From contig CAWHWX010000004.1 of the NCBI GenBank assembly GCA_963833125.1, positions 128,001 to 192,000 of the forward strand: 64,000 bases of DNA, given 5' to 3'. Made by a program: the position numbers and the translations under genes. Shown piece by piece: positions 1-64,000 of the stretch. This stretch comes from Candidatus Bathyarchaeota archaeon (GTDB lineage: Archaea > Thermoproteota > Bathyarchaeia > 40CM-2-53-6). The notes under the pieces were generated by a model. It was not told the DNA's origin and made no database searches. It was given only the letters and a program-made list of their open reading frames with translations. Position 1 is the stretch's first letter, and every line of letters starts with the position of its first letter.

Positions 1-617
1 CCCGCCTCCACCATCTCCAGCGCCTGTTCCATTGTTCTTATGCCGCCCGCGGCCTTCACACCCAGCCTTAAGCCAACAATCTCCCTCATCATACGAACGT
101 CGTTAACAGTCGCTCCGGCCGAGCCGAATCCCGTGGAGGTCTTCACGAAATCAGCACCCCCCTCAACCGCCAATATACACCCCTTCTTCTTTTCAGCCTC
201 ATTCAGGTAGCAGGTTTCAAGAATAACTTTCACAACCACTTTCTTCGCTTGAGCCTGTGCCAACTCTACGACGCTCTTTATCTCATCCAAAACATAGTTT
301 TCGCGGTGTGAGCGGAGGGCGCTGAAGTTCATCACCATGTCGATTTCTTCAGCCCCTTGCGTTAGAACGCTTCTTGCTTCTTCGAATTTCACTTCCTTCG
401 ATGAAAGCCCGAAGGGAAATGAAACAACGCTACATGTCCTCACACGTGAACCTTTGAGGGCAGCTGCTACTATTGGCACGTGTGTGGGGTTGACGACAAC
501 AGCAGCCAATCCGAGGTCGACGGCCAATTTGCAACCATTCTTAACGTCCTCTTCCGTTGATTCAGGACGTAGCACTGAGTGATCTATCATGCCTGCCAGT
601 TTCGTTCGAGATATCAA
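1..617 (-). CDS. deoC: Deoxyribose-phosphate aldolase (3' end runs off the window)
   Basis: Hand translation from TTG at 617: MISRTKLAGMIDHSVLRP...SVVSFPFG...GAEEIDMV...VKVILETCYL...GADFVKTSTGF...GVKAAGGIR, all DERA motifs; absent from the ORF track because it is truncated. Confidence 0.95.
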   Translation of the reverse strand, partial: MISRTKLAGMIDHSVLRPESTEEDVKNGCKLAVDLGLAAVVVNPTHVPIVAAALKGSRVRTCSVVSFPFGLSSKEVKFEEARSVLTQGAEEIDMVMNFSALRSHRENYVLDEIKSVVELAQAQAKKVVVKVILETCYLNEAEKKKGCILAVEGGADFVKTSTGFGSAGATVNDVRMMREIVGLRLGVKAAGGIRTMEQALEMVEA

Positions 618-2033
618 GTTCCTTGCGATTCCCTTGCACTCTTAATTGCATGAAGTGCTAGTTTAGTTGCTCTCCCCAGGAGTTCGCGCGCCCGTTCGAT
701 AGTTCCTCGCTTCAGCATTGCATCTGAGTAAGGGCTCAGTGCCAGAAGCTCTAACCAAGAACCATGATGAGTCGGGGTACTCCACCTTTAATCCATCAAT
801 CGTTGACGTTCGTGACATACCCTTACTCTTCCAAGAGAGGTTAACAAATTCCATCGCTTTGTCTTTCAACTGATCTGGGCATTGCATTTGCGTCTTCATC
901 TGGTGAAGCCTCGGGAGGCCGTTGCGAAGTTGCCCCAATGTCAATCCATAAGTTTTCATGATCTGAAGGAGTTTGCCCGAGCTTACCGCTGCGTCGCCGT
1001 ACAGTAATAGGTTGGGCCAAATATGTTTCCCAGACTCCTCGGTCGCGAAAATCGCATTCTCAGTGGATCGTAATGCTTCAGCAATTGCCGGAGGTCCAAC
1101 TTTAGTGACCTTAAGGCTCCCTCCATATTTCTGACATAGGGATTTCAAAATGCTCGATGTATTCACAGTGCTGACGACTATTCCGGCACGACTTTTCTGT
1201 AACTCTTCCTTCGCGAGAAGGGCGCCGGTTAGATCACCCCATAAGACGTTGCCCCGTTCCGTCACGAAGAGAGCACGATCGCCATCGCTATCAGTTCCGA
1301 CTCCCAAGTCCGCCTTGGTTTCCTTTACCATACTCGAGAGTTGGGTGAGAGTGGAAGGTTGAGGGTTTGGTGAGCGTGCGGGAAATCGACCGTCGGGGCG
1401 CCCGTTAATCGTTACAACCTTGCACCCGATTCCCTCTAATACACGGCCAAGAGTCGCGCAAGTTGCACCGTTACCCGGATCCACGACAACCTTGTAACCG
1501 CCAACATTTCCTATCTGTTTCTCGACCCATCGCACATAACTATCAAGAATCTCCAGCGATGTAACAGAGCCCTTTGTGCCACCTATCCTAGAACTTGTGG
1601 TTTCTGACCAGTATAATCTTTCGAATGTTCCTTCCTCATTAGGACCCATCTCACCCGTATCCGAGAGGAAGAACAAGACCCCACCAATCTCTGCTGGCGT
1701 ATGGCTGCCAGTTACCATTACGCCGGCTGAAGCTTTCGACTCCTTCAACGCACATAGTAAGGCGGGGGTGGGGACGAGCCCACAATCAACGACATTTACG
1801 CCCCCTCCCACTAGGCCAAGCATTAAGTCACTTTGGATCCTCTTAGAATGAAGCCTCACATCCCGGCCAACAAACACGGTCCCCTGATTTTCGAGAAATG
1901 CTGCAAATGTCCGCCCGAGTCTATTTACAAACTGAGGAGTCAGAACCGTGTCCGCTGATCCTCTGATGCCTGAAGTGCCGAAAAGTCTCCGAGAAGGGTT
2001 GTGCAGGGAGGTCCAGCTCTTTGTCGGCTGCAA
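614..2033 (-). CDS. Phosphohexomutase-superfamily enzyme (PGM/PMM; possibly phosphopentomutase); indel near 710
   Basis: LFGTSGIRG, TGSHTP phosphoserine loop, DSDGDR metal loop, RASGTEP; an alternative frame after ~710 ends at TGA 614-616, overlapping the deoC TTG start. Confidence 0.88.
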
Positions 2034-2133
2034 GTCCTCATCCCATTGATTGATCTATCGCAGAGAAGAGTGCATCATTACTAGTGATTGGACGCCCTTG
2101 ACTTTGCATTTTCTCAAATCTGATCGTATCATT

Positions 2134-3111
2134 CTACACGTAATCGCTTCTCTTTACAGTGCCTACGACAGGTTCATGATTTAGGAATCTTCTCACGTTC
2201 TCAGCAGCATACACCGCAGCCTTCTCAACCGAGTGTGGAACTAGGCCGGAGTTATGTGGGGACCCTAAGAAGTTGGGTAGTTCCACGAATGGGTAATTAG
2301 TACGAAACTTTCCATCGCGTAAAGGTTCGTTCCACCAGGCATCTACCGCTGCTGTGAAATTCGTATTCGCCTTCAACTTTTCGTACAGTGCGGCTTCGCT
2401 AATTATGTCTCCGCGAGCTACGTTCACGAGAATAGCATTATCCTTCATCCAATTCAGCTCCCGCCTACCTATGAGGCCCCGGGTTGAATTCGTTAACGGA
2501 AGCGCAACAACGACTACGTCAGCGAGCCGCAATACGTATTCGAGACTATCGAGAGTTCCAGCAAATTCAACCGATTCAACTGTTTTCCCACTAGTATTGA
2601 CCGCGTAGATTTTCACGCCAAAGCAGCGTAAGAGGTGAGCAGTGGCTTTCCCGACCCCTCCGAATCCCAAGATCGCACACGCGGACCCTTTCAACAAACG
2701 ATTCGCGTTGGTCTGGTCAAATATGCCATTCTTGAGCTTGTCGTGCCGATCCAGGAGGTTCTTGGTCACTGCCAAGGTCATTGCCAGTATGTGTTCTGCC
2801 ATCGATTCGGCGTAGGCTCCAGCATTACCAGCAATCGTGAGGGTGGAGGGTAGCTGAGAGAATGGAAGGTGATCTACTCCAGCGGACAGTAGTTGCATCA
2901 TCCCAACACTCGAGATCATTTCAAACTCTTCAGGATGCAGTTCGCGTGCAGGATGCCATGAAATCAACACGGTCGCTGCTGCTAATTCTCGCGAACGTTC
3001 TTCCGGTGAAACATCTGAAAGAAAAATTACTCTGCTCATTTGGCCTAGAACTTGGAGTAGAGCGTCCCTCAGCCCGTCGTCAGCAGAGAAAGTAACCACA
3101 ACCGTCGTCAT
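2134..3111 (-). CDS. D-isomer-specific 2-hydroxyacid dehydrogenase
   Basis: GFGGVG Rossmann motif, LPLTNSTRGLI, VNVARG, AAVDAW, SPHN. Confidence 0.92.
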   Translation of the reverse strand: MTTVVVTFSADDGLRDALLQVLGQMSRVIFLSDVSPEERSRELAAATVLISWHPARELHPEEFEMISSVGMMQLLSAGVDHLPFSQLPSTLTIAGNAGAYAESMAEHILAMTLAVTKNLLDRHDKLKNGIFDQTNANRLLKGSACAILGFGGVGKATAHLLRCFGVKIYAVNTSGKTVESVEFAGTLDSLEYVLRLADVVVVALPLTNSTRGLIGRRELNWMKDNAILVNVARGDIISEAALYEKLKANTNFTAAVDAWWNEPLRDGKFRTNYPFVELPNFLGSPHNSGLVPHSVEKAAVYAAENVRRFLNHEPVVGTVKRSDYV

Positions 3112-3288
3112 GGATTCACTCGAACCCTTCACTAATTCAGAAGTAGGGACACTATTTGAAGTCTGCAATCAACAGCAAGCAGCCGCAGTTTCAACCCGCA
3201 AATGCTCGCACAATCGCCAACCGGATCCAGATATCAGCTTTATTTGACTGGGAAATTGAATGCGACATAGAAGCTGTGGCTGCTGCCT

Positions 3289-4479
3289 ATGTTTGACATA
3301 TCTGAGGCGAAAGCCGTTGAGAGGGAGATAATCCAGGTCAGGAGGACGATTCACATGCACCCGGAGTTGTCCTATCATGAGGTTGAAACGGCTAAACTGG
3401 TCGCCGGGAAACTGAGTGCTTTGGGCATCTCTGTACAGACAAAGGTTGGTGGTACGGGTGTTGTTGGACTGCTGAAGGGAGCTAAGGAAGGGAAAGTAGT
3501 TGCGCTGAGAGCCGACATGGACGCACTGCCGGTTAGTGAGAATGTGGACCTGCCATTCAAGTCGAAACGGGATGGAGTCATGCATGCCTGCGGTCATGAC
3601 ACACACGTCGCTATGTTGCTTGGAGCTGCAATGCTACTTTCAAAACATCGAAATGACCTGCATGGGCAGGTGAAGTTTCTCTTTCAACCTGCGGAGGAAG
3701 TGGGAGGGAGAGGAGGCGCTAAGCCGATGATAGATGATGGAGCGATGAATCGCCCAAAGGTCGATTATGTCTTTGGTTTACACATTAGCGGGACAGAGCC
3801 TTCGAATGTATTCGCCTTGCGGCCCGGTCCAATAATGGCTGCTCCCAACACTTTCAAAATTAGAATAATAGGTAAGGGAGGACACGGATCCTCACCCCAC
3901 AACGCCGTCGACCCAATATTCGTATCGGCACAAGTAATCACAGCCCTTCAGGGAATCACGAGCAGAATGATCGATCAGCGTGAGCCATTTGTTATCTCAG
4001 TCTGCAGCATCCATGCTGGGACCAAGGATAACATCATCCCGGACGAAGCTCTTCTCGAAGGAACGATTCGCACGTTCGATGAGAAAACTAGGGCTCGAGC
4101 GAAAAAGTACGTCACCTCTGTTGCTAAATCGGTTAGCCGGGCCTTCAAAGCTAAGGCTGTGGTTGACTTTAAGGAAAATGAATATCCCGTCACGGTCAAT
4201 GATCCTTTAGTGACGAACAAGGTCGTCCATCTACTGAAAACGATCCATGGAACTAGGACATTAGTCTGTAAGCCCGTCATGGGTGCAGAAGATTTCTCAA
4301 GGTTCCTCCAGAAAGCCCCAGGAACTTTTTACTTTCTGGGCACAATCAACGCGAAGAAAGGCTGCACGAACACAAACCATAGCTCAAAATTCAAAGTAGA
4401 TGAGGATGTTCTGAAATACGGTTCCCTTTCACTGGCTAAACTTGCCTATGAGTTTGGCAAGCCAAGTGCTCATGGGTAA
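3289..4479 (+). CDS. M20D amidohydrolase / carboxypeptidase
   Basis: HMHPELSY, LRADMDALP, MHACGHD, FQPAEE, GKGGHG, MGAEDF. Confidence 0.95.
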   Translation: MFDISEAKAVEREIIQVRRTIHMHPELSYHEVETAKLVAGKLSALGISVQTKVGGTGVVGLLKGAKEGKVVALRADMDALPVSENVDLPFKSKRDGVMHACGHDTHVAMLLGAAMLLSKHRNDLHGQVKFLFQPAEEVGGRGGAKPMIDDGAMNRPKVDYVFGLHISGTEPSNVFALRPGPIMAAPNTFKIRIIGKGGHGSSPHNAVDPIFVSAQVITALQGITSRMIDQREPFVISVCSIHAGTKDNIIPDEALLEGTIRTFDEKTRARAKKYVTSVAKSVSRAFKAKAVVDFKENEYPVTVNDPLVTNKVVHLLKTIHGTRTLVCKPVMGAEDFSRFLQKAPGTFYFLGTINAKKGCTNTNHSSKFKVDEDVLKYGSLSLAKLAYEFGKPSAHG

Positions 4480-4560
4480 GACCAAGATGCGTTACTTCCC
4501 TTGGACTCTAGCATGCAAGCTTCATTAGTGATTCGTATACACAACTTGACGTGATTAGCC

Positions 4561-5544
4561 TTGGAATATCGTGAATTGGGACGCACAGGCATGCGCGTTT
4601 CGGTTGTAAGTTTTGGAGCTTGGCCGATCGGTAGCGACTGGGGCCATGTTGATGATAAGGAGTCGTACGCAGTTCTGAATCGCGCGATCGATCTGGGCAT
4701 TAATTTTATCGACACGGCGGACGTTTATGGTGACGGCCGCAGCGAGAAACTGATTGGGCGACTTTTGAAAGAGCGCAAGGAAGAAATTTTTGTGGCCACG
4801 AAGGCCGGGCAACGGCTTGACCCACATGTTTCGGAGGGTTACAATCTGAAGAACATCGAGGGCTTCGTCGACCGTAGCCTCGAGAACCTGGGCGTAGATT
4901 CAATTGACCTGCTGCAACTGCACTGCCCGCCTACTCCGGTCTATTCTCGGCCTGAGGTTTTCGAAGCTCTTGACCATTTGAAATCTAAGGGCAAGATCCG
5001 AAATTATGGTGTGAGTGTTGAGAAGGTAAGTGAGGGATTGAGATCTATCGAATACCCGGGCGTCCAAAGTGTCCAAATCATATTCAATATGTTCCGCCCG
5101 CGACCAGCGGAAGAGTTCTTTCCGAAGGCTAAGGAACGCAAAGTTGGGATATTGGCACGTGTCCCGCTCGCAAGCGGCCTACTTACCGGCAAAATAACTG
5201 CCGAAACTAAGTTTCCCCGCGATGATCACAGAAACTACAACCTCCATGGGGAATCTTTCGATAGAGGCGAAACCTTCTCTGGAGTTGACCTCGACAAGGG
5301 CTTAGAGGCGGTGAAAGAGTTGAAACAGTTAGTTCCTGGTGGGATGAATCTCACACAAATGGCTCTCAGATGGATTTTGATGTTCGATGCAGTGACTTGT
5401 GCAATCCCAGGAGCTAAACACGTTGAACAGATAGAAGACAATGCCCGCGCCGGCTCGCTGGCACCCTTAGACAGTAAAACCATGACCGACGTTCAGTCAG
5501 TTTACGAAAGATGGGTTAAACAGCAAATTCACCCAATTTACTAA
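4561..5544 (+). CDS. Aldo/keto reductase
   Basis: INFIDTADVYGDGRSE, SIDLLQLH, GKIRNYGVS, AIPGAK. Confidence 0.95.
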   Translation: MEYRELGRTGMRVSVVSFGAWPIGSDWGHVDDKESYAVLNRAIDLGINFIDTADVYGDGRSEKLIGRLLKERKEEIFVATKAGQRLDPHVSEGYNLKNIEGFVDRSLENLGVDSIDLLQLHCPPTPVYSRPEVFEALDHLKSKGKIRNYGVSVEKVSEGLRSIEYPGVQSVQIIFNMFRPRPAEEFFPKAKERKVGILARVPLASGLLTGKITAETKFPRDDHRNYNLHGESFDRGETFSGVDLDKGLEAVKELKQLVPGGMNLTQMALRWILMFDAVTCAIPGAKHVEQIEDNARAGSLAPLDSKTMTDVQSVYERWVKQQIHPIY

Positions 5545-6117
5545 CTAGATCCATGCGGGTGACGACCCATACATGGGGTCCTGTTCGCATCTATCCTTGA
5601 TGCAGCTTGTCTGATGGATTGATGTGATTTTGTGTGGCAAACAATCTCTGAAATGAGACTGAAACGTGTTTGTCAAATTTGGCTTGTATTTGCCAATCCC
5701 TGAGCATCCCCATGCAAACAATCCTATCTGCAATGCGAGATACTTTCGCTGAGTTTTGATTTGATTGTTTGCAAGCACTCTTGTTTACGACCGCGGCGAA
5801 GTTCAGGTAGATGCTTATGGCTACGGCGAGCAGATTTGGAAGATATCGGAGACACCTTCCACTTCTGATAGCAGTTGTTTTCTTCGCGACTGGGGATTAT
5901 ATGTCGTTAATTCGGCTACTTCGATTCGTCTTCTAACCACTTCTAATTTTCCCTAAACACGTCCTAAAACTAACACGATTACTATTTCATCCGAACCGGA
6001 TTCGTCGGTCGGCGTTTTGACTTGAACAGTTTATTCGTTTTTAGTCAACGTTAGGTGAAGTCCGTACGTAATCCTAAATACTCGCGGCAACAGGGCGCGG
6101 AGTGGAGAAGTTTTCCT

Positions 6118-7743
6118 ATGCCTTCTTCTAAGAAAGTCAAGAAGAACCCGACTAAGGCTTCATCGAAAGCCGGCAAGGTAGTTCGTATCACATACGCCAC
6201 ATTGAGAATCACGCCTGAAGATGACAGGGCATACGATCATGCCGTTGAACAGGTGCGTGCACAGCTCGGCGGCCATTTCGCCATGTACGTGAATGGCGAA
6301 AAATGGGTTGGAACGGGGGAGGAGATGTCACACCCAAGCCCAATCAACACTGGGATCATGGTGAGCCATTTCCCGAAGGGAACACGAGACGACGCGATAG
6401 CGGCAGTAGATGCAGCACAAGAAGCTTACACGAAGTGGAGCGAGACACCATACAAGGAACGTGTGAAACTTCTACGCAAAGCCGCCGACATCATCGTCGA
6501 GAGACGTTACGAATTATCGGCTTGGATGGCCTTTGAGGTAGGCAAGAACCGAGCAGAGTCATTGGCGGAGGTGAACGAGGCCGCTGAACTCATACGGTAT
6601 TATTGCGACCAGATGGACGTGAATAGAGGTTTCTTGAAGCAACTCGAATCCCCCGGCCCTGGACAGGAGACTGTTAGCGTTCTCAGGCCGTACGGTGTTT
6701 GGGCTGTGATCGCACCCTGGAACTTCCCACTAGCGCTATCCACTGGCATGACTGCTGGGGCAATGACTGCGGGGAATACCGTGGTCTTCAAACCCTCAAG
6801 CGAATCCCCTGTACTCGGCTACGAGTTGACCCGAGCCTACGCCAAAGCCGGAATCCCGCACGGCGTCTTCAACATGGTCACCGGCCCGGGAGGATCGGTG
6901 GGGACTGAGTTACAAGAGAACGAGGACGTGGACGGGATGATCTTCACCGGCTCCAAGGCTGTTGGAACCGGCCTATACCATCACTTCGCGAAAGACTATC
7001 CCAAACCCGTCATAACTGAAATGGGCGGAAAGAACCCTGCAATAGTGACCAGCAAAGCCGACATCGACCAAGCCGCGGAAGGCATAGTCCGAGCCGCGTT
7101 TGGTTTTGGAGGCCAAAAATGCAGCGCATGCTCACGCGTATATGTGGAGAAATCGGTCAAAGACAGGTTCACAGCGGCATTGAAGAATTACACGGAAAAA
7201 CTTGTGAAATTAGGCGACCCGATTAAGAAAGAGACATTCCTCGGCCCACTCATCAACAAAGGCGCAGTGGAAACCTACGTGCAGGCGGCATCCGAGTCGA
7301 GAAACGGCGGAGGAACGTTTCCGTACGGAGGAAACCAGGCAAAAGGTGACGGATTCGAGAATGGATACTTTGTAGAGCCAGCAATAGTCGACAACCTCCC
7401 TCTAGCTCACCGGCTCTTCAAGGATGAGTTGTTCGTTCCATTCCTTGTTGTCGGGACGGTGGGATCTCTCAACGAGGCGTTGGAGTTGTCTAATGATTCG
7501 GAATATGGGCTATGTGCGGGCATTTACAGCAAAGACAAAAAAGAGTTAGCGACATTCTTCGACTGCGTAGAAGCAGGAGTCACGTATGCGAATAGGCGGG
7601 CAGGAGCGACGACCGGAGCCTGGCCTGGGATTAACTCCTTCGGGGGCTGGAAGGGAAGTGGGTCAACAGGCAAAAGCGGGCTAGGCCCGTACTACGTGCC
7701 ACAATTCATGCGCGAACAATCACGTTGGACCGTAAACAAGTAG
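6118..7743 (+). CDS. Aldehyde dehydrogenase (P5C-dehydrogenase-like)
   Basis: APWNFP, FKPSS, FTGS, EMGGKNP, GQKCSACSR, ELFVP. Confidence 0.9.
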   Translation: MPSSKKVKKNPTKASSKAGKVVRITYATLRITPEDDRAYDHAVEQVRAQLGGHFAMYVNGEKWVGTGEEMSHPSPINTGIMVSHFPKGTRDDAIAAVDAAQEAYTKWSETPYKERVKLLRKAADIIVERRYELSAWMAFEVGKNRAESLAEVNEAAELIRYYCDQMDVNRGFLKQLESPGPGQETVSVLRPYGVWAVIAPWNFPLALSTGMTAGAMTAGNTVVFKPSSESPVLGYELTRAYAKAGIPHGVFNMVTGPGGSVGTELQENEDVDGMIFTGSKAVGTGLYHHFAKDYPKPVITEMGGKNPAIVTSKADIDQAAEGIVRAAFGFGGQKCSACSRVYVEKSVKDRFTAALKNYTEKLVKLGDPIKKETFLGPLINKGAVETYVQAASESRNGGGTFPYGGNQAKGDGFENGYFVEPAIVDNLPLAHRLFKDELFVPFLVVGTVGSLNEALELSNDSEYGLCAGIYSKDKKELATFFDCVEAGVTYANRRAGATTGAWPGINSFGGWKGSGSTGKSGLGPYYVPQFMREQSRWTVNK

Positions 7744-7751
7744 GGATCGAT

Positions 7752-8190
7752 ATGGGGCAGGAAACGGAACAGAAGAAACGAATATTTCTGGTCAACATGA
7801 CGAGTGTTCCGGTAGAGGTTTTGGACAAGAAGGGTGCAGATAGAACCCAAGTTCAATACTTGGTTGATGATCGGCATGGGTCCGACCGATTCGCGCTGCG
7901 CCTCTACACGGTTCAAGAAAGGCGGTCACACACCGCTCGACCAGCACCCGTACGAACATCATGTATACGTCATGAGCGGTGAAGGGTTGCTGAGACAATC
8001 AAAACAACCGAACGCACCCTTGCGATCGCTGAAGGCAGGGGACACGCTCTTCATACCTTCAAACGCCGTCCACCAATTCAGTAACGACAGGGACAAACCA
8101 TTCACGTTCCTATGCGTCAAAGGCAACCCCAAACTCTACGCAAGCCCAGAGCAATCCGCTCCCGAGGATACAGAGCGAAATTACTGCTAA
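7752..8190 (+). CDS. Cupin-domain protein (indel near 7918)
   Basis: Two overlapping ORFs join to ...FALRLYTV/KGGHTPLDQHPYEHHVYVMSGEG...GDTLFIPSNAVHQF, a cupin metal-binding motif. Confidence 0.85.
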
Positions 8191-8290
8191 CTCAATAAAT
8201 CGACGCCCGTATAGCCTGTCAGATCGGATTCCGCCAACAAATCTCATGAAACTATGCCACAAACAAAAATTCATCGAGTATGGATAGGAA

Positions 8291-9430
8291 CTAGTTTGCT
8301 CTCGTGAGCATGTGATAAAGGACCTGGGTGAATTCCTCGAGACGTTTGATGTTGATGTATTCGTCGGCTATGTGCGCTACCTCCCCAGGCCCCATGATTA
8401 CCGTTTTGATACCAGCTTCGTTGAAGTAAGTTGAGTCGGTTCTGCCTGATTCAACCTTGAATTCTGGAGAATAACCGAGCACCTGCTGCGTAGAGTCCGT
8501 TGCGAGGGTGACGGCCGGGTGGTTTCGTGGTATGAGGTATGATTTTTGAGCATTCATGTATGAAACTCGGAATTCCACATCCTTCACCGTGTCCAGGGCG
8601 CCTTGCACCTGTTCCTTGACTGGGGCCCATTCCTCGTTTGGGAGTACGCGTCGTTCACAGGTTATCTCGCACTCACCTGGGACAATGTTGATCGCTATAC
8701 CGCCCTTGATCATGCTTACGTTGAGTTCAGTGTATGCTTCATGCCCGTCCAGTGTCATGCGTACGGGGGGAAGTTTTCGCAATGCTTCCACTACCTTGAC
8801 CATATCATAGATCGCGTTCCTTCCCTCACGAGGATCAGACGAGTGTGCCTCTTTCCCAAGGGTCGTGACCTTGAAACCTACCCTTCCACCGCATCCAAGT
8901 GAAACCATCAACCGACTCTTCTCGACGGTTCCCTCGACGTTGATTCCGAATTGAGATTCGAGATGGTGATGTTTTAGAAAGTAGGGTGTTCCAAGCCAAG
9001 TCTCACCTTCAAATACCGTGTTGTTATCCTCGTAGTTCGAAAACAAGACCTCAAGCTTCCGGAACCGACATGCCTTCAACCTGCCTAAGACATTCAGGAT
9101 TGAGGCCGCGGAGCCCTTATCGTCCGACGATCCAAGCCCATACAGCCTATCCCCTTCCACTGACGCATGTACCGGGTCCTTGGTCCATCGTGGTGTGGAT
9201 GGGACCGTGTCGAAATGGCAGTTGATGAGGAAAGCCCCCTCTCCGCCCTGGTAGATTTTTTCAGCGAAGACGTTGTTGAGTTTGTCAACTTCAACTCTAA
9301 ATCCCAACCTTTGTGTTTCAGTCGCTAAGAATTTCGCGCATTCCTGCATCCCGTTTTTTTCGTAGGTGGGGAATTCAATTAGCTTGCTCAGAATATCGAC
9401 TGAGTTTGAGTGGTTGGCTGTTGCTGACAT
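8291..9430 (-). CDS. M20A ArgE/DapE-like metallopeptidase/deacylase
   Basis: NCHFDTVP, LYGLGSSDDKG, GKEAHSS, NIVPGEC, GRTD, AHIADEYI. Confidence 0.9.
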   Translation of the reverse strand: MSATANHSNSVDILSKLIEFPTYEKNGMQECAKFLATETQRLGFRVEVDKLNNVFAEKIYQGGEGAFLINCHFDTVPSTPRWTKDPVHASVEGDRLYGLGSSDDKGSAASILNVLGRLKACRFRKLEVLFSNYEDNNTVFEGETWLGTPYFLKHHHLESQFGINVEGTVEKSRLMVSLGCGGRVGFKVTTLGKEAHSSDPREGRNAIYDMVKVVEALRKLPPVRMTLDGHEAYTELNVSMIKGGIAINIVPGECEITCERRVLPNEEWAPVKEQVQGALDTVKDVEFRVSYMNAQKSYLIPRNHPAVTLATDSTQQVLGYSPEFKVESGRTDSTYFNEAGIKTVIMGPGEVAHIADEYINIKRLEEFTQVLYHMLTRAN

Positions 9431-9546
9431 TTCCTAAACGTTCCGCAAATCGAAATCATTTGTCTTGGGGTATTTCCATTTCACAAAAAGGAGCATCTAA
9501 GTCCGAGTCGCTTCTGTTGGAGCAGGTCCACGCGAATTTCAAAGTC

Positions 9547-10283
9547 TTAAGAGTTTAAGTCGTCATCGCCGAGGGGGGAACGCTTCTGGTAATAGGTATC
9601 GCCGCTGGGGTCGGGCATCTTCTTCAACAGACCGACACCGGAGAGCTTGTCGCAGGCCGCTTGAACTTGATCTTGGTCGAGTTTGGAACCGAGTTGTTTT
9701 TCGACATCTTCCTTGATCTCGAAGATGCCTTTCCTCTGCATGTCGGCCAGAACGCGGTAAACCTTGCCGTCGGGCGTATCTGCTGCTGGTGGTTTCGGAA
9801 GTTGGATAAGTTTCTGATCACCCGTCTTCAACCGTTCTATTACACTTGCCCAATCATTTAGATTCTTTCGCCTACTCCGTCCGCTCAACCGCTCAATGAA
9901 CACTTTACCTTTCTCGCTCGCTCCTCCCTGCCATTTGACTTCGAGACTCGGCTTCGTCACATGCCCCGCGTGGCCTTTGACAGAGGAAATTGATGATATT
10001 TCAATGAACAAATTATCGTCACTGGCGGGGATAGATGACTAGGTCTCCCACATCCGAGTATACCATATGCATTTTCCCAATACCTGTAGGGAGATCATCT
10101 TCCTTCTCATTGGTACAAACGAATAACAAGCGGCGATTGGTCAACAAGAGCGTACCTTCCAATTCACCGCCCAATTGTCCTTCCAACTCCTTCGCCGTAC
10201 CTGCTTGGCGCATTACAACGCCTTGCTCTTGGGCCAAGCATGACTTCGTCAGTTTCATCTCGCAATTTTGGAACCCAAGCCAA
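9547..10283 (-). CDS. Hypothetical protein with PH/GRAM/GLUE-like N-domain and C-terminal winged helix (about two indels)
   Basis: ORFs 10019-10354 and 9547-10011 join; GTLLLTNRRLLF PH-like strands; C-terminal helix-helix-helix-wing pattern. Confidence 0.65.
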
Positions 10284-10468
10284 GAACCGATTCTTGGCAT
10301 TAAAGGGTAACCGTTTGCGCCCAACAAAAACCTGAAGCGATCATGGTTGGACAAACTAACAGGAGCGAAATTGAGGTTCTAGGGCAGGACCGAGGACCAC
10401 GCTATCTTAAGCGAAGAGCCGAAATTTTCGTATCGGCTTACGGTCGGTAGTGAACCTTGGAACTGGTC

Positions 10469-11164
10469 TTAAGCGGTCTGAATGTAGGGTGGTATCGACC
10501 ACATTGGGATTCCCACGCAGAGGGTTTTCTGGAATGGGTATGGCGGGAATGGTTGGGTTTGCGGCCAGTTAGGGTAAACAAACCCGTACACTTGGACAGC
10601 TTGGTTCTGGTAGTTGGAAATTGTTGTCTGATTCAGGTTCCATACTACGTAGGTTAATCCCGTCGCAACGTACAGATCCACACAGGATGAATCGCTAGTC
10701 AAATATCCTGTAACGGTGACTGGGGGACCTTCGTTGCAGACGGTTGGGTTGAACGGGTAGCCGCAATACTGTTGATTAAACCAAGTAGGCGGTGGCCCTG
10801 AGGCTAACGTTGTGAATGACGCTACCGTATACGTGTAGGCTTGAGTGGTTGTGGTGATTGAAGTGAAACCGGCGCTAACGGTTGTAAACTGCATCTGAGT
10901 TACGTAATTCGTTGCGTAATTCGTTTGGGTTTGGGTCACAGTCCCAGCTGGGCCGCGAATAGCTAGCCCGGCTACTAGAAATCCCATTATAGCGAGCGCG
11001 ATAATGACGATGTAGAAAACCTCCTTCGACAATGTCAACGGCTGCTTAGATCCGTTTGGCGGCCTTGATTCAACCCGGTTGCATCTCGAGGCTCCACACT
11101 CGTGGCAGAATATCGCTTGATCGCTTAGTTCAGTTCCACAGTTTCGGCAATTCTTCAATTGCAA
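10469..11164 (-). CDS. Membrane protein: zinc ribbon, one TM helix, Thr-rich linker, Cys-containing extracellular domain
   Basis: CRNCG...FCHECG; hydrophobic segment; T-rich linker; distal domain resembles the C-termini of 25460 and 39222. Confidence 0.8.
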   Translation of the reverse strand: MQLKNCRNCGTELSDQAIFCHECGASRCNRVESRPPNGSKQPLTLSKEVFYIVIIALAIMGFLVAGLAIRGPAGTVTQTQTNYATNYVTQMQFTTVSAGFTSITTTTQAYTYTVASFTTLASGPPPTWFNQQYCGYPFNPTVCNEGPPVTVTGYLTSDSSCVDLYVATGLTYVVWNLNQTTISNYQNQAVQVYGFVYPNWPQTQPFPPYPFQKTLCVGIPMWSIPPYIQTA

Positions 11165-11233
11165 TTCCCCGGTTCGGGTCCATTGTTACTTTTGAGGGAT
11201 GAGCTTGATGCGAAACTCCTCGACGTTGCCAGC

Positions 11234-11623
11234 TCAACTTATCTTATCAGGTTGAATTCTGATAATGACTCTTTTCTCTGTTGGCGAGGAGCGTTGATAC
11301 TTCTTCGCTCCGGTGTACTTGTTGGTGAGTTTGTCTATGTGCTCTTCTGCGCCGTCGAAACTCTGTGAGACCACGCGGCCCTGTATTACCACTCTGTCGT
11401 ACATGTTATTCTGGTCCGCGACGGAAATGGAAACTCGTGGATCCTTCGCCGTATTCTTTTGTTTGACACGACCCATCTCAGTGTTAACGAGAACCAAGTC
11501 TCCGTCATGGTCTACCCAAACTGGAGCAACGTGAGGTGTTCCGTCAGGTAGAAGGGTGGCAAGAAAGGCGAAATTCTTCGCCTCGATTAGTCTGACGGCT
11601 TTCTCGTTGAGTTTGGCGGGCAT
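11234..11623 (-). CDS. PPOX-class (pyridoxamine 5'-phosphate oxidase-like, putatively F420-dependent) oxidoreductase
   Basis: AFLATLLPDGTPHVAPVWVD...KQKNTAKDPRVSIS...IDKLTNKY. Confidence 0.9.
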   Translation of the reverse strand: MPAKLNEKAVRLIEAKNFAFLATLLPDGTPHVAPVWVDHDGDLVLVNTEMGRVKQKNTAKDPRVSISVADQNNMYDRVVIQGRVVSQSFDGAEEHIDKLTNKYTGAKKYQRSSPTEKRVIIRIQPDKIS

Positions 11624-11654
11624 TGCGCCACCAAAACTAGTGTGGGTTGTTGGT

Positions 11655-13319
11655 CTACATCATGCCCGGTGGCATTCCGCCCATGCCGCCCATGCCGCCT
11701 GGCATTCCTCCCGGCATTCCACCACCGGGTGGACCTTCCCTTCCTTTCGAGGAAACTACGTCGTCGATTCTGAGGAGCATGCTTGCCGCTTCTGTTGCTG
11801 ACTTAATGACTTGCTGCTTCACTCTAAGGGGTTCGATAATATTATCCGCGAACATGTCGGCTATCTTGCCGGTCTTGACTTGAACGCCGTACCACTTGTT
11901 TCCGGGTTCCGCATGTTTCGATCTTAACGCAACCATGATGTCGATGGGGTCCAAACCAGCGTTCTCGGCGATGGTTAATGGTATAGTTTCCAAGGCCTCA
12001 GCGTAGGCTTCAATCGCCAACTGCTCGCGGCCACCAACTTTCACGGCGTAGTCGCGCAGTTGTTTTGCGGTCTCAGCCTCTGGGGCACCGCCCCCAGCAA
12101 CTATTTTCTGATCTTCAACGGCGTTTCTGACCACGCAGAGTGCGTCGTGGAATGATCGTTCTGCTTCATCCACCACGTGATCCGACCCACCGCGAATGAC
12201 AACCGTGACAGCTCGCGGGTCTTTGCAGTCGCGAACGTAGACGAGCTTGTCATCCCCAATCTTCACTTCCTCCACGAGTTTCGCCTCTCCCAGGGAGTCC
12301 GCACTGATATCCTTGGTACTCGCTAGGATCGCTCCTCCTGTGGCTTTCGCTAACTTCTCCATGTCGCTGCTGCTGGCGTTCTTGATGGCCATGATGTTCT
12401 TCTTTGATAGAAAGTGTAGTGCAAGGTCGTCGATTCCTTTCTCGCAGAAAATCACATTGGCCCCACTCTTCACTACTTTGTCTGTCATCTCTCTAAGCAT
12501 CGATTCCTCTTCGTCGAGGAAGAGTTTCATTTGGTCTGGAGAGTTTATGTTGATTTTCGCGTCGAATTCAGTTTTTTCGATTTCAAGTTTGGCATTAAGC
12601 AGAGCGATTCTCGCGTTCTTGACCTGCTTCGGCATTTGAGGATGAGAAACCTCCTTGTCGACTACAATGCCTCTAACCAATTCGCTCTCATCCATGCTCT
12701 CTCCTTTCTTCTTGACAACCTTAATTCTGTCAATGTCAGCAGTAACTTTTCCTCCCCGCTCTTCAGAGATTTGGCTAACCGCCTCAGTTGCCAACGTGGC
12801 AAGATGGTCACTAGTACCCACCGTAGCCTTTGTTGCCATCGAGGTTATGGCAATGAGTTTGAGCATCTTCATGTCACCTGGTTGGATGGGGACTGAGAGG
12901 CTTTCTAGAATTTCCAGTGCCTTCTCAGAAGCTTTCTTGTATCCTTCAACTATGACGGTGGGATGAACCTCTTGGTCCAGGAGCTTCTCAGCCTTGGACA
13001 GTAATTCGCCGGTAAGAACAACGGCTGTGGTTGTGCCGTCGCCAACCTCGTTATCTTGGCTTTTAGCGACCTCAACCAACATCTTGGCTGCGGGGTGTTG
13101 AACGTCCAACTCCTTCATGATCGTAGCGCCATCGTTCGTAATCACCACATCACCCATGCCGGATACGAGCATCTTATCCATACCTTCAGGGCCGAGTGTG
13201 GTGCGAATGGTTTCGGTTACCACCTTTGCGGCCAGAATGTTGTTACGCTGTGCGTCTCGACCGCGGGTCCTGGTAGAACCTTCCTTCAGAATAAGGATAG
13301 GAATATTGCCTTCTGACAT
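11655..13319 (-). CDS. ths: Thermosome (group II chaperonin) subunit
   Basis: [36 protein letters not shown] and a GGM-rich tail. Confidence 0.98.
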
Positions 13320-13482
13320 TTCAGTAATCTCACGCGATTGCTAGCGAAGCGTAATAGATAAGCCCTTTCTCGCCCTGGGAGACACAGGTACAGTTCTTCA
13401 CAGAACCAATGCGCCGGAAAGACTTTAACTCTGAAAGAAGTCGTTGTCCAACGGATTTTCGAATCCATCAACGTGAACACCG

Positions 13483-13959
13483 ATGGCCAACTTAGAAGCG
13501 GGAAAGAGAAGGACCGTGAGCATGAAGACCATTCTAATCATGTTAATCGTTGTACTATCCGTGATAGCCTCAGGATACGCAATGGTAACAGTTAGCAGGA
13601 CCTTCGAAATTCGTCCTTCCGATTTCGTTACGATACCTGCAGAAAACGTCTCCAAGACTGGGCAAGTGGTAGTCCTTGACTCGGTAGCCACCGTTATGCA
13701 GGGAAGCGTCGCAATGGGAGTCAACGGGTACTTGGAGACCTCCTCCGGGCAGCCTGTAGCGGGAGCGAACGTATACGTGCAATATTATTTGGAAGGGTCA
13801 TACCGAACTCAGGTAGGAACCACCGACCAGAACGGTTACTTTGAGATACACTTCCCAATGAATTGGACCGGATGGCTTCCAGTGACGATGATCTACCTCG
13901 GCGACGCCCAACACCAAGGACTACGTCAGATTGTCAGCCTAACTGGAGAACCCCTCTAA
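13483..13959 (+). CDS. Membrane-anchored protein with an Ig/prealbumin-like domain
   Basis: N-terminal TM helix; GYLETSSGQPVAGANV...TTDQNGYF. Confidence 0.7.
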   Translation: MANLEAGKRRTVSMKTILIMLIVVLSVIASGYAMVTVSRTFEIRPSDFVTIPAENVSKTGQVVVLDSVATVMQGSVAMGVNGYLETSSGQPVAGANVYVQYYLEGSYRTQVGTTDQNGYFEIHFPMNWTGWLPVTMIYLGDAQHQGLRQIVSLTGEPL

Positions 13960-13973
13960 GTCTTCAATAGTGG

Positions 13974-14696
13974 TTGTATGAATTGCCTGCGCAGCAGGCC
14001 TCTTTCCGAACACTCTCAAGACTCAACAGGGAGGTGGTTAGCTGCGAACTCTGCCCAAGGCTTTCACGTTACCGTGATTCGGTCGCTAGGACAAAGCGAA
14101 GGCAGTACATGGATTGGACTTACTGGGGTAAGCCATTAACCGGGTTTGGGGATTCAAAAGGGAAACTGCTAATTCTCGGCCTTGCGCCGGCTGCACACGG
14201 CGGCAACAGAACTGGTAGAATGTTTACCGGTGACGGCTCGGCGCAATTCCTGATGCCTGCGCTATACGATTTCGGCTTCGCCAATCAGCCTACATCGGTC
14301 AGTAGGAACGATGGCTTGAAGCTAATAGACGCCTACATGACCGCGATCGTCAGGTGCCCACCCCCAAAGAACAAGCCCAGCTTGAAGGAGATTCAGACTT
14401 GCAAACACTACTGGACCGAGGAACTCCGCTTCCTCCCAAACATCCAAGTCGTTCTCGCACTCGGGAAAGTTGCATTCGAGACCTATGTTAAGTTCCTAAA
14501 GGAGAATGCCGTTGACACTAAGAACTTCAAGTTCTACCACGGAGCGTTTTACAAATCTCCGTCTCCACACCCAGCACTAGCCGTGTCCTATCACCCAAGT
14601 CGACAAAATACACAAACCGGCAAATTGACAAAACCGATGTTCGGCGCGGTTCTCAGAAAGATTCAGCAGTTAATTGAATCACAGAATCCGCATTGA
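13974..14696 (+). CDS. udgB: Uracil-DNA glycosylase, family 5
   Basis: CELCPRL, GLAPAAHGGNRTGRMFTGD, RCPPPKNKP, YHPSRQNTQTG. Confidence 0.93.
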   Translation: MYELPAQQASFRTLSRLNREVVSCELCPRLSRYRDSVARTKRRQYMDWTYWGKPLTGFGDSKGKLLILGLAPAAHGGNRTGRMFTGDGSAQFLMPALYDFGFANQPTSVSRNDGLKLIDAYMTAIVRCPPPKNKPSLKEIQTCKHYWTEELRFLPNIQVVLALGKVAFETYVKFLKENAVDTKNFKFYHGAFYKSPSPHPALAVSYHPSRQNTQTGKLTKPMFGAVLRKIQQLIESQNPH

Positions 14697-14697
14697 C

Positions 14698-15519
14698 TTA
14701 TTTCGGCGCCGTCTTGGTCTCTTTCTTAAGCTCCTGAGCTAGACCCTTCAACTTCGAAGCTGCCCGAGGCATATTTCGAGCATTCGCTTCAATCAAGCTT
14801 ACAAAAGCGCTCCCCACTATCACTCCATCTGCTCCAGCCTCAACGAGCCTTTTGACATGGCTGGGCTTCGAGATTCCGAAACCCACAGCAAGCGGAATTG
14901 AACCGCCAATCATGGAACTGTATCTCCTAACTAGATCAACTGCGTCATCGGAGATATTGGCTCTGACACCAGTCACACCGTAAAGTGAGATTAGGTAGAG
15001 GTAGCCTGAAGTTTGATCCAGAATCCTCTTGAGCCTCGACGGATCAGTTGAAGGTGACGCGAGGAAGATAGTATCAACACCGGCTACTGAGCACTGCTTC
15101 TTGTAATCAGCTGACTCCTCCACGGGGAGGTCGGGCACTATTATCCCAGAGATTCCCGCATCCTTTGACTGGGCCAGAAATTTATCCACTCCGACCCTAA
15201 AGATTGGGTTGAAGTACGTCATTAGAACGAGCGGAGTATCACGGTGTTGTTTTCTTATCGCTTTAGCGACATCGAGCGCATCTAAGGGCTTGGCTCCACC
15301 CCTAAGCGAGCGTGTAACTGCCCCTTGTATCGTCGGCCCATCGGCGATCGGATCCGAGAACGGAATCCCAAGTTCAACTATGTCCGCGCCACCTTCGATT
15401 AGGGCCGCTGCGAGTTTTGGTGTGTGTTTTAGTTGTGGATCTCCGACGGTTAGATAAGCGATTAGAGCGGCTTCGTGTCTTTCCTTTAGTTCCACGAATG
15501 TTTCTGAGATGCTAGTCAT
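14698..15519 (-). CDS. trpA: Tryptophan synthase alpha chain
   Basis: [30 protein letters not shown]. Confidence 0.97.
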
Positions 15520-16716
15520 ATCTTCACGCCTAACTTCTGGGCGACAACGTTAACGTCCTTATCGCCTCGTCCCGAGAGATTAATCACCACAATCTGGTCC
15601 TTAGCCATTCTCGATGCTAAAGCGACTGCATAGTGGATAGCGTGCGCTGGTTCCAGGGCAGGGATGATGCCCTCCACTTTGCTCAACTCCATGAACGCTT
15701 CCAATGCTTGCTCGTCAGTTACCGACGTGTACGTCGCCCGGCCAGTGGCTTTCAGGTAGGCATGTTCAGGACCGACGCCTGGATAATCTAAACCGGCTGA
15801 GATGCTATGAGTTGGCTGAATTTGTCCGTCATGCGTCTTGAAGAACATAAGTCAACATCCCATGGAAGACTCCCTCTTCACCCGCGCATAGAGTTGCAGC
15901 ATGTTTCCCGGTTTCGAGTCCCATTCCACCTGCCTCAACACCAAAAAGCTTCACCTCTTTGTCATCGATGAAAGGGTAGAACGCTCCCATCGAGTTGCTT
16001 CCTCCTCCAACACATGCCACGACGGCGTCTGGCAGGCGTCCTTCAAGACGAAGCATTTGCTCCTTAATCTCGCGACCTATTATGCTCTGGAAGTCTCTGA
16101 CTATCGTTGGATAGGGGTGAGGGCCGACCACTGAGCCGAGGAGATAGTATGTATTTTCGACGTTTGCGACCCAGTCTCTGAAGGATTCGTTGATGGCATC
16201 TTTGAGGGTTTTCGAGCCCGAGCGAACTTGGTGTACTTTGGCGCCCAGTAAGTTCATTCGAAATACGTTCAGTTTCTGTCGTTCAACATCCTCTGAACCC
16301 ATGTAGACTTCGCATTTCAAACCGAGCGCTGCGCACGCGATGGCGCTCGCGACGCCATGCTGCCCGGCACCTGTTTCGGCGATTATTCTTTCCTTGCCCA
16401 TATTCTTGGCGAGGAGGGCTTGGCCTATGGTGTTGTTGATTTTGTGAGCTCCGCCGTGAGCTAGGTCTTCGCGTTTGATGTAGATTTTTGCCCCATTCGC
16501 CTTCCGAGTTAAGTTGGCTGCGTAATAGAGCGGTGTCGGTCGGCCAACGAACTCTCTCAGATAAAACCCGAGTTGAGCTTTGAAATCTGGATCGTCCTTT
16601 AATCGTGAGTATCCTCGCTCTAAATCGAGGAGCGCAGTCATCAACGTCTCAGGTACGTAGCGGCCACCATACTTCCCAAATTTTCCGTCGACAGGCTGCG
16701 AATATTGTTCGCTCAA
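15516..16716 (-). CDS. trpB: Tryptophan synthase beta chain (indel near 15845)
   Basis: [28 protein letters not shown]; the second ORF has [16 protein letters not shown] and LSGRGDKD. Confidence 0.95.
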
Positions 16717-17358
16717 GCTAACGTCTCCTTCGCGTTCATGATAAATTCCCTAATCTTGCCGTGATCTTTTATCCCGACCCTCTTTTCAACACCACTGGAA
16801 ACGTCTACCGCGAAAGGTCTCACAGTCTCGATGGCGGTTTTGACATTGTTTGGAGTTAAGCCTCCTGCTAAGATCAGCGGATGCGGATGGATTGCGTTCC
16901 TAATTCGGGCCGTGAGTCTCCAGTCGTGGGTTCTGCCCGTGCCTCCCAACCCTGTCGAGCTAGGAGAGTCCGCAAGAACGGCGTCCAGCGTAATTCGACA
17001 TACGTCTGGCTTGCCCCAGTGATAATATGTCCCGTACCCCAGTCGCTAAGATGAGGCCAGTAGCCGGTTGTTTCTTCCTAAGCATATGCACAAGTGCGGG
17101 TGTGTGATAATGAAGCTGTAGAATGTCGGGCTTCAGTTTAGAGCATATTACAGCGATTCTCTTCGGGTCGTGAGCGGACGTGACCGCCACTTTCGTCGAA
17201 AAAACTCGGACTGCCTTCATCAATTTTTGCGCTTTGGTTAACGGTAAGTTTCGCGGCGATGAAGGACTCTCAACCACGAAGCCCACTGCGTCCGCGCCCT
17301 CATTCAAGGCGGCGCTCACATCGCTGAGCCGCATCATTCCACAAATCTTAACCCGCAT
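16713..17358 (-). CDS. trpF: Phosphoribosylanthranilate isomerase (indels near 16950-17030)
   Basis: [42 protein letters not shown]. Confidence 0.93.
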
Positions 17359-17367
17359 GATTGTTCC

Positions 17368-18144
17368 CTAAGCGAGTACGAACTCGCGTACCTTTCGTTC
17401 CAAATCCTCCGAAAGCATTATCGACGATCCTATTAGAAACCCATCGACTCTCGCCGTCTTCACTTTACGTATGTCCTCGGCTGATTCGAAGCCGCTTTCG
17501 CTGATCAGAACCTTATCAGTATCCCGGTCTGTCGCAGTCATTAGCTGTGCAGTTGTATCAAGGTCGGTTTCAAGCGTCGAAAGGTTTCTGTTGTTAAAGC
17601 CCACTATGTCGGCATCACTGTTCAGCGCCTGCCGTAACTCCTTTGCGTCGTGAATTTCAAGGACCACTTCAAGTTGAAAATCATGTGCGCAGCGAATCAT
17701 TCGGTTCAACGAGGCGATGGGATAGTTGGAGAAAGCCGACTCGATGAGCAAGATACTATCTGCGCCGGCTTTCCTGCCAGCCTCAATCTGTTTTTCGTGA
17801 ATGACTATGTCCTTCATGAGAAGAGGCAATTGAACATGTTTTCGGACTTGGCGAAGATTTTCCAAGCTACCGCCGAAATTGTCTGGTTCCGTCAATACCG
17901 AAAGGGCTATTGCGCCACCGGCTTCGAGCTGTTTTGCTGCTCTAATGGGATCAATGTCGGGGCGCAATGGTCCGCACGCTGGCGAAACGGGTTTGATCTC
18001 AGCTATGATCGCGTTTCTCTGGGCGGATTTTACCGCGCGTTTGAGGCTGACCTGTTGATGGAAAATTGCTTCGTCGATATCGTAGTAGCCGTCCTGGACT
18101 CTCTTCTTGGCGTCCTGGATGAGTTTGGCTAAGAAGTCAGGCAT
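17368..18144 (-). CDS. trpC: Indole-3-glycerol-phosphate synthase
   Basis: IIAEIKPVSP, LSVLTEP, LLMKD, GFNNRNL, ISESG. Confidence 0.96.
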   Translation of the reverse strand: MPDFLAKLIQDAKKRVQDGYYDIDEAIFHQQVSLKRAVKSAQRNAIIAEIKPVSPACGPLRPDIDPIRAAKQLEAGGAIALSVLTEPDNFGGSLENLRQVRKHVQLPLLMKDIVIHEKQIEAGRKAGADSILLIESAFSNYPIASLNRMIRCAHDFQLEVVLEIHDAKELRQALNSDADIVGFNNRNLSTLETDLDTTAQLMTATDRDTDKVLISESGFESAEDIRKVKTARVDGFLIGSSIMLSEDLERKVREFVLA

Positions 18145-19204
18145 TTTGGGATTCAATCCTTTCTAGCTTGGATTCGTCGCCGCTGGTGAATTCAATCAGT
18201 CCCTTCAGCTTCTCATACGCGCGTCCACTGTTAATTGACTGGCGGGCCAATTCAATTCCTGTAGCCAGGTCTTTCGTTTTTCCGCCGACCAAGATCGCGG
18301 CTGCGGCGTTGGCAAGCACCATTTCAAGCCGACTCGAGTTCTTTTCTTCCCTGCCATTTAGGATCTTGATCATTAGCCTGGCGCTTTGATCAACGTCAAA
18401 TCCAGATATTTCATTAGGTTTTACCTGTCTCAAGTTCAGGTCTTGGGGCGTAATCTCCTTCGTCACTATCTCTCCATCCTTGACCCATGCGAGCTTTGTC
18501 TTTCCTATAGTTGAAATCTCATCAAGTCCATCCATCCCGTGAACGATTAACGCTTCTTCTGTCCCAAGTTTCTGCAATACCTTCGCAAGTGGCTCGATGA
18601 GATTTGGGTCATATACGCCTAGGACCTGAGCGTTAGCGTTAGCAGGGTTCGTCAAGGGTCCGAGGATGTTGAAGACGGTCCTTATGCCGATTTCTCGACG
18701 TGGGACGACTGCGTTCTTCATTGCTGGATGGAACACGGGAGCGAACATGAATCCGATTCCGACTTGCTCAATCGCACTCTGCACGACGGTGGGTGGCGCG
18801 TTCAAGTTGACCCCAACGGCTTCGAGAACATCTGCGCTGCCGCATTTGCTCGTTACTGAGCGGTTACCATGTTTCGCGATTGCGATCCCAGAACCGGCTG
18901 CCACCAGCGCCGATGTGGTGCTGACATTGAATGTCTTGATTTGATCGCCGCCTGTGCCGCAGGTATCTACCATTCTGCCATTGACATGAGGAGTTATTCT
19001 CACGGCGTTCTCGCGCATAACCAAAGCGAGCGCCGTTATCTCTTCAACAGTTTCTCCCTTCATCCGAAGAGAAGTTAGAAATGCACCGACTTGAGCGGGT
19101 GTTGCCTCTCCATCCATTATCTCTCGCATCGATTGCTGGGCTACTTCGAAGGATAGCTCTTTGCGGTCGACGAGGGTGTAGATGGCTTCCTTGATCATTC
19201 TCAC
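18137..19204 (-). CDS. trpD: Anthranilate phosphoribosyltransferase
   Basis: DTCGTGGD, FNVST, KHGNRSVTSKCGSAD, RTVFNILGPL. Confidence 0.97.
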   Translation of the reverse strand: MRMIKEAIYTLVDRKELSFEVAQQSMREIMDGEATPAQVGAFLTSLRMKGETVEEITALALVMRENAVRITPHVNGRMVDTCGTGGDQIKTFNVSTTSALVAAGSGIAIAKHGNRSVTSKCGSADVLEAVGVNLNAPPTVVQSAIEQVGIGFMFAPVFHPAMKNAVVPRREIGIRTVFNILGPLTNPANANAQVLGVYDPNLIEPLAKVLQKLGTEEALIVHGMDGLDEISTIGKTKLAWVKDGEIVTKEITPQDLNLRQVKPNEISGFDVDQSARLMIKILNGREEKNSSRLEMVLANAAAAILVGGKTKDLATGIELARQSINSGRAYEKLKGLIEFTSGDESKLERIESQNA

Positions 19205-19782
19205 GGACCGTCCAAGAAATTCTTCAATATCTTGATGCCCTCGGAGGTGAGTATGGATTCTGGGTGAAATTGGACTCCGTATATGGGATATTTCCGGTGA
19301 CGCAACGCCATGATTTCATTGTCGTCCATCGAAGTGGCTGTTTCCTCCAAGCATTCTGGGAAATCGCGTCTTCGACAGACTAACGAATGGTATCTTGTGG
19401 CGGTAAGCGGGTTCTCTACACCCTTGAATATGCCATCATTCTCATGCTGAATCAGGCTTGTCTTACCGTGCATTAAACGTCTAGCCGATTCGATCTTCCC
19501 TCCAAAGGCATAGGCGATACCTTGATGGCCAAGGCAGACACCCAAGGTTGGCGTATGTGGGCTAATTTTCCTAAGTACGTTTAGGCAAACGCCGAAATAT
19601 TTGCTGTCGTCTGGTCGACCAGGTCCAGGCGAGATGATGATGCGGTCTGGGTTCATGTCTCTGACTTCGCTGTTCGTGATTGCGTTGTTTCTACGCACCA
19701 CCGGTTCCGCTCCGAGTTGTCCCACATACTGAGCAAGATTGTAAACGAACGAGTCGAAATTGTCAATGATTAGAACTTTCAT
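19201..19782 (-). CDS. trpG: Anthranilate synthase component II (glutamine amidotransferase)
   Basis: IDNFDSFVYNL, SPGPG, GVCLGHQ, RYHSL, QFHPES. Confidence 0.96.
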   Translation of the reverse strand: MKVLIIDNFDSFVYNLAQYVGQLGAEPVVRRNNAITNSEVRDMNPDRIIISPGPGRPDDSKYFGVCLNVLRKISPHTPTLGVCLGHQGIAYAFGGKIESARRLMHGKTSLIQHENDGIFKGVENPLTATRYHSLVCRRRDFPECLEETATSMDDNEIMALRHRKYPIYGVQFHPESILTSEGIKILKNFLDGP

Positions 19783-19783
19783 T

Positions 19784-21184
19784 TCAAGCCCCTCTAAGTT
19801 TCAGAGCACGCAAGAGCGCGTCGGCCTTATGTTCGGTTTCAAACCATTCGAGCGTTGGATCAGAATCAGCAACTATTCCCGCACCCGCCTGAATGTACGC
19901 CCGACGCCCATCCGCGACTAGTGTCCGAATCGTTATCGCAAAATCAGCATTGCCATTGTAAGAAAAGTATCCTACTGCGCCAGCATATGGTCCTCTTCGG
20001 CACGGTTCCAGTTCGTCAATAATTTCCATCGCCCTCTTCTTCGGTGCACCTGAGACCGTTCCAGCCGGAAATACGGCCTTGAAGAAATCGATTGCGTCGC
20101 AACTAGGTCTAAGTTGGCCTGATACCCTGGAAACGATGTGTTGCACGTGGCTGTATTTTTGGATGGTCATAAATTCTGGAACTGTAACGGTTCCGAATTC
20201 GCATACCTTTCCAAGATCGTTTCTGGCCAAATCAGTTAGCATGATGTGTTCTGCTCTCTCTTTGGGATCGTTAAGCAACTCGTCTGCCAATCGGTCATCT
20301 TCTTTAGCGTTCTTGCCTTTCGGGCGTGTTCCAGCAATTGGGAATGTGTCAGCACGTTTGCCTTCGAGTCTTCCAAGCATTTCAGGACTTGAACCCACTA
20401 TCGCCCTTCTTTTCATCTTGAGGAAATACATGTAAGGTGAGGGGTTGATGTCGCGCAACGCCTGATAGAAGTCGATTAGATCTCCTTTGAACGAGAACTC
20501 GAACCGTTTGGATAATACTGCTTGAAAGATATCTCCGGCTTTGATGTAGCGTTTCGCTTTTCGGACCATGCCTTCGAATTTTTCTTTGGTGATGTTTGTG
20601 CTTGGTTTCTTCGCGACTAACGTTTTTGCTTTAGGCTGTTGGCCCAGTAGGCGTTCTAACTGTCGAATTCTATTATCGGTGTACCAGTAATAGTAAGCTT
20701 GGCCGGTTAGATGATCAAAGACTATTCCATCGTCGTATACTCCGAACTCGAAGTCAGGGAACGCTAAATCGTCTTTGGCACGTTTGGGAAGCGATTCGAG
20801 GTAGCGTATCGCGTCATAAGAGAAGTAGCCTACGAGTCCACCTACAAAACGGATCCCGCGGTAGGTTGTGAAATTTTCCGCTAGAACTCTCCGAAGGGCC
20901 AGAAATGGATCAGGGGTTTCAAATGTTGAGGAGTTATTTCCAATGGAGGATGTTTCTCGGTATCTTCGGTTTTTTACTTCAACGATTCTTGAGGGCGAGA
21001 ACCCGATGAATGAGTACTGTGCAAGTTTCCTGGGGCCTTCGGCGGATTCCAAGAGGTAGCAATAATCGCTGTGGTTGCTAAGAACTCGAAATGTGTGTAG
21101 AGGATTTTCGGAATACCGGAACTTTTGGAGCTTCAGCCTATGATCTGCTTGAGTGATCGTTTGAGCGTTTCTTCCAAAGGCCAT
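19784..21184 (-). CDS. trpE: Anthranilate synthase component I
   Basis: LLESAEG, NPSPYMY, GSSPE, PIAGT, KERAEHIML, AGTVSGAPK. Confidence 0.96.
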   Translation of the reverse strand: MAFGRNAQTITQADHRLKLQKFRYSENPLHTFRVLSNHSDYCYLLESAEGPRKLAQYSFIGFSPSRIVEVKNRRYRETSSIGNNSSTFETPDPFLALRRVLAENFTTYRGIRFVGGLVGYFSYDAIRYLESLPKRAKDDLAFPDFEFGVYDDGIVFDHLTGQAYYYWYTDNRIRQLERLLGQQPKAKTLVAKKPSTNITKEKFEGMVRKAKRYIKAGDIFQAVLSKRFEFSFKGDLIDFYQALRDINPSPYMYFLKMKRRAIVGSSPEMLGRLEGKRADTFPIAGTRPKGKNAKEDDRLADELLNDPKERAEHIMLTDLARNDLGKVCEFGTVTVPEFMTIQKYSHVQHIVSRVSGQLRPSCDAIDFFKAVFPAGTVSGAPKKRAMEIIDELEPCRRGPYAGAVGYFSYNGNADFAITIRTLVADGRRAYIQAGAGIVADSDPTLEWFETEHKADALLRALKLRGA

Positions 21185-21237
21185 ACCCCATTTTAGTCAC
21201 TGTTCCAGCGTATGCCGCATATGTGACGCTGATACGT

Positions 21238-21270
21238 TATTTAAAGCTACAGAGTACAGAAATGTACTCT
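21238..21270 (-). promoter_or_regulatory. trp operon TATA box with an adjacent TRP-box-like inverted repeat
   Basis: TTTAAATA on the minus strand at 21238-21245; perfect inverted repeat AGAGTACA-GAAA-TGTACTCT at 21251-21270. Confidence 0.65.
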
Positions 21271-21329
21271 CGCCTTATCTGGCTCGAAAACCGATACTCA
21301 ATGGATCTCTTTGCGATGACACTTTTCCG

Positions 21330-21516
21330 GGTAACGTCAACTTGTCGGGGTTGCTGCTTCAAATCGCTTCGTGTGGGGGGATCGAGGCGTAAAATGGGGC
21401 GCGGGTTGCCTTCGTTTGGCACCGTTTGGCTCCACCCCTCGAGGGGTGGAGCCACCCTCCTAATTCCGCTCAGAAAACAAGAAGAATCTCTTAACAACCG
21501 TTAACTTGACGTTACC
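21330..21516. mobile_element. 187-bp MITE (non-autonomous IS derivative)
   Basis: Perfect 11-bp TIRs GGTAACGTCAA (21330-21340) and TTGACGTTACC (21506-21516); identical 8-bp flanks CTTTTCCG (21322-21329 and 21517-21524); internal 28-bp perfect palindrome at 21427-21454. Confidence 0.8.
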
Positions 21517-21802
21517 CTTTTCCGGCGCCACCATAATCTGCTAACAGGGCGAGTTAGTAAACTCTGACCTTGTACTGACGAAGTTGCTGACGCTCAGATT
21601 TTCACGTGAACTTTGCCAGGTTGCCGGGCCAGCCTGGCTCGGATAATGTATTCTTTCGTTAGGCTGGTAAGGTTCTGAACGTGGGCCGGTTTCACCCAAT
21701 GATTTGGTGATTTCACCCTGCAAATTTGGGTTCTATATCGAAGGCCTATCAAATGACCGCTTTTTGTCGTCAATATATGCGGGTTACGGGGTCTTTGTAC
21801 CT

Positions 21803-22158
21803 GTGGGTCTAACAAAGGGCGAGTTCGATGCCCTCAGGTCCTGGATAGCCGATCTGCCTGATGTTTCTAGTGGGTCGCATAGTTTGGCGGGATCGAATTC
21901 AAAGTTCATGGTTTGGAGTTCATGCACTTCCACTGCCAAACGCAACTCGACATTCGACTGTCGATTTCCGACCAAGCTCGTGTTTTAACGGAAGGAAAGG
22001 CCGAGAGACATCTCTACGCTCCCCAGGCGGGCTGGGTCACGTTCAGAATCAAATCAAACGAGGATGTCGATAAGGCGAAGGAGATCGTGCGGTTAGCTCA
22101 CAACCATGCGTTAACCGTGATGGAAGAACATCTAACGAAAAGAGAAACTGCGAAATAG
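21803..22158 (+). CDS. DUF5519 / luciferase-like family protein (indel near 21890)
   Basis: EFMHFH...LDIRL...HLYAPQAGWVTFRIKSNEDVDKA. Confidence 0.7.
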
Positions 22159-22321
22159 GTTCGAACGTCTCAAACCATAAATTTCTTTCAATCACGATCG
22201 ATGGATAACCTCTCTTTCTGTATCCAAGCGACCAATCAAATCCAAAATACTGGAAAAAGCCATTGATCTCGTTGGAGATAGAGAATTAATAGTCGACGAA
22301 TTTCTTGTTACTTGTAGAGCC

Positions 22322-22847
22322 GTGCCTATGAACCTCCTTTTGCGTGTCACGCTGTTGAGCATGTACGTAGTGCTGTTGCTTCCCTACGCGCCTGCGCTGG
22401 GCGCAACAACCCTCCCACGTGCCTCCGACCCAGAACTCACATTGTCAGCTAATCCTTCAGCCGCAGTTATCAAAGTGGGAGATAATGCGACGATCAACCT
22501 AACCCTCACAAGTTTGAACATTTCGGGGTCGGCTTGTTTTGAGGAGCAGGGCTTTCCTAGTTCAGGGTTCACGCTTACCCTTCCTCCCGCAGTGCACACA
22601 GTTACGACCACCGACGACAATTACCCAGCTCATCGTTGTTGCTACGCCCGCTGCTGCGCCACAAAATTTCACGGCAACCATACTAGCAACGATTGGAAAT
22701 CTAACCGCTTCGACCCCATTGACTATAACGGTTATCCCAGCAATCCCCGCCTGGATTCCTTGGCTAGGAATCCTCCTATTCTTCCTGGTAATCGGATTGG
22801 CGTTGACGGTGAAGCCTCGGAAACTTAGGAAAGGGAAGGGTAAATGA
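22322..22847 (+). CDS. Secreted/membrane-anchored Ig-like protein (indel near 22590)
   Basis: Signal peptide, LSANPSAAVIKVGDNATINLTL beta-rich domain, C-terminal TM helix and basic tail. Confidence 0.7.
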
Positions 22848-22854
22848 AAAATGG

Positions 22855-23124
22855 GTGAATGAATATCCGAATGGGGCTAGAAACGGAATGTTCCCCCACC
22901 TCAAACTACAAACTGCCGCAGGAACCGTACTGACTGTTGTTGGATTAGTGGGAATGCTCATCTCATTTCAAGTACAGAAATCGGATATCGATCCCACAGC
23001 CCTAATGATTGCCTTTGTATCCATCTCCGTCTCAATAATTGGCATCTCATTGATAATCGAAAACCCAGCCTCACCAAAGAACAGCGCCACGGAAAGCAAC
23101 AATAAATTGAACGAGCACCGGTAA
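22855..23124 (+). CDS. Small two-TM membrane protein
   Basis: Two hydrophobic segments; directly follows 22847. Confidence 0.55.
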   Translation: MNEYPNGARNGMFPHLKLQTAAGTVLTVVGLVGMLISFQVQKSDIDPTALMIAFVSISVSIIGISLIIENPASPKNSATESNNKLNEHR

Positions 23125-23287
23125 GCCTACATCACTCCCTGTTCATTCTTAACCAGATCCAACTGGAGCATTTAGGCAGTTCAAGCAAAGGAAACAGCCT
23201 CTGTCTCAAAACGGGAAAACGAGAAGACATCACAACTGATGGCATACACTCTTCACCATCAATTAGAACTAGAGAAGGCAGCATGAA

Positions 23288-23602
23288 ATGAAATTTTGCG
23301 ATAAGTGCGGGGGCTACATGATGATGACTAAGGAAGGGTATGTTTGTTCAAAGTGCGGCAACCAAATGAAAACTGAGATAGTCGACGTCGTGAAAATTAA
23401 GGCAGCCGATAATCCAACTGAAATCCTAGACACCTCGAAACTGGAATACATGAAAGTAAATGAGCCATGCCCTCTCTGCGGCAACAACGAAGCGTTCCAC
23501 AGTTTAGGCTTCGTATCCGGCGAACACGCAGGCGTACGGCAGGAGAGAGCAATGGAACGATTCACATGCACCAAATGTGGTCATTCATGGAGCAAAGAGT
23601 AA
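23288..23602 (+). CDS. Transcription factor S (TFS/RpoM) paralogue with a non-canonical hairpin
   Basis: MKFCDKCG...CSKCG and CPLCGNNEA...FTCTKCGHSW zinc ribbons; no QTR..DE motif. Confidence 0.85.
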   Translation: MKFCDKCGGYMMMTKEGYVCSKCGNQMKTEIVDVVKIKAADNPTEILDTSKLEYMKVNEPCPLCGNNEAFHSLGFVSGEHAGVRQERAMERFTCTKCGHSWSKE

Positions 23603-24066
23603 AGCGGGGAAGAGTCCCCTGCTAAACTTTTCTTTCCCAGGACGATCGCAACTAGGTAGTCGAAAACGTCAGTTTCGAATGTTAATCAAATAGGCACCGC
23701 AAATTGAATTTTCGAATCTGGACCATGAATCGTGCAAAATCTCTTATAATACATGAACCAAGGGCGACTGGATACGATGGAGACGATTAAGCCCCGACGT
23801 GAAGGAGCGTGACGTTCTGGTTCTAAGGGAGGGTAAAGGGCAGTCGATCTGTACGTGTGACGGCAGCCTCCCTCAGACTGATGGCAAGAATATCGTTCCC
23901 ACCTGCGCCAGATGCGGCGGACGTATTCTCCAACTGCGCTAAGCAACTCTACGAGATTTTCCTGCTGTTATTCAGTCGCTTTGGCTTAGTCCGCTGGCCG
24001 CGAATCTTCAAGCAGTTTGGAAATTGTGATTTCTGGGGTATAGATCAATCGGCGGCATGATTCAGA

Positions 24067-24180
24067 TTAACGTCTCCAAGTTTGCGCCCCAAGAAATGAA
24101 GTGCAGTTGAGGCAGACCGTATCCCCATTGGAGCCTGCAAGGAATACGCATCCGCACTCTGAACAATTGACGTGGTGCAA
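24067..24180 (-). CDS. 37-aa zinc-finger microprotein
   Basis: Hand translation MHHVNCSECGCVFLAGSNGDTVCLNCTSFLGAQTWRR; TTATATA box about 45 nt upstream. Confidence 0.55.
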   Translation of the reverse strand: MHHVNCSECGCVFLAGSNGDTVCLNCTSFLGAQTWRR

Positions 24181-24300
24181 GGAATCGCCAGGGTTAGCTT
24201 ACGTAAGGTCGTTCACGGACGTATATAACTCACTTTACTCGCGATTGCCCGGTTCTTTGAAATAACTAAACAATCGGAGGTCTAGATTTGGTGAACCTAA

Positions 24301-24739
24301 TCAGTAGTGGTCCGGAACCGGACCATCGGGAGATTCTTCCGGATGATCATACAACTCGATAAAGTTCCCGTCAGGATCTTTGATGTAAGCAACGTGATGG
24401 CCGCTTGATGTAGTCCAAATGTCTTCAGTTGATGCAAGCTCCTTAGTGGACGGTTGGATCCCTAATTCCGAAAGTCGCTGCAAGGTCTCGGCGACATTAC
24501 CTACCCTGACGCCGATGTGATCGAGACCCTCACCTGGAAAGTAAGGGGTCGCGTCAGGGTGAGCTTTTGGCGTACCAATTCAATTCGAGCCTCTGCCCCG
24601 ATTGCCGATCCTTGAAAAGAACATACTTCGACTCCTTACCACTATAACCCGCTAACTCCACTAGATCGAAGAGCTTCATGTAGAAACGTTTGGAACGTTC
24701 AAAGTCAGTTACTCGAATTCCAAAATAACTTATCCACAT
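24301..24739 (-). CDS. VOC/glyoxalase family protein (indel near 24560)
   Basis: GIRVTDFERSKRFY, RLELNWY, GEGLDHIGV, YIKDPDGNFIEL. Confidence 0.88.
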
Positions 24740-24822
24740 GAGATCGCAGCACGACTGAGCGCGGTAATAAGGAAACTGATAACTCTCGTCCTCACTTTAC
24801 CACGTAATGAAAGCTGTTCCGT

Positions 24823-25318
24823 TTATTGTGACGTTATCATTTCTGACGCAGACTTCTTGCGTGCGAAATCTCTTTCGAGTGCTACCACGTATTTGTCCCA
24901 GACTTCGTGGGTGGTTTTCACGTCTTGTGCTTTGGTGGGCGCCCTGCTTATCTTGTAATGCTCCTTGAACTTCATATCAAGTCTAGTCTTTCGCGGTCCG
25001 AGTGAGGTAAGGGCATAATCCCCTACTTCATCGTCCTCATCACCGGTAAAGTCGAGGTGCCACGCCTTGGGAGGGTAGAGCGTAACGACATCCACTGCGC
25101 TTCTTGGCGTACCTCGACTTTTATAGTTCACAACGTAAACCACCCGATGCTTGTTCTTTAGCAGTATCTTGCGTTTTGACTTTGAACCAGTTAGCTTTGG
25201 ATCCGCTGTCCCTATAATCCGTACACCAATCATAGACAAATCGAAGAGGGGCTTTGATTGTCTTTGAAACATGCAGGGCGTGACTCTCCGTATACGTTCT
25301 CTTTGCCAAATTGAACAC
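24823..25318 (-). CDS. Hypothetical protein, SRPBCC/START-like (indel near 25205)
   Basis: HVSKTIKAPLRFVYDWCTDY followed by beta-rich core and a terminal helix (WDKYVVALERDF). Confidence 0.6.
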
Positions 25319-25459
25319 GTTCGATCAGTGTTGACGCCTGGATGCTTAAGTTTCTTTCGTATGAGTCATTTTGATACCTGGTGGAATGCACGTTAGATTA
25401 GTGGACTTTTACCACTCAGAATTAAGAATCCCGCATAAACCTTCAGAGAGCGAGTTCCT

Positions 25460-26221
25460 TTGACAACACGTAGCGTTGGTATTGTGTTTCTAACTTTGCT
25501 CGTTGGGATCGCTGTTGGCGTTATTGCGAATACTATCCCTGTTGCAGCCAATCCGTGCACTGTTCAAACTGGATCATTGATCACGGGATCATACTATAGC
25601 AACCCGAATATCGCGGTAATAGTACCAATCTCTGCGCAATGTTCGTTCACCGGCGGTCAATTGACCGTAGTAGGGAACGCCTATGAGGCAACTACGGGTT
25701 CGAACCTAGGTTCATCGAACACAATTCTACTATCGGCAGACGGTAGTAGTATCTACAAGGGTCAACTTGTCTTCACCCTCTCAACAAGTGAAGAATGGCA
25801 CACAGTACGAATTTCGATCTCCATCTATAATGAACAGACCGGATCATCGATCTTAAGCACGACTGAAACAGCTGGGGTTGATCCGAATACTAAGTACGTC
25901 AATTTCGCTAGCTGTTACACCGGTATTGCTTGTGACACGATTTACGATTATTGCCAATCACCAAACGGCAATAGCACGATGCAATGTGTCGGTTACTTGT
26001 ACCGGAACCCGAACGGATGCTTAGAACTTGTCATTCCAGTATACAGCCCTTACGGGTTCTTGTCCTACCAGTATTACACCCTACAGAACCTACCATCGTC
26101 CACACCCCCAATCGGGACATGGGCGATCACGACTGGACAAATGCACATAGGCTACAATTCCGCCCCGAACGGAGCCGCCTGCCCAGGCAACTACATCACG
26201 GTAAACTCATTATCTCCATAG
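25460..26221 (+). CDS. Secreted Cys-containing protein (paralogue of 39222-40004)
   Basis: Signal peptide; shares CxFxGGQL, YxGQL, QCxGYLYxNPNxCxELV, QYYTLQxLP, GAACPGNY with 39222. Confidence 0.85.
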   Translation: MTTRSVGIVFLTLLVGIAVGVIANTIPVAANPCTVQTGSLITGSYYSNPNIAVIVPISAQCSFTGGQLTVVGNAYEATTGSNLGSSNTILLSADGSSIYKGQLVFTLSTSEEWHTVRISISIYNEQTGSSILSTTETAGVDPNTKYVNFASCYTGIACDTIYDYCQSPNGNSTMQCVGYLYRNPNGCLELVIPVYSPYGFLSYQYYTLQNLPSSTPPIGTWAITTGQMHIGYNSAPNGAACPGNYITVNSLSP

Positions 26222-26315
26222 AAGCACGAGACAGACATCCACCTTGTTACGTCACAAATGAACCACTACGGGCTTTACGCCCCATGCTTAAGGCAATCCG
26301 TTCATCCTTAGTCCG

Positions 26316-27662
26316 CTAGTTCTTTCCCAAGGAACACAATGGATCCCAAAAAGACAAAACTACGGGCTCGGCATCGAGGATCTTCAGCAATTCTTGGGAC
26401 AGGTACTCTTTCCTGACAACAACTTCATAGAGATATTGATCAAACCACTCATCCATCATATACATGAATCCTTGATCCCCAATGGCGGCTCCCCAACTGT
26501 TTTCAACTCGCCACTTTCTCGGTTTGCCTTGCTCATCGAGGTCAACCCCAGTAAGCACCATGGCGTGGGTCATTTCACTATCTTCATAATCCAATCTGGC
26601 AGCTTTATCGAGTAGGAATTGCGTGCCGTAGACTGATTCGTAGTCGTATATGCTCAGATCCATTGCCCCCATGTCCGTCTGAAGCATCTTGGTCACGTCG
26701 CAACCGAACCATACCGCACGATTTCCTTTGATCATGTCTATGGTTGCCTTCTTCATGGTCTCCAAGTCGACGTTTAGATAGCGGGTATCTTGTCCGCCGA
26801 CCACATTACCGACATATTGGACAGTGTACATTTTGTTGAACGGTTTGTTGGGAGCATTGATCAGGGTCACGAAATCATCAAGCGCTATCCCGATGTACTC
26901 GTTGTAAAACTGAACTGGTGTGATGTTCCCCCTTCTGTGGAACAAGCCGTCTTTGTCACGCCACTCCCAGTCAAACGTCTCTTGAGGAACACCCAGGTTG
27001 ATGCACAGCATCTTGTAGAATTCATCCATGAACTCACCCTTCTTCTCCCTTAGCTCCGACTCGGAGGCTCCACTCTCATTCATTTCACGCAGTACCTTAG
27101 CGTATTCTCTTAGTTTCGAGGCGAGTAGAGCGTTCATGGGGTCGGAATTATTGCTGTTGGCCGTTTCTGGCATGAACGTCTTTGGTATGACGCCGTATTT
27201 CCTTATGAGATTCACAAACATATTCCACTCGCCACCGTCTGACGTTGGATCGGAAAGAAGCGAATTGACCAACCTGCCGTCCAGGGGCTCTTCCTTTGTT
27301 TCAATAATGGTTTCTAAGAAGTAGTTGGCTTTCTCTAGTTTGTCCCAAAACATTTGGTATATTTCAGAGAGCTCAAATGTCTTCAGGTTCAACTTTTTCA
27401 TGGCTTCAAGAGAGAGCACGCTCAGCCCCGAGAAAAGCCAGCATCTCCCCGATCTTTCTTGGTTGGCCGCATCTGGGGATTCGATAAGATTACTGAAGGT
27501 GAAGTTTTGCCTATCTACCTCCTTTCTACTCAAAGCTACTGCGGCTATTCCATTCTCTGTAACGGCGTTCAAGGCAAGTGTGTTTCTTGGGTTCCTGTCG
27601 AATGCTCGCGAGAAGCGTCTTATGTCATCAAAACTCAACCCTTTTTCCAAGAGCGTTTCCAA
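26316..27662 (-). CDS. pepC: Aminopeptidase C / bleomycin hydrolase (C1B)
   Basis: NQERSGRCWLF, FWDKLEKANYFL, DGGEW, THAMVLTGV, VENSWG. Confidence 0.95.
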   Translation of the reverse strand: METLLEKGLSFDDIRRFSRAFDRNPRNTLALNAVTENGIAAVALSRKEVDRQNFTFSNLIESPDAANQERSGRCWLFSGLSVLSLEAMKKLNLKTFELSEIYQMFWDKLEKANYFLETIIETKEEPLDGRLVNSLLSDPTSDGGEWNMFVNLIRKYGVIPKTFMPETANSNNSDPMNALLASKLREYAKVLREMNESGASESELREKKGEFMDEFYKMLCINLGVPQETFDWEWRDKDGLFHRRGNITPVQFYNEYIGIALDDFVTLINAPNKPFNKMYTVQYVGNVVGGQDTRYLNVDLETMKKATIDMIKGNRAVWFGCDVTKMLQTDMGAMDLSIYDYESVYGTQFLLDKAARLDYEDSEMTHAMVLTGVDLDEQGKPRKWRVENSWGAAIGDQGFMYMMDEWFDQYLYEVVVRKEYLSQELLKILDAEPVVLSFWDPLCSLGKN

Positions 27663-27748
27663 CAGGGATGTGTATTTTCATGCATAGCTAAAACGTGTTG
27701 TGCCTCTGTTCCTGCTAGGGGTGCTAAGAAGAGAAGAGTTGTTTACTG

Positions 27749-28198
27749 TTACCATTCTTCGCTTATTGCGACGATACGCACGGGTTTTACTTTGATCAGA
27801 TACCGTTCAATGGCCAAAAGCTTTGACACAAGCTCAGCATTTCCTGATTCTTTCCCTAGATACCGGCGGTAGATGCTGATTGTTCTTGATTTGGATGGAT
27901 TAGTTTCCAGATCATGATCTTTGACTAGTTCTGCTTCTCCTTTGACCATGACCTGTTTTACATTGAATTTGCTGATGGGCTCCTTGTAGGTATCAATTAT
28001 CAAGCTGACCAGTTTATCTCGCCTAACGTGTTCGACTTTCACTGTCTTTGCCTGAGCTGGAATCCAGAAATCTTCTCCATCAAATTCAAACCAGACCGGC
28101 ACGACATGAGGCCAGCCCGCATCGCTAGTAGCCAGCCGCGCGAGCAGCGACTTATCCAGATATTGACGAATTTCATCGGACTTCATTTTGCGGCGCAT
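27749..28198 (-). CDS. Pyridoxamine 5'-phosphate oxidase family protein
   Basis: LARLATSDAGWPHVVPVWF...KVEHVRRDKLVSLIID...VMVKGEAEL. Confidence 0.85.
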   Translation of the reverse strand: MRRKMKSDEIRQYLDKSLLARLATSDAGWPHVVPVWFEFDGEDFWIPAQAKTVKVEHVRRDKLVSLIIDTYKEPISKFNVKQVMVKGEAELVKDHDLETNPSKSRTISIYRRYLGKESGNAELVSKLLAIERYLIKVKPVRIVAISEEW

Positions 28199-28331
28199 GA
28201 GAAGGGATGATGTCTCCGGTCACTTATGATTCTAGCTTCCTCGTTTACTTTTCTTTATGTAATAACTCGGATCCGCAGATCGTGAAGCTGCCCGACAGTT
28301 ATTTCCTCATGGTGGCAACGAAAGAGGAAGG

Positions 28332-28627
28332 TTATGTTTGGTTTGACGGTGTGTCTACAAGGTGAATCGTAAGTGGCTTCTGGATAGGGGATACTTGATC
28401 TGTATGAGCCTTGCGGCGGATGTTGCGACGCATTACATACCCGCGGAGGTTTAGGTACTCCATATAGTCATCCAGGACCTCTGATGCATCGCCGTTTCCT
28501 CTTTCATGAACGTATTCGACTACGAAACTTTTCAATTCTATCTCATTCCTTTACTATCTTGATAGATAACCATACATACAGATAACGATTCATCCATGAA
28601 CCGTGTCAATTTAGCCACTTCACGCAT
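28332..28627 (-). CDS. Hypothetical protein (probable indel near 28548)
   Basis: MREVAKLTRFMDESLSVCMVIYQDSKG joined to ELKSFVVEYVHERG...; protein-like composition only. Confidence 0.3.
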
Positions 28628-28787
28628 GAGCAAAGATCCCCTTAATCTATTTGCGCCAGGCTTCTAGGCCTAATTCAAATCGACAGGACGTCATACGCCC
28701 AAGTTTTGAACTTAATTACAGATTTCGACTGTGAATGCTACTTATCCCATGCAAAGTCAGAATGATGTGTATAACGTATGATATCTT

Positions 28788-28840
28788 GGGAAAAAGAAGA
28801 GACGGCTCTCTTAGGAAGGCGCGAAAGTACGCCTAGAGAG
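28788..28840 (-). terminator. Hairpin plus T-tract after the YQP-repeat peptide gene
   Basis: Imperfect CTCTCTAGGCG...CGCC...TAAGAGAG stem followed by TCTCTTCTTTTTCCC on the minus strand. Confidence 0.5.
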
Positions 28841-28843
28841 GTG

Positions 28844-29041
28844 TCACTGGACCCTGTACGCTTGCGGTTGATAGGAGTAGTACTGGGCAGGTGGCTGATA
28901 TGAGTAATACTGCGTAGCTGGCTGATAGTAGGACTGCATGGGTGCTTGATAGTAGCACATCTCAGTGGGTGGTTGATAGTACTGGGCAGGAGGTTGATAG
29001 TAGTAGTATTGGGCTGCTGGCTGATAAAATGACATTGACAT
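28844..29041 (-). CDS. 65-aa Tyr/Gln/Pro tandem-repeat peptide
   Basis: MSMSFYQPAAQYYYYQPPAQYYQPPTEMCYYQAPMQSYYQPATQYYSYQPPAQYYSYQPQAYRVQ; GGAGG RBS; the repeat is better conserved in protein than in DNA. Confidence 0.75.
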   Translation of the reverse strand: MSMSFYQPAAQYYYYQPPAQYYQPPTEMCYYQAPMQSYYQPATQYYSYQPPAQYYSYQPQAYRVQ

Positions 29042-29058
29042 TCTTGTTTTCGCCTCCT

Positions 29059-29379
29059 TCAATTTTCGTTAAGCGCTTGCGGCTTCGTGTTGGTTTCTTC
29101 ATGCTTGCCGTGCGAGAATATGCTCCGTAGTTTTGACGTAATTCTCTGCGAAACCGAACCACTTTGAAAACGTGTCTTCTCGTACTCCGTGACCTCGCCC
29201 GTCCCGGATACGGTGACGTTGGCGTATTGGGTTCCGTTCGTTTCTTTTGTCTGTGTTTCCATTACCCAGATGTCTTGCCGTTGTGCAGATTTGATTTCCG
29301 TTTGTGCGCCTAATTCCTTTGTTTTTACATATTCGAGAGCGATTCGCTTTGCTTCAGTTTCATCGATCATTTTTTCCAT
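29059..29379 (-). CDS. PepSY-like small protein with an amphipathic basic tail
   Basis: IDETEAKRIALEYV...WVMET...VTVSGTGEV matches the PepSY pattern; no signal peptide. Confidence 0.7.
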   Translation of the reverse strand: MEKMIDETEAKRIALEYVKTKELGAQTEIKSAQRQDIWVMETQTKETNGTQYANVTVSGTGEVTEYEKTRFQSGSVSQRITSKLRSIFSHGKHEETNTKPQALNEN

Positions 29380-29400
29380 GACTGTTTCCCCGTACCTAAC

Positions 29401-29520
29401 TTAGATGTTACGTATACGCTCCGTCAGTTTCTCGAATTTACTCTGCTTCTTAGTAGAGAAATGCGTTTTCAGTTTTTCAAATCTACTCTTTTCTGTACCG
29501 AAATACTTGCTTAGTTTCAT
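29401..29520 (-). CDS. 39-aa basic amphipathic microprotein
   Basis: Hand translation MKLSKYFGTEKSRFEKLKTHFSTKKQSKFEKLTERIRNI with an internal repeat S[RK]FEKL; TTTATAT box about 35 nt upstream. Confidence 0.65.
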   Translation of the reverse strand: MKLSKYFGTEKSRFEKLKTHFSTKKQSKFEKLTERIRNI

Positions 29521-29725
29521 ATCGATCTACAATAGATCATAGTCGTTTTGCGGATATAAAGCTATGTATATATATTGTTAAATGTACACGACGCCAGTTA
29601 CGCCGGAATAGGGCAAACGCAGTGTGCTAAAATCTAGAGTTATCGAGTGTTGACGGTGCGACCGCCTTTCGAAGATTAGAGTGTCGACTCTGAAAACAGA
29701 GGCGAGAAACACAAAGGGAGGGAAC

Positions 29726-29893
29726 TCAGATCGCTTTCATGATCTCTTTGATATGCTGTTTAGCGCTGTCCTTGATTTCCTGGAATTCCTGGTTCTTGCC
29801 AAATTCTCCAAGACTTCGTTCAACCATCTCGAAGAGTTTGTCGATATCTTGCAGAAGCCCTGTGAGTTCTCCACGAATCTTTCCTGTGTCCAA
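29726..29893 (-). CDS. 55-aa helical microprotein
   Basis: Hand translation MDTGKIRGELTGLLQDIDKLFEMVERSLGEFGKNQEFQEIKDSAKQHIKEIMKAI; amphipathic periodicity; pyrimidine tract downstream. Confidence 0.6.
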   Translation of the reverse strand: MDTGKIRGELTGLLQDIDKLFEMVERSLGEFGKNQEFQEIKDSAKQHIKEIMKAI

Positions 29894-30035
29894 TTTTGAT
29901 CTGGATTGAGGGTCGGTTTACGCTTAATAAGCGTTCGCGAAAGATGCGAAGGAAGGGCGTTAGGTTTTGCAAGGAGCAAGCGATGCTGATGTGCGTTGGG
30001 CTTAAGATTAGACGGTTGAATTTAGGGGAATTGTC

Positions 30036-31821
30036 ATGACCTACAAGCCTAGAGACTACGGGATTGAGCACTCATTACTGGAGTGGGTAGCTGCTGTTGC
30101 GAAGATAACTAGACCAGACAACATAGCGTGGTGTGATGGATCTGATGAAGAATTTCAATCTCTCATCAAACTGATGATCGTAGACGGGACACTGATCGAG
30201 CTTAACCAAGAAAAATATCCAAACTGCTATCTGCACAGGAGCAACCCGAACGATGTCGCCAGAACCGAAGAAGCGACCTTCATCTGCACAATGAACAGAG
30301 ATGATGTGGGTCCCACGAATAATTGGATGCCTTCTGATGAAGGTGAAGCAAAGTTACTGAGGCTTTTTGATAATTGCATGATAGGACGAACGATGTATGT
30401 TATCCCATACCTGCTTGGACCTGCAGGTTCGACTTATTCTCAGGTCGGAATTGAGCTGACTGATAGTCGCTATGTCGCTGTGAATATGGAAATCATGACG
30501 AAAGTCGGCAAGGTTGCGCTAGAGCACATGAAGGACGGCGAATTTGTGAAGGGCATCCATTCAACCGGCCAGTTGGACCCCAATAGAAGGTACATTTGCC
30601 ATTTCCCAGATAAGAAGCTCATAATGAGTTTGAACTCGAATTATGGAGGAAACGCCCTTCTCAGCAAGAAATGCCATGCCCTTAGGCTCGCGAGCGTATT
30701 GGCGAGAGATGGAGGATGGCTGGCCGAGCACATGCTGATTATAGGGGTAGAAGACCAAGAGGGCACTGTAACTTATGTGACCGGGGCGTTCCCCAGCGCC
30801 AGCGGTAAAACTAACCTTGCCATGCTCAGGCCGCCAGAATACATGAAGGACTGGAAAGTCTGGGCGGTCAGCGACGACATAGCTTGGATTCATCTAGACT
30901 CCCAAGGCAGATTCAGAGCAATCAACCCCGAGAGTGGATTGTTCGCGGTGGCTCCCAATACTAACATCAAGACCAACCCCGAAATAATGGAAACTGTCAG
31001 AAAGAACACTATATTCACGAATGTCGCCTTGGCAATGGATAGAACTCCTTGGTGGGAAGGCATGGGCGACCATCCCAGAAAACTTTGGGACTGGCAAGGA
31101 AAAGTTTGGACAGCCGGCAAGGGACCCGCTGCCCACCCAAATTCAAGGTTCACAACTTCAATCAATCAATACCGATTCCTATCCCCCGAGTACACTAATC
31201 CGAATGGTGTTCCAATCTCGGCCATAATTTTCGGAGGAAGAAGATCTGACCTTGTTCCGTTAGTTTACGAATCATTCAGCTGGGAACACGGCGTTTTGAT
31301 GGGCGCAATGCTTAGAGTGGAAACTACGGCCGCCGGCTGCAGGGGAGGTTGGAGTTCTAAGATACGATCCCATGGCGATGAAACCATTCTGCGGATATCA
31401 CATTGCCGATTACTTCAGACACTGGCTCTCATTCCGATCAAGAAGCGAAAACCTCCCGAGAATATTCCAGATAAATGCATTCAGAATGGGAAAAGATGGA
31501 AGATTCCTCTGGCCCGGTTACGGTCACAACCTCGTCGTTCTCAAATGGATTATTGACAGATGTAAAGGCAGGGCTGATGCAATAGAAACCCCCATAGGCT
31601 ACGTTCCGACGCCTGAGTCACTCAACTTGACCGGGGTGAATCTACCGGGATGCACAATCGAAGATTTGCTTCGAGTCGATAAAACAGCGTGGATGGACGA
31701 AATCGAATCCTCTTGGTTATTCTTCAAAACCCTCGGAGAACAATTTCCTGAAACATTGTACCAGGAGCTTTCGAAACTGAGAGATAGACTACAAAATCCG
31801 AGCTCCTCACCACACCAATAA
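30036..31821 (+). CDS. pckG: GTP-dependent phosphoenolpyruvate carboxykinase (indel near 31335)
   Basis: DVARTE, YGGNALLSKKCHALR, WLAEHM, AFPSASGKTNLAM, DDIAW, HPNSRF, FGGRR, PMAMKPFCGY, FLWPGYG. Confidence 0.96.
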
Positions 31822-31834
31822 GGGATTGATTCTG

Positions 31835-32536
31835 TTACGTCCGCCCATCGGATTTTCGCGTGCGTGGTACCTCGCTGGTCGCTTCTTCCAGTATTGTGTA
31901 GGCTCGTAGGCCATCAGACTCCTCGAGTATCAAAATAATATCTTCGTATCCTAGGAATGCGTCTATGATGTTTATTCCGTTGCGGTAGAGCAAGTCGGTT
32001 ATGTACGCTGCGATTCCAGGTGACCTCTCAGCTTCCTCGGATAGGTGTATTGTAATTTTCGCAGCATTCAGTTGAGGTTTTAGTGGGTATCGACTTTTCA
32101 GTGCTGTCTTCAGTTTTCCATAATCATTTTCGTCGGCTATGATCTTAATGGAGTTTACAAGCGGAAAGATGTGAGGGCGTTCGTGCAGCTCAGTGGATAG
32201 TTCTACTAACCTCTTCAATTCGGTAATGAAAGCTTCTCTCCTAGGGGTAATAGTCACGTCAACCACTCCGCTACTCAACGTCATCTTCGAATTTTTGAGC
32301 ACTGACATCGTAGGTGGTAGACCAAGCTTCGACTGTGAATCGGAAAACCTCTTGATAACCACAACCATAGTCCCAACACTCACGTCCCTACCAGTAATCC
32401 GATCCACTGTCGGCTTGATTCTTTCAGCTAGTGCATGGTAGTTGATCAACCCCATGCGGAGGTGTTCGTAAACCGGATGGTTTCGACTTATGAGGTCAAT
32501 TACCGTTTCGGATATTGTGGGTTTGTTGGGTTTCAT
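31835..32536 (-). CDS. Archaeal HTH plus ACT-domain protein (putative amino-acid-binding regulator)
   Basis: HLRMGLINYHALAERI N-domain; ERSPGIAAYITDLLYRNGINII ACT-like C-domain. Confidence 0.8.
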   Translation of the reverse strand: MKPNKPTISETVIDLISRNHPVYEHLRMGLINYHALAERIKPTVDRITGRDVSVGTMVVVIKRFSDSQSKLGLPPTMSVLKNSKMTLSSGVVDVTITPRREAFITELKRLVELSTELHERPHIFPLVNSIKIIADENDYGKLKTALKSRYPLKPQLNAAKITIHLSEEAERSPGIAAYITDLLYRNGINIIDAFLGYEDIILILEESDGLRAYTILEEATSEVPRTRKSDGRT

Positions 32537-32650
32537 GGCTGTAGCGTGAATTACGTGAATGTTACAAATATATCTTTGGGTAACAAGTGTTATAAGCGTG
32601 ATACGTGTATAACTGCTACTAACAATACTTGGAGTTAGTAGGTGAATACA

Positions 32651-33166
32651 ATGCAAGCAAACAAAATGTTCCCGACTTACGTGTTAGCCAAGGTCCAGCG
32701 TGACCATGTCCCACAAGTGGTTGAGGAACTACGCAAGTACAGCGAGATAGAGTTCAGCGCACCAGTGACCGGTCGATACGATATCATCATGCGATTAAAG
32801 ACTACCAACCCAGAACAATTAACCAACATAGTCAACAAGATACGCACCATCAACGGAGTCAACACAACTAATACCTTTACTCCGAATGACGGATTCGTTA
32901 ACGGTCAGAAACTTGACGCGCAAGGCGTTTGGGGATTCAGTTTACTATCAGTCAACAAACCATTAACGCAAGTTTTACAGAAACTGAAGAGCCTACCAGC
33001 CATTTACGACGCGTGGAGTATCCCAGGTCAGTTCGACATAATCATGAGTTACAAGGCTCAGAACTATGAGCAACTAATGAAAACAACCGTCGAGCAACTC
33101 GGTCATACCGAGGGGATTTCGAGAAGTGAAACACTATTCGCGTACCAGCCTAACCTTAAGGCATAA
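32651..33166 (+). CDS. Tandem Lrp/AsnC ligand-binding (RAM) domain protein without HTH
   Basis: Two copies of VTGRYDII / IPGQFDII ... IRTINGV / LGHTEGISRSET; AGGTGA RBS; hairpin and T-tract downstream. Confidence 0.85.
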   Translation: MQANKMFPTYVLAKVQRDHVPQVVEELRKYSEIEFSAPVTGRYDIIMRLKTTNPEQLTNIVNKIRTINGVNTTNTFTPNDGFVNGQKLDAQGVWGFSLLSVNKPLTQVLQKLKSLPAIYDAWSIPGQFDIIMSYKAQNYEQLMKTTVEQLGHTEGISRSETLFAYQPNLKA

Positions 33167-33252
33167 ACCGAAAGTAATCTGGGAGACATACGCTCCCAGT
33201 TACCCCCGATTTTTTCATCTCCTGTTATCATCACAATGGCTCCAAAACAATT

Positions 33253-33672
33253 CTAAGTGCGCGCTTCGTCGGACTCTCTCATGCGTTGTATACCCTTTTT
33301 GGACGCTGCGTTTTGTAGCTTGGACAATTTGTCAATTTCGTCGAGCAGAACCTTGAGCTCCAGATTGTAATGGCCGCATTTGGGGCAGGTCTCGTCGCCC
33401 TTCAGTCTTTCCCTTTGCTCAATTAGCCTGCTTACAATGCCCTCATGAACTTCCAATTCTTGGTCAGTATGCTTGCGCGGAATAGCTATTTCGAGCTTAT
33501 GTTCTGGATTAGGATCGTCGCTTGTTTTGTATGTGCGAATCAAACACTCTTTGATTACGCAAAATTTGGCCGAGAAAAGATTACAATTCAGAGAGACTGC
33601 GTACGGGTTTGACTTACCCTGCCGCTCGTTTTGCCTTGCCGCCTCGCCAGTTTCTTCTGGCTCTTCCCCCAC
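33253..33672 (-). CDS. Hypothetical protein with a Cys motif
   Basis: Long ORF overlapping 33614; CPKCGH; coiled-coil-like C-terminus. Confidence 0.55.
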   Translation of the reverse strand: MGEEPEETGEAARQNERQGKSNPYAVSLNCNLFSAKFCVIKECLIRTYKTSDDPNPEHKLEIAIPRKHTDQELEVHEGIVSRLIEQRERLKGDETCPKCGHYNLELKVLLDEIDKLSKLQNAASKKGIQRMRESDEART

Positions 33673-33835
33673 TCACTCGCCCACGTCCACGTGGGGTCGT
33701 GAAGGATTCCCTGCATTGTTGCGAGCAGAAAACGTAGCCCTTGAATCGGATGTGTTTCTCGACTTTCTTGCCGCAGTTCGAACAGTATCTGGCATGCCTG
33801 TAGTTCACGATCTTAGTCAAACTTCTCCACGCCAT
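33614..33835 (-). CDS. TRASH/YHS-like zinc-finger microprotein
   Basis: YCSNCGKKV...GYVFCSQQCRESFT; paralogue at 48026; start uncertain. Confidence 0.65.
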   Translation of the reverse strand: MAWRSLTKIVNYRHARYCSNCGKKVEKHIRFKGYVFCSQQCRESFTTPRGRGRVSGGRARRNWRGGKAKRAAG

Positions 33836-34250
33836 TTGTTTCTGGATGCCTAACCCCTATGCTTGGCTGCCTCTTCAAGCCACACAATTCGGAGTTTAAC
33901 TTCCGGCCCTCTGATACCACGTTAGATTATGATTGAACTGGTCGACCAGAACATTAATTAACATCATAAGGCTTATATAGTATTTGCTGGCCGTGCGCAA
34001 ACATGGTCGGTCCTGAAAGATAGGCCGAACCAAGTTGGTGCACTCGGGAGTGCCTTGTAAAAGGAGTGCATTCGCCTCCGGCCAACAATATACTGTTTTC
34101 ATACACCGCCAGGATTTTGCGTTTCGAGCGTCTAACGCACAAACACTCAATCGTTGAAAGATGCAACCAAACTGGCCCTGTAACGGAGTAAGTGCGATTT
34201 GGAGCAAGCGTTTTCATATCGCACGGGGTTCTCTTTGCTTTGTGTGACTT

Positions 34251-34487
34251 ATGCGCGAGAAAGACAGTTTTCGAAAGAAAAATCTGCTGACGAAGATTGA
34301 AAACCTAATTGCCAAGAATGAAGAGGAAAAAAATAAACTGCCACGCGAGGAATACAACTTGAACGGACAATACATACAAGGATTCCTTGCAGGTCTGGAG
34401 GAAGCGCGACGCATAGTCAAGGGCCTTCCGTCAGGCGGACGACGTCAATCGGAGCTTCATCAGCGCCTCAAGGAGAGAAGAAAGTAG
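34251..34487 (+). CDS. Small charged helical hypothetical protein
   Basis: LLTKIENLI...YIQGFLAGLEEARRIV amphipathic helices. Confidence 0.55.
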   Translation: MREKDSFRKKNLLTKIENLIAKNEEEKNKLPREEYNLNGQYIQGFLAGLEEARRIVKGLPSGGRRQSELHQRLKERRK

Positions 34488-35165
34488 TGGAAAATCCGGA
34501 CAGAAGGAGAAGGATCCCAGATTACTTCCTGACCTCAATCCCCAATCGCTCTCAATGATAATTCCTAGCAGGAAAAACACTTCCACATCGTCCCTTTCGG
34601 CATGGCATTGATGTGACCTTTGTGAAGAGCGCGCTGCTATCTGTCGGATGGTACACGATTCTTCTTGCGCTTGCTCCTAACTGGGGTTAGACCAACGCCC
34701 CCCCGTGCCGCTTTGTCTTCAAGAATGGTAAGGTCAAACTCAACCTTCTTCCTTCTCTTACGGCCAATCTTACTTTCCTTCCATACCAAGATGATTCAAC
34801 AACCTAGTGCACAACCAGAGCAGATTTAGATTCCGGCATTGAGGGACGACGCGCCAAGGTAGATTTAGAGGAAGCGAGACAGAGGAGTACGAGGTCTCAG
34901 TATAAGGTGCAAGGTATGAGCAAAAACCTGAGATGCATCTTCTTTTGGAAGATCGAATCTACTCAACTTCCAGGTGTGATTCTGGTTTTCCTGCAAGCCT
35001 TCAGCAAATCGTTGCATGAGTGCTGATGCTTCGTCCATAGACGGACCGGTTCTTGTGTGAGTGTTAGAAAACCACACACAAAGAAAGATTGCCTGCACGA
35101 ACCCCACTCTTCTACGTTCTGACTAGAGAATAATAGCAGGATCCAACACAGTCTACACGAGAGAG

Positions 35166-36776
35166 ATGGGTGATTCAGGCTCATACTTGAAAGGGGTTCT
35201 TAGCCTATCTGTAGAAACAAACATGAGGCCTGCCCCGCCGACGGTCTCTGCTCTAGACGTAACCTCAACTGTAATGGATCTGATGGCAAAGGAAAACGTT
35301 GGATCCATAGTGGTTGTGGAGAACAGCCAACCCGTGGGGATAGTCACCGAGAGAGACATGCTCTATAGAGTCCTCAAGGCTGGCAAGAATCTTGAACTGA
35401 CGCTTGTTAAGGATGTAATGTCCAAACCTCTTGTCACGATCGATGCTGAGCGAACAATAGCAGACGCCTTGGAAACGATGCACAGGCATGACATCAGGAG
35501 ACTGATCGTAACAAGAAGGGGCGTCTTAGTCGGCCTTACCACGGAAAGAAGACTGCTGGAGATCGCCCACGGCCACTATGTCATGAAAGGTCTTGGTCCT
35601 CTAGAAGCGACAGATGGTTATGAAATCCACAAGATACGAGTCGCGTATGTGAGCACATATCCTCCTCGCGAGTGTGGCGTAGCTACATACACCAAGAATC
35701 TTGTCGATGCCGTCTCCGCGTTTTGTTCGCGAGTTGTGAGGCCTCCAGTGGTCGCGGCAATCAACGATAGAGGCGGACTATACAATTACGAGATTCGAGT
35801 AAAGTCTCAGATCGATGCTAACGACATTCAATCCTATGCGAAGGTCGCTCAGGACATCAACGCATCTGATGTGGATGTTGTGAACCTGCAGCATGAGTAT
35901 GGTATATTCGGAGGAGTATGGGGCGAGTATGTTAATGAGTTTCTGCAAAGAATTGAAAAACCGGTTATTACTACTCTGCACACGGTTCTTGAGGATCCGG
36001 TTCCCGATGCTAGAAGGGTAATGGAAGGAATTCTTGAACGTAGTGACTATGTCATCGTTATGGCAAAGGTCGGCATAGGAATACTGGAACAGCTCTATGG
36101 TAGTTACCCAGACAGGATTCGACACATACCTCACGGGTGTCCAAATGTACCTTACCTTGGAACTACGATGGCGAAACAAAGCTTGGGTTTGAAAGATCAT
36201 GTCGTGCTATCGACCTTCGGATTGCTAAGTCGCGGAAAAGGGATAGAATATGCAATAGAGGCACTCCCACACGTACTGAAAGGCCGTCCAGAAATCCTGT
36301 ATCTGGTTATCGGCGAGACCCATCCAGAGGTCAGGAAACGCGAAGGTGAAGAGTATCGAGAATTTCTGCTTGATCTCGTTGAATCACTTGGGTTAGAGAA
36401 GAACGTCAGATTTGTAAATCGGTTTCTGCCTGAAAACGAGTTGATCAATTACCTTCAAGCATCCGACATCTATGTAGTTCCGTACCCGAATCGAGAGCAG
36501 ATCAGCAGTGGGACACTTACATATGCTCTGAGCACGGGCAAAGCCATTGTTACAACTCCATTTCTTCAAGCCGAAGAGGCGATATCGAACGGCGCCGCCT
36601 TGGAATGCGGTTTCAAAGATGCGGACTCAATTGCTGAATGCGTGAATACACTGCTTAGAGACAAAGAGATTCATGACAGATTGGGCAGGATGGCGTATGA
36701 GTACAGCAGAGCCATGATATGGCCAAGCGTAGCTATGAGGTATGTCAACGTCTTCTACCATGCCCTTGGTCTCTGA
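35166..36776 (+). CDS. CBS-pair plus GT4 glycosyltransferase fusion
   Basis: VGSIVVV...GIVTERD...KDVMS CBS pair; STYPPRECGVATY, QHEYGIFGG, HIPHG, TFGLLSRGKGIE, SSGTL. Confidence 0.92.
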   Translation: MGDSGSYLKGVLSLSVETNMRPAPPTVSALDVTSTVMDLMAKENVGSIVVVENSQPVGIVTERDMLYRVLKAGKNLELTLVKDVMSKPLVTIDAERTIADALETMHRHDIRRLIVTRRGVLVGLTTERRLLEIAHGHYVMKGLGPLEATDGYEIHKIRVAYVSTYPPRECGVATYTKNLVDAVSAFCSRVVRPPVVAAINDRGGLYNYEIRVKSQIDANDIQSYAKVAQDINASDVDVVNLQHEYGIFGGVWGEYVNEFLQRIEKPVITTLHTVLEDPVPDARRVMEGILERSDYVIVMAKVGIGILEQLYGSYPDRIRHIPHGCPNVPYLGTTMAKQSLGLKDHVVLSTFGLLSRGKGIEYAIEALPHVLKGRPEILYLVIGETHPEVRKREGEEYREFLLDLVESLGLEKNVRFVNRFLPENELINYLQASDIYVVPYPNREQISSGTLTYALSTGKAIVTTPFLQAEEAISNGAALECGFKDADSIAECVNTLLRDKEIHDRLGRMAYEYSRAMIWPSVAMRYVNVFYHALGL

Positions 36777-36918
36777 GTTTCGGAGAAATGCGGTAAGTCG
36801 CGGAGAAAGCGTAATCCATACCGGTTCTGTTCTATCAAAGACGCTTCTGACGACACATCCGCAATCATCATATATACCTATATATCCGGATGCATATATG
36901 TATATTTGGTGATAAGAT

Positions 36919-37095
36919 TTGGGCAGACTCTACATTGTACTCTCAGACGCTGTTGAGCGCCGACTCCGATTGGCAGTTGTTGTGAGACTCGGTGGGAAGA
37001 AAGGAAACCTCAGCGGTGCGATACAAACGGCTGTCCTCGATTGGCTCAATAAGAAGCCGAGAAATCGACTATCGCACAACTTAGCAGTGGAATGA
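36919..37095 (+). CDS. Ribbon-helix-helix regulator, copy 1
   Basis: Hand translation MGRLYIVLSDAVERRLRLAVVVRLGGKKGNLSGAIQTAVLDWLNKKPRNRLSHNLAVE; GGTGA RBS; two paralogues nearby. Confidence 0.85.
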   Translation: MGRLYIVLSDAVERRLRLAVVVRLGGKKGNLSGAIQTAVLDWLNKKPRNRLSHNLAVE

Positions 37096-37453
37096 GTGAG
37101 CCACTACACGCACGAATAGAGAAACAACGATTCCGATTCGGATGCCCGCAAACATCCCACACAGGCGAAAATGTATGACGAACGAGCTATATCTTCCATT
37201 CAATTGCACCCTCTCGTCCGCGAAACCGCAATTGCAGGCTCTATAGAGCTCAATCTGGATTGAGGGAGGACATTGCCCTCTGCAGGCTCCGTTTGAACAC
37301 GCACCCCCATCAAGCTACGATTCATACGCCGAAGTTTTCTAATGTTCAACTGAAACTCATCGTGTTTCTTTATGGGACTGTCGTTCAACCAAAGGTATTT
37401 TTCTATTAGGCCCGTTCATATGGGTACCCCCTAGGAGGTTATCAGCGACGAGT

Positions 37454-38698
37454 GTGAGGCTCGGAAAAATTATGGGGATTCCGATCAGAATTCATTACAC
37501 GTTGTGGTTCGTTTTCATTCTAATCGCCTGGTCGCTCGCGGTTGGATACATGCCTCATCAGTATCCGGGTCTTAGCACGGTGACCTATTGGGCCATTGGT
37601 ATTGCGTCCGCAATAATCCTCTTCGTTTCCATCCTTGTACATGAGCTCTCTCATTCTTACATAGCGAAGAAGAATGGGTTGCCGATTGCGAGAATTACGT
37701 TATTCTTCTTTGGAGGCGTCTCTGAGATGACTGAAGAGCCTCAAGATCCGGGCTTAGAGGTTCGAATGGCTGCCGCGGGTCCCTTGATGAGCTTCCTAAT
37801 CGGAGGCGTTTTGGGAGCACTTTGGTACCTGGGAGAGTCTGCTCACGCACCAGTCGCGATAATTGCTACACTCGGCTATGCGGCACTGATCAATGGAATT
37901 CTGGGAGCATTCAACCTACTTCCCGCGTTTCCGCTAGACGGTGGCAGAGTGCTCAGGGGAAGCATCTGGAAGAATTCGAACAATTTCGTCGGAGCCACTA
38001 GAACCGCTACAAGAGTTACTGAGGTCATTTCGTTGCTGATGATGTTCGGAGGATTCGCGTTCATAATCTTGGGAGACTTCGTTGATGGAATATGGGTAAT
38101 AGTACTAGGATGGTTCATCAGATCGGGGGCGCAAACCAGTCTCAAGCAAACGCTTGTTGGTGAAGCTCTTTTGGGGGTCTCGGTTGGCGACATCATGAGT
38201 AGTGAAGTGTTGACCGTCCCGCCGGAGATCACAGTTCAACAGCTAGTCTCAGATTATCTCCTTGTGCACCGCCACGGAGGCTACCCTGTTGTGAAGAACG
38301 GTGAGGTTCTGGGCATAGTCACATTGCAGTGCGTACGGGCTGTTCCTAAGGAAAGGCGGGATTCTGTGACTGTTCGTGAAGCAATGGTTCCATTCGAACG
38401 CACGGTAATGGTGCAGTCTTCTGTGAACGCCTTGGATGCGATGCAGAAGATGGCTCGGAACAAAGTCGGACGTGTCTTGGTGATCGACGGGGGCCGACTG
38501 GTCGGCATGGCAACTCGTGAGGACGTTGTCAGGGCGATCCAGATGCGACAAGAACTCGAACTGGGCCCTGGTCCGTCGGGTTTGCCTTCTCCCCAGTATC
38601 CTCGCATTCAAGCAGGGCATTGTGTCCAGTGCGGGGCCCTTTTGCCCGCCGACGTCAAATTCTGTTCTCAATGCGGCGCTAAACAAAACGTATCCTAA
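37454..38698 (+). CDS. Site-2 protease (M50) with a CBS pair and C-terminal zinc ribbon
   Basis: HELSH, AAAGP, FNLLPAFPLDGGR, CBS repeats, CVQCG...FCSQCG. Confidence 0.95.
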   Translation: MRLGKIMGIPIRIHYTLWFVFILIAWSLAVGYMPHQYPGLSTVTYWAIGIASAIILFVSILVHELSHSYIAKKNGLPIARITLFFFGGVSEMTEEPQDPGLEVRMAAAGPLMSFLIGGVLGALWYLGESAHAPVAIIATLGYAALINGILGAFNLLPAFPLDGGRVLRGSIWKNSNNFVGATRTATRVTEVISLLMMFGGFAFIILGDFVDGIWVIVLGWFIRSGAQTSLKQTLVGEALLGVSVGDIMSSEVLTVPPEITVQQLVSDYLLVHRHGGYPVVKNGEVLGIVTLQCVRAVPKERRDSVTVREAMVPFERTVMVQSSVNALDAMQKMARNKVGRVLVIDGGRLVGMATREDVVRAIQMRQELELGPGPSGLPSPQYPRIQAGHCVQCGALLPADVKFCSQCGAKQNVS

Positions 38699-38963
38699 TC
38701 GGTCACTTCCGGTTGAAATTGACAGAGAAGAAACCACACTACTAAGCTGCCAGAACATTCAGGTTTATCGCATTAAATGCGAACTTCAAACGGCGTTATT
38801 TTTCGTGGAGGTCAGGCCTTCATGTACCTATGAAAGGTTAGGGGCCTTCACTCATGAGAACTCCGCAAATCTGTGCGTCTAACCGCGAAAAGACTCCAAG
38901 AAAAAGCCATTAATCATAGAGTAAGAGGAGACTAGGCTGGAAAATATTGCGCAGGCGATACTA

Positions 38964-39197
38964 TTGAGTGAAGAAGAGTCCAACGAAGAAGATGAAGAAC
39001 AACGTGAAGAAGCGCAGGAAGAAGATGAGCGAGATGAGGAACAGGAGGTAGACCGTAAAAGGGAAGGCGCTGACGAGAGTGCTGAAGAGGAAAGGGACGA
39101 GGATAGACTCGAGCAGGATGAAGAGGAGCGTGAACGGAAAGGGACAGGGCTGAAGGTCAAGACGCCGAAGAAAAAGTCCAACATCAAAACAGAATGA
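38964..39197 (+). CDS. 77-aa highly acidic disordered protein with a basic tail
   Basis: E/D/R-dominated sequence ending KVKTPKKKSNIKTE. Confidence 0.6.
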   Translation: MSEEESNEEDEEQREEAQEEDERDEEQEVDRKREGADESAEEERDEDRLEQDEEERERKGTGLKVKTPKKKSNIKTE

Positions 39198-39221
39198 TTC
39201 AGGAAAGGAGCGTTCAGTCGC

Positions 39222-40004
39222 CTAAGAAGATATTGAGGTTACGTTGAGGTAATTGCCTGGACACGCTGCCCCAGTTGAGCTAAAGTTGTGACCCTGATGT
39301 AGTTGTCCCGTCACGGACACCCATGTTCCGATGGTAGGATATGATGCCGGCAACTCCTGCAACGTGTAGTACTGTGAGGACATTAGTCCGATAGGACTGA
39401 CTATTGGAACTACGAGTTCAACACATGAGTTTGGATTCTGGTATAGGTATCCGGCACATTGCACCGTGTCGTTGCTATTTGGTGAATTACAAGAATTGAC
39501 AACCTGAGTGCCCGGACCGCAGTTATTGTTGTAGTAACAACCGGCATAGTTGACGTAATTGTTGTTAGTATTAACCTGCACAGTTTCAACGCTTGTTGTT
39601 AGTGGCGTCCCCGAGCCGTAGCCGTAAAAGGCACCGCTGTAGATGGAGAGTGAAATCTGTAGCGTATGTCCAGTGACTTGGGGTGGAATGCTGAATGCAA
39701 GTTGCCCCGTGTAGATGTTTGTTCCATAAGCGGAGGATAATGTAGCACTTGATGAATCCACGCGAACATTTGTTGAAGGATCGATTGCGTATCCCACAGC
39801 ATATAATTGCCCACCGACGAAGGGGCAGGTCACTGATACAGGGACTATGACTCCATTGGTATTATAGCCGTAGTAAAAGTTCGGGGATGTGTAGGCGAGC
39901 GAACTGGGGTGTATGGCGCACGTTTGGGCTGAAACCTGACTAGTGCCTACCGCAAGCACTGCCAGAACGACTACCAACAGCATGATTCTGAAATAAGTTC
40001 TCAT
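39222..40004 (-). CDS. Secreted Cys-containing protein (paralogue of 25460-26221)
   Basis: Signal peptide MRTYFRIMLLVVVLAVLAVG; shared motifs along the whole length. Confidence 0.85.
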   Translation of the reverse strand: MRTYFRIMLLVVVLAVLAVGTSQVSAQTCAIHPSSLAYTSPNFYYGYNTNGVIVPVSVTCPFVGGQLYAVGYAIDPSTNVRVDSSSATLSSAYGTNIYTGQLAFSIPPQVTGHTLQISLSIYSGAFYGYGSGTPLTTSVETVQVNTNNNYVNYAGCYYNNNCGPGTQVVNSCNSPNSNDTVQCAGYLYQNPNSCVELVVPIVSPIGLMSSQYYTLQELPASYPTIGTWVSVTGQLHQGHNFSSTGAACPGNYLNVTSISS

Positions 40005-40146
40005 GCAAAACCACACATATAGAAGTCGAGTTATATACTTTAATATATATACGTATTGTTTCGAATGAAGCCGCGCGCTTTGGGCCAAAAAGAATAGCAA
40101 AGACTTTTCTACGCGCTAGAGCCTATTACGTTGTGGTGTTCTTTGG

Positions 40147-40335
40147 TTGAAAACATGTAAGTATTGCAACAAACAGAATTCAGACGACAATAATTACTGC
40201 AACTGGTGTAGAACCGTGCTAAGTAATTTTCCAGACCGACCACAACGAGGACAGTGTCTGATTTGCGGAACCCGATGCGCTCCTGACGCGCGCTTCTGCG
40301 GATTATGCAGTTCACCGCTGATAGTATTCAGCTGA
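40147..40335 (+). CDS. Double zinc-ribbon microprotein
   Basis: CKYC..YCNWC and CLICG..FCGLC. Confidence 0.7.
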   Translation: MKTCKYCNKQNSDDNNYCNWCRTVLSNFPDRPQRGQCLICGTRCAPDARFCGLCSSPLIVFS

Positions 40336-40590
40336 GCTCTATCCGCACAAATTCCGCTCTAACCCCCTCATTCTTTTAATTCCTCTGCTTTTGATATGCA
40401 AGTTTATTCGAGTCTGACTCGATTTGCGGTAGTCCTTTCTACTGAAATTGGGTTTAGCCGTGCCATGAACTTGAAGAGAAGTGATTACCAGTGGAAACAA
40501 CGCCAAAGGTTTGATGACATCGCGCCTGATCGAAGGCCAAAAACACACAGGTTCGTTTAAGAGAAAACCTTGGAAGGAGTTCGATTGAAT

Positions 40591-40623
40591 GAGAAAAAAG
40601 AGTTCGAGCACCGTCTGTGCTCG
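40591..40623 (-). terminator. Hairpin plus T-tract after the Gly/Tyr-rich peptide gene
   Basis: CGAGCAC-N5-GTGCTCG (40605-40623) followed by CTCTTTTTTCTC on the minus strand. Confidence 0.65.
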
Positions 40624-40651
40624 GTTTCGTTGGTTTAGTTTCTACGCTTGA

Positions 40652-40834
40652 TTACCAATAGTACGGATATCCATACCAACCGTAGCCGTACCAAGGCCAG
40701 GAATAGTTCCATCCATAGAATGGATAGCTGTACGAACCGTAGCTGTAACCATAGGACGGATAACCGTATGTTGGATAGCCATACGAACCGTGGCCGTAAT
40801 AGTTGTTCCCAGCACATACACATACACATGACAT
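40652..40834 (-). CDS. 60-aa Gly/Tyr/Trp-rich peptide with an N-terminal CxCxC
   Basis: MSCVCVCAGNNYYGHGSYGYPTYGYPSYGYSYGSYSYPFYGWNYSWPWYGYGWYGYPYYW; perfect GGAGGTGA RBS; terminator downstream. Confidence 0.8.
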   Translation of the reverse strand: MSCVCVCAGNNYYGHGSYGYPTYGYPSYGYSYGSYSYPFYGWNYSWPWYGYGWYGYPYYW

Positions 40835-40855
40835 TTCTATTCTTCACCTCCGTTC

Positions 40856-41023
40856 TTACATTCCACGAACTCCAAGCCTCTGCCAGTCCTTACCTAACCA
40901 ATCACTGACAGCTTCCTCTATCGCGATGCTAAGATCCCCCTTCTTTCCTCCAAGCCTTTTCACGACTGCAACTCGGAGTCGGCGCTCAATTTCATCCGAG
41001 AGTACTACGTAGATTTTTCCCAA
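40856..41023 (-). CDS. Ribbon-helix-helix regulator, copy 2
   Basis: Hand translation MGKIYVVLSDEIERRLRVAVVKRLGGKKGDLSIAIEEAVSDWLGKDWQRLGVRGM; 21 nt upstream of the Tyr-rich peptide. Confidence 0.85.
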   Translation of the reverse strand: MGKIYVVLSDEIERRLRVAVVKRLGGKKGDLSIAIEEAVSDWLGKDWQRLGVRGM

Positions 41024-41060
41024 AGGATGTTTAGCTCCCCCATATGTAGGGGTAAAGCGA

Positions 41061-41107
41061 GATATAAGCTTGTATATTTAGCTTTATACATATATAACTT
41101 TATAACT
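41061..41107. promoter_or_regulatory. Divergent promoter between RHH copy 2 and the 22-aa peptide
   Basis: TTATACATATATAACTTTATAAC matches TTATAAATATATAACCTTATAAG at 41655-41677 in 20 of 23 positions. Confidence 0.6.
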
Positions 41108-41145
41108 GCCAATACACTATATCAAGTGTCGGAGGGAAATTCAGA

Positions 41146-41214
41146 ATGAGCATAAACATCGGTATTCTTGGGATAATAGTTATTGTTGTAGTTCTCTGGT
41201 TAATTCTTCGTTAA
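41146..41214 (+). CDS. 22-aa single-TM microprotein
   Basis: MSINIGILGIIVIVVVLWLILR; GGAGG RBS; 18-bp perfect palindrome CTTCGCTTCGAAGCGAAG at 41221-41238 just after the stop. Confidence 0.6.
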   Translation: MSINIGILGIIVIVVVLWLILR

Positions 41215-41385
41215 AACAAACTTCGCTTCGAAGCGAAGCCCCTAACACTCATGCAGAGTTGCCCGTAGTTCTAGAAATGCGTGAAGGGAAGGGGTACACT
41301 CTCAATTACGAGGGGTGATGAGCCGTTATGGCGGAACCTAGAGAGGAGCCCTCTGAGTTTAAGGATGCATGTTGGCCGCAACGAT

Positions 41386-41613
41386 TCAGGAGGACCGTTT
41401 CGAAGTACTGTGTCTTCCTGAGCTTTTTTCACGCAGCTGACCGTACACCCATTTGCTGATGTTAGCTTCTGTAGCATGTTTTTCCAACCATTCTTTGATC
41501 GCCAGCTCGATAGCGCTGCTTAGATCGCCCTTCTTTCCTCCGAGAATTGTGACAACGGCCAGTCGGAGTCTGCGTTCGGTTTCGTCAGAAAGAACTATAA
41601 ACATTTTTCCCAA
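41386..41613 (-). CDS. Ribbon-helix-helix regulator, copy 3
   Basis: MGKMFIVLSDETERRLRLAVVTILGGKKGDLSSAIELAIKEWLEK. Confidence 0.85.
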   Translation of the reverse strand: MGKMFIVLSDETERRLRLAVVTILGGKKGDLSSAIELAIKEWLEKHATEANISKWVYGQLREKSSGRHSTSKRSS

Positions 41614-41712
41614 AAATCCACATTCCCTAAGGCTTACTATATTCAGCGTTATCGTTATAAATATATAACCTTATAAGCGCAGTTCAACAATGTACGGCCT
41701 GAGTTAATTGAT

Positions 41713-41967
41713 ATGAGCAAAATCTATTCCATGATAGCGCCGTTACTTGGCCTAAGTCTAATTCGAATCCTTAACGCGATAGGTGTGAATCAGAATGCAG
41801 GTACGATGGTTAATTCAGCGTACCAGTGGCTGCTGACTCTAAACCCAATCGTTATGATAATACTAGGCATAATCGTATTCTTTGCGGGCAAGCTAGCGAA
41901 ATGGGTCGGAATCATATTGGTCATCGTGGGACTAATCTTCCTCGCGCTGCCATACCTACACCTTTAG
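41713..41967 (+). CDS. Small membrane protein
   Basis: Hydrophobic hairpin IVMIILGIIVFFAGKLAKWVGIILVIVGLIF; start uncertain. Confidence 0.65.
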   Translation: MSKIYSMIAPLLGLSLIRILNAIGVNQNAGTMVNSAYQWLLTLNPIVMIILGIIVFFAGKLAKWVGIILVIVGLIFLALPYLHL

Positions 41968-41994
41968 ATTTAGAACTCAAAGGGATGATCTTCG

Positions 41995-42312
41995 ATGGCT
42001 AACGCTTCCTTGGGAAAGGCTGCATACTATCTAGCATTAATCGGCGGAGTAATCCTCATAATCCAAGGGATTCTGAGTTTCGTGGGAATGGCTTTCATGA
42101 TGTTCATGCCATCCTTGCTTGGAGCCCTCGGTGGAGCCTTCTGGGGAATCATTGAAATCATCCTCGGCCTTGTTGCCATCTATGGATCCAAACGTCTTCC
42201 CGACCTCATGTGGGATATCATTCTCATAGTGGTTGGCGTGCTCGGAGGCGGCCTTGGCGGTATACTAGTACTCCTGGGCGGCATAGTCGGCTTACTATGC
42301 AAGTTCCTCTAA
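41995..42312 (+). CDS. Small Gly-rich polytopic membrane protein
   Basis: About four TM segments with GxxxG motifs. Confidence 0.8.
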   Translation: MANASLGKAAYYLALIGGVILIIQGILSFVGMAFMMFMPSLLGALGGAFWGIIEIILGLVAIYGSKRLPDLMWDIILIVVGVLGGGLGGILVLLGGIVGLLCKFL

Positions 42313-42389
42313 ATCAGATCACCGTGAAGGAGCACGCACACATTATCTTGTGTATCCCCCTCCCTCGACCGACCGGAGTGTGAAACAAC

Positions 42390-45117
42390 TTGAGCGAAAA
42401 AGGAAGGAGAACTTCACTTCAAGCAGCAGTAATCCTTCTTACAATATTTTCCTTTTCCGTCATGGCGGTAAACGCACAACAACTACTTCCCACATTCGCC
42501 TTAGCCGCTACACCTTCGAGTTTGAATCTAGTCGCAGGCTCGCAAGCGAACGTAGTTGTAACCGTCACTTCGTTGAACGGATTCAGTGATCCAGTGCAAC
42601 TGTTTTTCTCAGTCCTTCCGGTTGGTGTCACAGCTAATTTCAACTCAAATCCCGTTACGCCGCCTGCGGGAGGTACCTTGACTACAACCGCGTCGTTCAC
42701 CGCGGATTCAAATGTGGCAGGTAACACATACTACCTCACACTTGTTGGATCGAGCGGTTCAACTATCCACACATATGCATTTAACCTGCAAGTAACACCC
42801 AAGACTCTCCCGCAGGACTTCGCGCTTTCTCCATCCCCGACAGTTGTCAACATACTGCCTGGCGGACAAGGATCCACCACCGTCACCGTCTTCTCCCTCA
42901 ACGGTTTCTCTACAAGCGTGTCCTTGGTACATAGCGGGGAACCATCCGGTGTGTCTTTGAGTTTCTCGGAAAACCAATTGTTCCCTCCCCCGGGCGTTAC
43001 GAGCCCTTATGTTACATCATCTAGTTCAGTGCTTTCGATCTCCGTCCAGTCGTGGGTGGCCGTTGGACTCTATCCAATCGCCGTAACCGGTACAAGCGGC
43101 CCGTTAGGTATCCCTCAAAGCGTAATCGTTCATTCGACCCAGCTCACTTTGCAGGTGGTTTCAGCTAAGGATTTCAATATCGCAGTTGCGCCTTCGAGTC
43201 TAAGCATTCAGCCTGGCACATCTACTACCGCCACGGTAACCGTGGGCTCTTACAGCGGATTCTCTTCTGCCGTGCAACTAACATCCAATAGTCCTCCCGG
43301 GATTTCTTTGAATTTCTCACCAAATCCGATGACCGAATTATCTGGTGGGGCAGCAACCGCAACCGCGACCGTATCAGTCAGTTCGTCGACTAGTTCGGGA
43401 ACGTATTCGATGCAGATTATTGGGACCAGCGGAGGGTTAACGCACAGCACACCGTTCACGATTATCGTATCTCAAACTGCGAGCCCAGACTTTACTATTA
43501 CCTCTTCGTCCGTTCCGATCGGAGTTAATCAAGGAGCGAGCTCAGGAGGAACTGTTTATGTGTCCTCGGTCAACCACTTTACGTCGCCCATTACCCTGTC
43601 CGCATCCTGGTTTGGCATGTCCCCTCAAGGCCTATCTTTCACTATTCCTGGGTCTGCCACTCCGCCCGACGATGGGTCTTCCCCCGCTGCCGTAACATTT
43701 TCCGCGTCGACTACGACTCAACCAGGAACATATACGCTCAACGTAGTGGGGACGAGTGGTTCGCTTAGCCATTCGGTGAATATCTTGGTCCAGGTCCTGG
43801 TATTCGGAGGCGACTTCAGCGTCTCAGTTTCACCGACACCGATTAGTGTGATTCAAGGTTCACAAGGAACCTCAACTGTTACGGTGCAAGCCTCCGGAAC
43901 ATTCTCCTCTCCTGTCACTCTCACAACAGCCGCTGTGAACGGATTGAGTGTAAGCTTCAATGCGAGCCCTATACCTGTCTCGTTGGCCGGAACCGCAGCC
44001 GCCCAGGTTGTCGTATCGGTCGCAGGATTTACACCAACGGGAACCTACACGATACCGATTATTGCAACAAGCGGATCCCTTTCGCATTCCACAAGCTTGG
44101 CGGTGACCGTGATTCGGGCTGGCTTGCAAGACTTTGCAATTGGAATTTCGTCAGCGACGATCATGATAAATCAGGGAAGTTCAGCGGCGGCAACGGTATC
44201 TGTCTATTCACAAAACGCATTCAGTTCCAGTGTCTCACTGTCAGCTTCCTGGAATAGCATAGTTCCTGGCGGAGTCACGATCAACCTCTACGGGCCTGTA
44301 ACCCCGTTGCCAAACGCAGTTGCCTCCTCGACTCTAACCATAACCACTTCCCCTACGGCCACAACGGGAAGCTACCTGCTACAGGTCACCGGGTTCAGTG
44401 GAGTGCTTGTACACACAGCGAACGTGACTATTCAGATCACGTCACCTTCAGCTACCGTTACAACTGTTAGCGGTACATCCACTAGCGGAACGTCTACTAG
44501 CGGCACATCGACCAGCGGTACATCCACTAGCCCAAGTAGTGCGCCTCCCGCATGCCTCATCGCGACTGCAACATATGGTTCACAAGTCGCACCTGAGGTT
44601 CAGTTGCTCCGCAACTTCCGTGATAACTCTATCATGGAAACCAAATCGGGGTCCAATTTCATGCTAGTTTTCAACGCCTGGTACTATTCATTCAGCCCCG
44701 GTGTCGCCGCATACTTGAACACACACTGGGTTGAACGAACAGCAATGAAAGGCGTCCTCTATCCCCTCGTAGGAATCCTATACCTAACATCAGACCTGTT
44801 CTCGGCAACCTCTTCCTACCCCGAATTTGCTGTACTAATATCCGGCCTCCTAGCAAGTTCCCTAATCGGCGCTTTCTACTTGGGAATACCATTGGCTGTG
44901 TTGAGAGCTAGAGTCAGGCGTCTCCGCAATTGGAAGGGCCAGGCAGATGCTTGAGATAGCGCTCGCTGCCATGCTGTTTGGTGGATTAGGAACCCTCGCG
45001 TTCGGAGAACTGTTCTCATCACAACCAGCCCTCATAATATCGACAACTACGATAGTACTTTCAACACTATTCATGTCCTCAGTAATAGTATCCGAGAGAC
45101 TCGCCAATCGACTCTAG
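42390..45117 (+). CDS. Cell-surface protein with about six Ig-like repeats and a CFI-box-CTERM domain (indel near 44945)
   Basis: Repeats of DF.i..sP....v.qG...TV.V.S..gFs..V.L...GTSG.L.HS; CLIATATYGSQVAPEVQLLRNFRD...WYYSFSP; TM helices continue in another frame to TAG 45117. Confidence 0.9.
44469..44528 (+). repeat. Four 15-bp coding repeats (SGTST)
   Basis: AGCGGTACATCCACT-like units in the Ser/Thr linker. Confidence 0.85.
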
Positions 45118-45363
45118 AAATCAGAACCGTCAGAAAACCGCCCGAATGCAAATCCGGTGAGCATCAAGTCTCACTTCATACGCCGAGTTATGTGCCGAAT
45201 TTCGGCGTACCTACGTAACTAGCAAGCAACTAATTGACCTAACGCCCGCGCACGATAAGATCTACCGAAGTTTACCTTTGAGCCCTCGAGTGACTGCGAC
45301 AGAGGTTTACCCGTTCGTGTTCACAACCATCGCTTAGTCTACTTGTGGCATCTCAATGATGCA

Positions 45364-45401
45364 AAAGGAAAAATGTACGATTAAGCAATCCGCTTAATCG
45401 T
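45364..45401 (-). terminator. Hairpin plus T-tract after the CsbD-like gene
   Basis: ACGATTAAGC-N5-GCTTAATCGT (45377-45401) followed by ACATTTTTCCTTTT on the minus strand. Confidence 0.7.
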
Positions 45402-45417
45402 CAGATAGAAATTCAGG

Positions 45418-45567
45418 TTAAATCGATGCCTTAGCCTTTTGCCATCTTTCGCGAACCTTTCCTACGCGCTGTTGATACTTACCCTTCATCATCTGACCTA
45501 TATTCAATGTCGCTCTGCCTTGTAGTTCGCGAATCTTACCCCTTATCTGCTGGTTTTTACCATTCAT
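45418..45567 (-). CDS. 49-aa CsbD-like microprotein
   Basis: Hand translation MNGKNQQIRGKIRELQGRATLNIGQMMKGKYQQRVGKVRERWQKAKASI; GAAGGTGA RBS; own terminator. Confidence 0.7.
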   Translation of the reverse strand: MNGKNQQIRGKIRELQGRATLNIGQMMKGKYQQRVGKVRERWQKAKASI

Positions 45568-45792
45568 GAGTTCTTTTCACCTTCTTTCCAAATATATAGA
45601 TATCAGTACACATATGTAAGCATTGTTCCGCATAACCTAGGGCTTGAATGTTACCTGTGCAATCCAGCTCTTGCCGCCGTCCCTTCTCAAAAACAGTATA
45701 GCAATTAATTGAAGGCCAGATCCACCGGATGATTTGAGCCCAATCGGTCGTAGAAACCCTTATCGGAGCAAGTCTCTTGTTTTGCTAAACGA

Positions 45793-46470
45793 ATGGTTTT
45801 GTCGACTCAAGCTAAACAAGAGATTAGAATCAAACCGAGTCTTGTGCCATTCGCTTGGAAAGGCTTTGTCATAATATTATTGGGCATCGTGGTTTTCGGT
45901 GTGAGCTTTGTTCTCCAGTTTCCATCACCATCTGTTGGTTCTCTTCTAACCCTTGCAGCCTTGGCATTAATTGGCTTAGGCCTCCTGGTTGTTTTGATTG
46001 GTGTTGTTCGTAGGAATGCATTCACGTATCTGATTACTGACTCGGATGTTGTTGTGAAGAGGCAGTTGTTGCGACGTAGTATTCGTCGTATTCCGTTCTC
46101 GTCTATTAGCGATGTGCAGGTTTCGCAGAGTATTGTGGGTCGATTGGCAAGATTTGGCGACATTGTTCCTGTTACGAAGAGTGGCTACGGTTTAGTTCGC
46201 GGGACGGAACCTGGTGAAAACATAGTCGCAGAAATGGCCAATGTCCCGAACCCGGACAAGGTAGCTGATTTGATCATGTCCAGATTACTGCGCCGGCAAA
46301 GCCGATTAGCACCAGCGACCTTTTCGATCATTGGCGATGGGGAAAGCGGACACGCACTACGTTCGGAACATGACGTGCTCGGGACCTGCCATTATCTCAT
46401 GCCTAGGTTTATTTTCAGAGAAGTGTGTCACGGAACACGATCTCTTATCACCGTATGTATGCTCGTATGA
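45793..46470 (+). CDS. Membrane protein with a bacterial PH (bPH_2-like) domain; C-terminus possibly frameshifted
   Basis: Two TM helices, then TYLITDSDVVVKRQLL...IPFSSISDVQVSQSIVGRLARFGDI...NVPNPDKV. Confidence 0.8.
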   Translation: MVLSTQAKQEIRIKPSLVPFAWKGFVIILLGIVVFGVSFVLQFPSPSVGSLLTLAALALIGLGLLVVLIGVVRRNAFTYLITDSDVVVKRQLLRRSIRRIPFSSISDVQVSQSIVGRLARFGDIVPVTKSGYGLVRGTEPGENIVAEMANVPNPDKVADLIMSRLLRRQSRLAPATFSIIGDGESGHALRSEHDVLGTCHYLMPRFIFREVCHGTRSLITVCMLV

Positions 46471-46634
46471 ACTCAACCCGCGGGGGTGACAATTCGGCCA
46501 TGTTTTATTTGTATTTGATCGTTGTTCGAATAGATTGCAGTAACAGCATCGGGCCCATGTTCTTGCGTCTGGCAGTTTGACGATATAGATATGTAGCGCA
46601 ATTCAACTATGTTACGTCCTGAGGCGAATCGTTG

Positions 46635-46787
46635 TTGGACCTATTAGTGGCCATAATCGTGGTTATCGTGATTCTCTGGCTACTGGGACTCATTGCCGGT
46701 ATCGGCGGATTTCTGATCAACATATTGCTCGTCATAGCGGTCATAGTGATAATAGTTAGATTACTTCAAGGCCGTCGGATATTGTAA
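46635..46787 (+). CDS. lmo0937-like (DUF5670) small membrane protein
   Basis: Hand translation MDLLVAIIVVIVILWLLGLIAGIGGFLINILLVIAVIVIIVRLLQGRRIL matches the LWLLG...GGLIHILLVIA...RLIQGRR family pattern. Confidence 0.8.
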   Translation: MDLLVAIIVVIVILWLLGLIAGIGGFLINILLVIAVIVIIVRLLQGRRIL

Positions 46788-46801
46788 TAGGAGTTCTTGT
46801 T

Positions 46802-47020
46802 ATGAGTTATTCGAACAATTACTGCGATAAGTGCGGCGCCAACCTTAAGCCCCAGTTCAAGTTCCGTGGGAACCAGCCCATGCTGTTCTACTGTTTGCAG
46901 TGCAAAGCCCCTAGAACCGTCCCGGCCACAGACCATAAGCAACGAACCGACTACGCAATGGCTGATTGCCCCACATGCGGCTCAAAAATGAGCACATACG
47001 AAGCGAACCCTTCAGGATAG
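46802..47020 (+). CDS. Zinc-ribbon protein (C-terminal part DUF5679-like)
   Basis: CDKCG, FYCLQCKAPR, CPTCGSKM. Confidence 0.7.
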   Translation: MSYSNNYCDKCGANLKPQFKFRGNQPMLFYCLQCKAPRTVPATDHKQRTDYAMADCPTCGSKMSTYEANPSG

Positions 47021-47063
47021 AAGGGACAAAACCTGAAAAACAGATTGAAGAGGTGATTTCAAG

Positions 47064-47192
47064 ATGGCGAAGAAGAGTAGAGGCGGCAGAATGACCGCGG
47101 CGAAGGCTGCGGCGAAGAAGCGTGCCGCTAAGTCGAGGGTTGCGGCGAAAAGGCGTGCCGCTAAGTCGGCTCGGAACATCATGAGGACTTAA
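47064..47192 (+). CDS. 42-aa Lys/Arg/Ala-rich histone-H1-tail-like peptide
   Basis: Hand translation MAKKSRGGRMTAAKAAAKKRAAKSRVAAKRRAAKSARNIMRT; GAGGTGA RBS; internal 33-bp tandem duplication. Confidence 0.75.
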   Translation: MAKKSRGGRMTAAKAAAKKRAAKSRVAAKRRAAKSARNIMRT

Positions 47193-47198
47193 TGGTGG

Positions 47199-47372
47199 TT
47201 ACATCATGCCTGGGGGCATTCCGCCAGGCATTCCTCCCGGCATCCCGTAGCGGCCTCCTGGAGGACCACCTTCCTTCATGCTTTTTGAAGAGAAGGATGT
47301 CATCTATCAGCAGAAGCATGTAGGCGGCTTCTGTGGCGATTTGACGGTTTGCTGTTTCACTCTGAGGGATTC
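47199..47372 (-). pseudogene. Degraded 3' fragment of a thermosome gene
   Basis: With indels it reads [52 protein letters not shown], homologous to the 3' end of 11655-13319. Confidence 0.85.
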
Positions 47373-48025
47373 GTCTATGTTAGACGATCATCAAGTTGTA
47401 ATTTCTATGAATGAGGTAACGGCCTTGACCTAGACTCAGAGGCCTGTTCTTAGAGAGCCTCAAGATTGTGTGGCCTGCGCCACATGGTTTCTGGCTGTTA
47501 CCTCTGGTAACTATATGTCCTCCGCGCTATATTAACACACTAAGCTCTCCCTTTCGAACCCCACTCCGACAACCATAAGATTTCTTACATCCGAAATTTC
47601 ATGCGAACTCATGCGGAAAGACGACTTCCGCTTGAGCAAATTGAGGAGATCGACGGTCGACGTGCACATATCGCAGCGCTCGAAGCAATCCTTGGTTCTA
47701 GTCGTGAGCCCTCGTCGTTTTCCTTCTCTTTCTTCTTTTCGACTTATCTTCTTGATCTTGAGGCAATTTATTTCACGCAGCTAGGAATTTGCGATTCTCT
47801 TTCGTAATTCCTTTTTGTCATAAGATTTCGTGGCCCTCGTTCTGCTGTTCTCTTGTTTTCTTTCCTCTCGTCTCTTCCTTTCTGACTCTGCTTCTCTCCT
47901 TTCCTTTCACAACCGATCCCACACTAGCTACCGATGAGAAAGCCTATCGCCAAATGGACGTTTCACCGAAGTCAAGCGGCGATGCGAATAGAACCTTTCC
48001 TGTTCAGTACCAGAACCGCAAGTAA

Positions 48026-48148
48026 TCAGGGGTTCGGGCCAAGTCGCGGCTGCGTGAAGGATTCTCGGCATTGTTCTGAGCAGAATGCGTACCCCTCGTG
48101 TAGAACAGGTTTGTCGATTTTCTTACCGCAATTTGAACAATACGCCAT
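48026..48148 (-). CDS. 40-aa TRASH/YHS-like zinc finger (paralogue of 33614)
   Basis: Hand translation MAYCSNCGKKIDKPVLHEGYAFCSEQCRESFTQPRLGPNP. Confidence 0.75.
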   Translation of the reverse strand: MAYCSNCGKKIDKPVLHEGYAFCSEQCRESFTQPRLGPNP

Positions 48149-48529
48149 GTGAGCTTCCTTTGTCCCTGCAGCCAACTCTCTACACACCATTTGCGATTTC
48201 TAATCATTACCTCTATGTCAAGCGTCTTCTACAAACTTTTTGGATTTGGGGTTCGGCTAGCCAAACGACCCAAAGCATGGTATAGGCGAAGGATCCCCAG
48301 ACAACAAACGGCGACTGTAACTGTCGATGGCGAGAATTACCCTCTAAAGGATGATGGAGCATAACGGTGTGCTTTGCAATTCAAGCAAATATTAACAGGA
48401 AAAGTTCTTCAATTCGCAGCATGTTAGGAATCGATGGAAGGGTCTTGATTTGACGAGGCCAGAATGGCAGAAGAAACGGAAGAGAATGGCGAGTAGAGCG
48501 GGTCAAGCGAGCGGCAGGACGCGGTAGAT

Positions 48530-48677
48530 TTGGCACAAGTTGGGAAAGGCCTCGAAGACCAAAAATGCCCCAATTGCCATCGAATCAACTTACGCCCTCT
48601 GTGGAACCTGCGGGAAATGCAACAAGTGCTGTAATTGTAGCTCCCACACTAACCGCTCGGACACCGAGCCAGGTTAA
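48530..48677 (+). CDS. Cys-rich metallothionein-like microprotein (requires removing one base near 48596)
   Basis: MAQVGKGLEDQKCPNCHRINLR/LCGTCGKCNKCCNCSSHTNRSDTEPG; span is 3n+1. Confidence 0.45.
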
Positions 48678-48733
48678 CGCACATGCGGGCAATTAATTTC
48701 GATCGACCTTAACAACCCTAGTTTGTTTTGCAA

Positions 48734-49228
48734 TCAGAATCTATGCCGACTCCGATGTCTCCTCGTGAGTCGTCGATTTTCCGCATCCTCGTAAACCTTA
48801 AACCAAGAGGGATGTTTGCCCACAAAGTCAACGAAGCGCTCCATCCGATTTACAGTATCTTTGTGGACGTGATGCTCGATGCCTTCCCGTCCAACTTCGC
48901 GTTGTTCTCTCCTACTCCCAGAATTTGAAGGAATCTGATTATTGTAGACGTGCTTCTGTTTAATGAACCGCGCCATCTCCTCCCCTTTGGCCGTGAGTCT
49001 AAGGCCGCGATAGCGTTCATAGACAATGAGTCCCATTCCATCCAATTTTTGAAGCATGTTCGTGACACTAGGAGTCTTAACGCCCAAACGTTCCGCAATG
49101 TCCGTTGACCCGGCGTAGCCTTTCGTCTGGACGAGGTCGTATACGACTTCAAGGTAGTCTTCAACCCGTGTGAGGTCGAACGCAGGGTTCAGTCGCGAAC
49201 CTTGAGTCATCACATTGACACTTCCCAT
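48734..49228 (-). CDS. mntR: DtxR/MntR metal-dependent repressor (compensating indels)
   Basis: VEDYLEVVY, DIAERLGVKTPSVTNMLQKL, LTAKG, EGIEHHV. Confidence 0.88.
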   Translation of the reverse strand: MGSVNVMTQGSRLNPAFDLTRVEDYLEVVYDLVQTKGYAGSTDIAERLGVKTPSVTNMLQKLDGMGLIVYERYRGLRLTAKGEEMARFIKQKHVYNNQIPSNSGSRREQREVGREGIEHHVHKDTVNRMERFVDFVGKHPSWFKVYEDAENRRLTRRHRSRHRF

Positions 49229-49391
49229 ACTGATGAGAAAAACAGGTAGTCATTAGACTGAATAATTCTGACAGGCTGAAACAAGGTTATGACTAGTGCG
49301 ATTCTTCTGTTGACGAATTCTTTCATCAGATTCTCGTAACCTCCTTCTTTCACCATCATTGCCCACGGTCAGTTTGTTCTTAGCAACTAGT

Positions 49392-50723
49392 TTACCGCAG
49401 CATAGCGTAGACAAGGTACAGATGATAGACGCCATAAGCGCCTAGAACTATAGCCTGCAGGTAGACGCTGAATTGGGCCATAAGATAGTATATCAGGTAA
49501 GTGTTTAGCGCCACAATTATCGCCCCGGTTAACACGGCGAGGAACGTGGTTATGCGTTTGTTAACTAACTGCCCCATGAGGTCCTTCTTAGCGGTGAATG
49601 TTAGCAAAGGTATCATGGGTAACGCGATCATCAGGCTGAGGAGTACTTGGCTGTAGACCAGCAGGAGCAGCGGATCGAGACCTAGAAGCACCGCTATCGT
49701 CGTTGGGAAAACGTTGATAACTCTCGTAATAACCCTCCTGACGGTCTTGTTTACCTTTGTTCCCAGTAACCCATCCATGATCGCTTGGCCGGCTAATGTT
49801 CCGGTCGTCGAGGAGGCAAGGCCGGAGCACAGCAACGTCACTGCGAACACAATGGCGGCAAGCGGTCCGTAGATTGGTATCATTATGCGATATGCTTCAT
49901 CTACTGCAGACACGTTGCTGAACTTCGGATAGAACGTCACGGCACTCACGATGAGGATGGCCGCATTGACCATCCCCGCGATCGTGAAAGCAACGATGCT
50001 TTCGCTGGTATGGAGCTTCAACAATCGTTTTTCTTTTCTTGACCGCTCCGGTGCTACCAGTTTGTCTCTCGTCAGCGTGGAATGTACGTACAGTGCATGT
50101 GGCATGACGGTCGCGCCGATGATGCCAACTATCAAGGTGATACTGCTGAGGCCAAAGGTTGGCGAGACAAAGGACTGACCATGCTGGGGTATGTTTAGGC
50201 CGGTAACGAATAACTTCGTAGAGAAAACCGAAACTGATGATCGATACGAACAACATGAAGAAGTACTCAAGTGCCCTGAAACGCCGCCATGTCAGGGCTA
50301 GCAGAATGAGGATGTCGGCGGCTCCGAATAGCGACGCGTAAAGAAGGGGCACGCCGAAAAGTATGTTCAACGCGATAACCGTCCCTAAGTACTCCGCCAG
50401 GTCAGTGGCCGCGGCTGCGGCTTCGGCGCCAATCCAGTTCAGATAAATGTCAAACTTGGATTTAAGAGACTCTCGGACGAGCCCCGCCAAATCCTTGCCC
50501 GTTGCTATCCCTAGCTTTCCTGACAGATACTGAAGGAGCATCGCCATGAAATTCGCCATCCAGACAACCCAAAGCAAACCGTAGTTGAACGCCGCGCCCG
50601 CCTGAATGTCCGTCCCGTAATTCCCGGATCCATGTATGCCATGACTCGGCGGATCAAAGTCACGGGACACCGCCGAAGAGTGAAAAGTGCACGATACCTG
50701 CTAAGGAATCGCCGGAGCTGCAA
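49392..50723 (-). CDS. mntH: Nramp divalent metal transporter (several indels)
   Basis: AYMDPG/NYGTDIQAG, ATDLAEYLG, IIGATVMPHALYVHS, TGTLAGQAIMDG, SQVLLS. Confidence 0.92.
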
Positions 50724-50725
50724 AT

Positions 50726-50739
50726 TTAGATGAACCTAA
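50726..50739 (-). promoter_or_regulatory. Putative DtxR/MntR-family operator
   Basis: TTAGGTTCATCTAA immediately before the mntH start; 12 of 14 match to the TTAGGTTAACCTAA SirR/DtxR-type palindrome. Confidence 0.6.
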
Positions 50740-50944
50740 CTAGTCTAGTAGCTGCTATTTTACAGTAGCCAAGTCAAGCTTTAAGTCTTTTAGTTCTTTA
50801 CGGGCATTGGAAACAAATGAAGCGGAGGCCAATGCGCCGGAGAAACTATCCGGCGATCAAAGCCGATCCGGGTTTCGATTTGAAGTATACCTCGACGCCT
50901 CAAAAATGATACTGCGTAAATGAGACACGGGCCGATTGAGTTCA

Positions 50945-52648
50945 CTAGTTCGCTGAACCCTGCTTGAAGGTTTCGGGGAGGGCGGCTTTGACCCAGTCTG
51001 GTATGAACCGCCACGTATTCCTAATCAGTTCCGTGCAGCTTCCATCCACCACATAGAACCTAGCGACATCATCCTCTGCTCTGACTGCGCGGCCGTAGGC
51101 TTGAATAACTTCCAACATCGCCTGATTCAGATACCACTGACGATGCCCTAACTCCAACCGCCTCTTAACCCTCCTATCGCCGATATCCCCGAAAGGAACC
51201 TTAAGCAAAATCTGGGCTTCACATACGTCGTAAGCCCAATCCTGCCCTTCATTGAAGGCTACTGAGACGAAGACTTTGCCCCGAGACCTCATCCATTCCT
51301 GCAACTTCTCCTCCCGGTCCTCGCCGGTGTGTACGATGAGCCTGTGTTTGATTTTGGGGGATAGGTGAGCGACGAGAGCACGTTGATGCCGATATGAGTG
51401 CGAATGGATTGCTACGTTTCCCTTCTCTTTGTTGAGAATTTTCTCGACTGCGGCTACGGCTAAGGGCATGTTCGTGTCCCATTGTTGCATGGTTAGCGGG
51501 CCGACGGTTGCGTCAATTATCGGGCGGTTTTCTGGCGGGAAAGTACTTGGAGCTTCGAGAATCTCGATTTCATCCTCCTTGAGGAGATCGGTTAGGCCGT
51601 TGAGTTTCACGTATTCTTCCGGATCGAGAATGGTAGCAGATGAGATCAGGTAATTCTCCCCTCTCTTCCAAACCAGGTTCTTCATGAACTCTCTCGCGAA
51701 GACTGGTTGGAGGATGAGTTGGTCGTTCCGAACCTCCCAGACCCATTCGGATTTAGAGAACATGAACAGGTTGTAGTTCTCGAGGAACCTCTCCATAAGT
51801 TGCTTATTCTCAGCTTCGATCAGCGAGATCGCGGTCTGCTCGCTTTTGCTATCCAGCCGTCCCAGCATTAGTTTCAGGTAGCCAGCGACTTCTGCGAGGA
51901 AAACTTCCAGCTCGATCCTGCTACCGACATTCTTCAAATTGGGAAGAAGTTTGTGGTAGATTTCGTATGGGACGGAGAAGGGGCTGAATTTCAGGGAGAT
52001 ATGATTGAGGCATTGCTCTTCAAGATTATGTGCCTCATCTAGGACGAGCAGGGGGCGTGTTCCAAGGTAGGTTTCGCTTCCCTCTGTCGTGCCCTCAAAA
52101 ATCAGGTATGCTAAGCTCATGAGGACACTTGACGATTGTGCGGCTAGGTGTTTCTGCATCCAGTAGGGGCACACGTCCAAACGCTCGTTGCATGGATACC
52201 CCTCCGTCACACACTTACCAACATGCACTCCCCGTCGCGGGCTGTAGTAGCATTGGTAGTTTTGGCGACCCTTAATCTCAACAAACCTACCCCTCAAGTT
52301 GGGATCCGCGAGCAACTGATCAATAAGGGCGAGCTGCGGGGTGACGTAGAACGATTTGGTGACCGAAGTAAAGGCGGCGTTGACGAGAGATTTTCCGAAA
52401 CCTGTAGGCGCTATTACGATAACACATTTCTTCCCAGACCGATAGGCTTGTACAGTTTTGGCGACAATCTCCTTCTGGTATTTTCTCATAGTGGGGCTTG
52501 GAAAGTAAGCTAGGACATCCTCAATCGTGAGGCTTGCAATTGGAAGATTAAGCGGTTGAAATTCCTTGACCTGAAGGGGTTTGCAATGAGAACAGGCCCC
52601 CTGCTTAGGAGAGATGTAAGAGCCGCATTCGGTGCAGAAGTCAACCAC
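50945..52648 (-). CDS. DinG/XPD-like SF2 DNA helicase with an N-terminal zinc ribbon
   Basis: RKYQ Q-motif, APTGFGKS, KGRQNYQC plus Fe-S Cys residues, DEAH, SAT, QAYGRAVR. Confidence 0.9.
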   Translation of the reverse strand: MVDFCTECGSYISPKQGACSHCKPLQVKEFQPLNLPIASLTIEDVLAYFPSPTMRKYQKEIVAKTVQAYRSGKKCVIVIAPTGFGKSLVNAAFTSVTKSFYVTPQLALIDQLLADPNLRGRFVEIKGRQNYQCYYSPRRGVHVGKCVTEGYPCNERLDVCPYWMQKHLAAQSSSVLMSLAYLIFEGTTEGSETYLGTRPLLVLDEAHNLEEQCLNHISLKFSPFSVPYEIYHKLLPNLKNVGSRIELEVFLAEVAGYLKLMLGRLDSKSEQTAISLIEAENKQLMERFLENYNLFMFSKSEWVWEVRNDQLILQPVFAREFMKNLVWKRGENYLISSATILDPEEYVKLNGLTDLLKEDEIEILEAPSTFPPENRPIIDATVGPLTMQQWDTNMPLAVAAVEKILNKEKGNVAIHSHSYRHQRALVAHLSPKIKHRLIVHTGEDREEKLQEWMRSRGKVFVSVAFNEGQDWAYDVCEAQILLKVPFGDIGDRRVKRRLELGHRQWYLNQAMLEVIQAYGRAVRAEDDVARFYVVDGSCTELIRNTWRFIPDWVKAALPETFKQGSAN

Positions 52649-52894
52649 TCAAATCACCCAACGCCGGAAACTGCATCTTACCTTGTTCTCCCTGTTGCGA
52701 GAGACGGTTCAATAATAGCTTTGAAGGCTCCCAACGAACCGAAGGATTCAAGTAGGGCGCTTTGGGCGGATGAGATTTTGAGACGTATTTCCCGTCGCTT
52801 TTATTACGAATGACGTCCTACTGCCTGCAAGCGGAGCTGAAACATCATTCCATCGATAGGCAACGTTCCAACGGCTCGGGGTCGGGATCGGGAT

Positions 52895-53242
52895 TTGATT
52901 TACTTGCTTCAACTTGCGAGAAAGCATAACCTGAGCCTTACCGGGTTTCACGATTCCTTACTGGTTGCTGGCCGTCGGGGTAAGGCACATTGCAAGGGAT
53001 TGCAGATCGAAATACGCAGCCGCGGAGAAGCTTCGTCGACCTACATGTTCTCCGTCAAAAGCGGCCCATTAGCGCAGGCGACCATCCAAAACCATTCCAT
53101 AAGGAAATTGAAGAAACTCCCACCGGAGTACTCTACTCTCTGGGAACTAGACAGTTATGGACGGGATGGCAAGCGGGGGGTCGAATTAGCGCATTCCAAG
53201 GGGATGTTTGGGCTTGGTCGAATGGGTAACCCTCTACTGTGA
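52895..53242 (+). CDS. Hypothetical protein (ends uncertain)
   Basis: Globular-looking alpha/beta sequence; no motif recognised. Confidence 0.45.
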   Translation: MIYLLQLARKHNLSLTGFHDSLLVAGRRGKAHCKGLQIEIRSRGEASSTYMFSVKSGPLAQATIQNHSIRKLKKLPPEYSTLWELDSYGRDGKRGVELAHSKGMFGLGRMGNPLL

Positions 53243-53369
53243 AAAGTGCCAAGCCGAAACCAAACATGACCTGGCTTGGGAACGGAAGAAACCATCAATC
53301 GGCAAACCCTACCGCGAAGCCACCTGCACCCGCTGCGGGAGGCATCGAAAATACTTCAAACGATGGTGA
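53214..53369 (+). CDS. 51-aa zinc-ribbon microprotein
   Basis: Hand translation MVEWVTLYCEKCQAETKHDLAWERKKPSIGKPYREATCTRCGRHRKYFKRW. Confidence 0.65.
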   Translation: MVEWVTLYCEKCQAETKHDLAWERKKPSIGKPYREATCTRCGRHRKYFKRW

Positions 53370-53641
53370 GCTTCTGGTGTGGGCATTGGGACCTAGGAAA
53401 TCACTCGTGCGGTTTATCTTCCACCCACTTACTACTCTTACTTCGTGATCCAAAACAACTAAAAGTCAAATCGGGGTTGGGGATGACGCCCAACGTGGAC
53501 CTAAACGTGAAATCCCCACAACGATAAGTTCTTCAAATATAACGCCGTAATTTTCTTTTGCCAATGCTCTTGATTGGGCACAACGCAAGTTGAGTAGAAG
53601 CAAATAGTTGGGTGAAGTAACCCCCAAGGGATGATGAGGAA

Positions 53642-53962
53642 ATGAATTGGATATGCGCATCATGCGGTATGGCAGCTAAATCCAATCGGCAGAAATGCTC
53701 TAGATGTGGTGGTGCGATCTGGAGACCTGCGCCCAGAAAGGATTTGATTGAACTCGGCGGCCCGATCAAACGCCTAGCGCCGAAAGGCCTACTCTTAGCC
53801 GGCGCGGGAAAGCAAGCTCCAATTCAAGACCCCAGTGGCATCGAATGTGGAAGCTGCCATGCGGTAATCTATAGGACCGATAAAGGGTTCGATGCAAAAG
53901 CCTTCCAAGAAGCAAAGAGAAACCACTATGCGACTTCTCCGGCTTGTGAAAATCACAAGTGA
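53642..53962 (+). CDS. Zinc-finger protein
   Basis: WICASCG...KCSRCG and ECGSCH...HY...PAC. Confidence 0.65.
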   Translation: MNWICASCGMAAKSNRQKCSRCGGAIWRPAPRKDLIELGGPIKRLAPKGLLLAGAGKQAPIQDPSGIECGSCHAVIYRTDKGFDAKAFQEAKRNHYATSPACENHK

Positions 53963-54026
53963 TGGAAGCCCTTGACGTTCGGTTTATTGCCTATCGTACC
54001 CTAGTTCGTAATTGGAGTAGGCAAGT

Positions 54027-55118
54027 TTGGGTGTACCTGAGAAGATTAAGGCCATAGAGGAGGAGATGAGCCACACTCAGATCCACAAGCACACCGAACA
54101 CCACATAGGTTTGCTGAAGGCCAAGCTTGCTAAGCTCAAAGCCGAACAGGAACATGCGCAATCCTCCAAACAGAGCGGCGCAGGGTTCGAGCTGAAGAAA
54201 GGCGGTGATTGCACCGTCGTACTGATCGGCCTACCAAGTGTAGGAAAGTCAACGATCCTCAATCACCTTACGAACGCCAAATCCCGGGTGGCCGCATACG
54301 CATTCACAACCCTAACCGTCGTCCCAGGCTTACTCGAGTACCAAGGAGCAAAGATACAGATTCTGGACCTCCCAGGAATCATCTCAGGGGCCGCAACTGG
54401 CTCAGGAAGAGGAAAGCGGGTGTTATCGGTTGCGAAGAACGCCGACCTAATCCTTCTCGTCCTAGACGTGTTCCAACCAGACCAGGTCAACACCCTGGTC
54501 AAGGAGCTCTATGAGATCGGAATTAGGCTCAACACTCGGCCGCCCAATGTTACTATAAACCGAGCTACTCAGGGCGGGTTGGGCATAACCGCCGCCTGCA
54601 AACTAACCCACCTAACCGAAGCGACCGTTCGAGCAATAATGAACATTAACAAAATCAACCACGGTGGCATCATCATCCGGGAGGATATCACCGACGACCA
54701 ACTAATCGACCTGATACTTGGAAACCGCAAGTACGTTCCCTCAATCACCGTACTCAACAAAATCGACCTCGTCAGCCCCAAATACGTAGCCGAGGCGAAA
54801 GGACGAATCGGTCAAGACATAGTTCCGATCTCTGCCGATCACGATGTGAACCTTGATGAATTGAAGCAGGCAATCTTTGACCGCCTCAAGCTGATCAAAG
54901 TTTACTTGAAACCACGCAATGGCTCACCCGACTTCGAAGAACCCCTCATCATCACAGCGGGATCAACTATCCACGACGTGTGCGAAAAAATCCATAGAAA
55001 AGTCGCGGGTGAAGCCAAATACGCTTTGGTTTCAGGGGCGAGTGTAAGGTTCAGTCCCCAGCGGGTAGGAATGGATCACGTAGTCCAAGACCGCGATATC
55101 GTAACTATCGTCAAATAG
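54027..55118 (+). CDS. DRG/RBG-family OBG GTPase with TGS domain
   Basis: HKHTEHHIGLLKAKLAKL, GLPSVGKST, YAFTTL, DLPGII, NKID. Confidence 0.96.
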   Translation: MGVPEKIKAIEEEMSHTQIHKHTEHHIGLLKAKLAKLKAEQEHAQSSKQSGAGFELKKGGDCTVVLIGLPSVGKSTILNHLTNAKSRVAAYAFTTLTVVPGLLEYQGAKIQILDLPGIISGAATGSGRGKRVLSVAKNADLILLVLDVFQPDQVNTLVKELYEIGIRLNTRPPNVTINRATQGGLGITAACKLTHLTEATVRAIMNINKINHGGIIIREDITDDQLIDLILGNRKYVPSITVLNKIDLVSPKYVAEAKGRIGQDIVPISADHDVNLDELKQAIFDRLKLIKVYLKPRNGSPDFEEPLIITAGSTIHDVCEKIHRKVAGEAKYALVSGASVRFSPQRVGMDHVVQDRDIVTIVK

Positions 55119-55175
55119 CCAGAATTGAACCGTATGTGAGATTTCGGGCGCTTCCCTACCGTCTCACGTACCCCC

Positions 55176-55472
55176 TCATTGAGAAGCATTTTCAGGCATT
55201 TCTAGCCGAGCCGTACTTTCTATGAGGTTTCGTTTCTGTTCATGAGTGAAGGTTTTGATTTGCCTTTCGCGTTTCATCGCCGCACTTCGGGTCTTGAGAC
55301 TTTGGAGGTAGGCGATTCCATTGGGTTTGTGCATCCTTGTATAGCGGGCCCCCCGTCCCTTCGAATGTTCAATGAATCTGTTCGCTGGATTATTCGAGTA
55401 GCCTGTGTAGTAGCTGCCATCGGCGCAGAGAAGAATGTAAACGTAGTATGAACCTCGCTTTCCCTTGTTCAT
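55176..55472 (-). CDS. GIY-YIG nuclease (UPF0213/YazA-like)
   Basis: YVYILLCADGSYYTGY...RFIEHSKGRGARYTR...AMKRERQIK. Confidence 0.92.
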   Translation of the reverse strand: MNKGKRGSYYVYILLCADGSYYTGYSNNPANRFIEHSKGRGARYTRMHKPNGIAYLQSLKTRSAAMKRERQIKTFTHEQKRNLIESTARLEMPENASQ

Positions 55473-55635
55473 TCCGACGATGCAAATCCTGTTGACTGAG
55501 TTTATTTGGTTAGCATCTGTCAGCGTGGAATTGGATAATAGAATTGTATACCCGTGAGCACATATTGTATGCCGATCGCAGCTAGGAACATTACCATTAA
55601 CTTGACAATAACAATGGATCTTGTCGGGAAGTTAG

Positions 55636-56703
55636 TTACGGAAGTATTACGAAATATGGGGCATTAACCTGGCTCGAAACTTCCACGACAACCCACATCC
55701 CTTCCTCGACGTGTGGGACTGGATAGTTGAACGCGCACACGACCCAATACTTACCCGGCGCCAATCCACTCACCATTACCGACCCCGACTCGCCGTTCAG
55801 CAGAAAGCCCCCGTTAATGGCATCATGCGGGATTTGGGCGAGAATATTTGCTGAGGGCTCGACTATTGTGGGCGAAGGAGCATTAGCCCTCATTAGCACC
55901 GCACTGTGCGGAAAACCTTCCTTGTTGACAAAGACCAAGCGTATCGTCGAATTTGCGGGAACATAAATCACCAAGTGGCCAAACCGGGTATCATTGAAAT
56001 TGTAGGGTAACATGGGATCAACCACGGCCACTAGAGTCACGAATACTGTTTTGTTCGCTATGTCGTAAGGTAACGGAGACTCCTTCAGCGGAGGCGGCAC
56101 GATCAGAATAGCGTTTGAAGAAGCAGGCAAGGACGCGGACAAAAGCCCAGTTGAGTTCAGGAATATGTACGTGGGCCCCATCCCCATAACAACTACCACG
56201 ATAAGAGCCATTGCGATGATGGTTCGGCGGGTCGGCCACCAATCCAAATGAAACCATCCACTCTTGGCAGGAAGCACTCCCACTAGGGCGGCGGTAGCGT
56301 GGAGGGTGAAGAGGGCGGGAACCGCAAACGGAATCGGGTTTCCGTTCACCCCCAGGAAAAGATACTGAAATGCCTGCCACATGGTAATGGTAGGGTAATC
56401 GGGTGGGAGTTGAAGCATAAACAAGACATCACCCAGTATTGCAAGGATGACGACCAGAGACCAGATAGCCGCTGCACGAACCATGAATTTCTCCCACTCC
56501 CCAAGGGCTGCAGTCAAGAGCACTTGCATTCCCAGTATCGCATCAACCACACAGAAAGTTACTACAACTATCCAATGATAGTTAGGCGTGATTCTGAGCA
56601 AGTCATCATAGGTCAGCATCAAGATCCCGACAAGCGTAGCAAGTAGGAATGAGCAACCAATTACTACGCTCCTAAACGACGACACCACTCCGACCACCAC
56701 CAA
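55636..56703 (-). CDS. Multi-TM protein fused to a sulfocyanin-like blue-copper domain
   Basis: About five TM helices, then YNFNDT...IYVPA...FVN...PHS and GKYWVVC...H...GMW type-1 Cu ligands. Confidence 0.8.
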   Translation of the reverse strand: MVVVGVVSSFRSVVIGCSFLLATLVGILMLTYDDLLRITPNYHWIVVVTFCVVDAILGMQVLLTAALGEWEKFMVRAAAIWSLVVILAILGDVLFMLQLPPDYPTITMWQAFQYLFLGVNGNPIPFAVPALFTLHATAALVGVLPAKSGWFHLDWWPTRRTIIAMALIVVVVMGMGPTYIFLNSTGLLSASLPASSNAILIVPPPLKESPLPYDIANKTVFVTLVAVVDPMLPYNFNDTRFGHLVIYVPANSTIRLVFVNKEGFPHSAVLMRANAPSPTIVEPSANILAQIPHDAINGGFLLNGESGSVMVSGLAPGKYWVVCAFNYPVPHVEEGMWVVVEVSSQVNAPYFVILP

Positions 56704-56772
56704 CCATTACGTGTCGTGTCACATGAACACAAACCCAATTAACGTTAGGCTCATTGCAGCAAATGTCCCGCT

Positions 56773-57291
56773 ATGCCATTGAACAAGTTCCCTCGTCGCG
56801 TAACAATACAGTACAGGCGCCTACCGGGCAGAATCAGACGCTTTCAGGGACTATTGCGAGACGAAAGCCCAAGTCGGCTGGTAATTGAACAGCGGTTACG
56901 AGTGAGAAACCCGAGACGCGAATTCGGCAGGGTAGTGGTTGCCAAAGGCTACATCGCCGAATGGTTCATTTTCAGAGAAAGATGGTACGATATCGGAAAA
57001 TTCTACGATAGAAGACGCAGGTTCACTGGTTACTACTGCGACATAATCAGGCCAGTTTCGAGGCTCCTTACCGACGCCACCAATACTTCGATAATCACTG
57101 ACCTCTTCCTGGATCTGTGGATTACTCCAGAAGGGAAGTGTTTGGTGCTTGACGAAGATGAGTTGCAACGAGCCCTTTCGAAACATATCATATCAATTAC
57201 GTTAGCAAAACGCACTCGAAAGGAGCTGCAAAGTACTAATCCAATTGACAAAATCAGGCAGATTCCCTCCGGCATCGGTGAGAAAGATTGA
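56773..57291 (+). CDS. DUF402 family protein
   Basis: WYDIGKFYD...GYYCDI...DLFLDLWI...LDEDEL. Confidence 0.85.
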   Translation: MPLNKFPRRVTIQYRRLPGRIRRFQGLLRDESPSRLVIEQRLRVRNPRREFGRVVVAKGYIAEWFIFRERWYDIGKFYDRRRRFTGYYCDIIRPVSRLLTDATNTSIITDLFLDLWITPEGKCLVLDEDELQRALSKHIISITLAKRTRKELQSTNPIDKIRQIPSGIGEKD

Positions 57292-57366
57292 GCCAACCCC
57301 CGAGATACCTGCGACATCAGCAAAGTGAAATCATCGAAGCTGCAACGAGGTTATTCGGAAACCTTT

Positions 57367-57985
57367 TCAGAATATGAAAGGTACAAGCTTCCATCGGGTT
57401 CTCCTTGCGTAAGTTCTGTAAGCTCGGTCTTGTTGCAGTAACTGCTCTTCGGCTCGTAGCCGTAGGAGGAGAAATAGAACCGACACTGCAAGTATGAAGA
57501 AGTTAAAGAGCGAGAAATTGTCGAGAACAACTCCAGTTTCGGCTAGGATGTAGCCCAGGTACATAGGATGACGAACTAGCCGATACGCCCCAGCCGTTTT
57601 GATACCTCGGTTCTCGGGAGCCAGTCCGAAACTACGATTCAGCGACAAGAAAGCGACTACAACCAGGACCAACCCAGCGAATTCCAAGAGGGGCCGACAA
57701 ACATTTGTCCGCCATTTGGTGTCGATTGGAACAGTAATGGCGAGCCCAGTCCAAGCAGAGTATAGACGTAGTCAATCGGTTTTTGCGTAAAGGATGACGC
57801 TCTGTTTCTTGCTGCCAGAAGAATCAGAGCGATGAGCAGGTAGGCTATGAAGAACGCTTGCCGAATTACGAACAGCGGCGACTCTGCGTACAAGAGTGGA
57901 AGCGTAGGTAGGTTAGGATGAGGTAGGAAGCGATTAGAACGAATACTAAGTCCGTAATGAGAGGCAGGAGAGGTTTCGGCCGCAC
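57367..57985 (-). CDS. Isoprenylcysteine carboxyl methyltransferase-like membrane protein (indels)
   Basis: SFGLAPENRG...GAYRLVRHPMYLGY...AEEQLL...YRTYARRTRWKLVP. Confidence 0.85.
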
Positions 57986-58023
57986 CTCACTTACTCTCGC
58001 TTTTCGAGAGCGCTTGACTCCTC

Positions 58024-58897
58024 TCACGTAAGTTTCTTCCATTGCTTGAGAATCTCAAGCATGTTCGTGCAGCCGCGTTCTTCAAGGAACTTCCACGCAG
58101 AAGGGTCGGTGGCTATTTCCTTTTGCAGGCTTCGGGCAATTTCGGCTTGGTATGTTGAGAGGATTATTGTGTCGGCGTAGTTTGAGGCAACCGCTAGCGC
58201 CGAGATCAAATTCTTGGTTGGGGCTCTGGGGTGGCCGGCGTAGAGCTCGATGTGGTAAGGCTTGGAGAGTTTTCTACGAAAGCAGTTCGCGAGTATATCC
58301 AACCAGTACACAATCGAGTAGTCCATGTAGAGTGGGGTCGAGATGAAGTCAACGTATTTCGAAAGCTCAGCCAAGTCTAGGCCGAACCTTTCCCTCCCGT
58401 AGCAAGGGTCAGGTTCTATGGTCAAACCTAGCCCACACGTCGATGTTCTCTCTCACTTCTCGAACAAAGGAACCAATCTGTTCGGCGCGCCAATCAACCA
58501 TGTCTCCTCCACTCTTCCGATGTCCTTCCGTGCAGTATTGGCAGTCACAGTATCCTTCCCTCGGAAAGCATACGCTGTCTAATCTGATCCCAGCAATCTC
58601 TTTAGCTGCAACTTCTCGGATGAACTTCAAACAATAATCCCGATACTCGGGTCTGCTTGGGCAGATCCAATCCCACAGGAAACGCTTTGGAGTTCCTCTG
58701 TGCGCCCTTTCTCCGTTGAAAGTGGCGACGAAGTTTGGTTTTTTCTCGGCCATCGTGTTATCCGCGAAACAGTTCACGACGTTCCAAGCATGTTGGAGCG
58801 GTGGCAGGCTTCTTCCACTAGATGGCTTAACCTCATAGAATACGTAATCAAAACCTGGCAGAATCTTCGGCTCGTCTAGCAGGACACCTACTTCCAA
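58024..58897 (-). CDS. Putative glycoside-hydrolase-like TIM-barrel protein (indel near 58430)
   Basis: WICPSRPEYRDY, GIRLDSVCFP, YCDCQYC, FGLDLAELSKYVDFISTPLY. Confidence 0.6.
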
Positions 58898-58970
58898 CTC
58901 AATACACTGGGGGCAGTAGGCACCGCCGTCCCTAAATTTCTCTCCCGTCCTCTTACACAAAGGCGAGAAG

Positions 58971-59522
58971 TTGGCTCGAATATACACTCGAACAGGAGAC
59001 AAGGGTGAAACAGGCCTCGTAGGTGGGGCGAGAGTGTCGAAGGACTCGTTGCGCGTGGATGCGTATGGGAGTGTGGACGAGCTTAATTCCGTTCTTGGAA
59101 TTGTAAGGGCCTTTCTGACAGATCGGGAGTTAAACGATCTACTAGCGGAACTTCAAAAGGATCTCTTCGTGGTAGGGGCAGATTTAGCTTCCACAGCCGA
59201 GCACCAGCAGCGTAATGTCCCGCGAATCACAGCAGAAAAAATCGCTGCGATGGAGAGGACAATTGACCGGCTTGAAGCCGAGTTGACTCCCTTGAAAGCT
59301 TTCATATTGCCCGGCGGTGGCGTGACAGGCTCATTGCTCCACAATGCGCGCACAGTCGCTAGACGTGCAGAGAGACGCATCGTGACTCTAAGTAAAGCTG
59401 AGAAGGTAAACGAACAAATGCTTCCCTACATTAACCGCCTCTCAGACCTTCTCTTCGTAATGGCACGTGTCGCCAACCACCGGGAGAATAAGGGAGACAT
59501 CGAATGGCATGCGAAACAATAA
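58971..59522 (+). CDS. pduO: PduO-type ATP:cob(I)alamin adenosyltransferase
   Basis: IYTRTGDKGET, AYGSVDELNS, FILPGG, RTVARRAER, YINRLSD. Confidence 0.95.
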   Translation: MARIYTRTGDKGETGLVGGARVSKDSLRVDAYGSVDELNSVLGIVRAFLTDRELNDLLAELQKDLFVVGADLASTAEHQQRNVPRITAEKIAAMERTIDRLEAELTPLKAFILPGGGVTGSLLHNARTVARRAERRIVTLSKAEKVNEQMLPYINRLSDLLFVMARVANHRENKGDIEWHAKQ

Positions 59523-59582
59523 CCTCAAGAGTTCGATTCATTGCTCCAACTTCGAGAAGAGTACCCGGGAGGATAATTCGTA

Positions 59583-60569
59583 ATGCCTGAGGAAGCGATC
59601 GTAACCAAGGCTTTGACGAAGGTCTTCGGTCATTTTCCCGCGGTCGATGGTCTAAGCATAGGGGTAGGTAAAGGAGAGTTGTTTGGTCTGCTTGGACCGA
59701 ACGGCGCTGGAAAAACTACTACCGTCCGAATGCTTTGCACCCTAATCGAACCTACACGAGGAACGGCGAATGTTGTGGGTTATGATATTCGCGAGCAGGC
59801 AGCTGAGGTTAGGCGCCAAATTGGCGTGGTTTCTGAAGGAGTCTCCCTATACAAGGATCTGACGATCCAAGAGAACTTGAAGCTGTTGAGTACGCTCTAC
59901 GAAATCCCTCGCCCCAAAGCAGAGGTTAGAATACGAGAGTTGATGGATATGTTCGCCTTCAGGGAAAAAGCGACCCGACTAGTAGGTGCCCTTTCGACTG
60001 GGTGGGCGAAGAAGGCTATGATCTGTGCCGCTTTGCTTCATAGCCCGCAGGTTCTATTTCTCGACGAAGTAACCTCCGGCCTCGACCCTCAGTCAGCTAT
60101 CGCACTTCAGGATTTCACGAAAAAACAATGCGAACAGGGTGTGACGGTGATCTGGACTACGCACTACATGGGCGAACCTGAGAAGATCTGCGACCGGGTT
60201 GGGATAATGTTCGCGGGAAGGTTAGTACAGGTTGGCACGCCGGACGAACTGAAGCATAGCGTGAGTGAACTTTCGATAGTGGAGGTGGAAACGCCTAACC
60301 TGACCAAGGCTCAACTCGACAAGGTGAAACTCAAACTCAAAGTAATGAATCACGTCTGTAGTGTGAAGTATGTGGATTCGAAACTTCAAGTCAGCTGCGA
60401 GCGAACGGAGACGCTCGCCGAAGAGGTCGCAGCTACTCTGCTTGATGTGGGCGCGAGGATTAGAACGATTAACACCAAGGACCCGACCCTTGAAGAAGCT
60501 TTCATCGCATTGACCGGCGGTGAAGAAGAAATCGACAGATTCCTCGAGAGTGCGGGACAAAAAACATAG
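59583..60569 (+). CDS. ABC-2 exporter ATP-binding subunit
   Basis: GPNGAGKTT, LSTG signature variant, FLDE, TTH. Confidence 0.95.
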   Translation: MPEEAIVTKALTKVFGHFPAVDGLSIGVGKGELFGLLGPNGAGKTTTVRMLCTLIEPTRGTANVVGYDIREQAAEVRRQIGVVSEGVSLYKDLTIQENLKLLSTLYEIPRPKAEVRIRELMDMFAFREKATRLVGALSTGWAKKAMICAALLHSPQVLFLDEVTSGLDPQSAIALQDFTKKQCEQGVTVIWTTHYMGEPEKICDRVGIMFAGRLVQVGTPDELKHSVSELSIVEVETPNLTKAQLDKVKLKLKVMNHVCSVKYVDSKLQVSCERTETLAEEVAATLLDVGARIRTINTKDPTLEEAFIALTGGEEEIDRFLESAGQKT

Positions 60570-60587
60570 AACGCAGTCGATATTCTA

Positions 60588-61754
60588 ATGTCGGTCGGAA
60601 CATTTCTCAGCGATTCCCTAGCCATAGCTGAGACTGAATTTCGGCAATTTCGAAGGAACCGAAGCGCCATACTCATCTCCCTTGTAGTCTTACCCCTATT
60701 CTTCACCGTCTCCCTCGGCGCAGGTCAAGGTGGCGCAGGTTCATCTTTCTCCCCTACGGCAGATATTCCGATCGGCTTTGTAGACAATGACAATTCAATC
60801 GCCTCACTCCGCCTCTGGCAAACGTTAACCAGATCACCGGACTTTCATAACTTGATACAATCATATAATGAGCAGGCCGCCATAGCTGAGCTCGGAACTA
60901 AACGAGTCTACGCCGTGATCGTTGTCCCCAAAGGTTTCCAAAATGAATTGGAAAACGGAAATCAAGCGAGGCTAATACTCTATACCGATGACAGCGAGCC
61001 TGGTGTGTCCGACCAAATCCAGAGCACACTAACGGGCTATGCGCAGAATTTCGACCCGAACGTAGAAGTTCAGCCGCACCTGAGCCAGTTGCAGAAGCAA
61101 TCGGTTGCGGGAGTTGGCGTTGTTCAGAAGGGCGCCATATTCCCCAGCTTCAACGTTGGATTAACCACCATACTAGCGATCGTGCAAATTTTTTCAGCGT
61201 TCTATGAGATTGCAGGCGGAATGGCTCGAGAACGGGATGAGGGAACCTATGCCCGTCTCCTCGCCTCGCCAATTCCAATTGGCGCAATCATGTTGGGGAA
61301 AACACTTTTTGACATTGCCTTGAGCGTTTTGAGAACGTTCATTGTTCTTGGGATTGGCATTTACGGGTACGGGGCGAGACCGAGTACAGATTTCGGCACG
61401 ATCCTCGCGTTGTCTCTTATCGTTGCGCTCGTAACGATGGGAATTGGCTTCGTTGCAGCTGCCTTGAAGATGGGGCAAAGGGCTGTGGTGATCATTACGT
61501 TCTTTCTGATCCTATTTCTTTTCGCGTTCAGCGGGTTGATCATTGACAGCAATTTGCTCGTTGGAATCTCGCAAGCTATCAGTTACTCTCTACCCTTCAC
61601 CTACGCATTCGACGCGTTGAGACGCACAATACTGCTGGGTAGGCCTTTGCTCTCACTGACTTTTGATCTTGAATATTTGATTGGATCCATAATCGTCTCG
61701 TTCGCATTGGCCTTCGTACTGCTTCGCAGCTTCCGAGAGAGGTTGGTTACTTGA
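60588..61754 (+). CDS. ABC-2 type permease
   Basis: EFRQFRRN, periplasmic loop, ARERDEGT, PFTYAFDALR. Confidence 0.92.
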   Translation: MSVGTFLSDSLAIAETEFRQFRRNRSAILISLVVLPLFFTVSLGAGQGGAGSSFSPTADIPIGFVDNDNSIASLRLWQTLTRSPDFHNLIQSYNEQAAIAELGTKRVYAVIVVPKGFQNELENGNQARLILYTDDSEPGVSDQIQSTLTGYAQNFDPNVEVQPHLSQLQKQSVAGVGVVQKGAIFPSFNVGLTTILAIVQIFSAFYEIAGGMARERDEGTYARLLASPIPIGAIMLGKTLFDIALSVLRTFIVLGIGIYGYGARPSTDFGTILALSLIVALVTMGIGFVAAALKMGQRAVVIITFFLILFLFAFSGLIIDSNLLVGISQAISYSLPFTYAFDALRRTILLGRPLLSLTFDLEYLIGSIIVSFALAFVLLRSFRERLVT

Positions 61755-62878
61755 GCACTTTCGTTAATGACACAGTTGCCATTACCACGAAAGAACTAAG
61801 ACAACTACGCCGCGACCCCGTCTCGTTGATCTTGACGGTTATGTTCCCAATCATCCTCATCAGTATCTTCATAGTAATCGTTGCTGCCTTCAGCGCCACC
61901 ACCCATAATGTTCCAGTGGTCGTCGCTGATCTAGACGGTACGCCAGCCTCGAACGCTATGCTTAACGAATTAACTCGATCACGCTTCATCCACGTAAACC
62001 AACTCGTGCAAACCGAAGACCAAGCCTACCAAGCGGTTGCCAATGGGCAAGCAGTGGGAGCCATAATTATACCTCAAGGATTCGGAAGTGCGCTTCAGGC
62101 TGGAGACGCTTTCGTTATCGTTTCTACTGATAATTCTAAGTTGACCTCTTCGCAGTTCGTGATTGGCGCTGTGAACTCGGGCGCTCAGGATCTCGTTAAC
62201 CAGGTGACCTCAGGTGAAGGCATTAGTTTCGGACTCAAGATTGCCCCAATCGACGTAATCACAAGACCTCTGACGGGGCGTCCGCCTAGCGGGGACCCGA
62301 TCCTGCCCGGCTTCCTGGGCTTAATCGCCATCCTTGGAGGTTTTGATGACATCGTGAACGCGATTAACCGGGAACGGGAACGAGGGACATTTCCACGCTT
62401 GACTCTAACTCCAGTGAGCCTGTTCGCGGTTTACTCCGGTAAAATGTCCGCAACAGTAGTTCTTACGATTCTACGGACTGCGTTGATGCTGGTAATCTTC
62501 AGTCTTTATGGTTTGGTAATACATGGAAGTCTCATACTCATCTTCCTGACAACTATTCTAATCGCGGTCTTCACATTCTCTTTAGGCTTAACGATTTCAA
62601 CGAGAATCCGAAGTACAACGACTCTGACGGTTTTGGAGATAGCGATGACGTTCCCGCTGTTCGCGTTGGCTGGGACCACGAATTCCCCGCTTCTACTTGC
62701 GCCTGGTGGTAGGGCGATCTCCGACAGCCTGCCCTGGACTTATGGTAATGATGCGCTTAGACGTTTGATCTATCTGGGGGCTGGGTTGAACGCGATTAGT
62801 GGCGATCTTCTCGTCCTGTTCATCAGCAGTCTCATACTGATGCCGATCGCGATTCTTCTATCGAAACGGACGATGTAG
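61751..62878 (+). CDS. ABC-2 type permease
   Basis: KELRQLRRDP, RERERGT, PWTYGNDALR. Confidence 0.92.
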   Translation: MSTFVNDTVAITTKELRQLRRDPVSLILTVMFPIILISIFIVIVAAFSATTHNVPVVVADLDGTPASNAMLNELTRSRFIHVNQLVQTEDQAYQAVANGQAVGAIIIPQGFGSALQAGDAFVIVSTDNSKLTSSQFVIGAVNSGAQDLVNQVTSGEGISFGLKIAPIDVITRPLTGRPPSGDPILPGFLGLIAILGGFDDIVNAINRERERGTFPRLTLTPVSLFAVYSGKMSATVVLTILRTALMLVIFSLYGLVIHGSLILIFLTTILIAVFTFSLGLTISTRIRSTTTLTVLEIAMTFPLFALAGTTNSPLLLAPGGRAISDSLPWTYGNDALRRLIYLGAGLNAISGDLLVLFISSLILMPIAILLSKRTM

Positions 62879-62880
62879 TG

Positions 62881-64000
62881 TTATCGGCGTCTTCTTCGAT
62901 CCAACATGAACGCTGCGGCTGCACATACGGTTATTGTGGTTAGGGGAATAGTTGCGAGCTCAGGTATCGGGATTTGGCTTTCTTCCAGAATGTAGTTGAG
63001 TGCATCATTCTGTTCTCCTTGGTTCACGTTAAGCGTGAACATGATTTGCTGGTGGCCTTCGGTATGGTTCCATTCGGTAATTGTGGTTTGGTAGGTGCCT
63101 GGGTTTAGGTATCCGTCAAACCATCCGTCCCACGTGTACCAGTAATACTGATACCCAGTACTGTCAACCAGCTCCACCCTTACCCAACTCATCGTTCGGG
63201 TTTGATCGTCCCAATTCATTCCAAGTATGATTCCCTGAATGTACCCTCGTCTGTCTACCTCGAACTCGGCTGAAGCTTCGCCGCTGAGCGGAGCGTTTAG
63301 GATTAGAGTGAATCCATTTTGCGCGTATGGTCCGAGGTGGTTGTACGGGAAGAAGTATGGTGATTCGCCTTGAAGGAGGGCTGGGGCGGGAGGGTACGCA
63401 GCGGTTGGCCTGTACCAGTTCACGAAATCAACCATCACCGTCCACGACCCGAAGTAACTGCCTGCGTAAGCGCCGCTGCCCCATATTCCATGGTCTGGGG
63501 AGAATAGGGTGGCGCTTCGGATGCGGGAAGTTGCGCTGCTGGGTTCCACGTAGCTGAACTCCCCTGCGAGGTCCTTGTAGGTCAATAATGTGGTTCCTGC
63601 CGGAAGCGCTTGGTTGGTGATTTTGTTTCCGTTTGCGAAGAAGCCGACATTTGATGAGCGGAGGAGTATCCCTGCGTCTGAGGTGAATGAGGTTGTCGCG
63701 GCAACTAGCCTGTCTTGGTCATCGAATATGCGGAACCTAACCGACATATTGTAAGGTGTTCCCGAAATTATTTTCTCACTCTTGAAGAGAACACTTACTG
63801 TCAGGTTTACACCAACTATGAGGTTGACGTGTGTGTCAGCCATTTGGGCGAGCCATGGGACGGCCACGTAAACGTTTCCAAGGTCACCGAGCGTGACCAC
63901 GTTCTCTTGCACATACCCATACGTCCACGCATTCAGGGCGTAGGTCCCCGGGTAAATGGCGAGGTTCGATCTGAATGATGGTAGTCGGTATGAGGTGAAA
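62881..64000 (-). CDS. C-terminal part of a large surface protein with a PEF-CTERM-like sorting signal
   Basis: Beta-rich repeats; ends IPIPEL, TM segment, DRRRR; 5' part is outside the window. Confidence 0.8.
   Translation of the reverse strand, partial: FTSYRLPSFRSNLAIYPGTYALNAWTYGYVQENVVTLGDLGNVYVAVPWLAQMADTHVNLIVGVNLTVSVLFKSEKIISGTPYNMSVRFRIFDDQDRLVAATTSFTSDAGILLRSSNVGFFANGNKITNQALPAGTTLLTYKDLAGEFSYVEPSSATSRIRSATLFSPDHGIWGSGAYAGSYFGSWTVMVDFVNWYRPTAAYPPAPALLQGESPYFFPYNHLGPYAQNGFTLILNAPLSGEASAEFEVDRRGYIQGIILGMNWDDQTRTMSWVRVELVDSTGYQYYWYTWDGWFDGYLNPGTYQTTITEWNHTEGHQQIMFTLNVNQGEQNDALNYILEESQIPIPELATIPLTTITVCAAAAFMLDRRRRR

Follow-up and report, generated by a model that had tools for sequence, protein, structure and literature searches.

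The studied region of ~20 kb is, in our reading, a rearrangement-prone stretch of the chromosome of a soil or peat Bathyarchaeia archaeon, in which lineage-specific small genes have accumulated and two ribbon-helix-helix (RHH) genes, RHH2 and RHH3, form an RHH-autoregulated regulon with the units headed by a shared promoter block; we put the chances of this at about even. The coherent unit consists of RHH2 and RHH3 (PF16762), each divergent from small membrane-protein genes with the block in between, and sequence comparison places the block also at the head of the o29401-p106-Yrich1 and lmo0937-ZnF72-basic42 operons (Table 1). The sequences show that the genes are conserved and that the block is shared and co-occurs with RHH genes. 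The regulon is probably lineage-specific, autoregulated by RHH proteins and composed of small membrane and low-complexity proteins.

Table 1. Features of the region, numbered from the first letter of the window, i.e. the whole 64-kb stretch of DNA that was analysed
Feature	Position	Strand	Remarks
Yrich1, Gln/Tyr/Pro-rich repeat microprotein	28844..29041	-	end gene of o29401-p106-Yrich1 array
p106, 106 aa	29059..29379	-	L002 orthologue 70% identity, dN/dS 0.20
o29401, 39-aa basic ORF, unvalidated	29401..29520	-	first gene after block, 30 nt downstream of copy 3
Block copy 3, facing o29401	29550..29581	+	R1 17.8 bits, E 2.7e-4, full length; R2 28.6 bits
o29726, predicted helical, 55 aa, no family	29726..29893	-	L002 orthologue 84% identity, intact 55-aa ORF, dN/dS 0.18
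ZnFCS1, small FCS/TRASH-like zinc finger, ZnFCS2 paralogue	33614..33835	-	L002 74% identity, dN/dS 0.20
o34251, 78 aa, no family	34251..34487	+	L002 76%, L005 72% identity; dN/dS 0.22-0.25
Truncated basic zinc-ribbon protein remnant, 50 aa	34637..34789	-	full-length ORFs 149 aa (L002), 140 aa (L005)
CBS-domain GT4 glycosyltransferase	35166..36776	+	Pfam CBS 1.7e-19, Glycos_transf_1 1.8e-17
RHH1, 58-aa ribbon-helix-helix, TTG start	36919..37095	+	distinct C-terminal subgroup
M50 (site-2-type) metalloprotease, CBS pair + C-terminal zinc ribbon	37454..38698	+	Pfam
Acidic Glu/Asp-rich protein, 77 aa	38964..39197	+	L001 87%, L002 68% identity; ORFs 73-78 aa; dN/dS 0.15-0.22
p292, secreted or surface protein	39222..40004	-	L001 orthologue 91% identity
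DZR, 62-aa double zinc ribbon	40147..40335	+	Pfam DZR 31.1 bits, cut-off 27.3
Yrich2, Tyr/Gly-rich, 60 aa	40652..40834	-	21 nt downstream of RHH2
RHH2, 55-aa ribbon-helix-helix, TTG start	40856..41023	-	Pfam RHH_6 27.1 bits, cut-off 27
Block copy 1	41078..41109	-	122-nt divergent RHH2/TM22 intergenic; R1 30.1 bits (training sequence)
TM22, 22-aa hydrophobic peptide	41146..41214	+	divergent from RHH2
RHH3, 75-aa ribbon-helix-helix, TTG start, variable C-terminal tail	41386..41613	-	alignment A2 member
Block copy 2	41649..41680	-	centre of 99-nt divergent RHH3/mem84 intergenic; R1 31.9 bits (training sequence)
mem84, small polytopic membrane protein	41713-41967	+	divergent from RHH3
mem105, small polytopic membrane protein	41995-42312	+	same array
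Large surface protein, signal peptide + C-terminal membrane anchor	42390..45117	+	854-aa + 56-aa ORFs in window
CsbD-like protein, 49 aa	45418..45567	-	Pfam CsbD 25.7 bits, below cut-off 40
bPH_2 protein, membrane-flanked bacterial PH domain	45793..46470	+	Pfam 2.1e-13; orthologues L002, L005
Block copy 4 (partial)	46577..46597	-	35-55 nt 5' of lmo0937; R1 11.1 bits, E 0.036
lmo0937-family protein, 51 aa, two-TM	46632-46787	+	NCBIfam 38.4, cut-off 30; DUF5670 37.7, cut-off 23.5
ZnF72, 72-aa three-CxxC zinc-finger protein	46802-47020	+	lmo0937-ZnF72-basic42 operon
basic42, 42-aa Ala/Lys/Arg-rich protein	47064-47192	+	lmo0937-ZnF72-basic42 operon
Thermosome 3' remnant, second thermosome gene	47194..47382	-	~190 bp left in window
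ZnFCS2, 54-aa FCS/TRASH-like zinc finger	48026..48190	-	L005 73% identity, dN/dS 0.46

The flanks of the region consist of ordinary, tightly packed housekeeping genes, so that its small-gene density is a local feature. A comparison set of 29 related loci was gathered with the M50 protease of the window as anchor gene; all are Bathyarchaeia or Bathyarchaeota MAG contigs, except for four labelled as bacterial MAGs. The M50 orthologues are 91-96% identical in seven loci, with largely different neighbours.

The first-pass annotation had counted at least 15 genes of less than 80 aa. When 22 candidate ORFs below this size were compared by tblastn with the 29 loci, 18 had a homologous ORF with 50% identity or more in L001, L002 or L005, and 16 remained as validated genes after removal of two fragments of larger genes; the other four (o28332, o29401, o47818 and o48540) gave no or only poor matches and are unvalidated. 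Nei-Gojobori dN/dS was 0.09-0.46 in 15 of the 16 (mostly 0.1-0.45) and 0.74 in the CsbD-like gene, with small substitution counts behind each value; for comparison, the large neighbours gave 0.09-0.15 (M50) and 0.27 (854-aa protein). As to ribosome-binding sites, Shine-Dalgarno-like GGAGG or GGTGA lies upstream of at least eight small genes. The terminators first described were borne out only in part: terminator-like sites are well placed 3' of Yrich2 and the CsbD-like gene, and TM22 has a hairpin on its 3' side, but such sites in total are not in excess (21 vs 17.8 +/- 4.3 in shuffles).

Of the two fragments, 47199-47303(-) corresponds to the C-terminal end of the 552-aa thermosome encoded in L002 and L005 (the L002 ORF matches Cpn60_TCP1 at 3.3e-190). 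The second, 44947-45117(+), is an in-frame part, the membrane anchor, of the 895-aa L002 orthologue of the 854-aa protein; this single ORF (81% identity) spans both window parts, and a frameshift splits the window copy. In the truncated basic zinc-ribbon gene, the window lacks ~220 nt of the 3' part.

RHH and zinc-finger mini-proteins are typically abundant in integrated mobile elements and proviruses. The many small ORFs of both kinds, a slightly lower GC content (0.44-0.50 vs ~0.50 in the flanks) and the variable neighbourhoods would fit a decayed element of this type. However, the region yielded no integrase, replication, packaging or capsid gene, no tRNA and no flanking direct repeats; a PHROGs search with 24 proteins returned sub-threshold or non-viral-specific matches only, and the housekeeping genes for PEPCK, M50 and GT4 are interspersed among the small genes. 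Neither virus signs nor a defence system or known RNA family were found in the region, and we consider a proviral origin hardly probable at all.

All three paralogous RHH proteins of the first-pass annotation were confirmed. RHH1, which is 63% identical to RHH2 (alignment A2) and carries the signature GGKKG(D/N)L, has no positional orthologue in L001, L002 or L005. Orthologues of RHH2 (dN/dS 0.15-0.23) and RHH3 (0.21-0.27) are present in L002 and L005, and a search by signature pattern and tblastn found RHH genes only in the window and these two loci. RHH3 scores 22.5 bits with Pfam RHH_6, i.e. below the cut-off; PF16762 is present in 21 of 37 close homologue clusters, and the family profile matches PDB entry 2k6l (E 4.2e-7). 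In the AlphaFold model (pLDDT 73) an extended N-terminus is followed by helices 10-24 and 31-52. The RHH2 homodimer model scored 0.43, against 0.00 for the best of three controls; among proteins of solved structure, this mark was attained by 20 of 30 same-chain pairs and by 1 of 23 single chains. Likeness to known structures may be the cause of this pass, as RHH dimers have been solved many times over. The homodimer runs had a contact agreement of at least 90%, a partner pLDDT of at least 68 and an interface at residues 1-10 and 34-43.

Since an RHH fold is a typical antitoxin feature, the region could also be read as a set of toxin-antitoxin-like modules, in which RHH repressors restrain membrane-active peptides (TM22, the lmo0937-like protein and mem84) and derepression leads to growth arrest. 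A fold search gave no significant match (all E-values >1), with Arc, NikR, MazE and ParD2 in the top 21, and CopG-family antidotes were among the matches of a PDB sequence search. TM22 keeps its position and length in L002 and L005, with 11 of 22 residues invariant and a dN/dS of 0.40 that is derived from 15 substitutions only; it has GGAGGG upstream and a palindromic hairpin downstream. On the other hand, PADLOC models matched none of 27 proteins, no known toxin family was found in Pfam or NCBIfam, the genes are divergent instead of forming the usual antitoxin-toxin operon, and the RHH proteins carry no toxin-binding C-terminal domain of any length. This makes such modules very improbable.

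The block, which is 32 nt long and TA-rich, overlaps the core promoter between the divergent genes RHH2/TM22 and RHH3/mem84. Both copies are kept in L002 and L005, and copy 1 has an 8-nt period (TRF, 3.2 copies, low score of 31). RHH2 and RHH3 are paralogues, and their promoters share ancestry. A sequence-only model, R1, was trained on the six RHH2 and RHH3 promoter blocks of the three genomes (window, L002 and L005); E-values of R1 and of the refined model R2 are rough, as the calibration was shortened. Non-training sites were matched at 29551-29581 and 46578-46597 of the window and at 18955-18985 and 5240-5271 of L002, all four lying ~24-36 nt 5' of a start codon in the orientation seen for TM22 and mem84. 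The L002 matches 5' of both lmo0937 copies are full length (18.2 and 14.0 bits), and copy 4 of the window reaches 16.5 bits (E 1e-3) with R2. All 12 window matches of R1 with E <3.5 fall at promoters within the region; by comparison, 21 related loci lacking RHH genes (333,751 bases) gave three matches at E up to 5, the best of 8.5 bits, and L001, L004 and L006 gave none.

The sequence TATATAT, a run of which is included in copy 3, occurs 11 times in the window, always at one of six promoters of the region (expected 3.0; 0 of 100 shuffles reach 11). ATATAT is found in 0 of 34 promoters outside the region, hence this is not the generic promoter of the genome. A composite AACAAT...TATATA pattern, designed after the data had been seen, has three sites vs 0.16 expected. 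The R1 matches speak for a common cis-element that is more than a plain TATA box and is tied to RHH genes, at the RHH2, RHH3, o29401 and lmo0937 promoters.

The block may, however, be just a compact bidirectional core promoter (back-to-back TATA/BRE) copied with its genes. The region would then hold no functional unit and be a plastic zone, where a strong promoter was duplicated along with genes and the RHH proteins serve some unrelated purpose or act only locally. This agrees with the M50 neighbourhood, almost entirely different in L003, L004, L006 and L007 and shuffled in L005, with the presence of a thermosome 3' remnant and a truncated gene, and with the location of the block exactly mid-way in divergent intergenics of 99-122 nt, where a pair of TATA boxes would be expected in any case; moreover, the block is missing from half of the small genes. 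Nevertheless, full-length blocks also occur at promoters that serve one direction only, those of o29401 and of both lmo0937 copies of L002, with positions outside the TA run kept, e.g. the CGTTAA end, and the block at lmo0937 is kept between species despite diverged flanking sequence. Together with the lack of ATATAT in outside promoters, this renders the plastic-zone account doubtful.

Returning to the RHH-autoregulated regulon, its units are themselves conserved. The order and spacing of lmo0937-ZnF72-basic42 are kept in L002 and L005 (dN/dS 0.14-0.33); the basic42 termini are invariant, and homologous clusters of ZnF72 in the protein collection number only three. Orthologues of mem84 and mem105 in both loci are 78-85% identical (dN/dS 0.14-0.43), and the atlas placed mem105 among Bathyarchaeota hypothetical-protein clusters (0.94). 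Yrich2, probably co-transcribed with RHH2, has homologues in L001, L002 (96 aa) and L005 (53 aa) with conserved termini and a variable repeat number (dN/dS 0.13-0.30); GGAGGTGA lies upstream of it and a terminator-like hairpin at 40605-40623. Yrich1, with GGAGG upstream and tandem 27-nt repeats, has an L005 homologue (60% identity, dN/dS 0.09) whose ORF is 118 aa long owing to more repeats. For p106, Pfam matches were sub-threshold only.

In L005, lmo0937-ZnF72-basic42 follows mem105 after 25 nt, within the RHH3-divergent array and without a block of its own, and in L002 p106 comes after the large surface-protein gene of that array; neither locus has a block directly before p106 or Yrich1. These rearrangements appear to keep the RHH link of the p106 and lmo0937 units. 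The block co-occurs with RHH genes in the window, L002 and L005, but this is confounded by descent, because the three carriers are close relatives (M50 91-95% identical).

Binding of the block by RHH proteins is our inference, as are the sign of the control and whatever physiological cue may set it off. RHH dimers would bind repeated TA-rich subsites of the block and compete with TBP and TFB, which would repress the RHH genes and about a dozen others. The predicted targets include two Tyr-rich low-complexity peptides, the 22-aa membrane peptide, the lmo0937-family peptide, a zinc-finger protein, a small basic protein, two small membrane proteins and the large surface protein, a list that suggests a membrane and cell-envelope function and has nothing specific to stress. 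Archaeal regulators that consist of a small RHH protein alone and have motifs at several promoters offer a precedent: aCcr1 binds AGTATTA (PMC9976892), and SvtR and AvtR combine autorepression with the targeting of other promoters and oligomerisation towards TATA/BRE (PMC5569661).

The first-pass annotation had read the whole 20 kb as one general-stress, stationary-phase or dormancy programme, with the RHH family replacing a sigma factor. The roles suggested for its members, namely DNA compaction, coat or condensate peptides and glycan synthesis, are likewise speculative. Members of both families behind this idea are present, the lmo0937 assignment being above both cut-offs; that of CsbD passes only via the L002 orthologue (41.1 bits), the window copy falling short. 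Even in Firmicutes, CsbD and lmo0937 proteins have no known function, and for this reason the homology carries no stress meaning into the archaeon; the stress or dormancy reading is a speculation drawn only from the behaviour of csbD and lmo0937 in Firmicutes. The tables of PMC7690807 give lmo0937 as sigma-B dependent in Listeria, i.e. down in a sigB mutant. In L002 and L005 the cluster is bordered by a thermosome paralogue, and some small genes share the RHH-linked block.

However, the promoters of the CsbD-like gene, RHH1 and p292 have only generic (TA)n boxes (45592-45598, 36870-36885 and 40043-40051, respectively, the last kept in L001). Their block matches are weak (E 2.1, 0.5-2.4 and 1.1) with no gain from R2, which does not find the CsbD promoter. 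Neither model matched the genes for the Zn-FCS pair, double zinc ribbon, acidic protein, o29726, o34251, GT4 or M50. These small genes, the CsbD-like gene and RHH1 are best regarded as neighbours without a demonstrated link to the block. Furthermore, small zinc-finger proteins are widespread across archaeal genomes in general, and Haloferax volcanii is reported to have ~282-400 proteins of <70 aa, with C(P)XCG motifs in 43-49 (PMC10716476 and PMC11241148). The island is not one regulon, and one programme for the whole of it is improbable; RHH control would apply to RHH2/RHH3 and the two further operons that share their block, about half of the small genes by promoter comparison.

Several other assignments of the first-pass annotation held, e.g. 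the two CBS-containing enzymes, GT4 and the M50 site-2-type protease (Pfam), and the zinc fingers, with DZR above its cut-off (L001 89%, L002 85% identity; dN/dS 0.16) and the zf-FCS matches sub-threshold (21.8 bits vs 22.4 for ZnFCS2; zf-FCS, DUF2116 and YHS for ZnFCS1). o29401 has no homologue in the 29 loci by tblastn, and the L002 orthologue of o34251 has one internal stop. p292 presumably starts at the Met before a signal-peptide-like segment. The 93 nt upstream of the CsbD-like gene are 93% identical to L002, and its terminator-like hairpin lies at 45377-45401. ZnFCS1 shares a 90-nt repeat of 77% identity with 48053-48142.

The M50-CBS protease was used as the query to recover 29 related loci, each covering ±10 kb around the M50 gene. 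All of these are Bathyarchaeia/Bathyarchaeota MAG contigs from peat and soil, save four that bear bacterial MAG labels. The M50 orthologue is 91-96% identical in seven loci (L001-L007), and the remaining ones contain an M50 paralogue (47-80% identical) or a more distant homologue.

The first-pass annotation had described an island of at least 15 genes encoding proteins under 80 aa. ORFs of at least 20 aa were enumerated in the gaps between the large genes of the region, and tblastn was run against the 29 loci with 36 region proteins, 22 of them under 80 aa. In L001, L002 or L005, 18 of the 22 small candidates had a homologue with an identity of 50% or more; the other four (o28332, o29401, o47818 and o48540) had no matches or poor ones in this search. 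Two of the 18 conserved candidates are gene fragments. One matches the C-terminal end of a 552-aa ORF found in L002 and L005, which in L002 is a thermosome (Cpn60_TCP1, 3.3e-190), and the other is in frame with the 895-aa L002 orthologue of the 854-aa surface protein, and is thus the membrane anchor of the latter. Sixteen small genes therefore stand, and the first-pass observation holds once these two peptides are reassigned. The ORF lengths of the small genes are kept in relatives, and pairwise Nei-Gojobori dN/dS, based on small substitution counts, is 0.09-0.46 for all validated small genes but the CsbD-like one (M50 protease, 0.09-0.15; 854-aa protein, 0.27). Terminator-like sites showed no excess.

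TATATAT occurs 11 times in the window, each time at one of six promoters of the region, i.e. those of o29401, RHH1, p292 (a secreted or surface protein), RHH2/TM22, RHH3/mem84 and CsbD, against 3.0 expected, and 11 was reached by none of 100 shuffles. In L001, L002 and L005 the orthologous promoters retain the (TA)n boxes. Inside the region 10 of 24 promoters contain ATATAT and outside it none of 34, four divergent pairs being counted twice. Three further candidate motifs were rejected for lack of enrichment: TTATATAT with one mismatch (30 matches, 29.7 expected), ACATATG (7 and 5.7) and GAACAAT (18 and 10.7, with 18 reached by 2 of 100 shuffles). TATATAT sites in L006, L007, L009, L014 and L016 were likewise set aside, being located in or beside unrelated ORFs.

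The divergent intergenic regions of RHH2 and RHH3 have a longer conserved block in common, at 41078-41109 and 41649-41680 in the window, from which a 32-nt model (R1) was built using six sequences (both regions in three genomes); scans were run with all filters off. Outside the training set, R1 matched one window site at full length (17.8 bits, E 2.7e-4), 30 nt upstream of the o29401-p106-Yrich1 genes, and another, which precedes lmo0937-ZnF72-basic42, partially (11.1 bits, E 0.036). Taken as 32-bp blocks, these two sites span 29550-29581 and 46577-46608. Every one of the 12 window matches with E <3.5 is placed at a promoter inside the region. R1 also matched in L002 upstream of the two lmo0937 copies, at distances of 34 nt (18.2 bits) and 36 nt (14.0 bits). 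No match was obtained in L001, L004 and L006, and the best one in 21 control loci without these RHH genes (333,751 bases) reached 8.5 bits (E 0.32). With a refined model built from eight sites (R2), the o29401 site rose to 28.6 bits and the lmo0937 site to 16.5 bits, the RHH1, p292 and CsbD promoters gained nothing, and a further 96.5 kb of control loci gave 9.8 bits or below. The motif-model scans covered the loci other than L027-L029 (three of the 29 loci, GC 0.37). Rearrangement preserved the association in two cases: in L005 the lmo0937 trio, which lacks a block of its own, follows mem105, a small membrane protein gene, by 25 nt within the RHH3-divergent array, and in L002 p106 follows the large surface-protein gene in the same array.

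There is a shared element beyond the TATA box, linked to RHH2 and RHH3, which heads four transcription units with 13 ORFs in total, of which nine encode fewer than 80 aa. This block was found at the RHH2/TM22, RHH3/mem84, o29401 and lmo0937 promoters. The larger claim, of the whole island as one regulon, did not survive: the CsbD, RHH1 and p292 promoters gave E values of 0.5-2.1, the other genes had no match, and neither the Zn-FCS pair, DZR, the acidic protein, o29726, o34251, the CBS-GT4 gene nor the M50 protease could be linked to the block. The first-pass interpretation is partly supported, by an RHH-linked sub-regulon and not by a single programme.

The assignment of three RHH paralogues was confirmed by a loop signature, by the RHH_6 (PF16762) score of RHH2 and by the match of the family profile to PDB entry 2k6l. 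RHH2 scores 27.1 against the cut-off of 27, with RHH3 (22.5) and RHH1 (14.2) below it, and PF16762 is carried by 21 of 37 homologue clusters. The loop, GGKKG(D/N)L, is common to all three, and its back-translation gives exactly three matches in the window, where none is expected. The AlphaFold2 monomer model (40 aligned sequences, mean pLDDT 73.4) has residues 1-9 extended, followed by helices at 10-24 and 31-52. A fold search with this model returned nothing significant (best E 1.2), Arc repressor and NikR ranking first. The two-copy model scored 0.43 (best control 0.00), with residues 1-10 and 34-43 at the interface. Of proteins solved as homodimers 20 of 30 attain this mark, and of those solved as monomers 1 of 23; resemblance to known RHH dimers may account for the pass.

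The RHH family profile matches PDB entry 2k6l (51 aa, E 4.2e-7), which is entered as a 'putative uncharacterized protein', belongs to the same sequence family, including a GG-(K/R)-KGDLS loop between the two helices, and is probably a plasmid-borne Xanthomonas RHH protein. A literature search on XACb0070, the name tied to this entry, found no paper. Relative to 2k6l, the Bathyarchaeia proteins form a tight subgroup inside a wider set: the clade comprises 37 clusters (57-93% identity), named solely as Bathyarchaeia RHH proteins, and the wider set, taken at E up to 1e-3, has 745 representative clusters, of which the 150 listed are all small stand-alone proteins. Among the related loci, tblastn and the signature pattern detected RHH genes only in the window, L002 and L005. 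All three RHH genes of the window begin with TTG, and the protein collection lists many homologues whose first residue is Leu or Val, which suggests that a non-AUG start is conserved.

Two kinds of characterized archaeal regulators are relevant for comparison. SvtR and AvtR, RHH regulators of Sulfolobus and Acidianus viruses, are described as repressing their own genes and also regulating structural-protein promoters; they oligomerise along DNA towards the TATA/BRE elements and compete with TBP and TFB (PMC5569661). aCcr1 (the SiL_0190/SIRV2 gp21 clade of Sulfolobales) and CdrS of Halobacteria are small regulators consisting only of an RHH domain (PMC9976892). By analogy with SvtR/AvtR and aCcr1, we propose that RHH dimers would bind the 32-nt block, and that they would repress the promoters of the RHH genes as well as those of the targets, the binding being inferred from sequence. 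The putative mechanism is that reported for SvtR/AvtR (PMC5569661), which are viral, while the RHH genes here are chromosomal. The SvtR structure (PDB 2kel) matched the family profile only at E 0.35, and no viral context was seen in the region.

Neither aCcr1 nor CdrS was among the PDB matches of the profile. Like them, the RHH proteins are chromosomally encoded and stand alone, with no effector domain. Conservation within the lineage is very high in both cases, at 81-100% identity for aCcr1 and 55-93% here. One short promoter motif recurs at several unlinked putative target genes, as described for aCcr1 (PMC9976892). However, the motif is a 32-nt TA-rich block, in contrast to the 7-nt AGTATTA of aCcr1 (PMC9976892), and the targets would be microproteins and membrane or surface proteins instead of cell-division genes. 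What would set the present case apart from other small RHH regulators with a promoter motif is its unusual, uncharacterised microprotein targets. No title or abstract retrieved on RHH proteins of Bathyarchaeia was on topic.

The main rival explanation is that the block is merely a compact bidirectional core promoter that has been duplicated. The co-occurrence of the block and the RHH genes rests on three closely related genomes, and the defining copies stand between divergent genes, as this explanation would have it. The block also has conserved non-TA positions, e.g. a CGTTAA end, and shows a weak 8-nt periodicity in the promoters of the RHH genes themselves.

Bathyarchaeia are abundant, uncultured archaea of soils and sediments, and their gene regulation is almost uncharted. 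If the link between the RHH proteins and the block is real, it would define a regulator (55 aa) and its operator (32 bp) concretely enough for inexpensive tests, together with a defined conserved set of microproteins that gene callers largely overlook. It would also add a third case to aCcr1 and CdrS, in which tiny RHH proteins control archaeal programmes of several genes.

To our knowledge, archaea have no sigma factor. We consider it improbable that effector-less RHH repressors specific to Bathyarchaeia act, through a TATA-overlapping 32-nt operator, as the master switch of a microprotein programme remodelling the envelope and cytoplasm of cells entering a resting or stressed state. It is just as doubtful that such a switch would give archaea an equivalent of the general stress response of bacteria that works without a sigma factor, and there is only a slim chance that the programme would unite the Tyr-rich peptides, the 22-aa membrane peptide and the lmo0937-like, small basic and surface proteins. 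Homologues of csbD and lmo0937, two small members of the sigma-B general stress regulon of Firmicutes, are here within 1.2 kb of each other, and the two do not have the promoter block in common. In Listeria, lmo0937 is sigma-B dependent according to the tables of PMC7690807, a dependence that does not transfer to an archaeon. Titles and abstracts retrieved on CsbD small proteins of archaea contained none on archaea.

The lmo0937-like assignment proved sound, its scores exceeding both curated cut-offs (NCBIfam NF033488, 38.4 against 30; DUF5670, PF18919, 37.7 against 23.5). The ORF has 50-52 aa in three genomes, and the family about 45-50 aa with two TM helices. The CsbD assignment fared less evenly: the window copy (25.7 bits, E 1.1e-5) is under the PF05532 gathering score of 40, and its L002 orthologue (71% identical) passes it with 41.1 bits. 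Compared with L002, the gene has a dN/dS of 0.74 (6 synonymous and 18 non-synonymous changes), i.e. 24 differences in 147 coding nt, and the upstream sequence is 93% identical over 93 nt. Constraint seems stronger on the promoter than on the protein, and the gene is probably under its own regulation.

The double-zinc-ribbon protein scored above its family cut-off. Small proteins with zinc fingers are widespread among archaea (PMC10716476, PMC11241148), and Haloferax volcanii has abundant one-domain ones under 70 aa, some serving stress adaptation, biofilm formation and swarming (PMC6562870). The published abstracts mention no clustering of these proteins, unlike what is seen here, and the four zinc-finger proteins of the region matched the NCBIfam HVO_ models only at E 0.03 or worse. 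ZnF72 has a sub-threshold Elf1 zinc ribbon match (21.1 bits, cut-off 29.8), and one of its homologues carries the source name 'transcription elongation factor Elf1'; we treat this likeness as a lead only.

No Pfam or NCBIfam family was found for the Tyr-rich peptides, the acidic protein, basic42, TM22, o29726 or o34251. The termini of the Tyr-rich peptides, TM22 and basic42 are conserved, and the repeat number of the Tyr-rich peptides varies across species (53-96 aa and 65-118 aa). In-frame tandem repeats are present in basic42 and Yrich1. A collection of 5.8 billion protein clusters holds just two homologue clusters of Yrich2 and three of ZnF72, a scarcity that may partly result from gene callers missing small ORFs. 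Atlas look-alikes of mem105 were exclusively unnamed Bathyarchaeota clusters, and basic42 had none that reached 0.9.

Integration of a virus or mobile element was rejected as the origin of the region: a PHROGs search of 24 proteins gave no viral hallmark, the window has no tRNA, and no att-like direct repeats flank the region. A known defence or toxin-antitoxin system was also rejected, as 0 of 27 proteins matched a PADLOC model at E up to 1e-3. The window has a GC content of about 0.48-0.51, and the flanks of the 28.2-48.7 kb stretch consist of dense, ordinary genes, including the trp operon, thermosome, phosphoglucomutase, aldehyde dehydrogenase, an ABC transporter and a helicase.

A segment of the window is colinear with L002, and L005 has the same genes in a tighter, reshuffled array beside the M50 gene. 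L003, L004, L006 and L007 share essentially the M50 gene alone, in surroundings of ordinary gene size. These differing surroundings, together with a 50-aa truncated form of a 140-149-aa protein and the thermosome remnant in the window, indicate that the region is a rearrangement-prone zone in this species group.

Features of the window and their counterparts in related loci
Feature	Window coordinates	Strand	Remark
RHH1	36919-37095	+	TTG start at 36919
RHH2	40856-41023	-	TTG start at 41023
RHH3	41386-41613	-	TTG start at 41613
M50-CBS protease	37454-38698		query
R1 match, o29401 unit	29551-29581
R1 match, lmo0937 unit	46578-46597		partial
CsbD-like upstream sequence	45568-45660		L002 17785-17877
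ZnF72	46802-47020
basic42 repeats	47101-47168		33 nt x2
Yrich1 repeats	28851-29033		24-27 nt x5
Rejected ORF, thermosome tail	47199-47303	-
Rejected ORF, membrane anchor	44947-45117	+
Second thermosome gene, 3' remnant	47194-47382	-	about 190 bp kept; full 552-aa paralogue in L002 19581-21239 (beside basic42) and L005 14748-16406
Intact thermosome	11655-13319
PEPCK	30036-31821		frameshift
Nramp	49392-50670		frameshift
TrpB	15516-16716		frameshift
PRAI	16713-17358		frameshift
854-aa surface protein and anchor	42390-45117		frameshift
Segment colinear with L002	40716-47382
Conserved 370-nt stretch	34640-35040
Non-coding part, about 240 nt	34790-35027		L002 2337-2563; L005 9247-9487
Second sparse stretch	21184-25460

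Frameshifts split five genes of the window into two overlapping or adjacent ORFs each, and the CBS-GT4 gene of L007 is likewise split, in three ORFs. Since housekeeping genes are affected too, this suggests assembly indels rather than decay. Five MAGs contain two CBS-M50 genes each (L001/L010, L002/L012, L003/L020, L006/L008 and L007/L014), one 91-96% and the other 66-71% identical to the protease of the window, which points to an old paralogue pair. L009, L019 and L023 (titled Acidiferrales, Methylomirabilota and Acidoferrum) encode a protease 65-76% identical to the Bathyarchaeia one and are probably mis-binned archaeal contigs.

Rfam gave no matches at the gathering score in the whole window and none at E up to 1 in 28000-49300. 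In the conserved 370-nt stretch, covariation did not support an RNA structure (covariation term +3.46), and its first 150 nt were rejected as RNA, being a truncated protein gene. About 240 nt of non-coding sequence, about 85-90% identical in the window, L002 and L005 and differing by 1-nt indels, precede the gene of a basic zinc-ribbon protein, a gene of which the window has a truncated copy; this sequence has neither an Rfam match nor covariation support. Outside the area of the loci, the window has a second sparse stretch, with short ORFs of 78-104 aa alone, one of which encodes a luciferase-like domain fragment.
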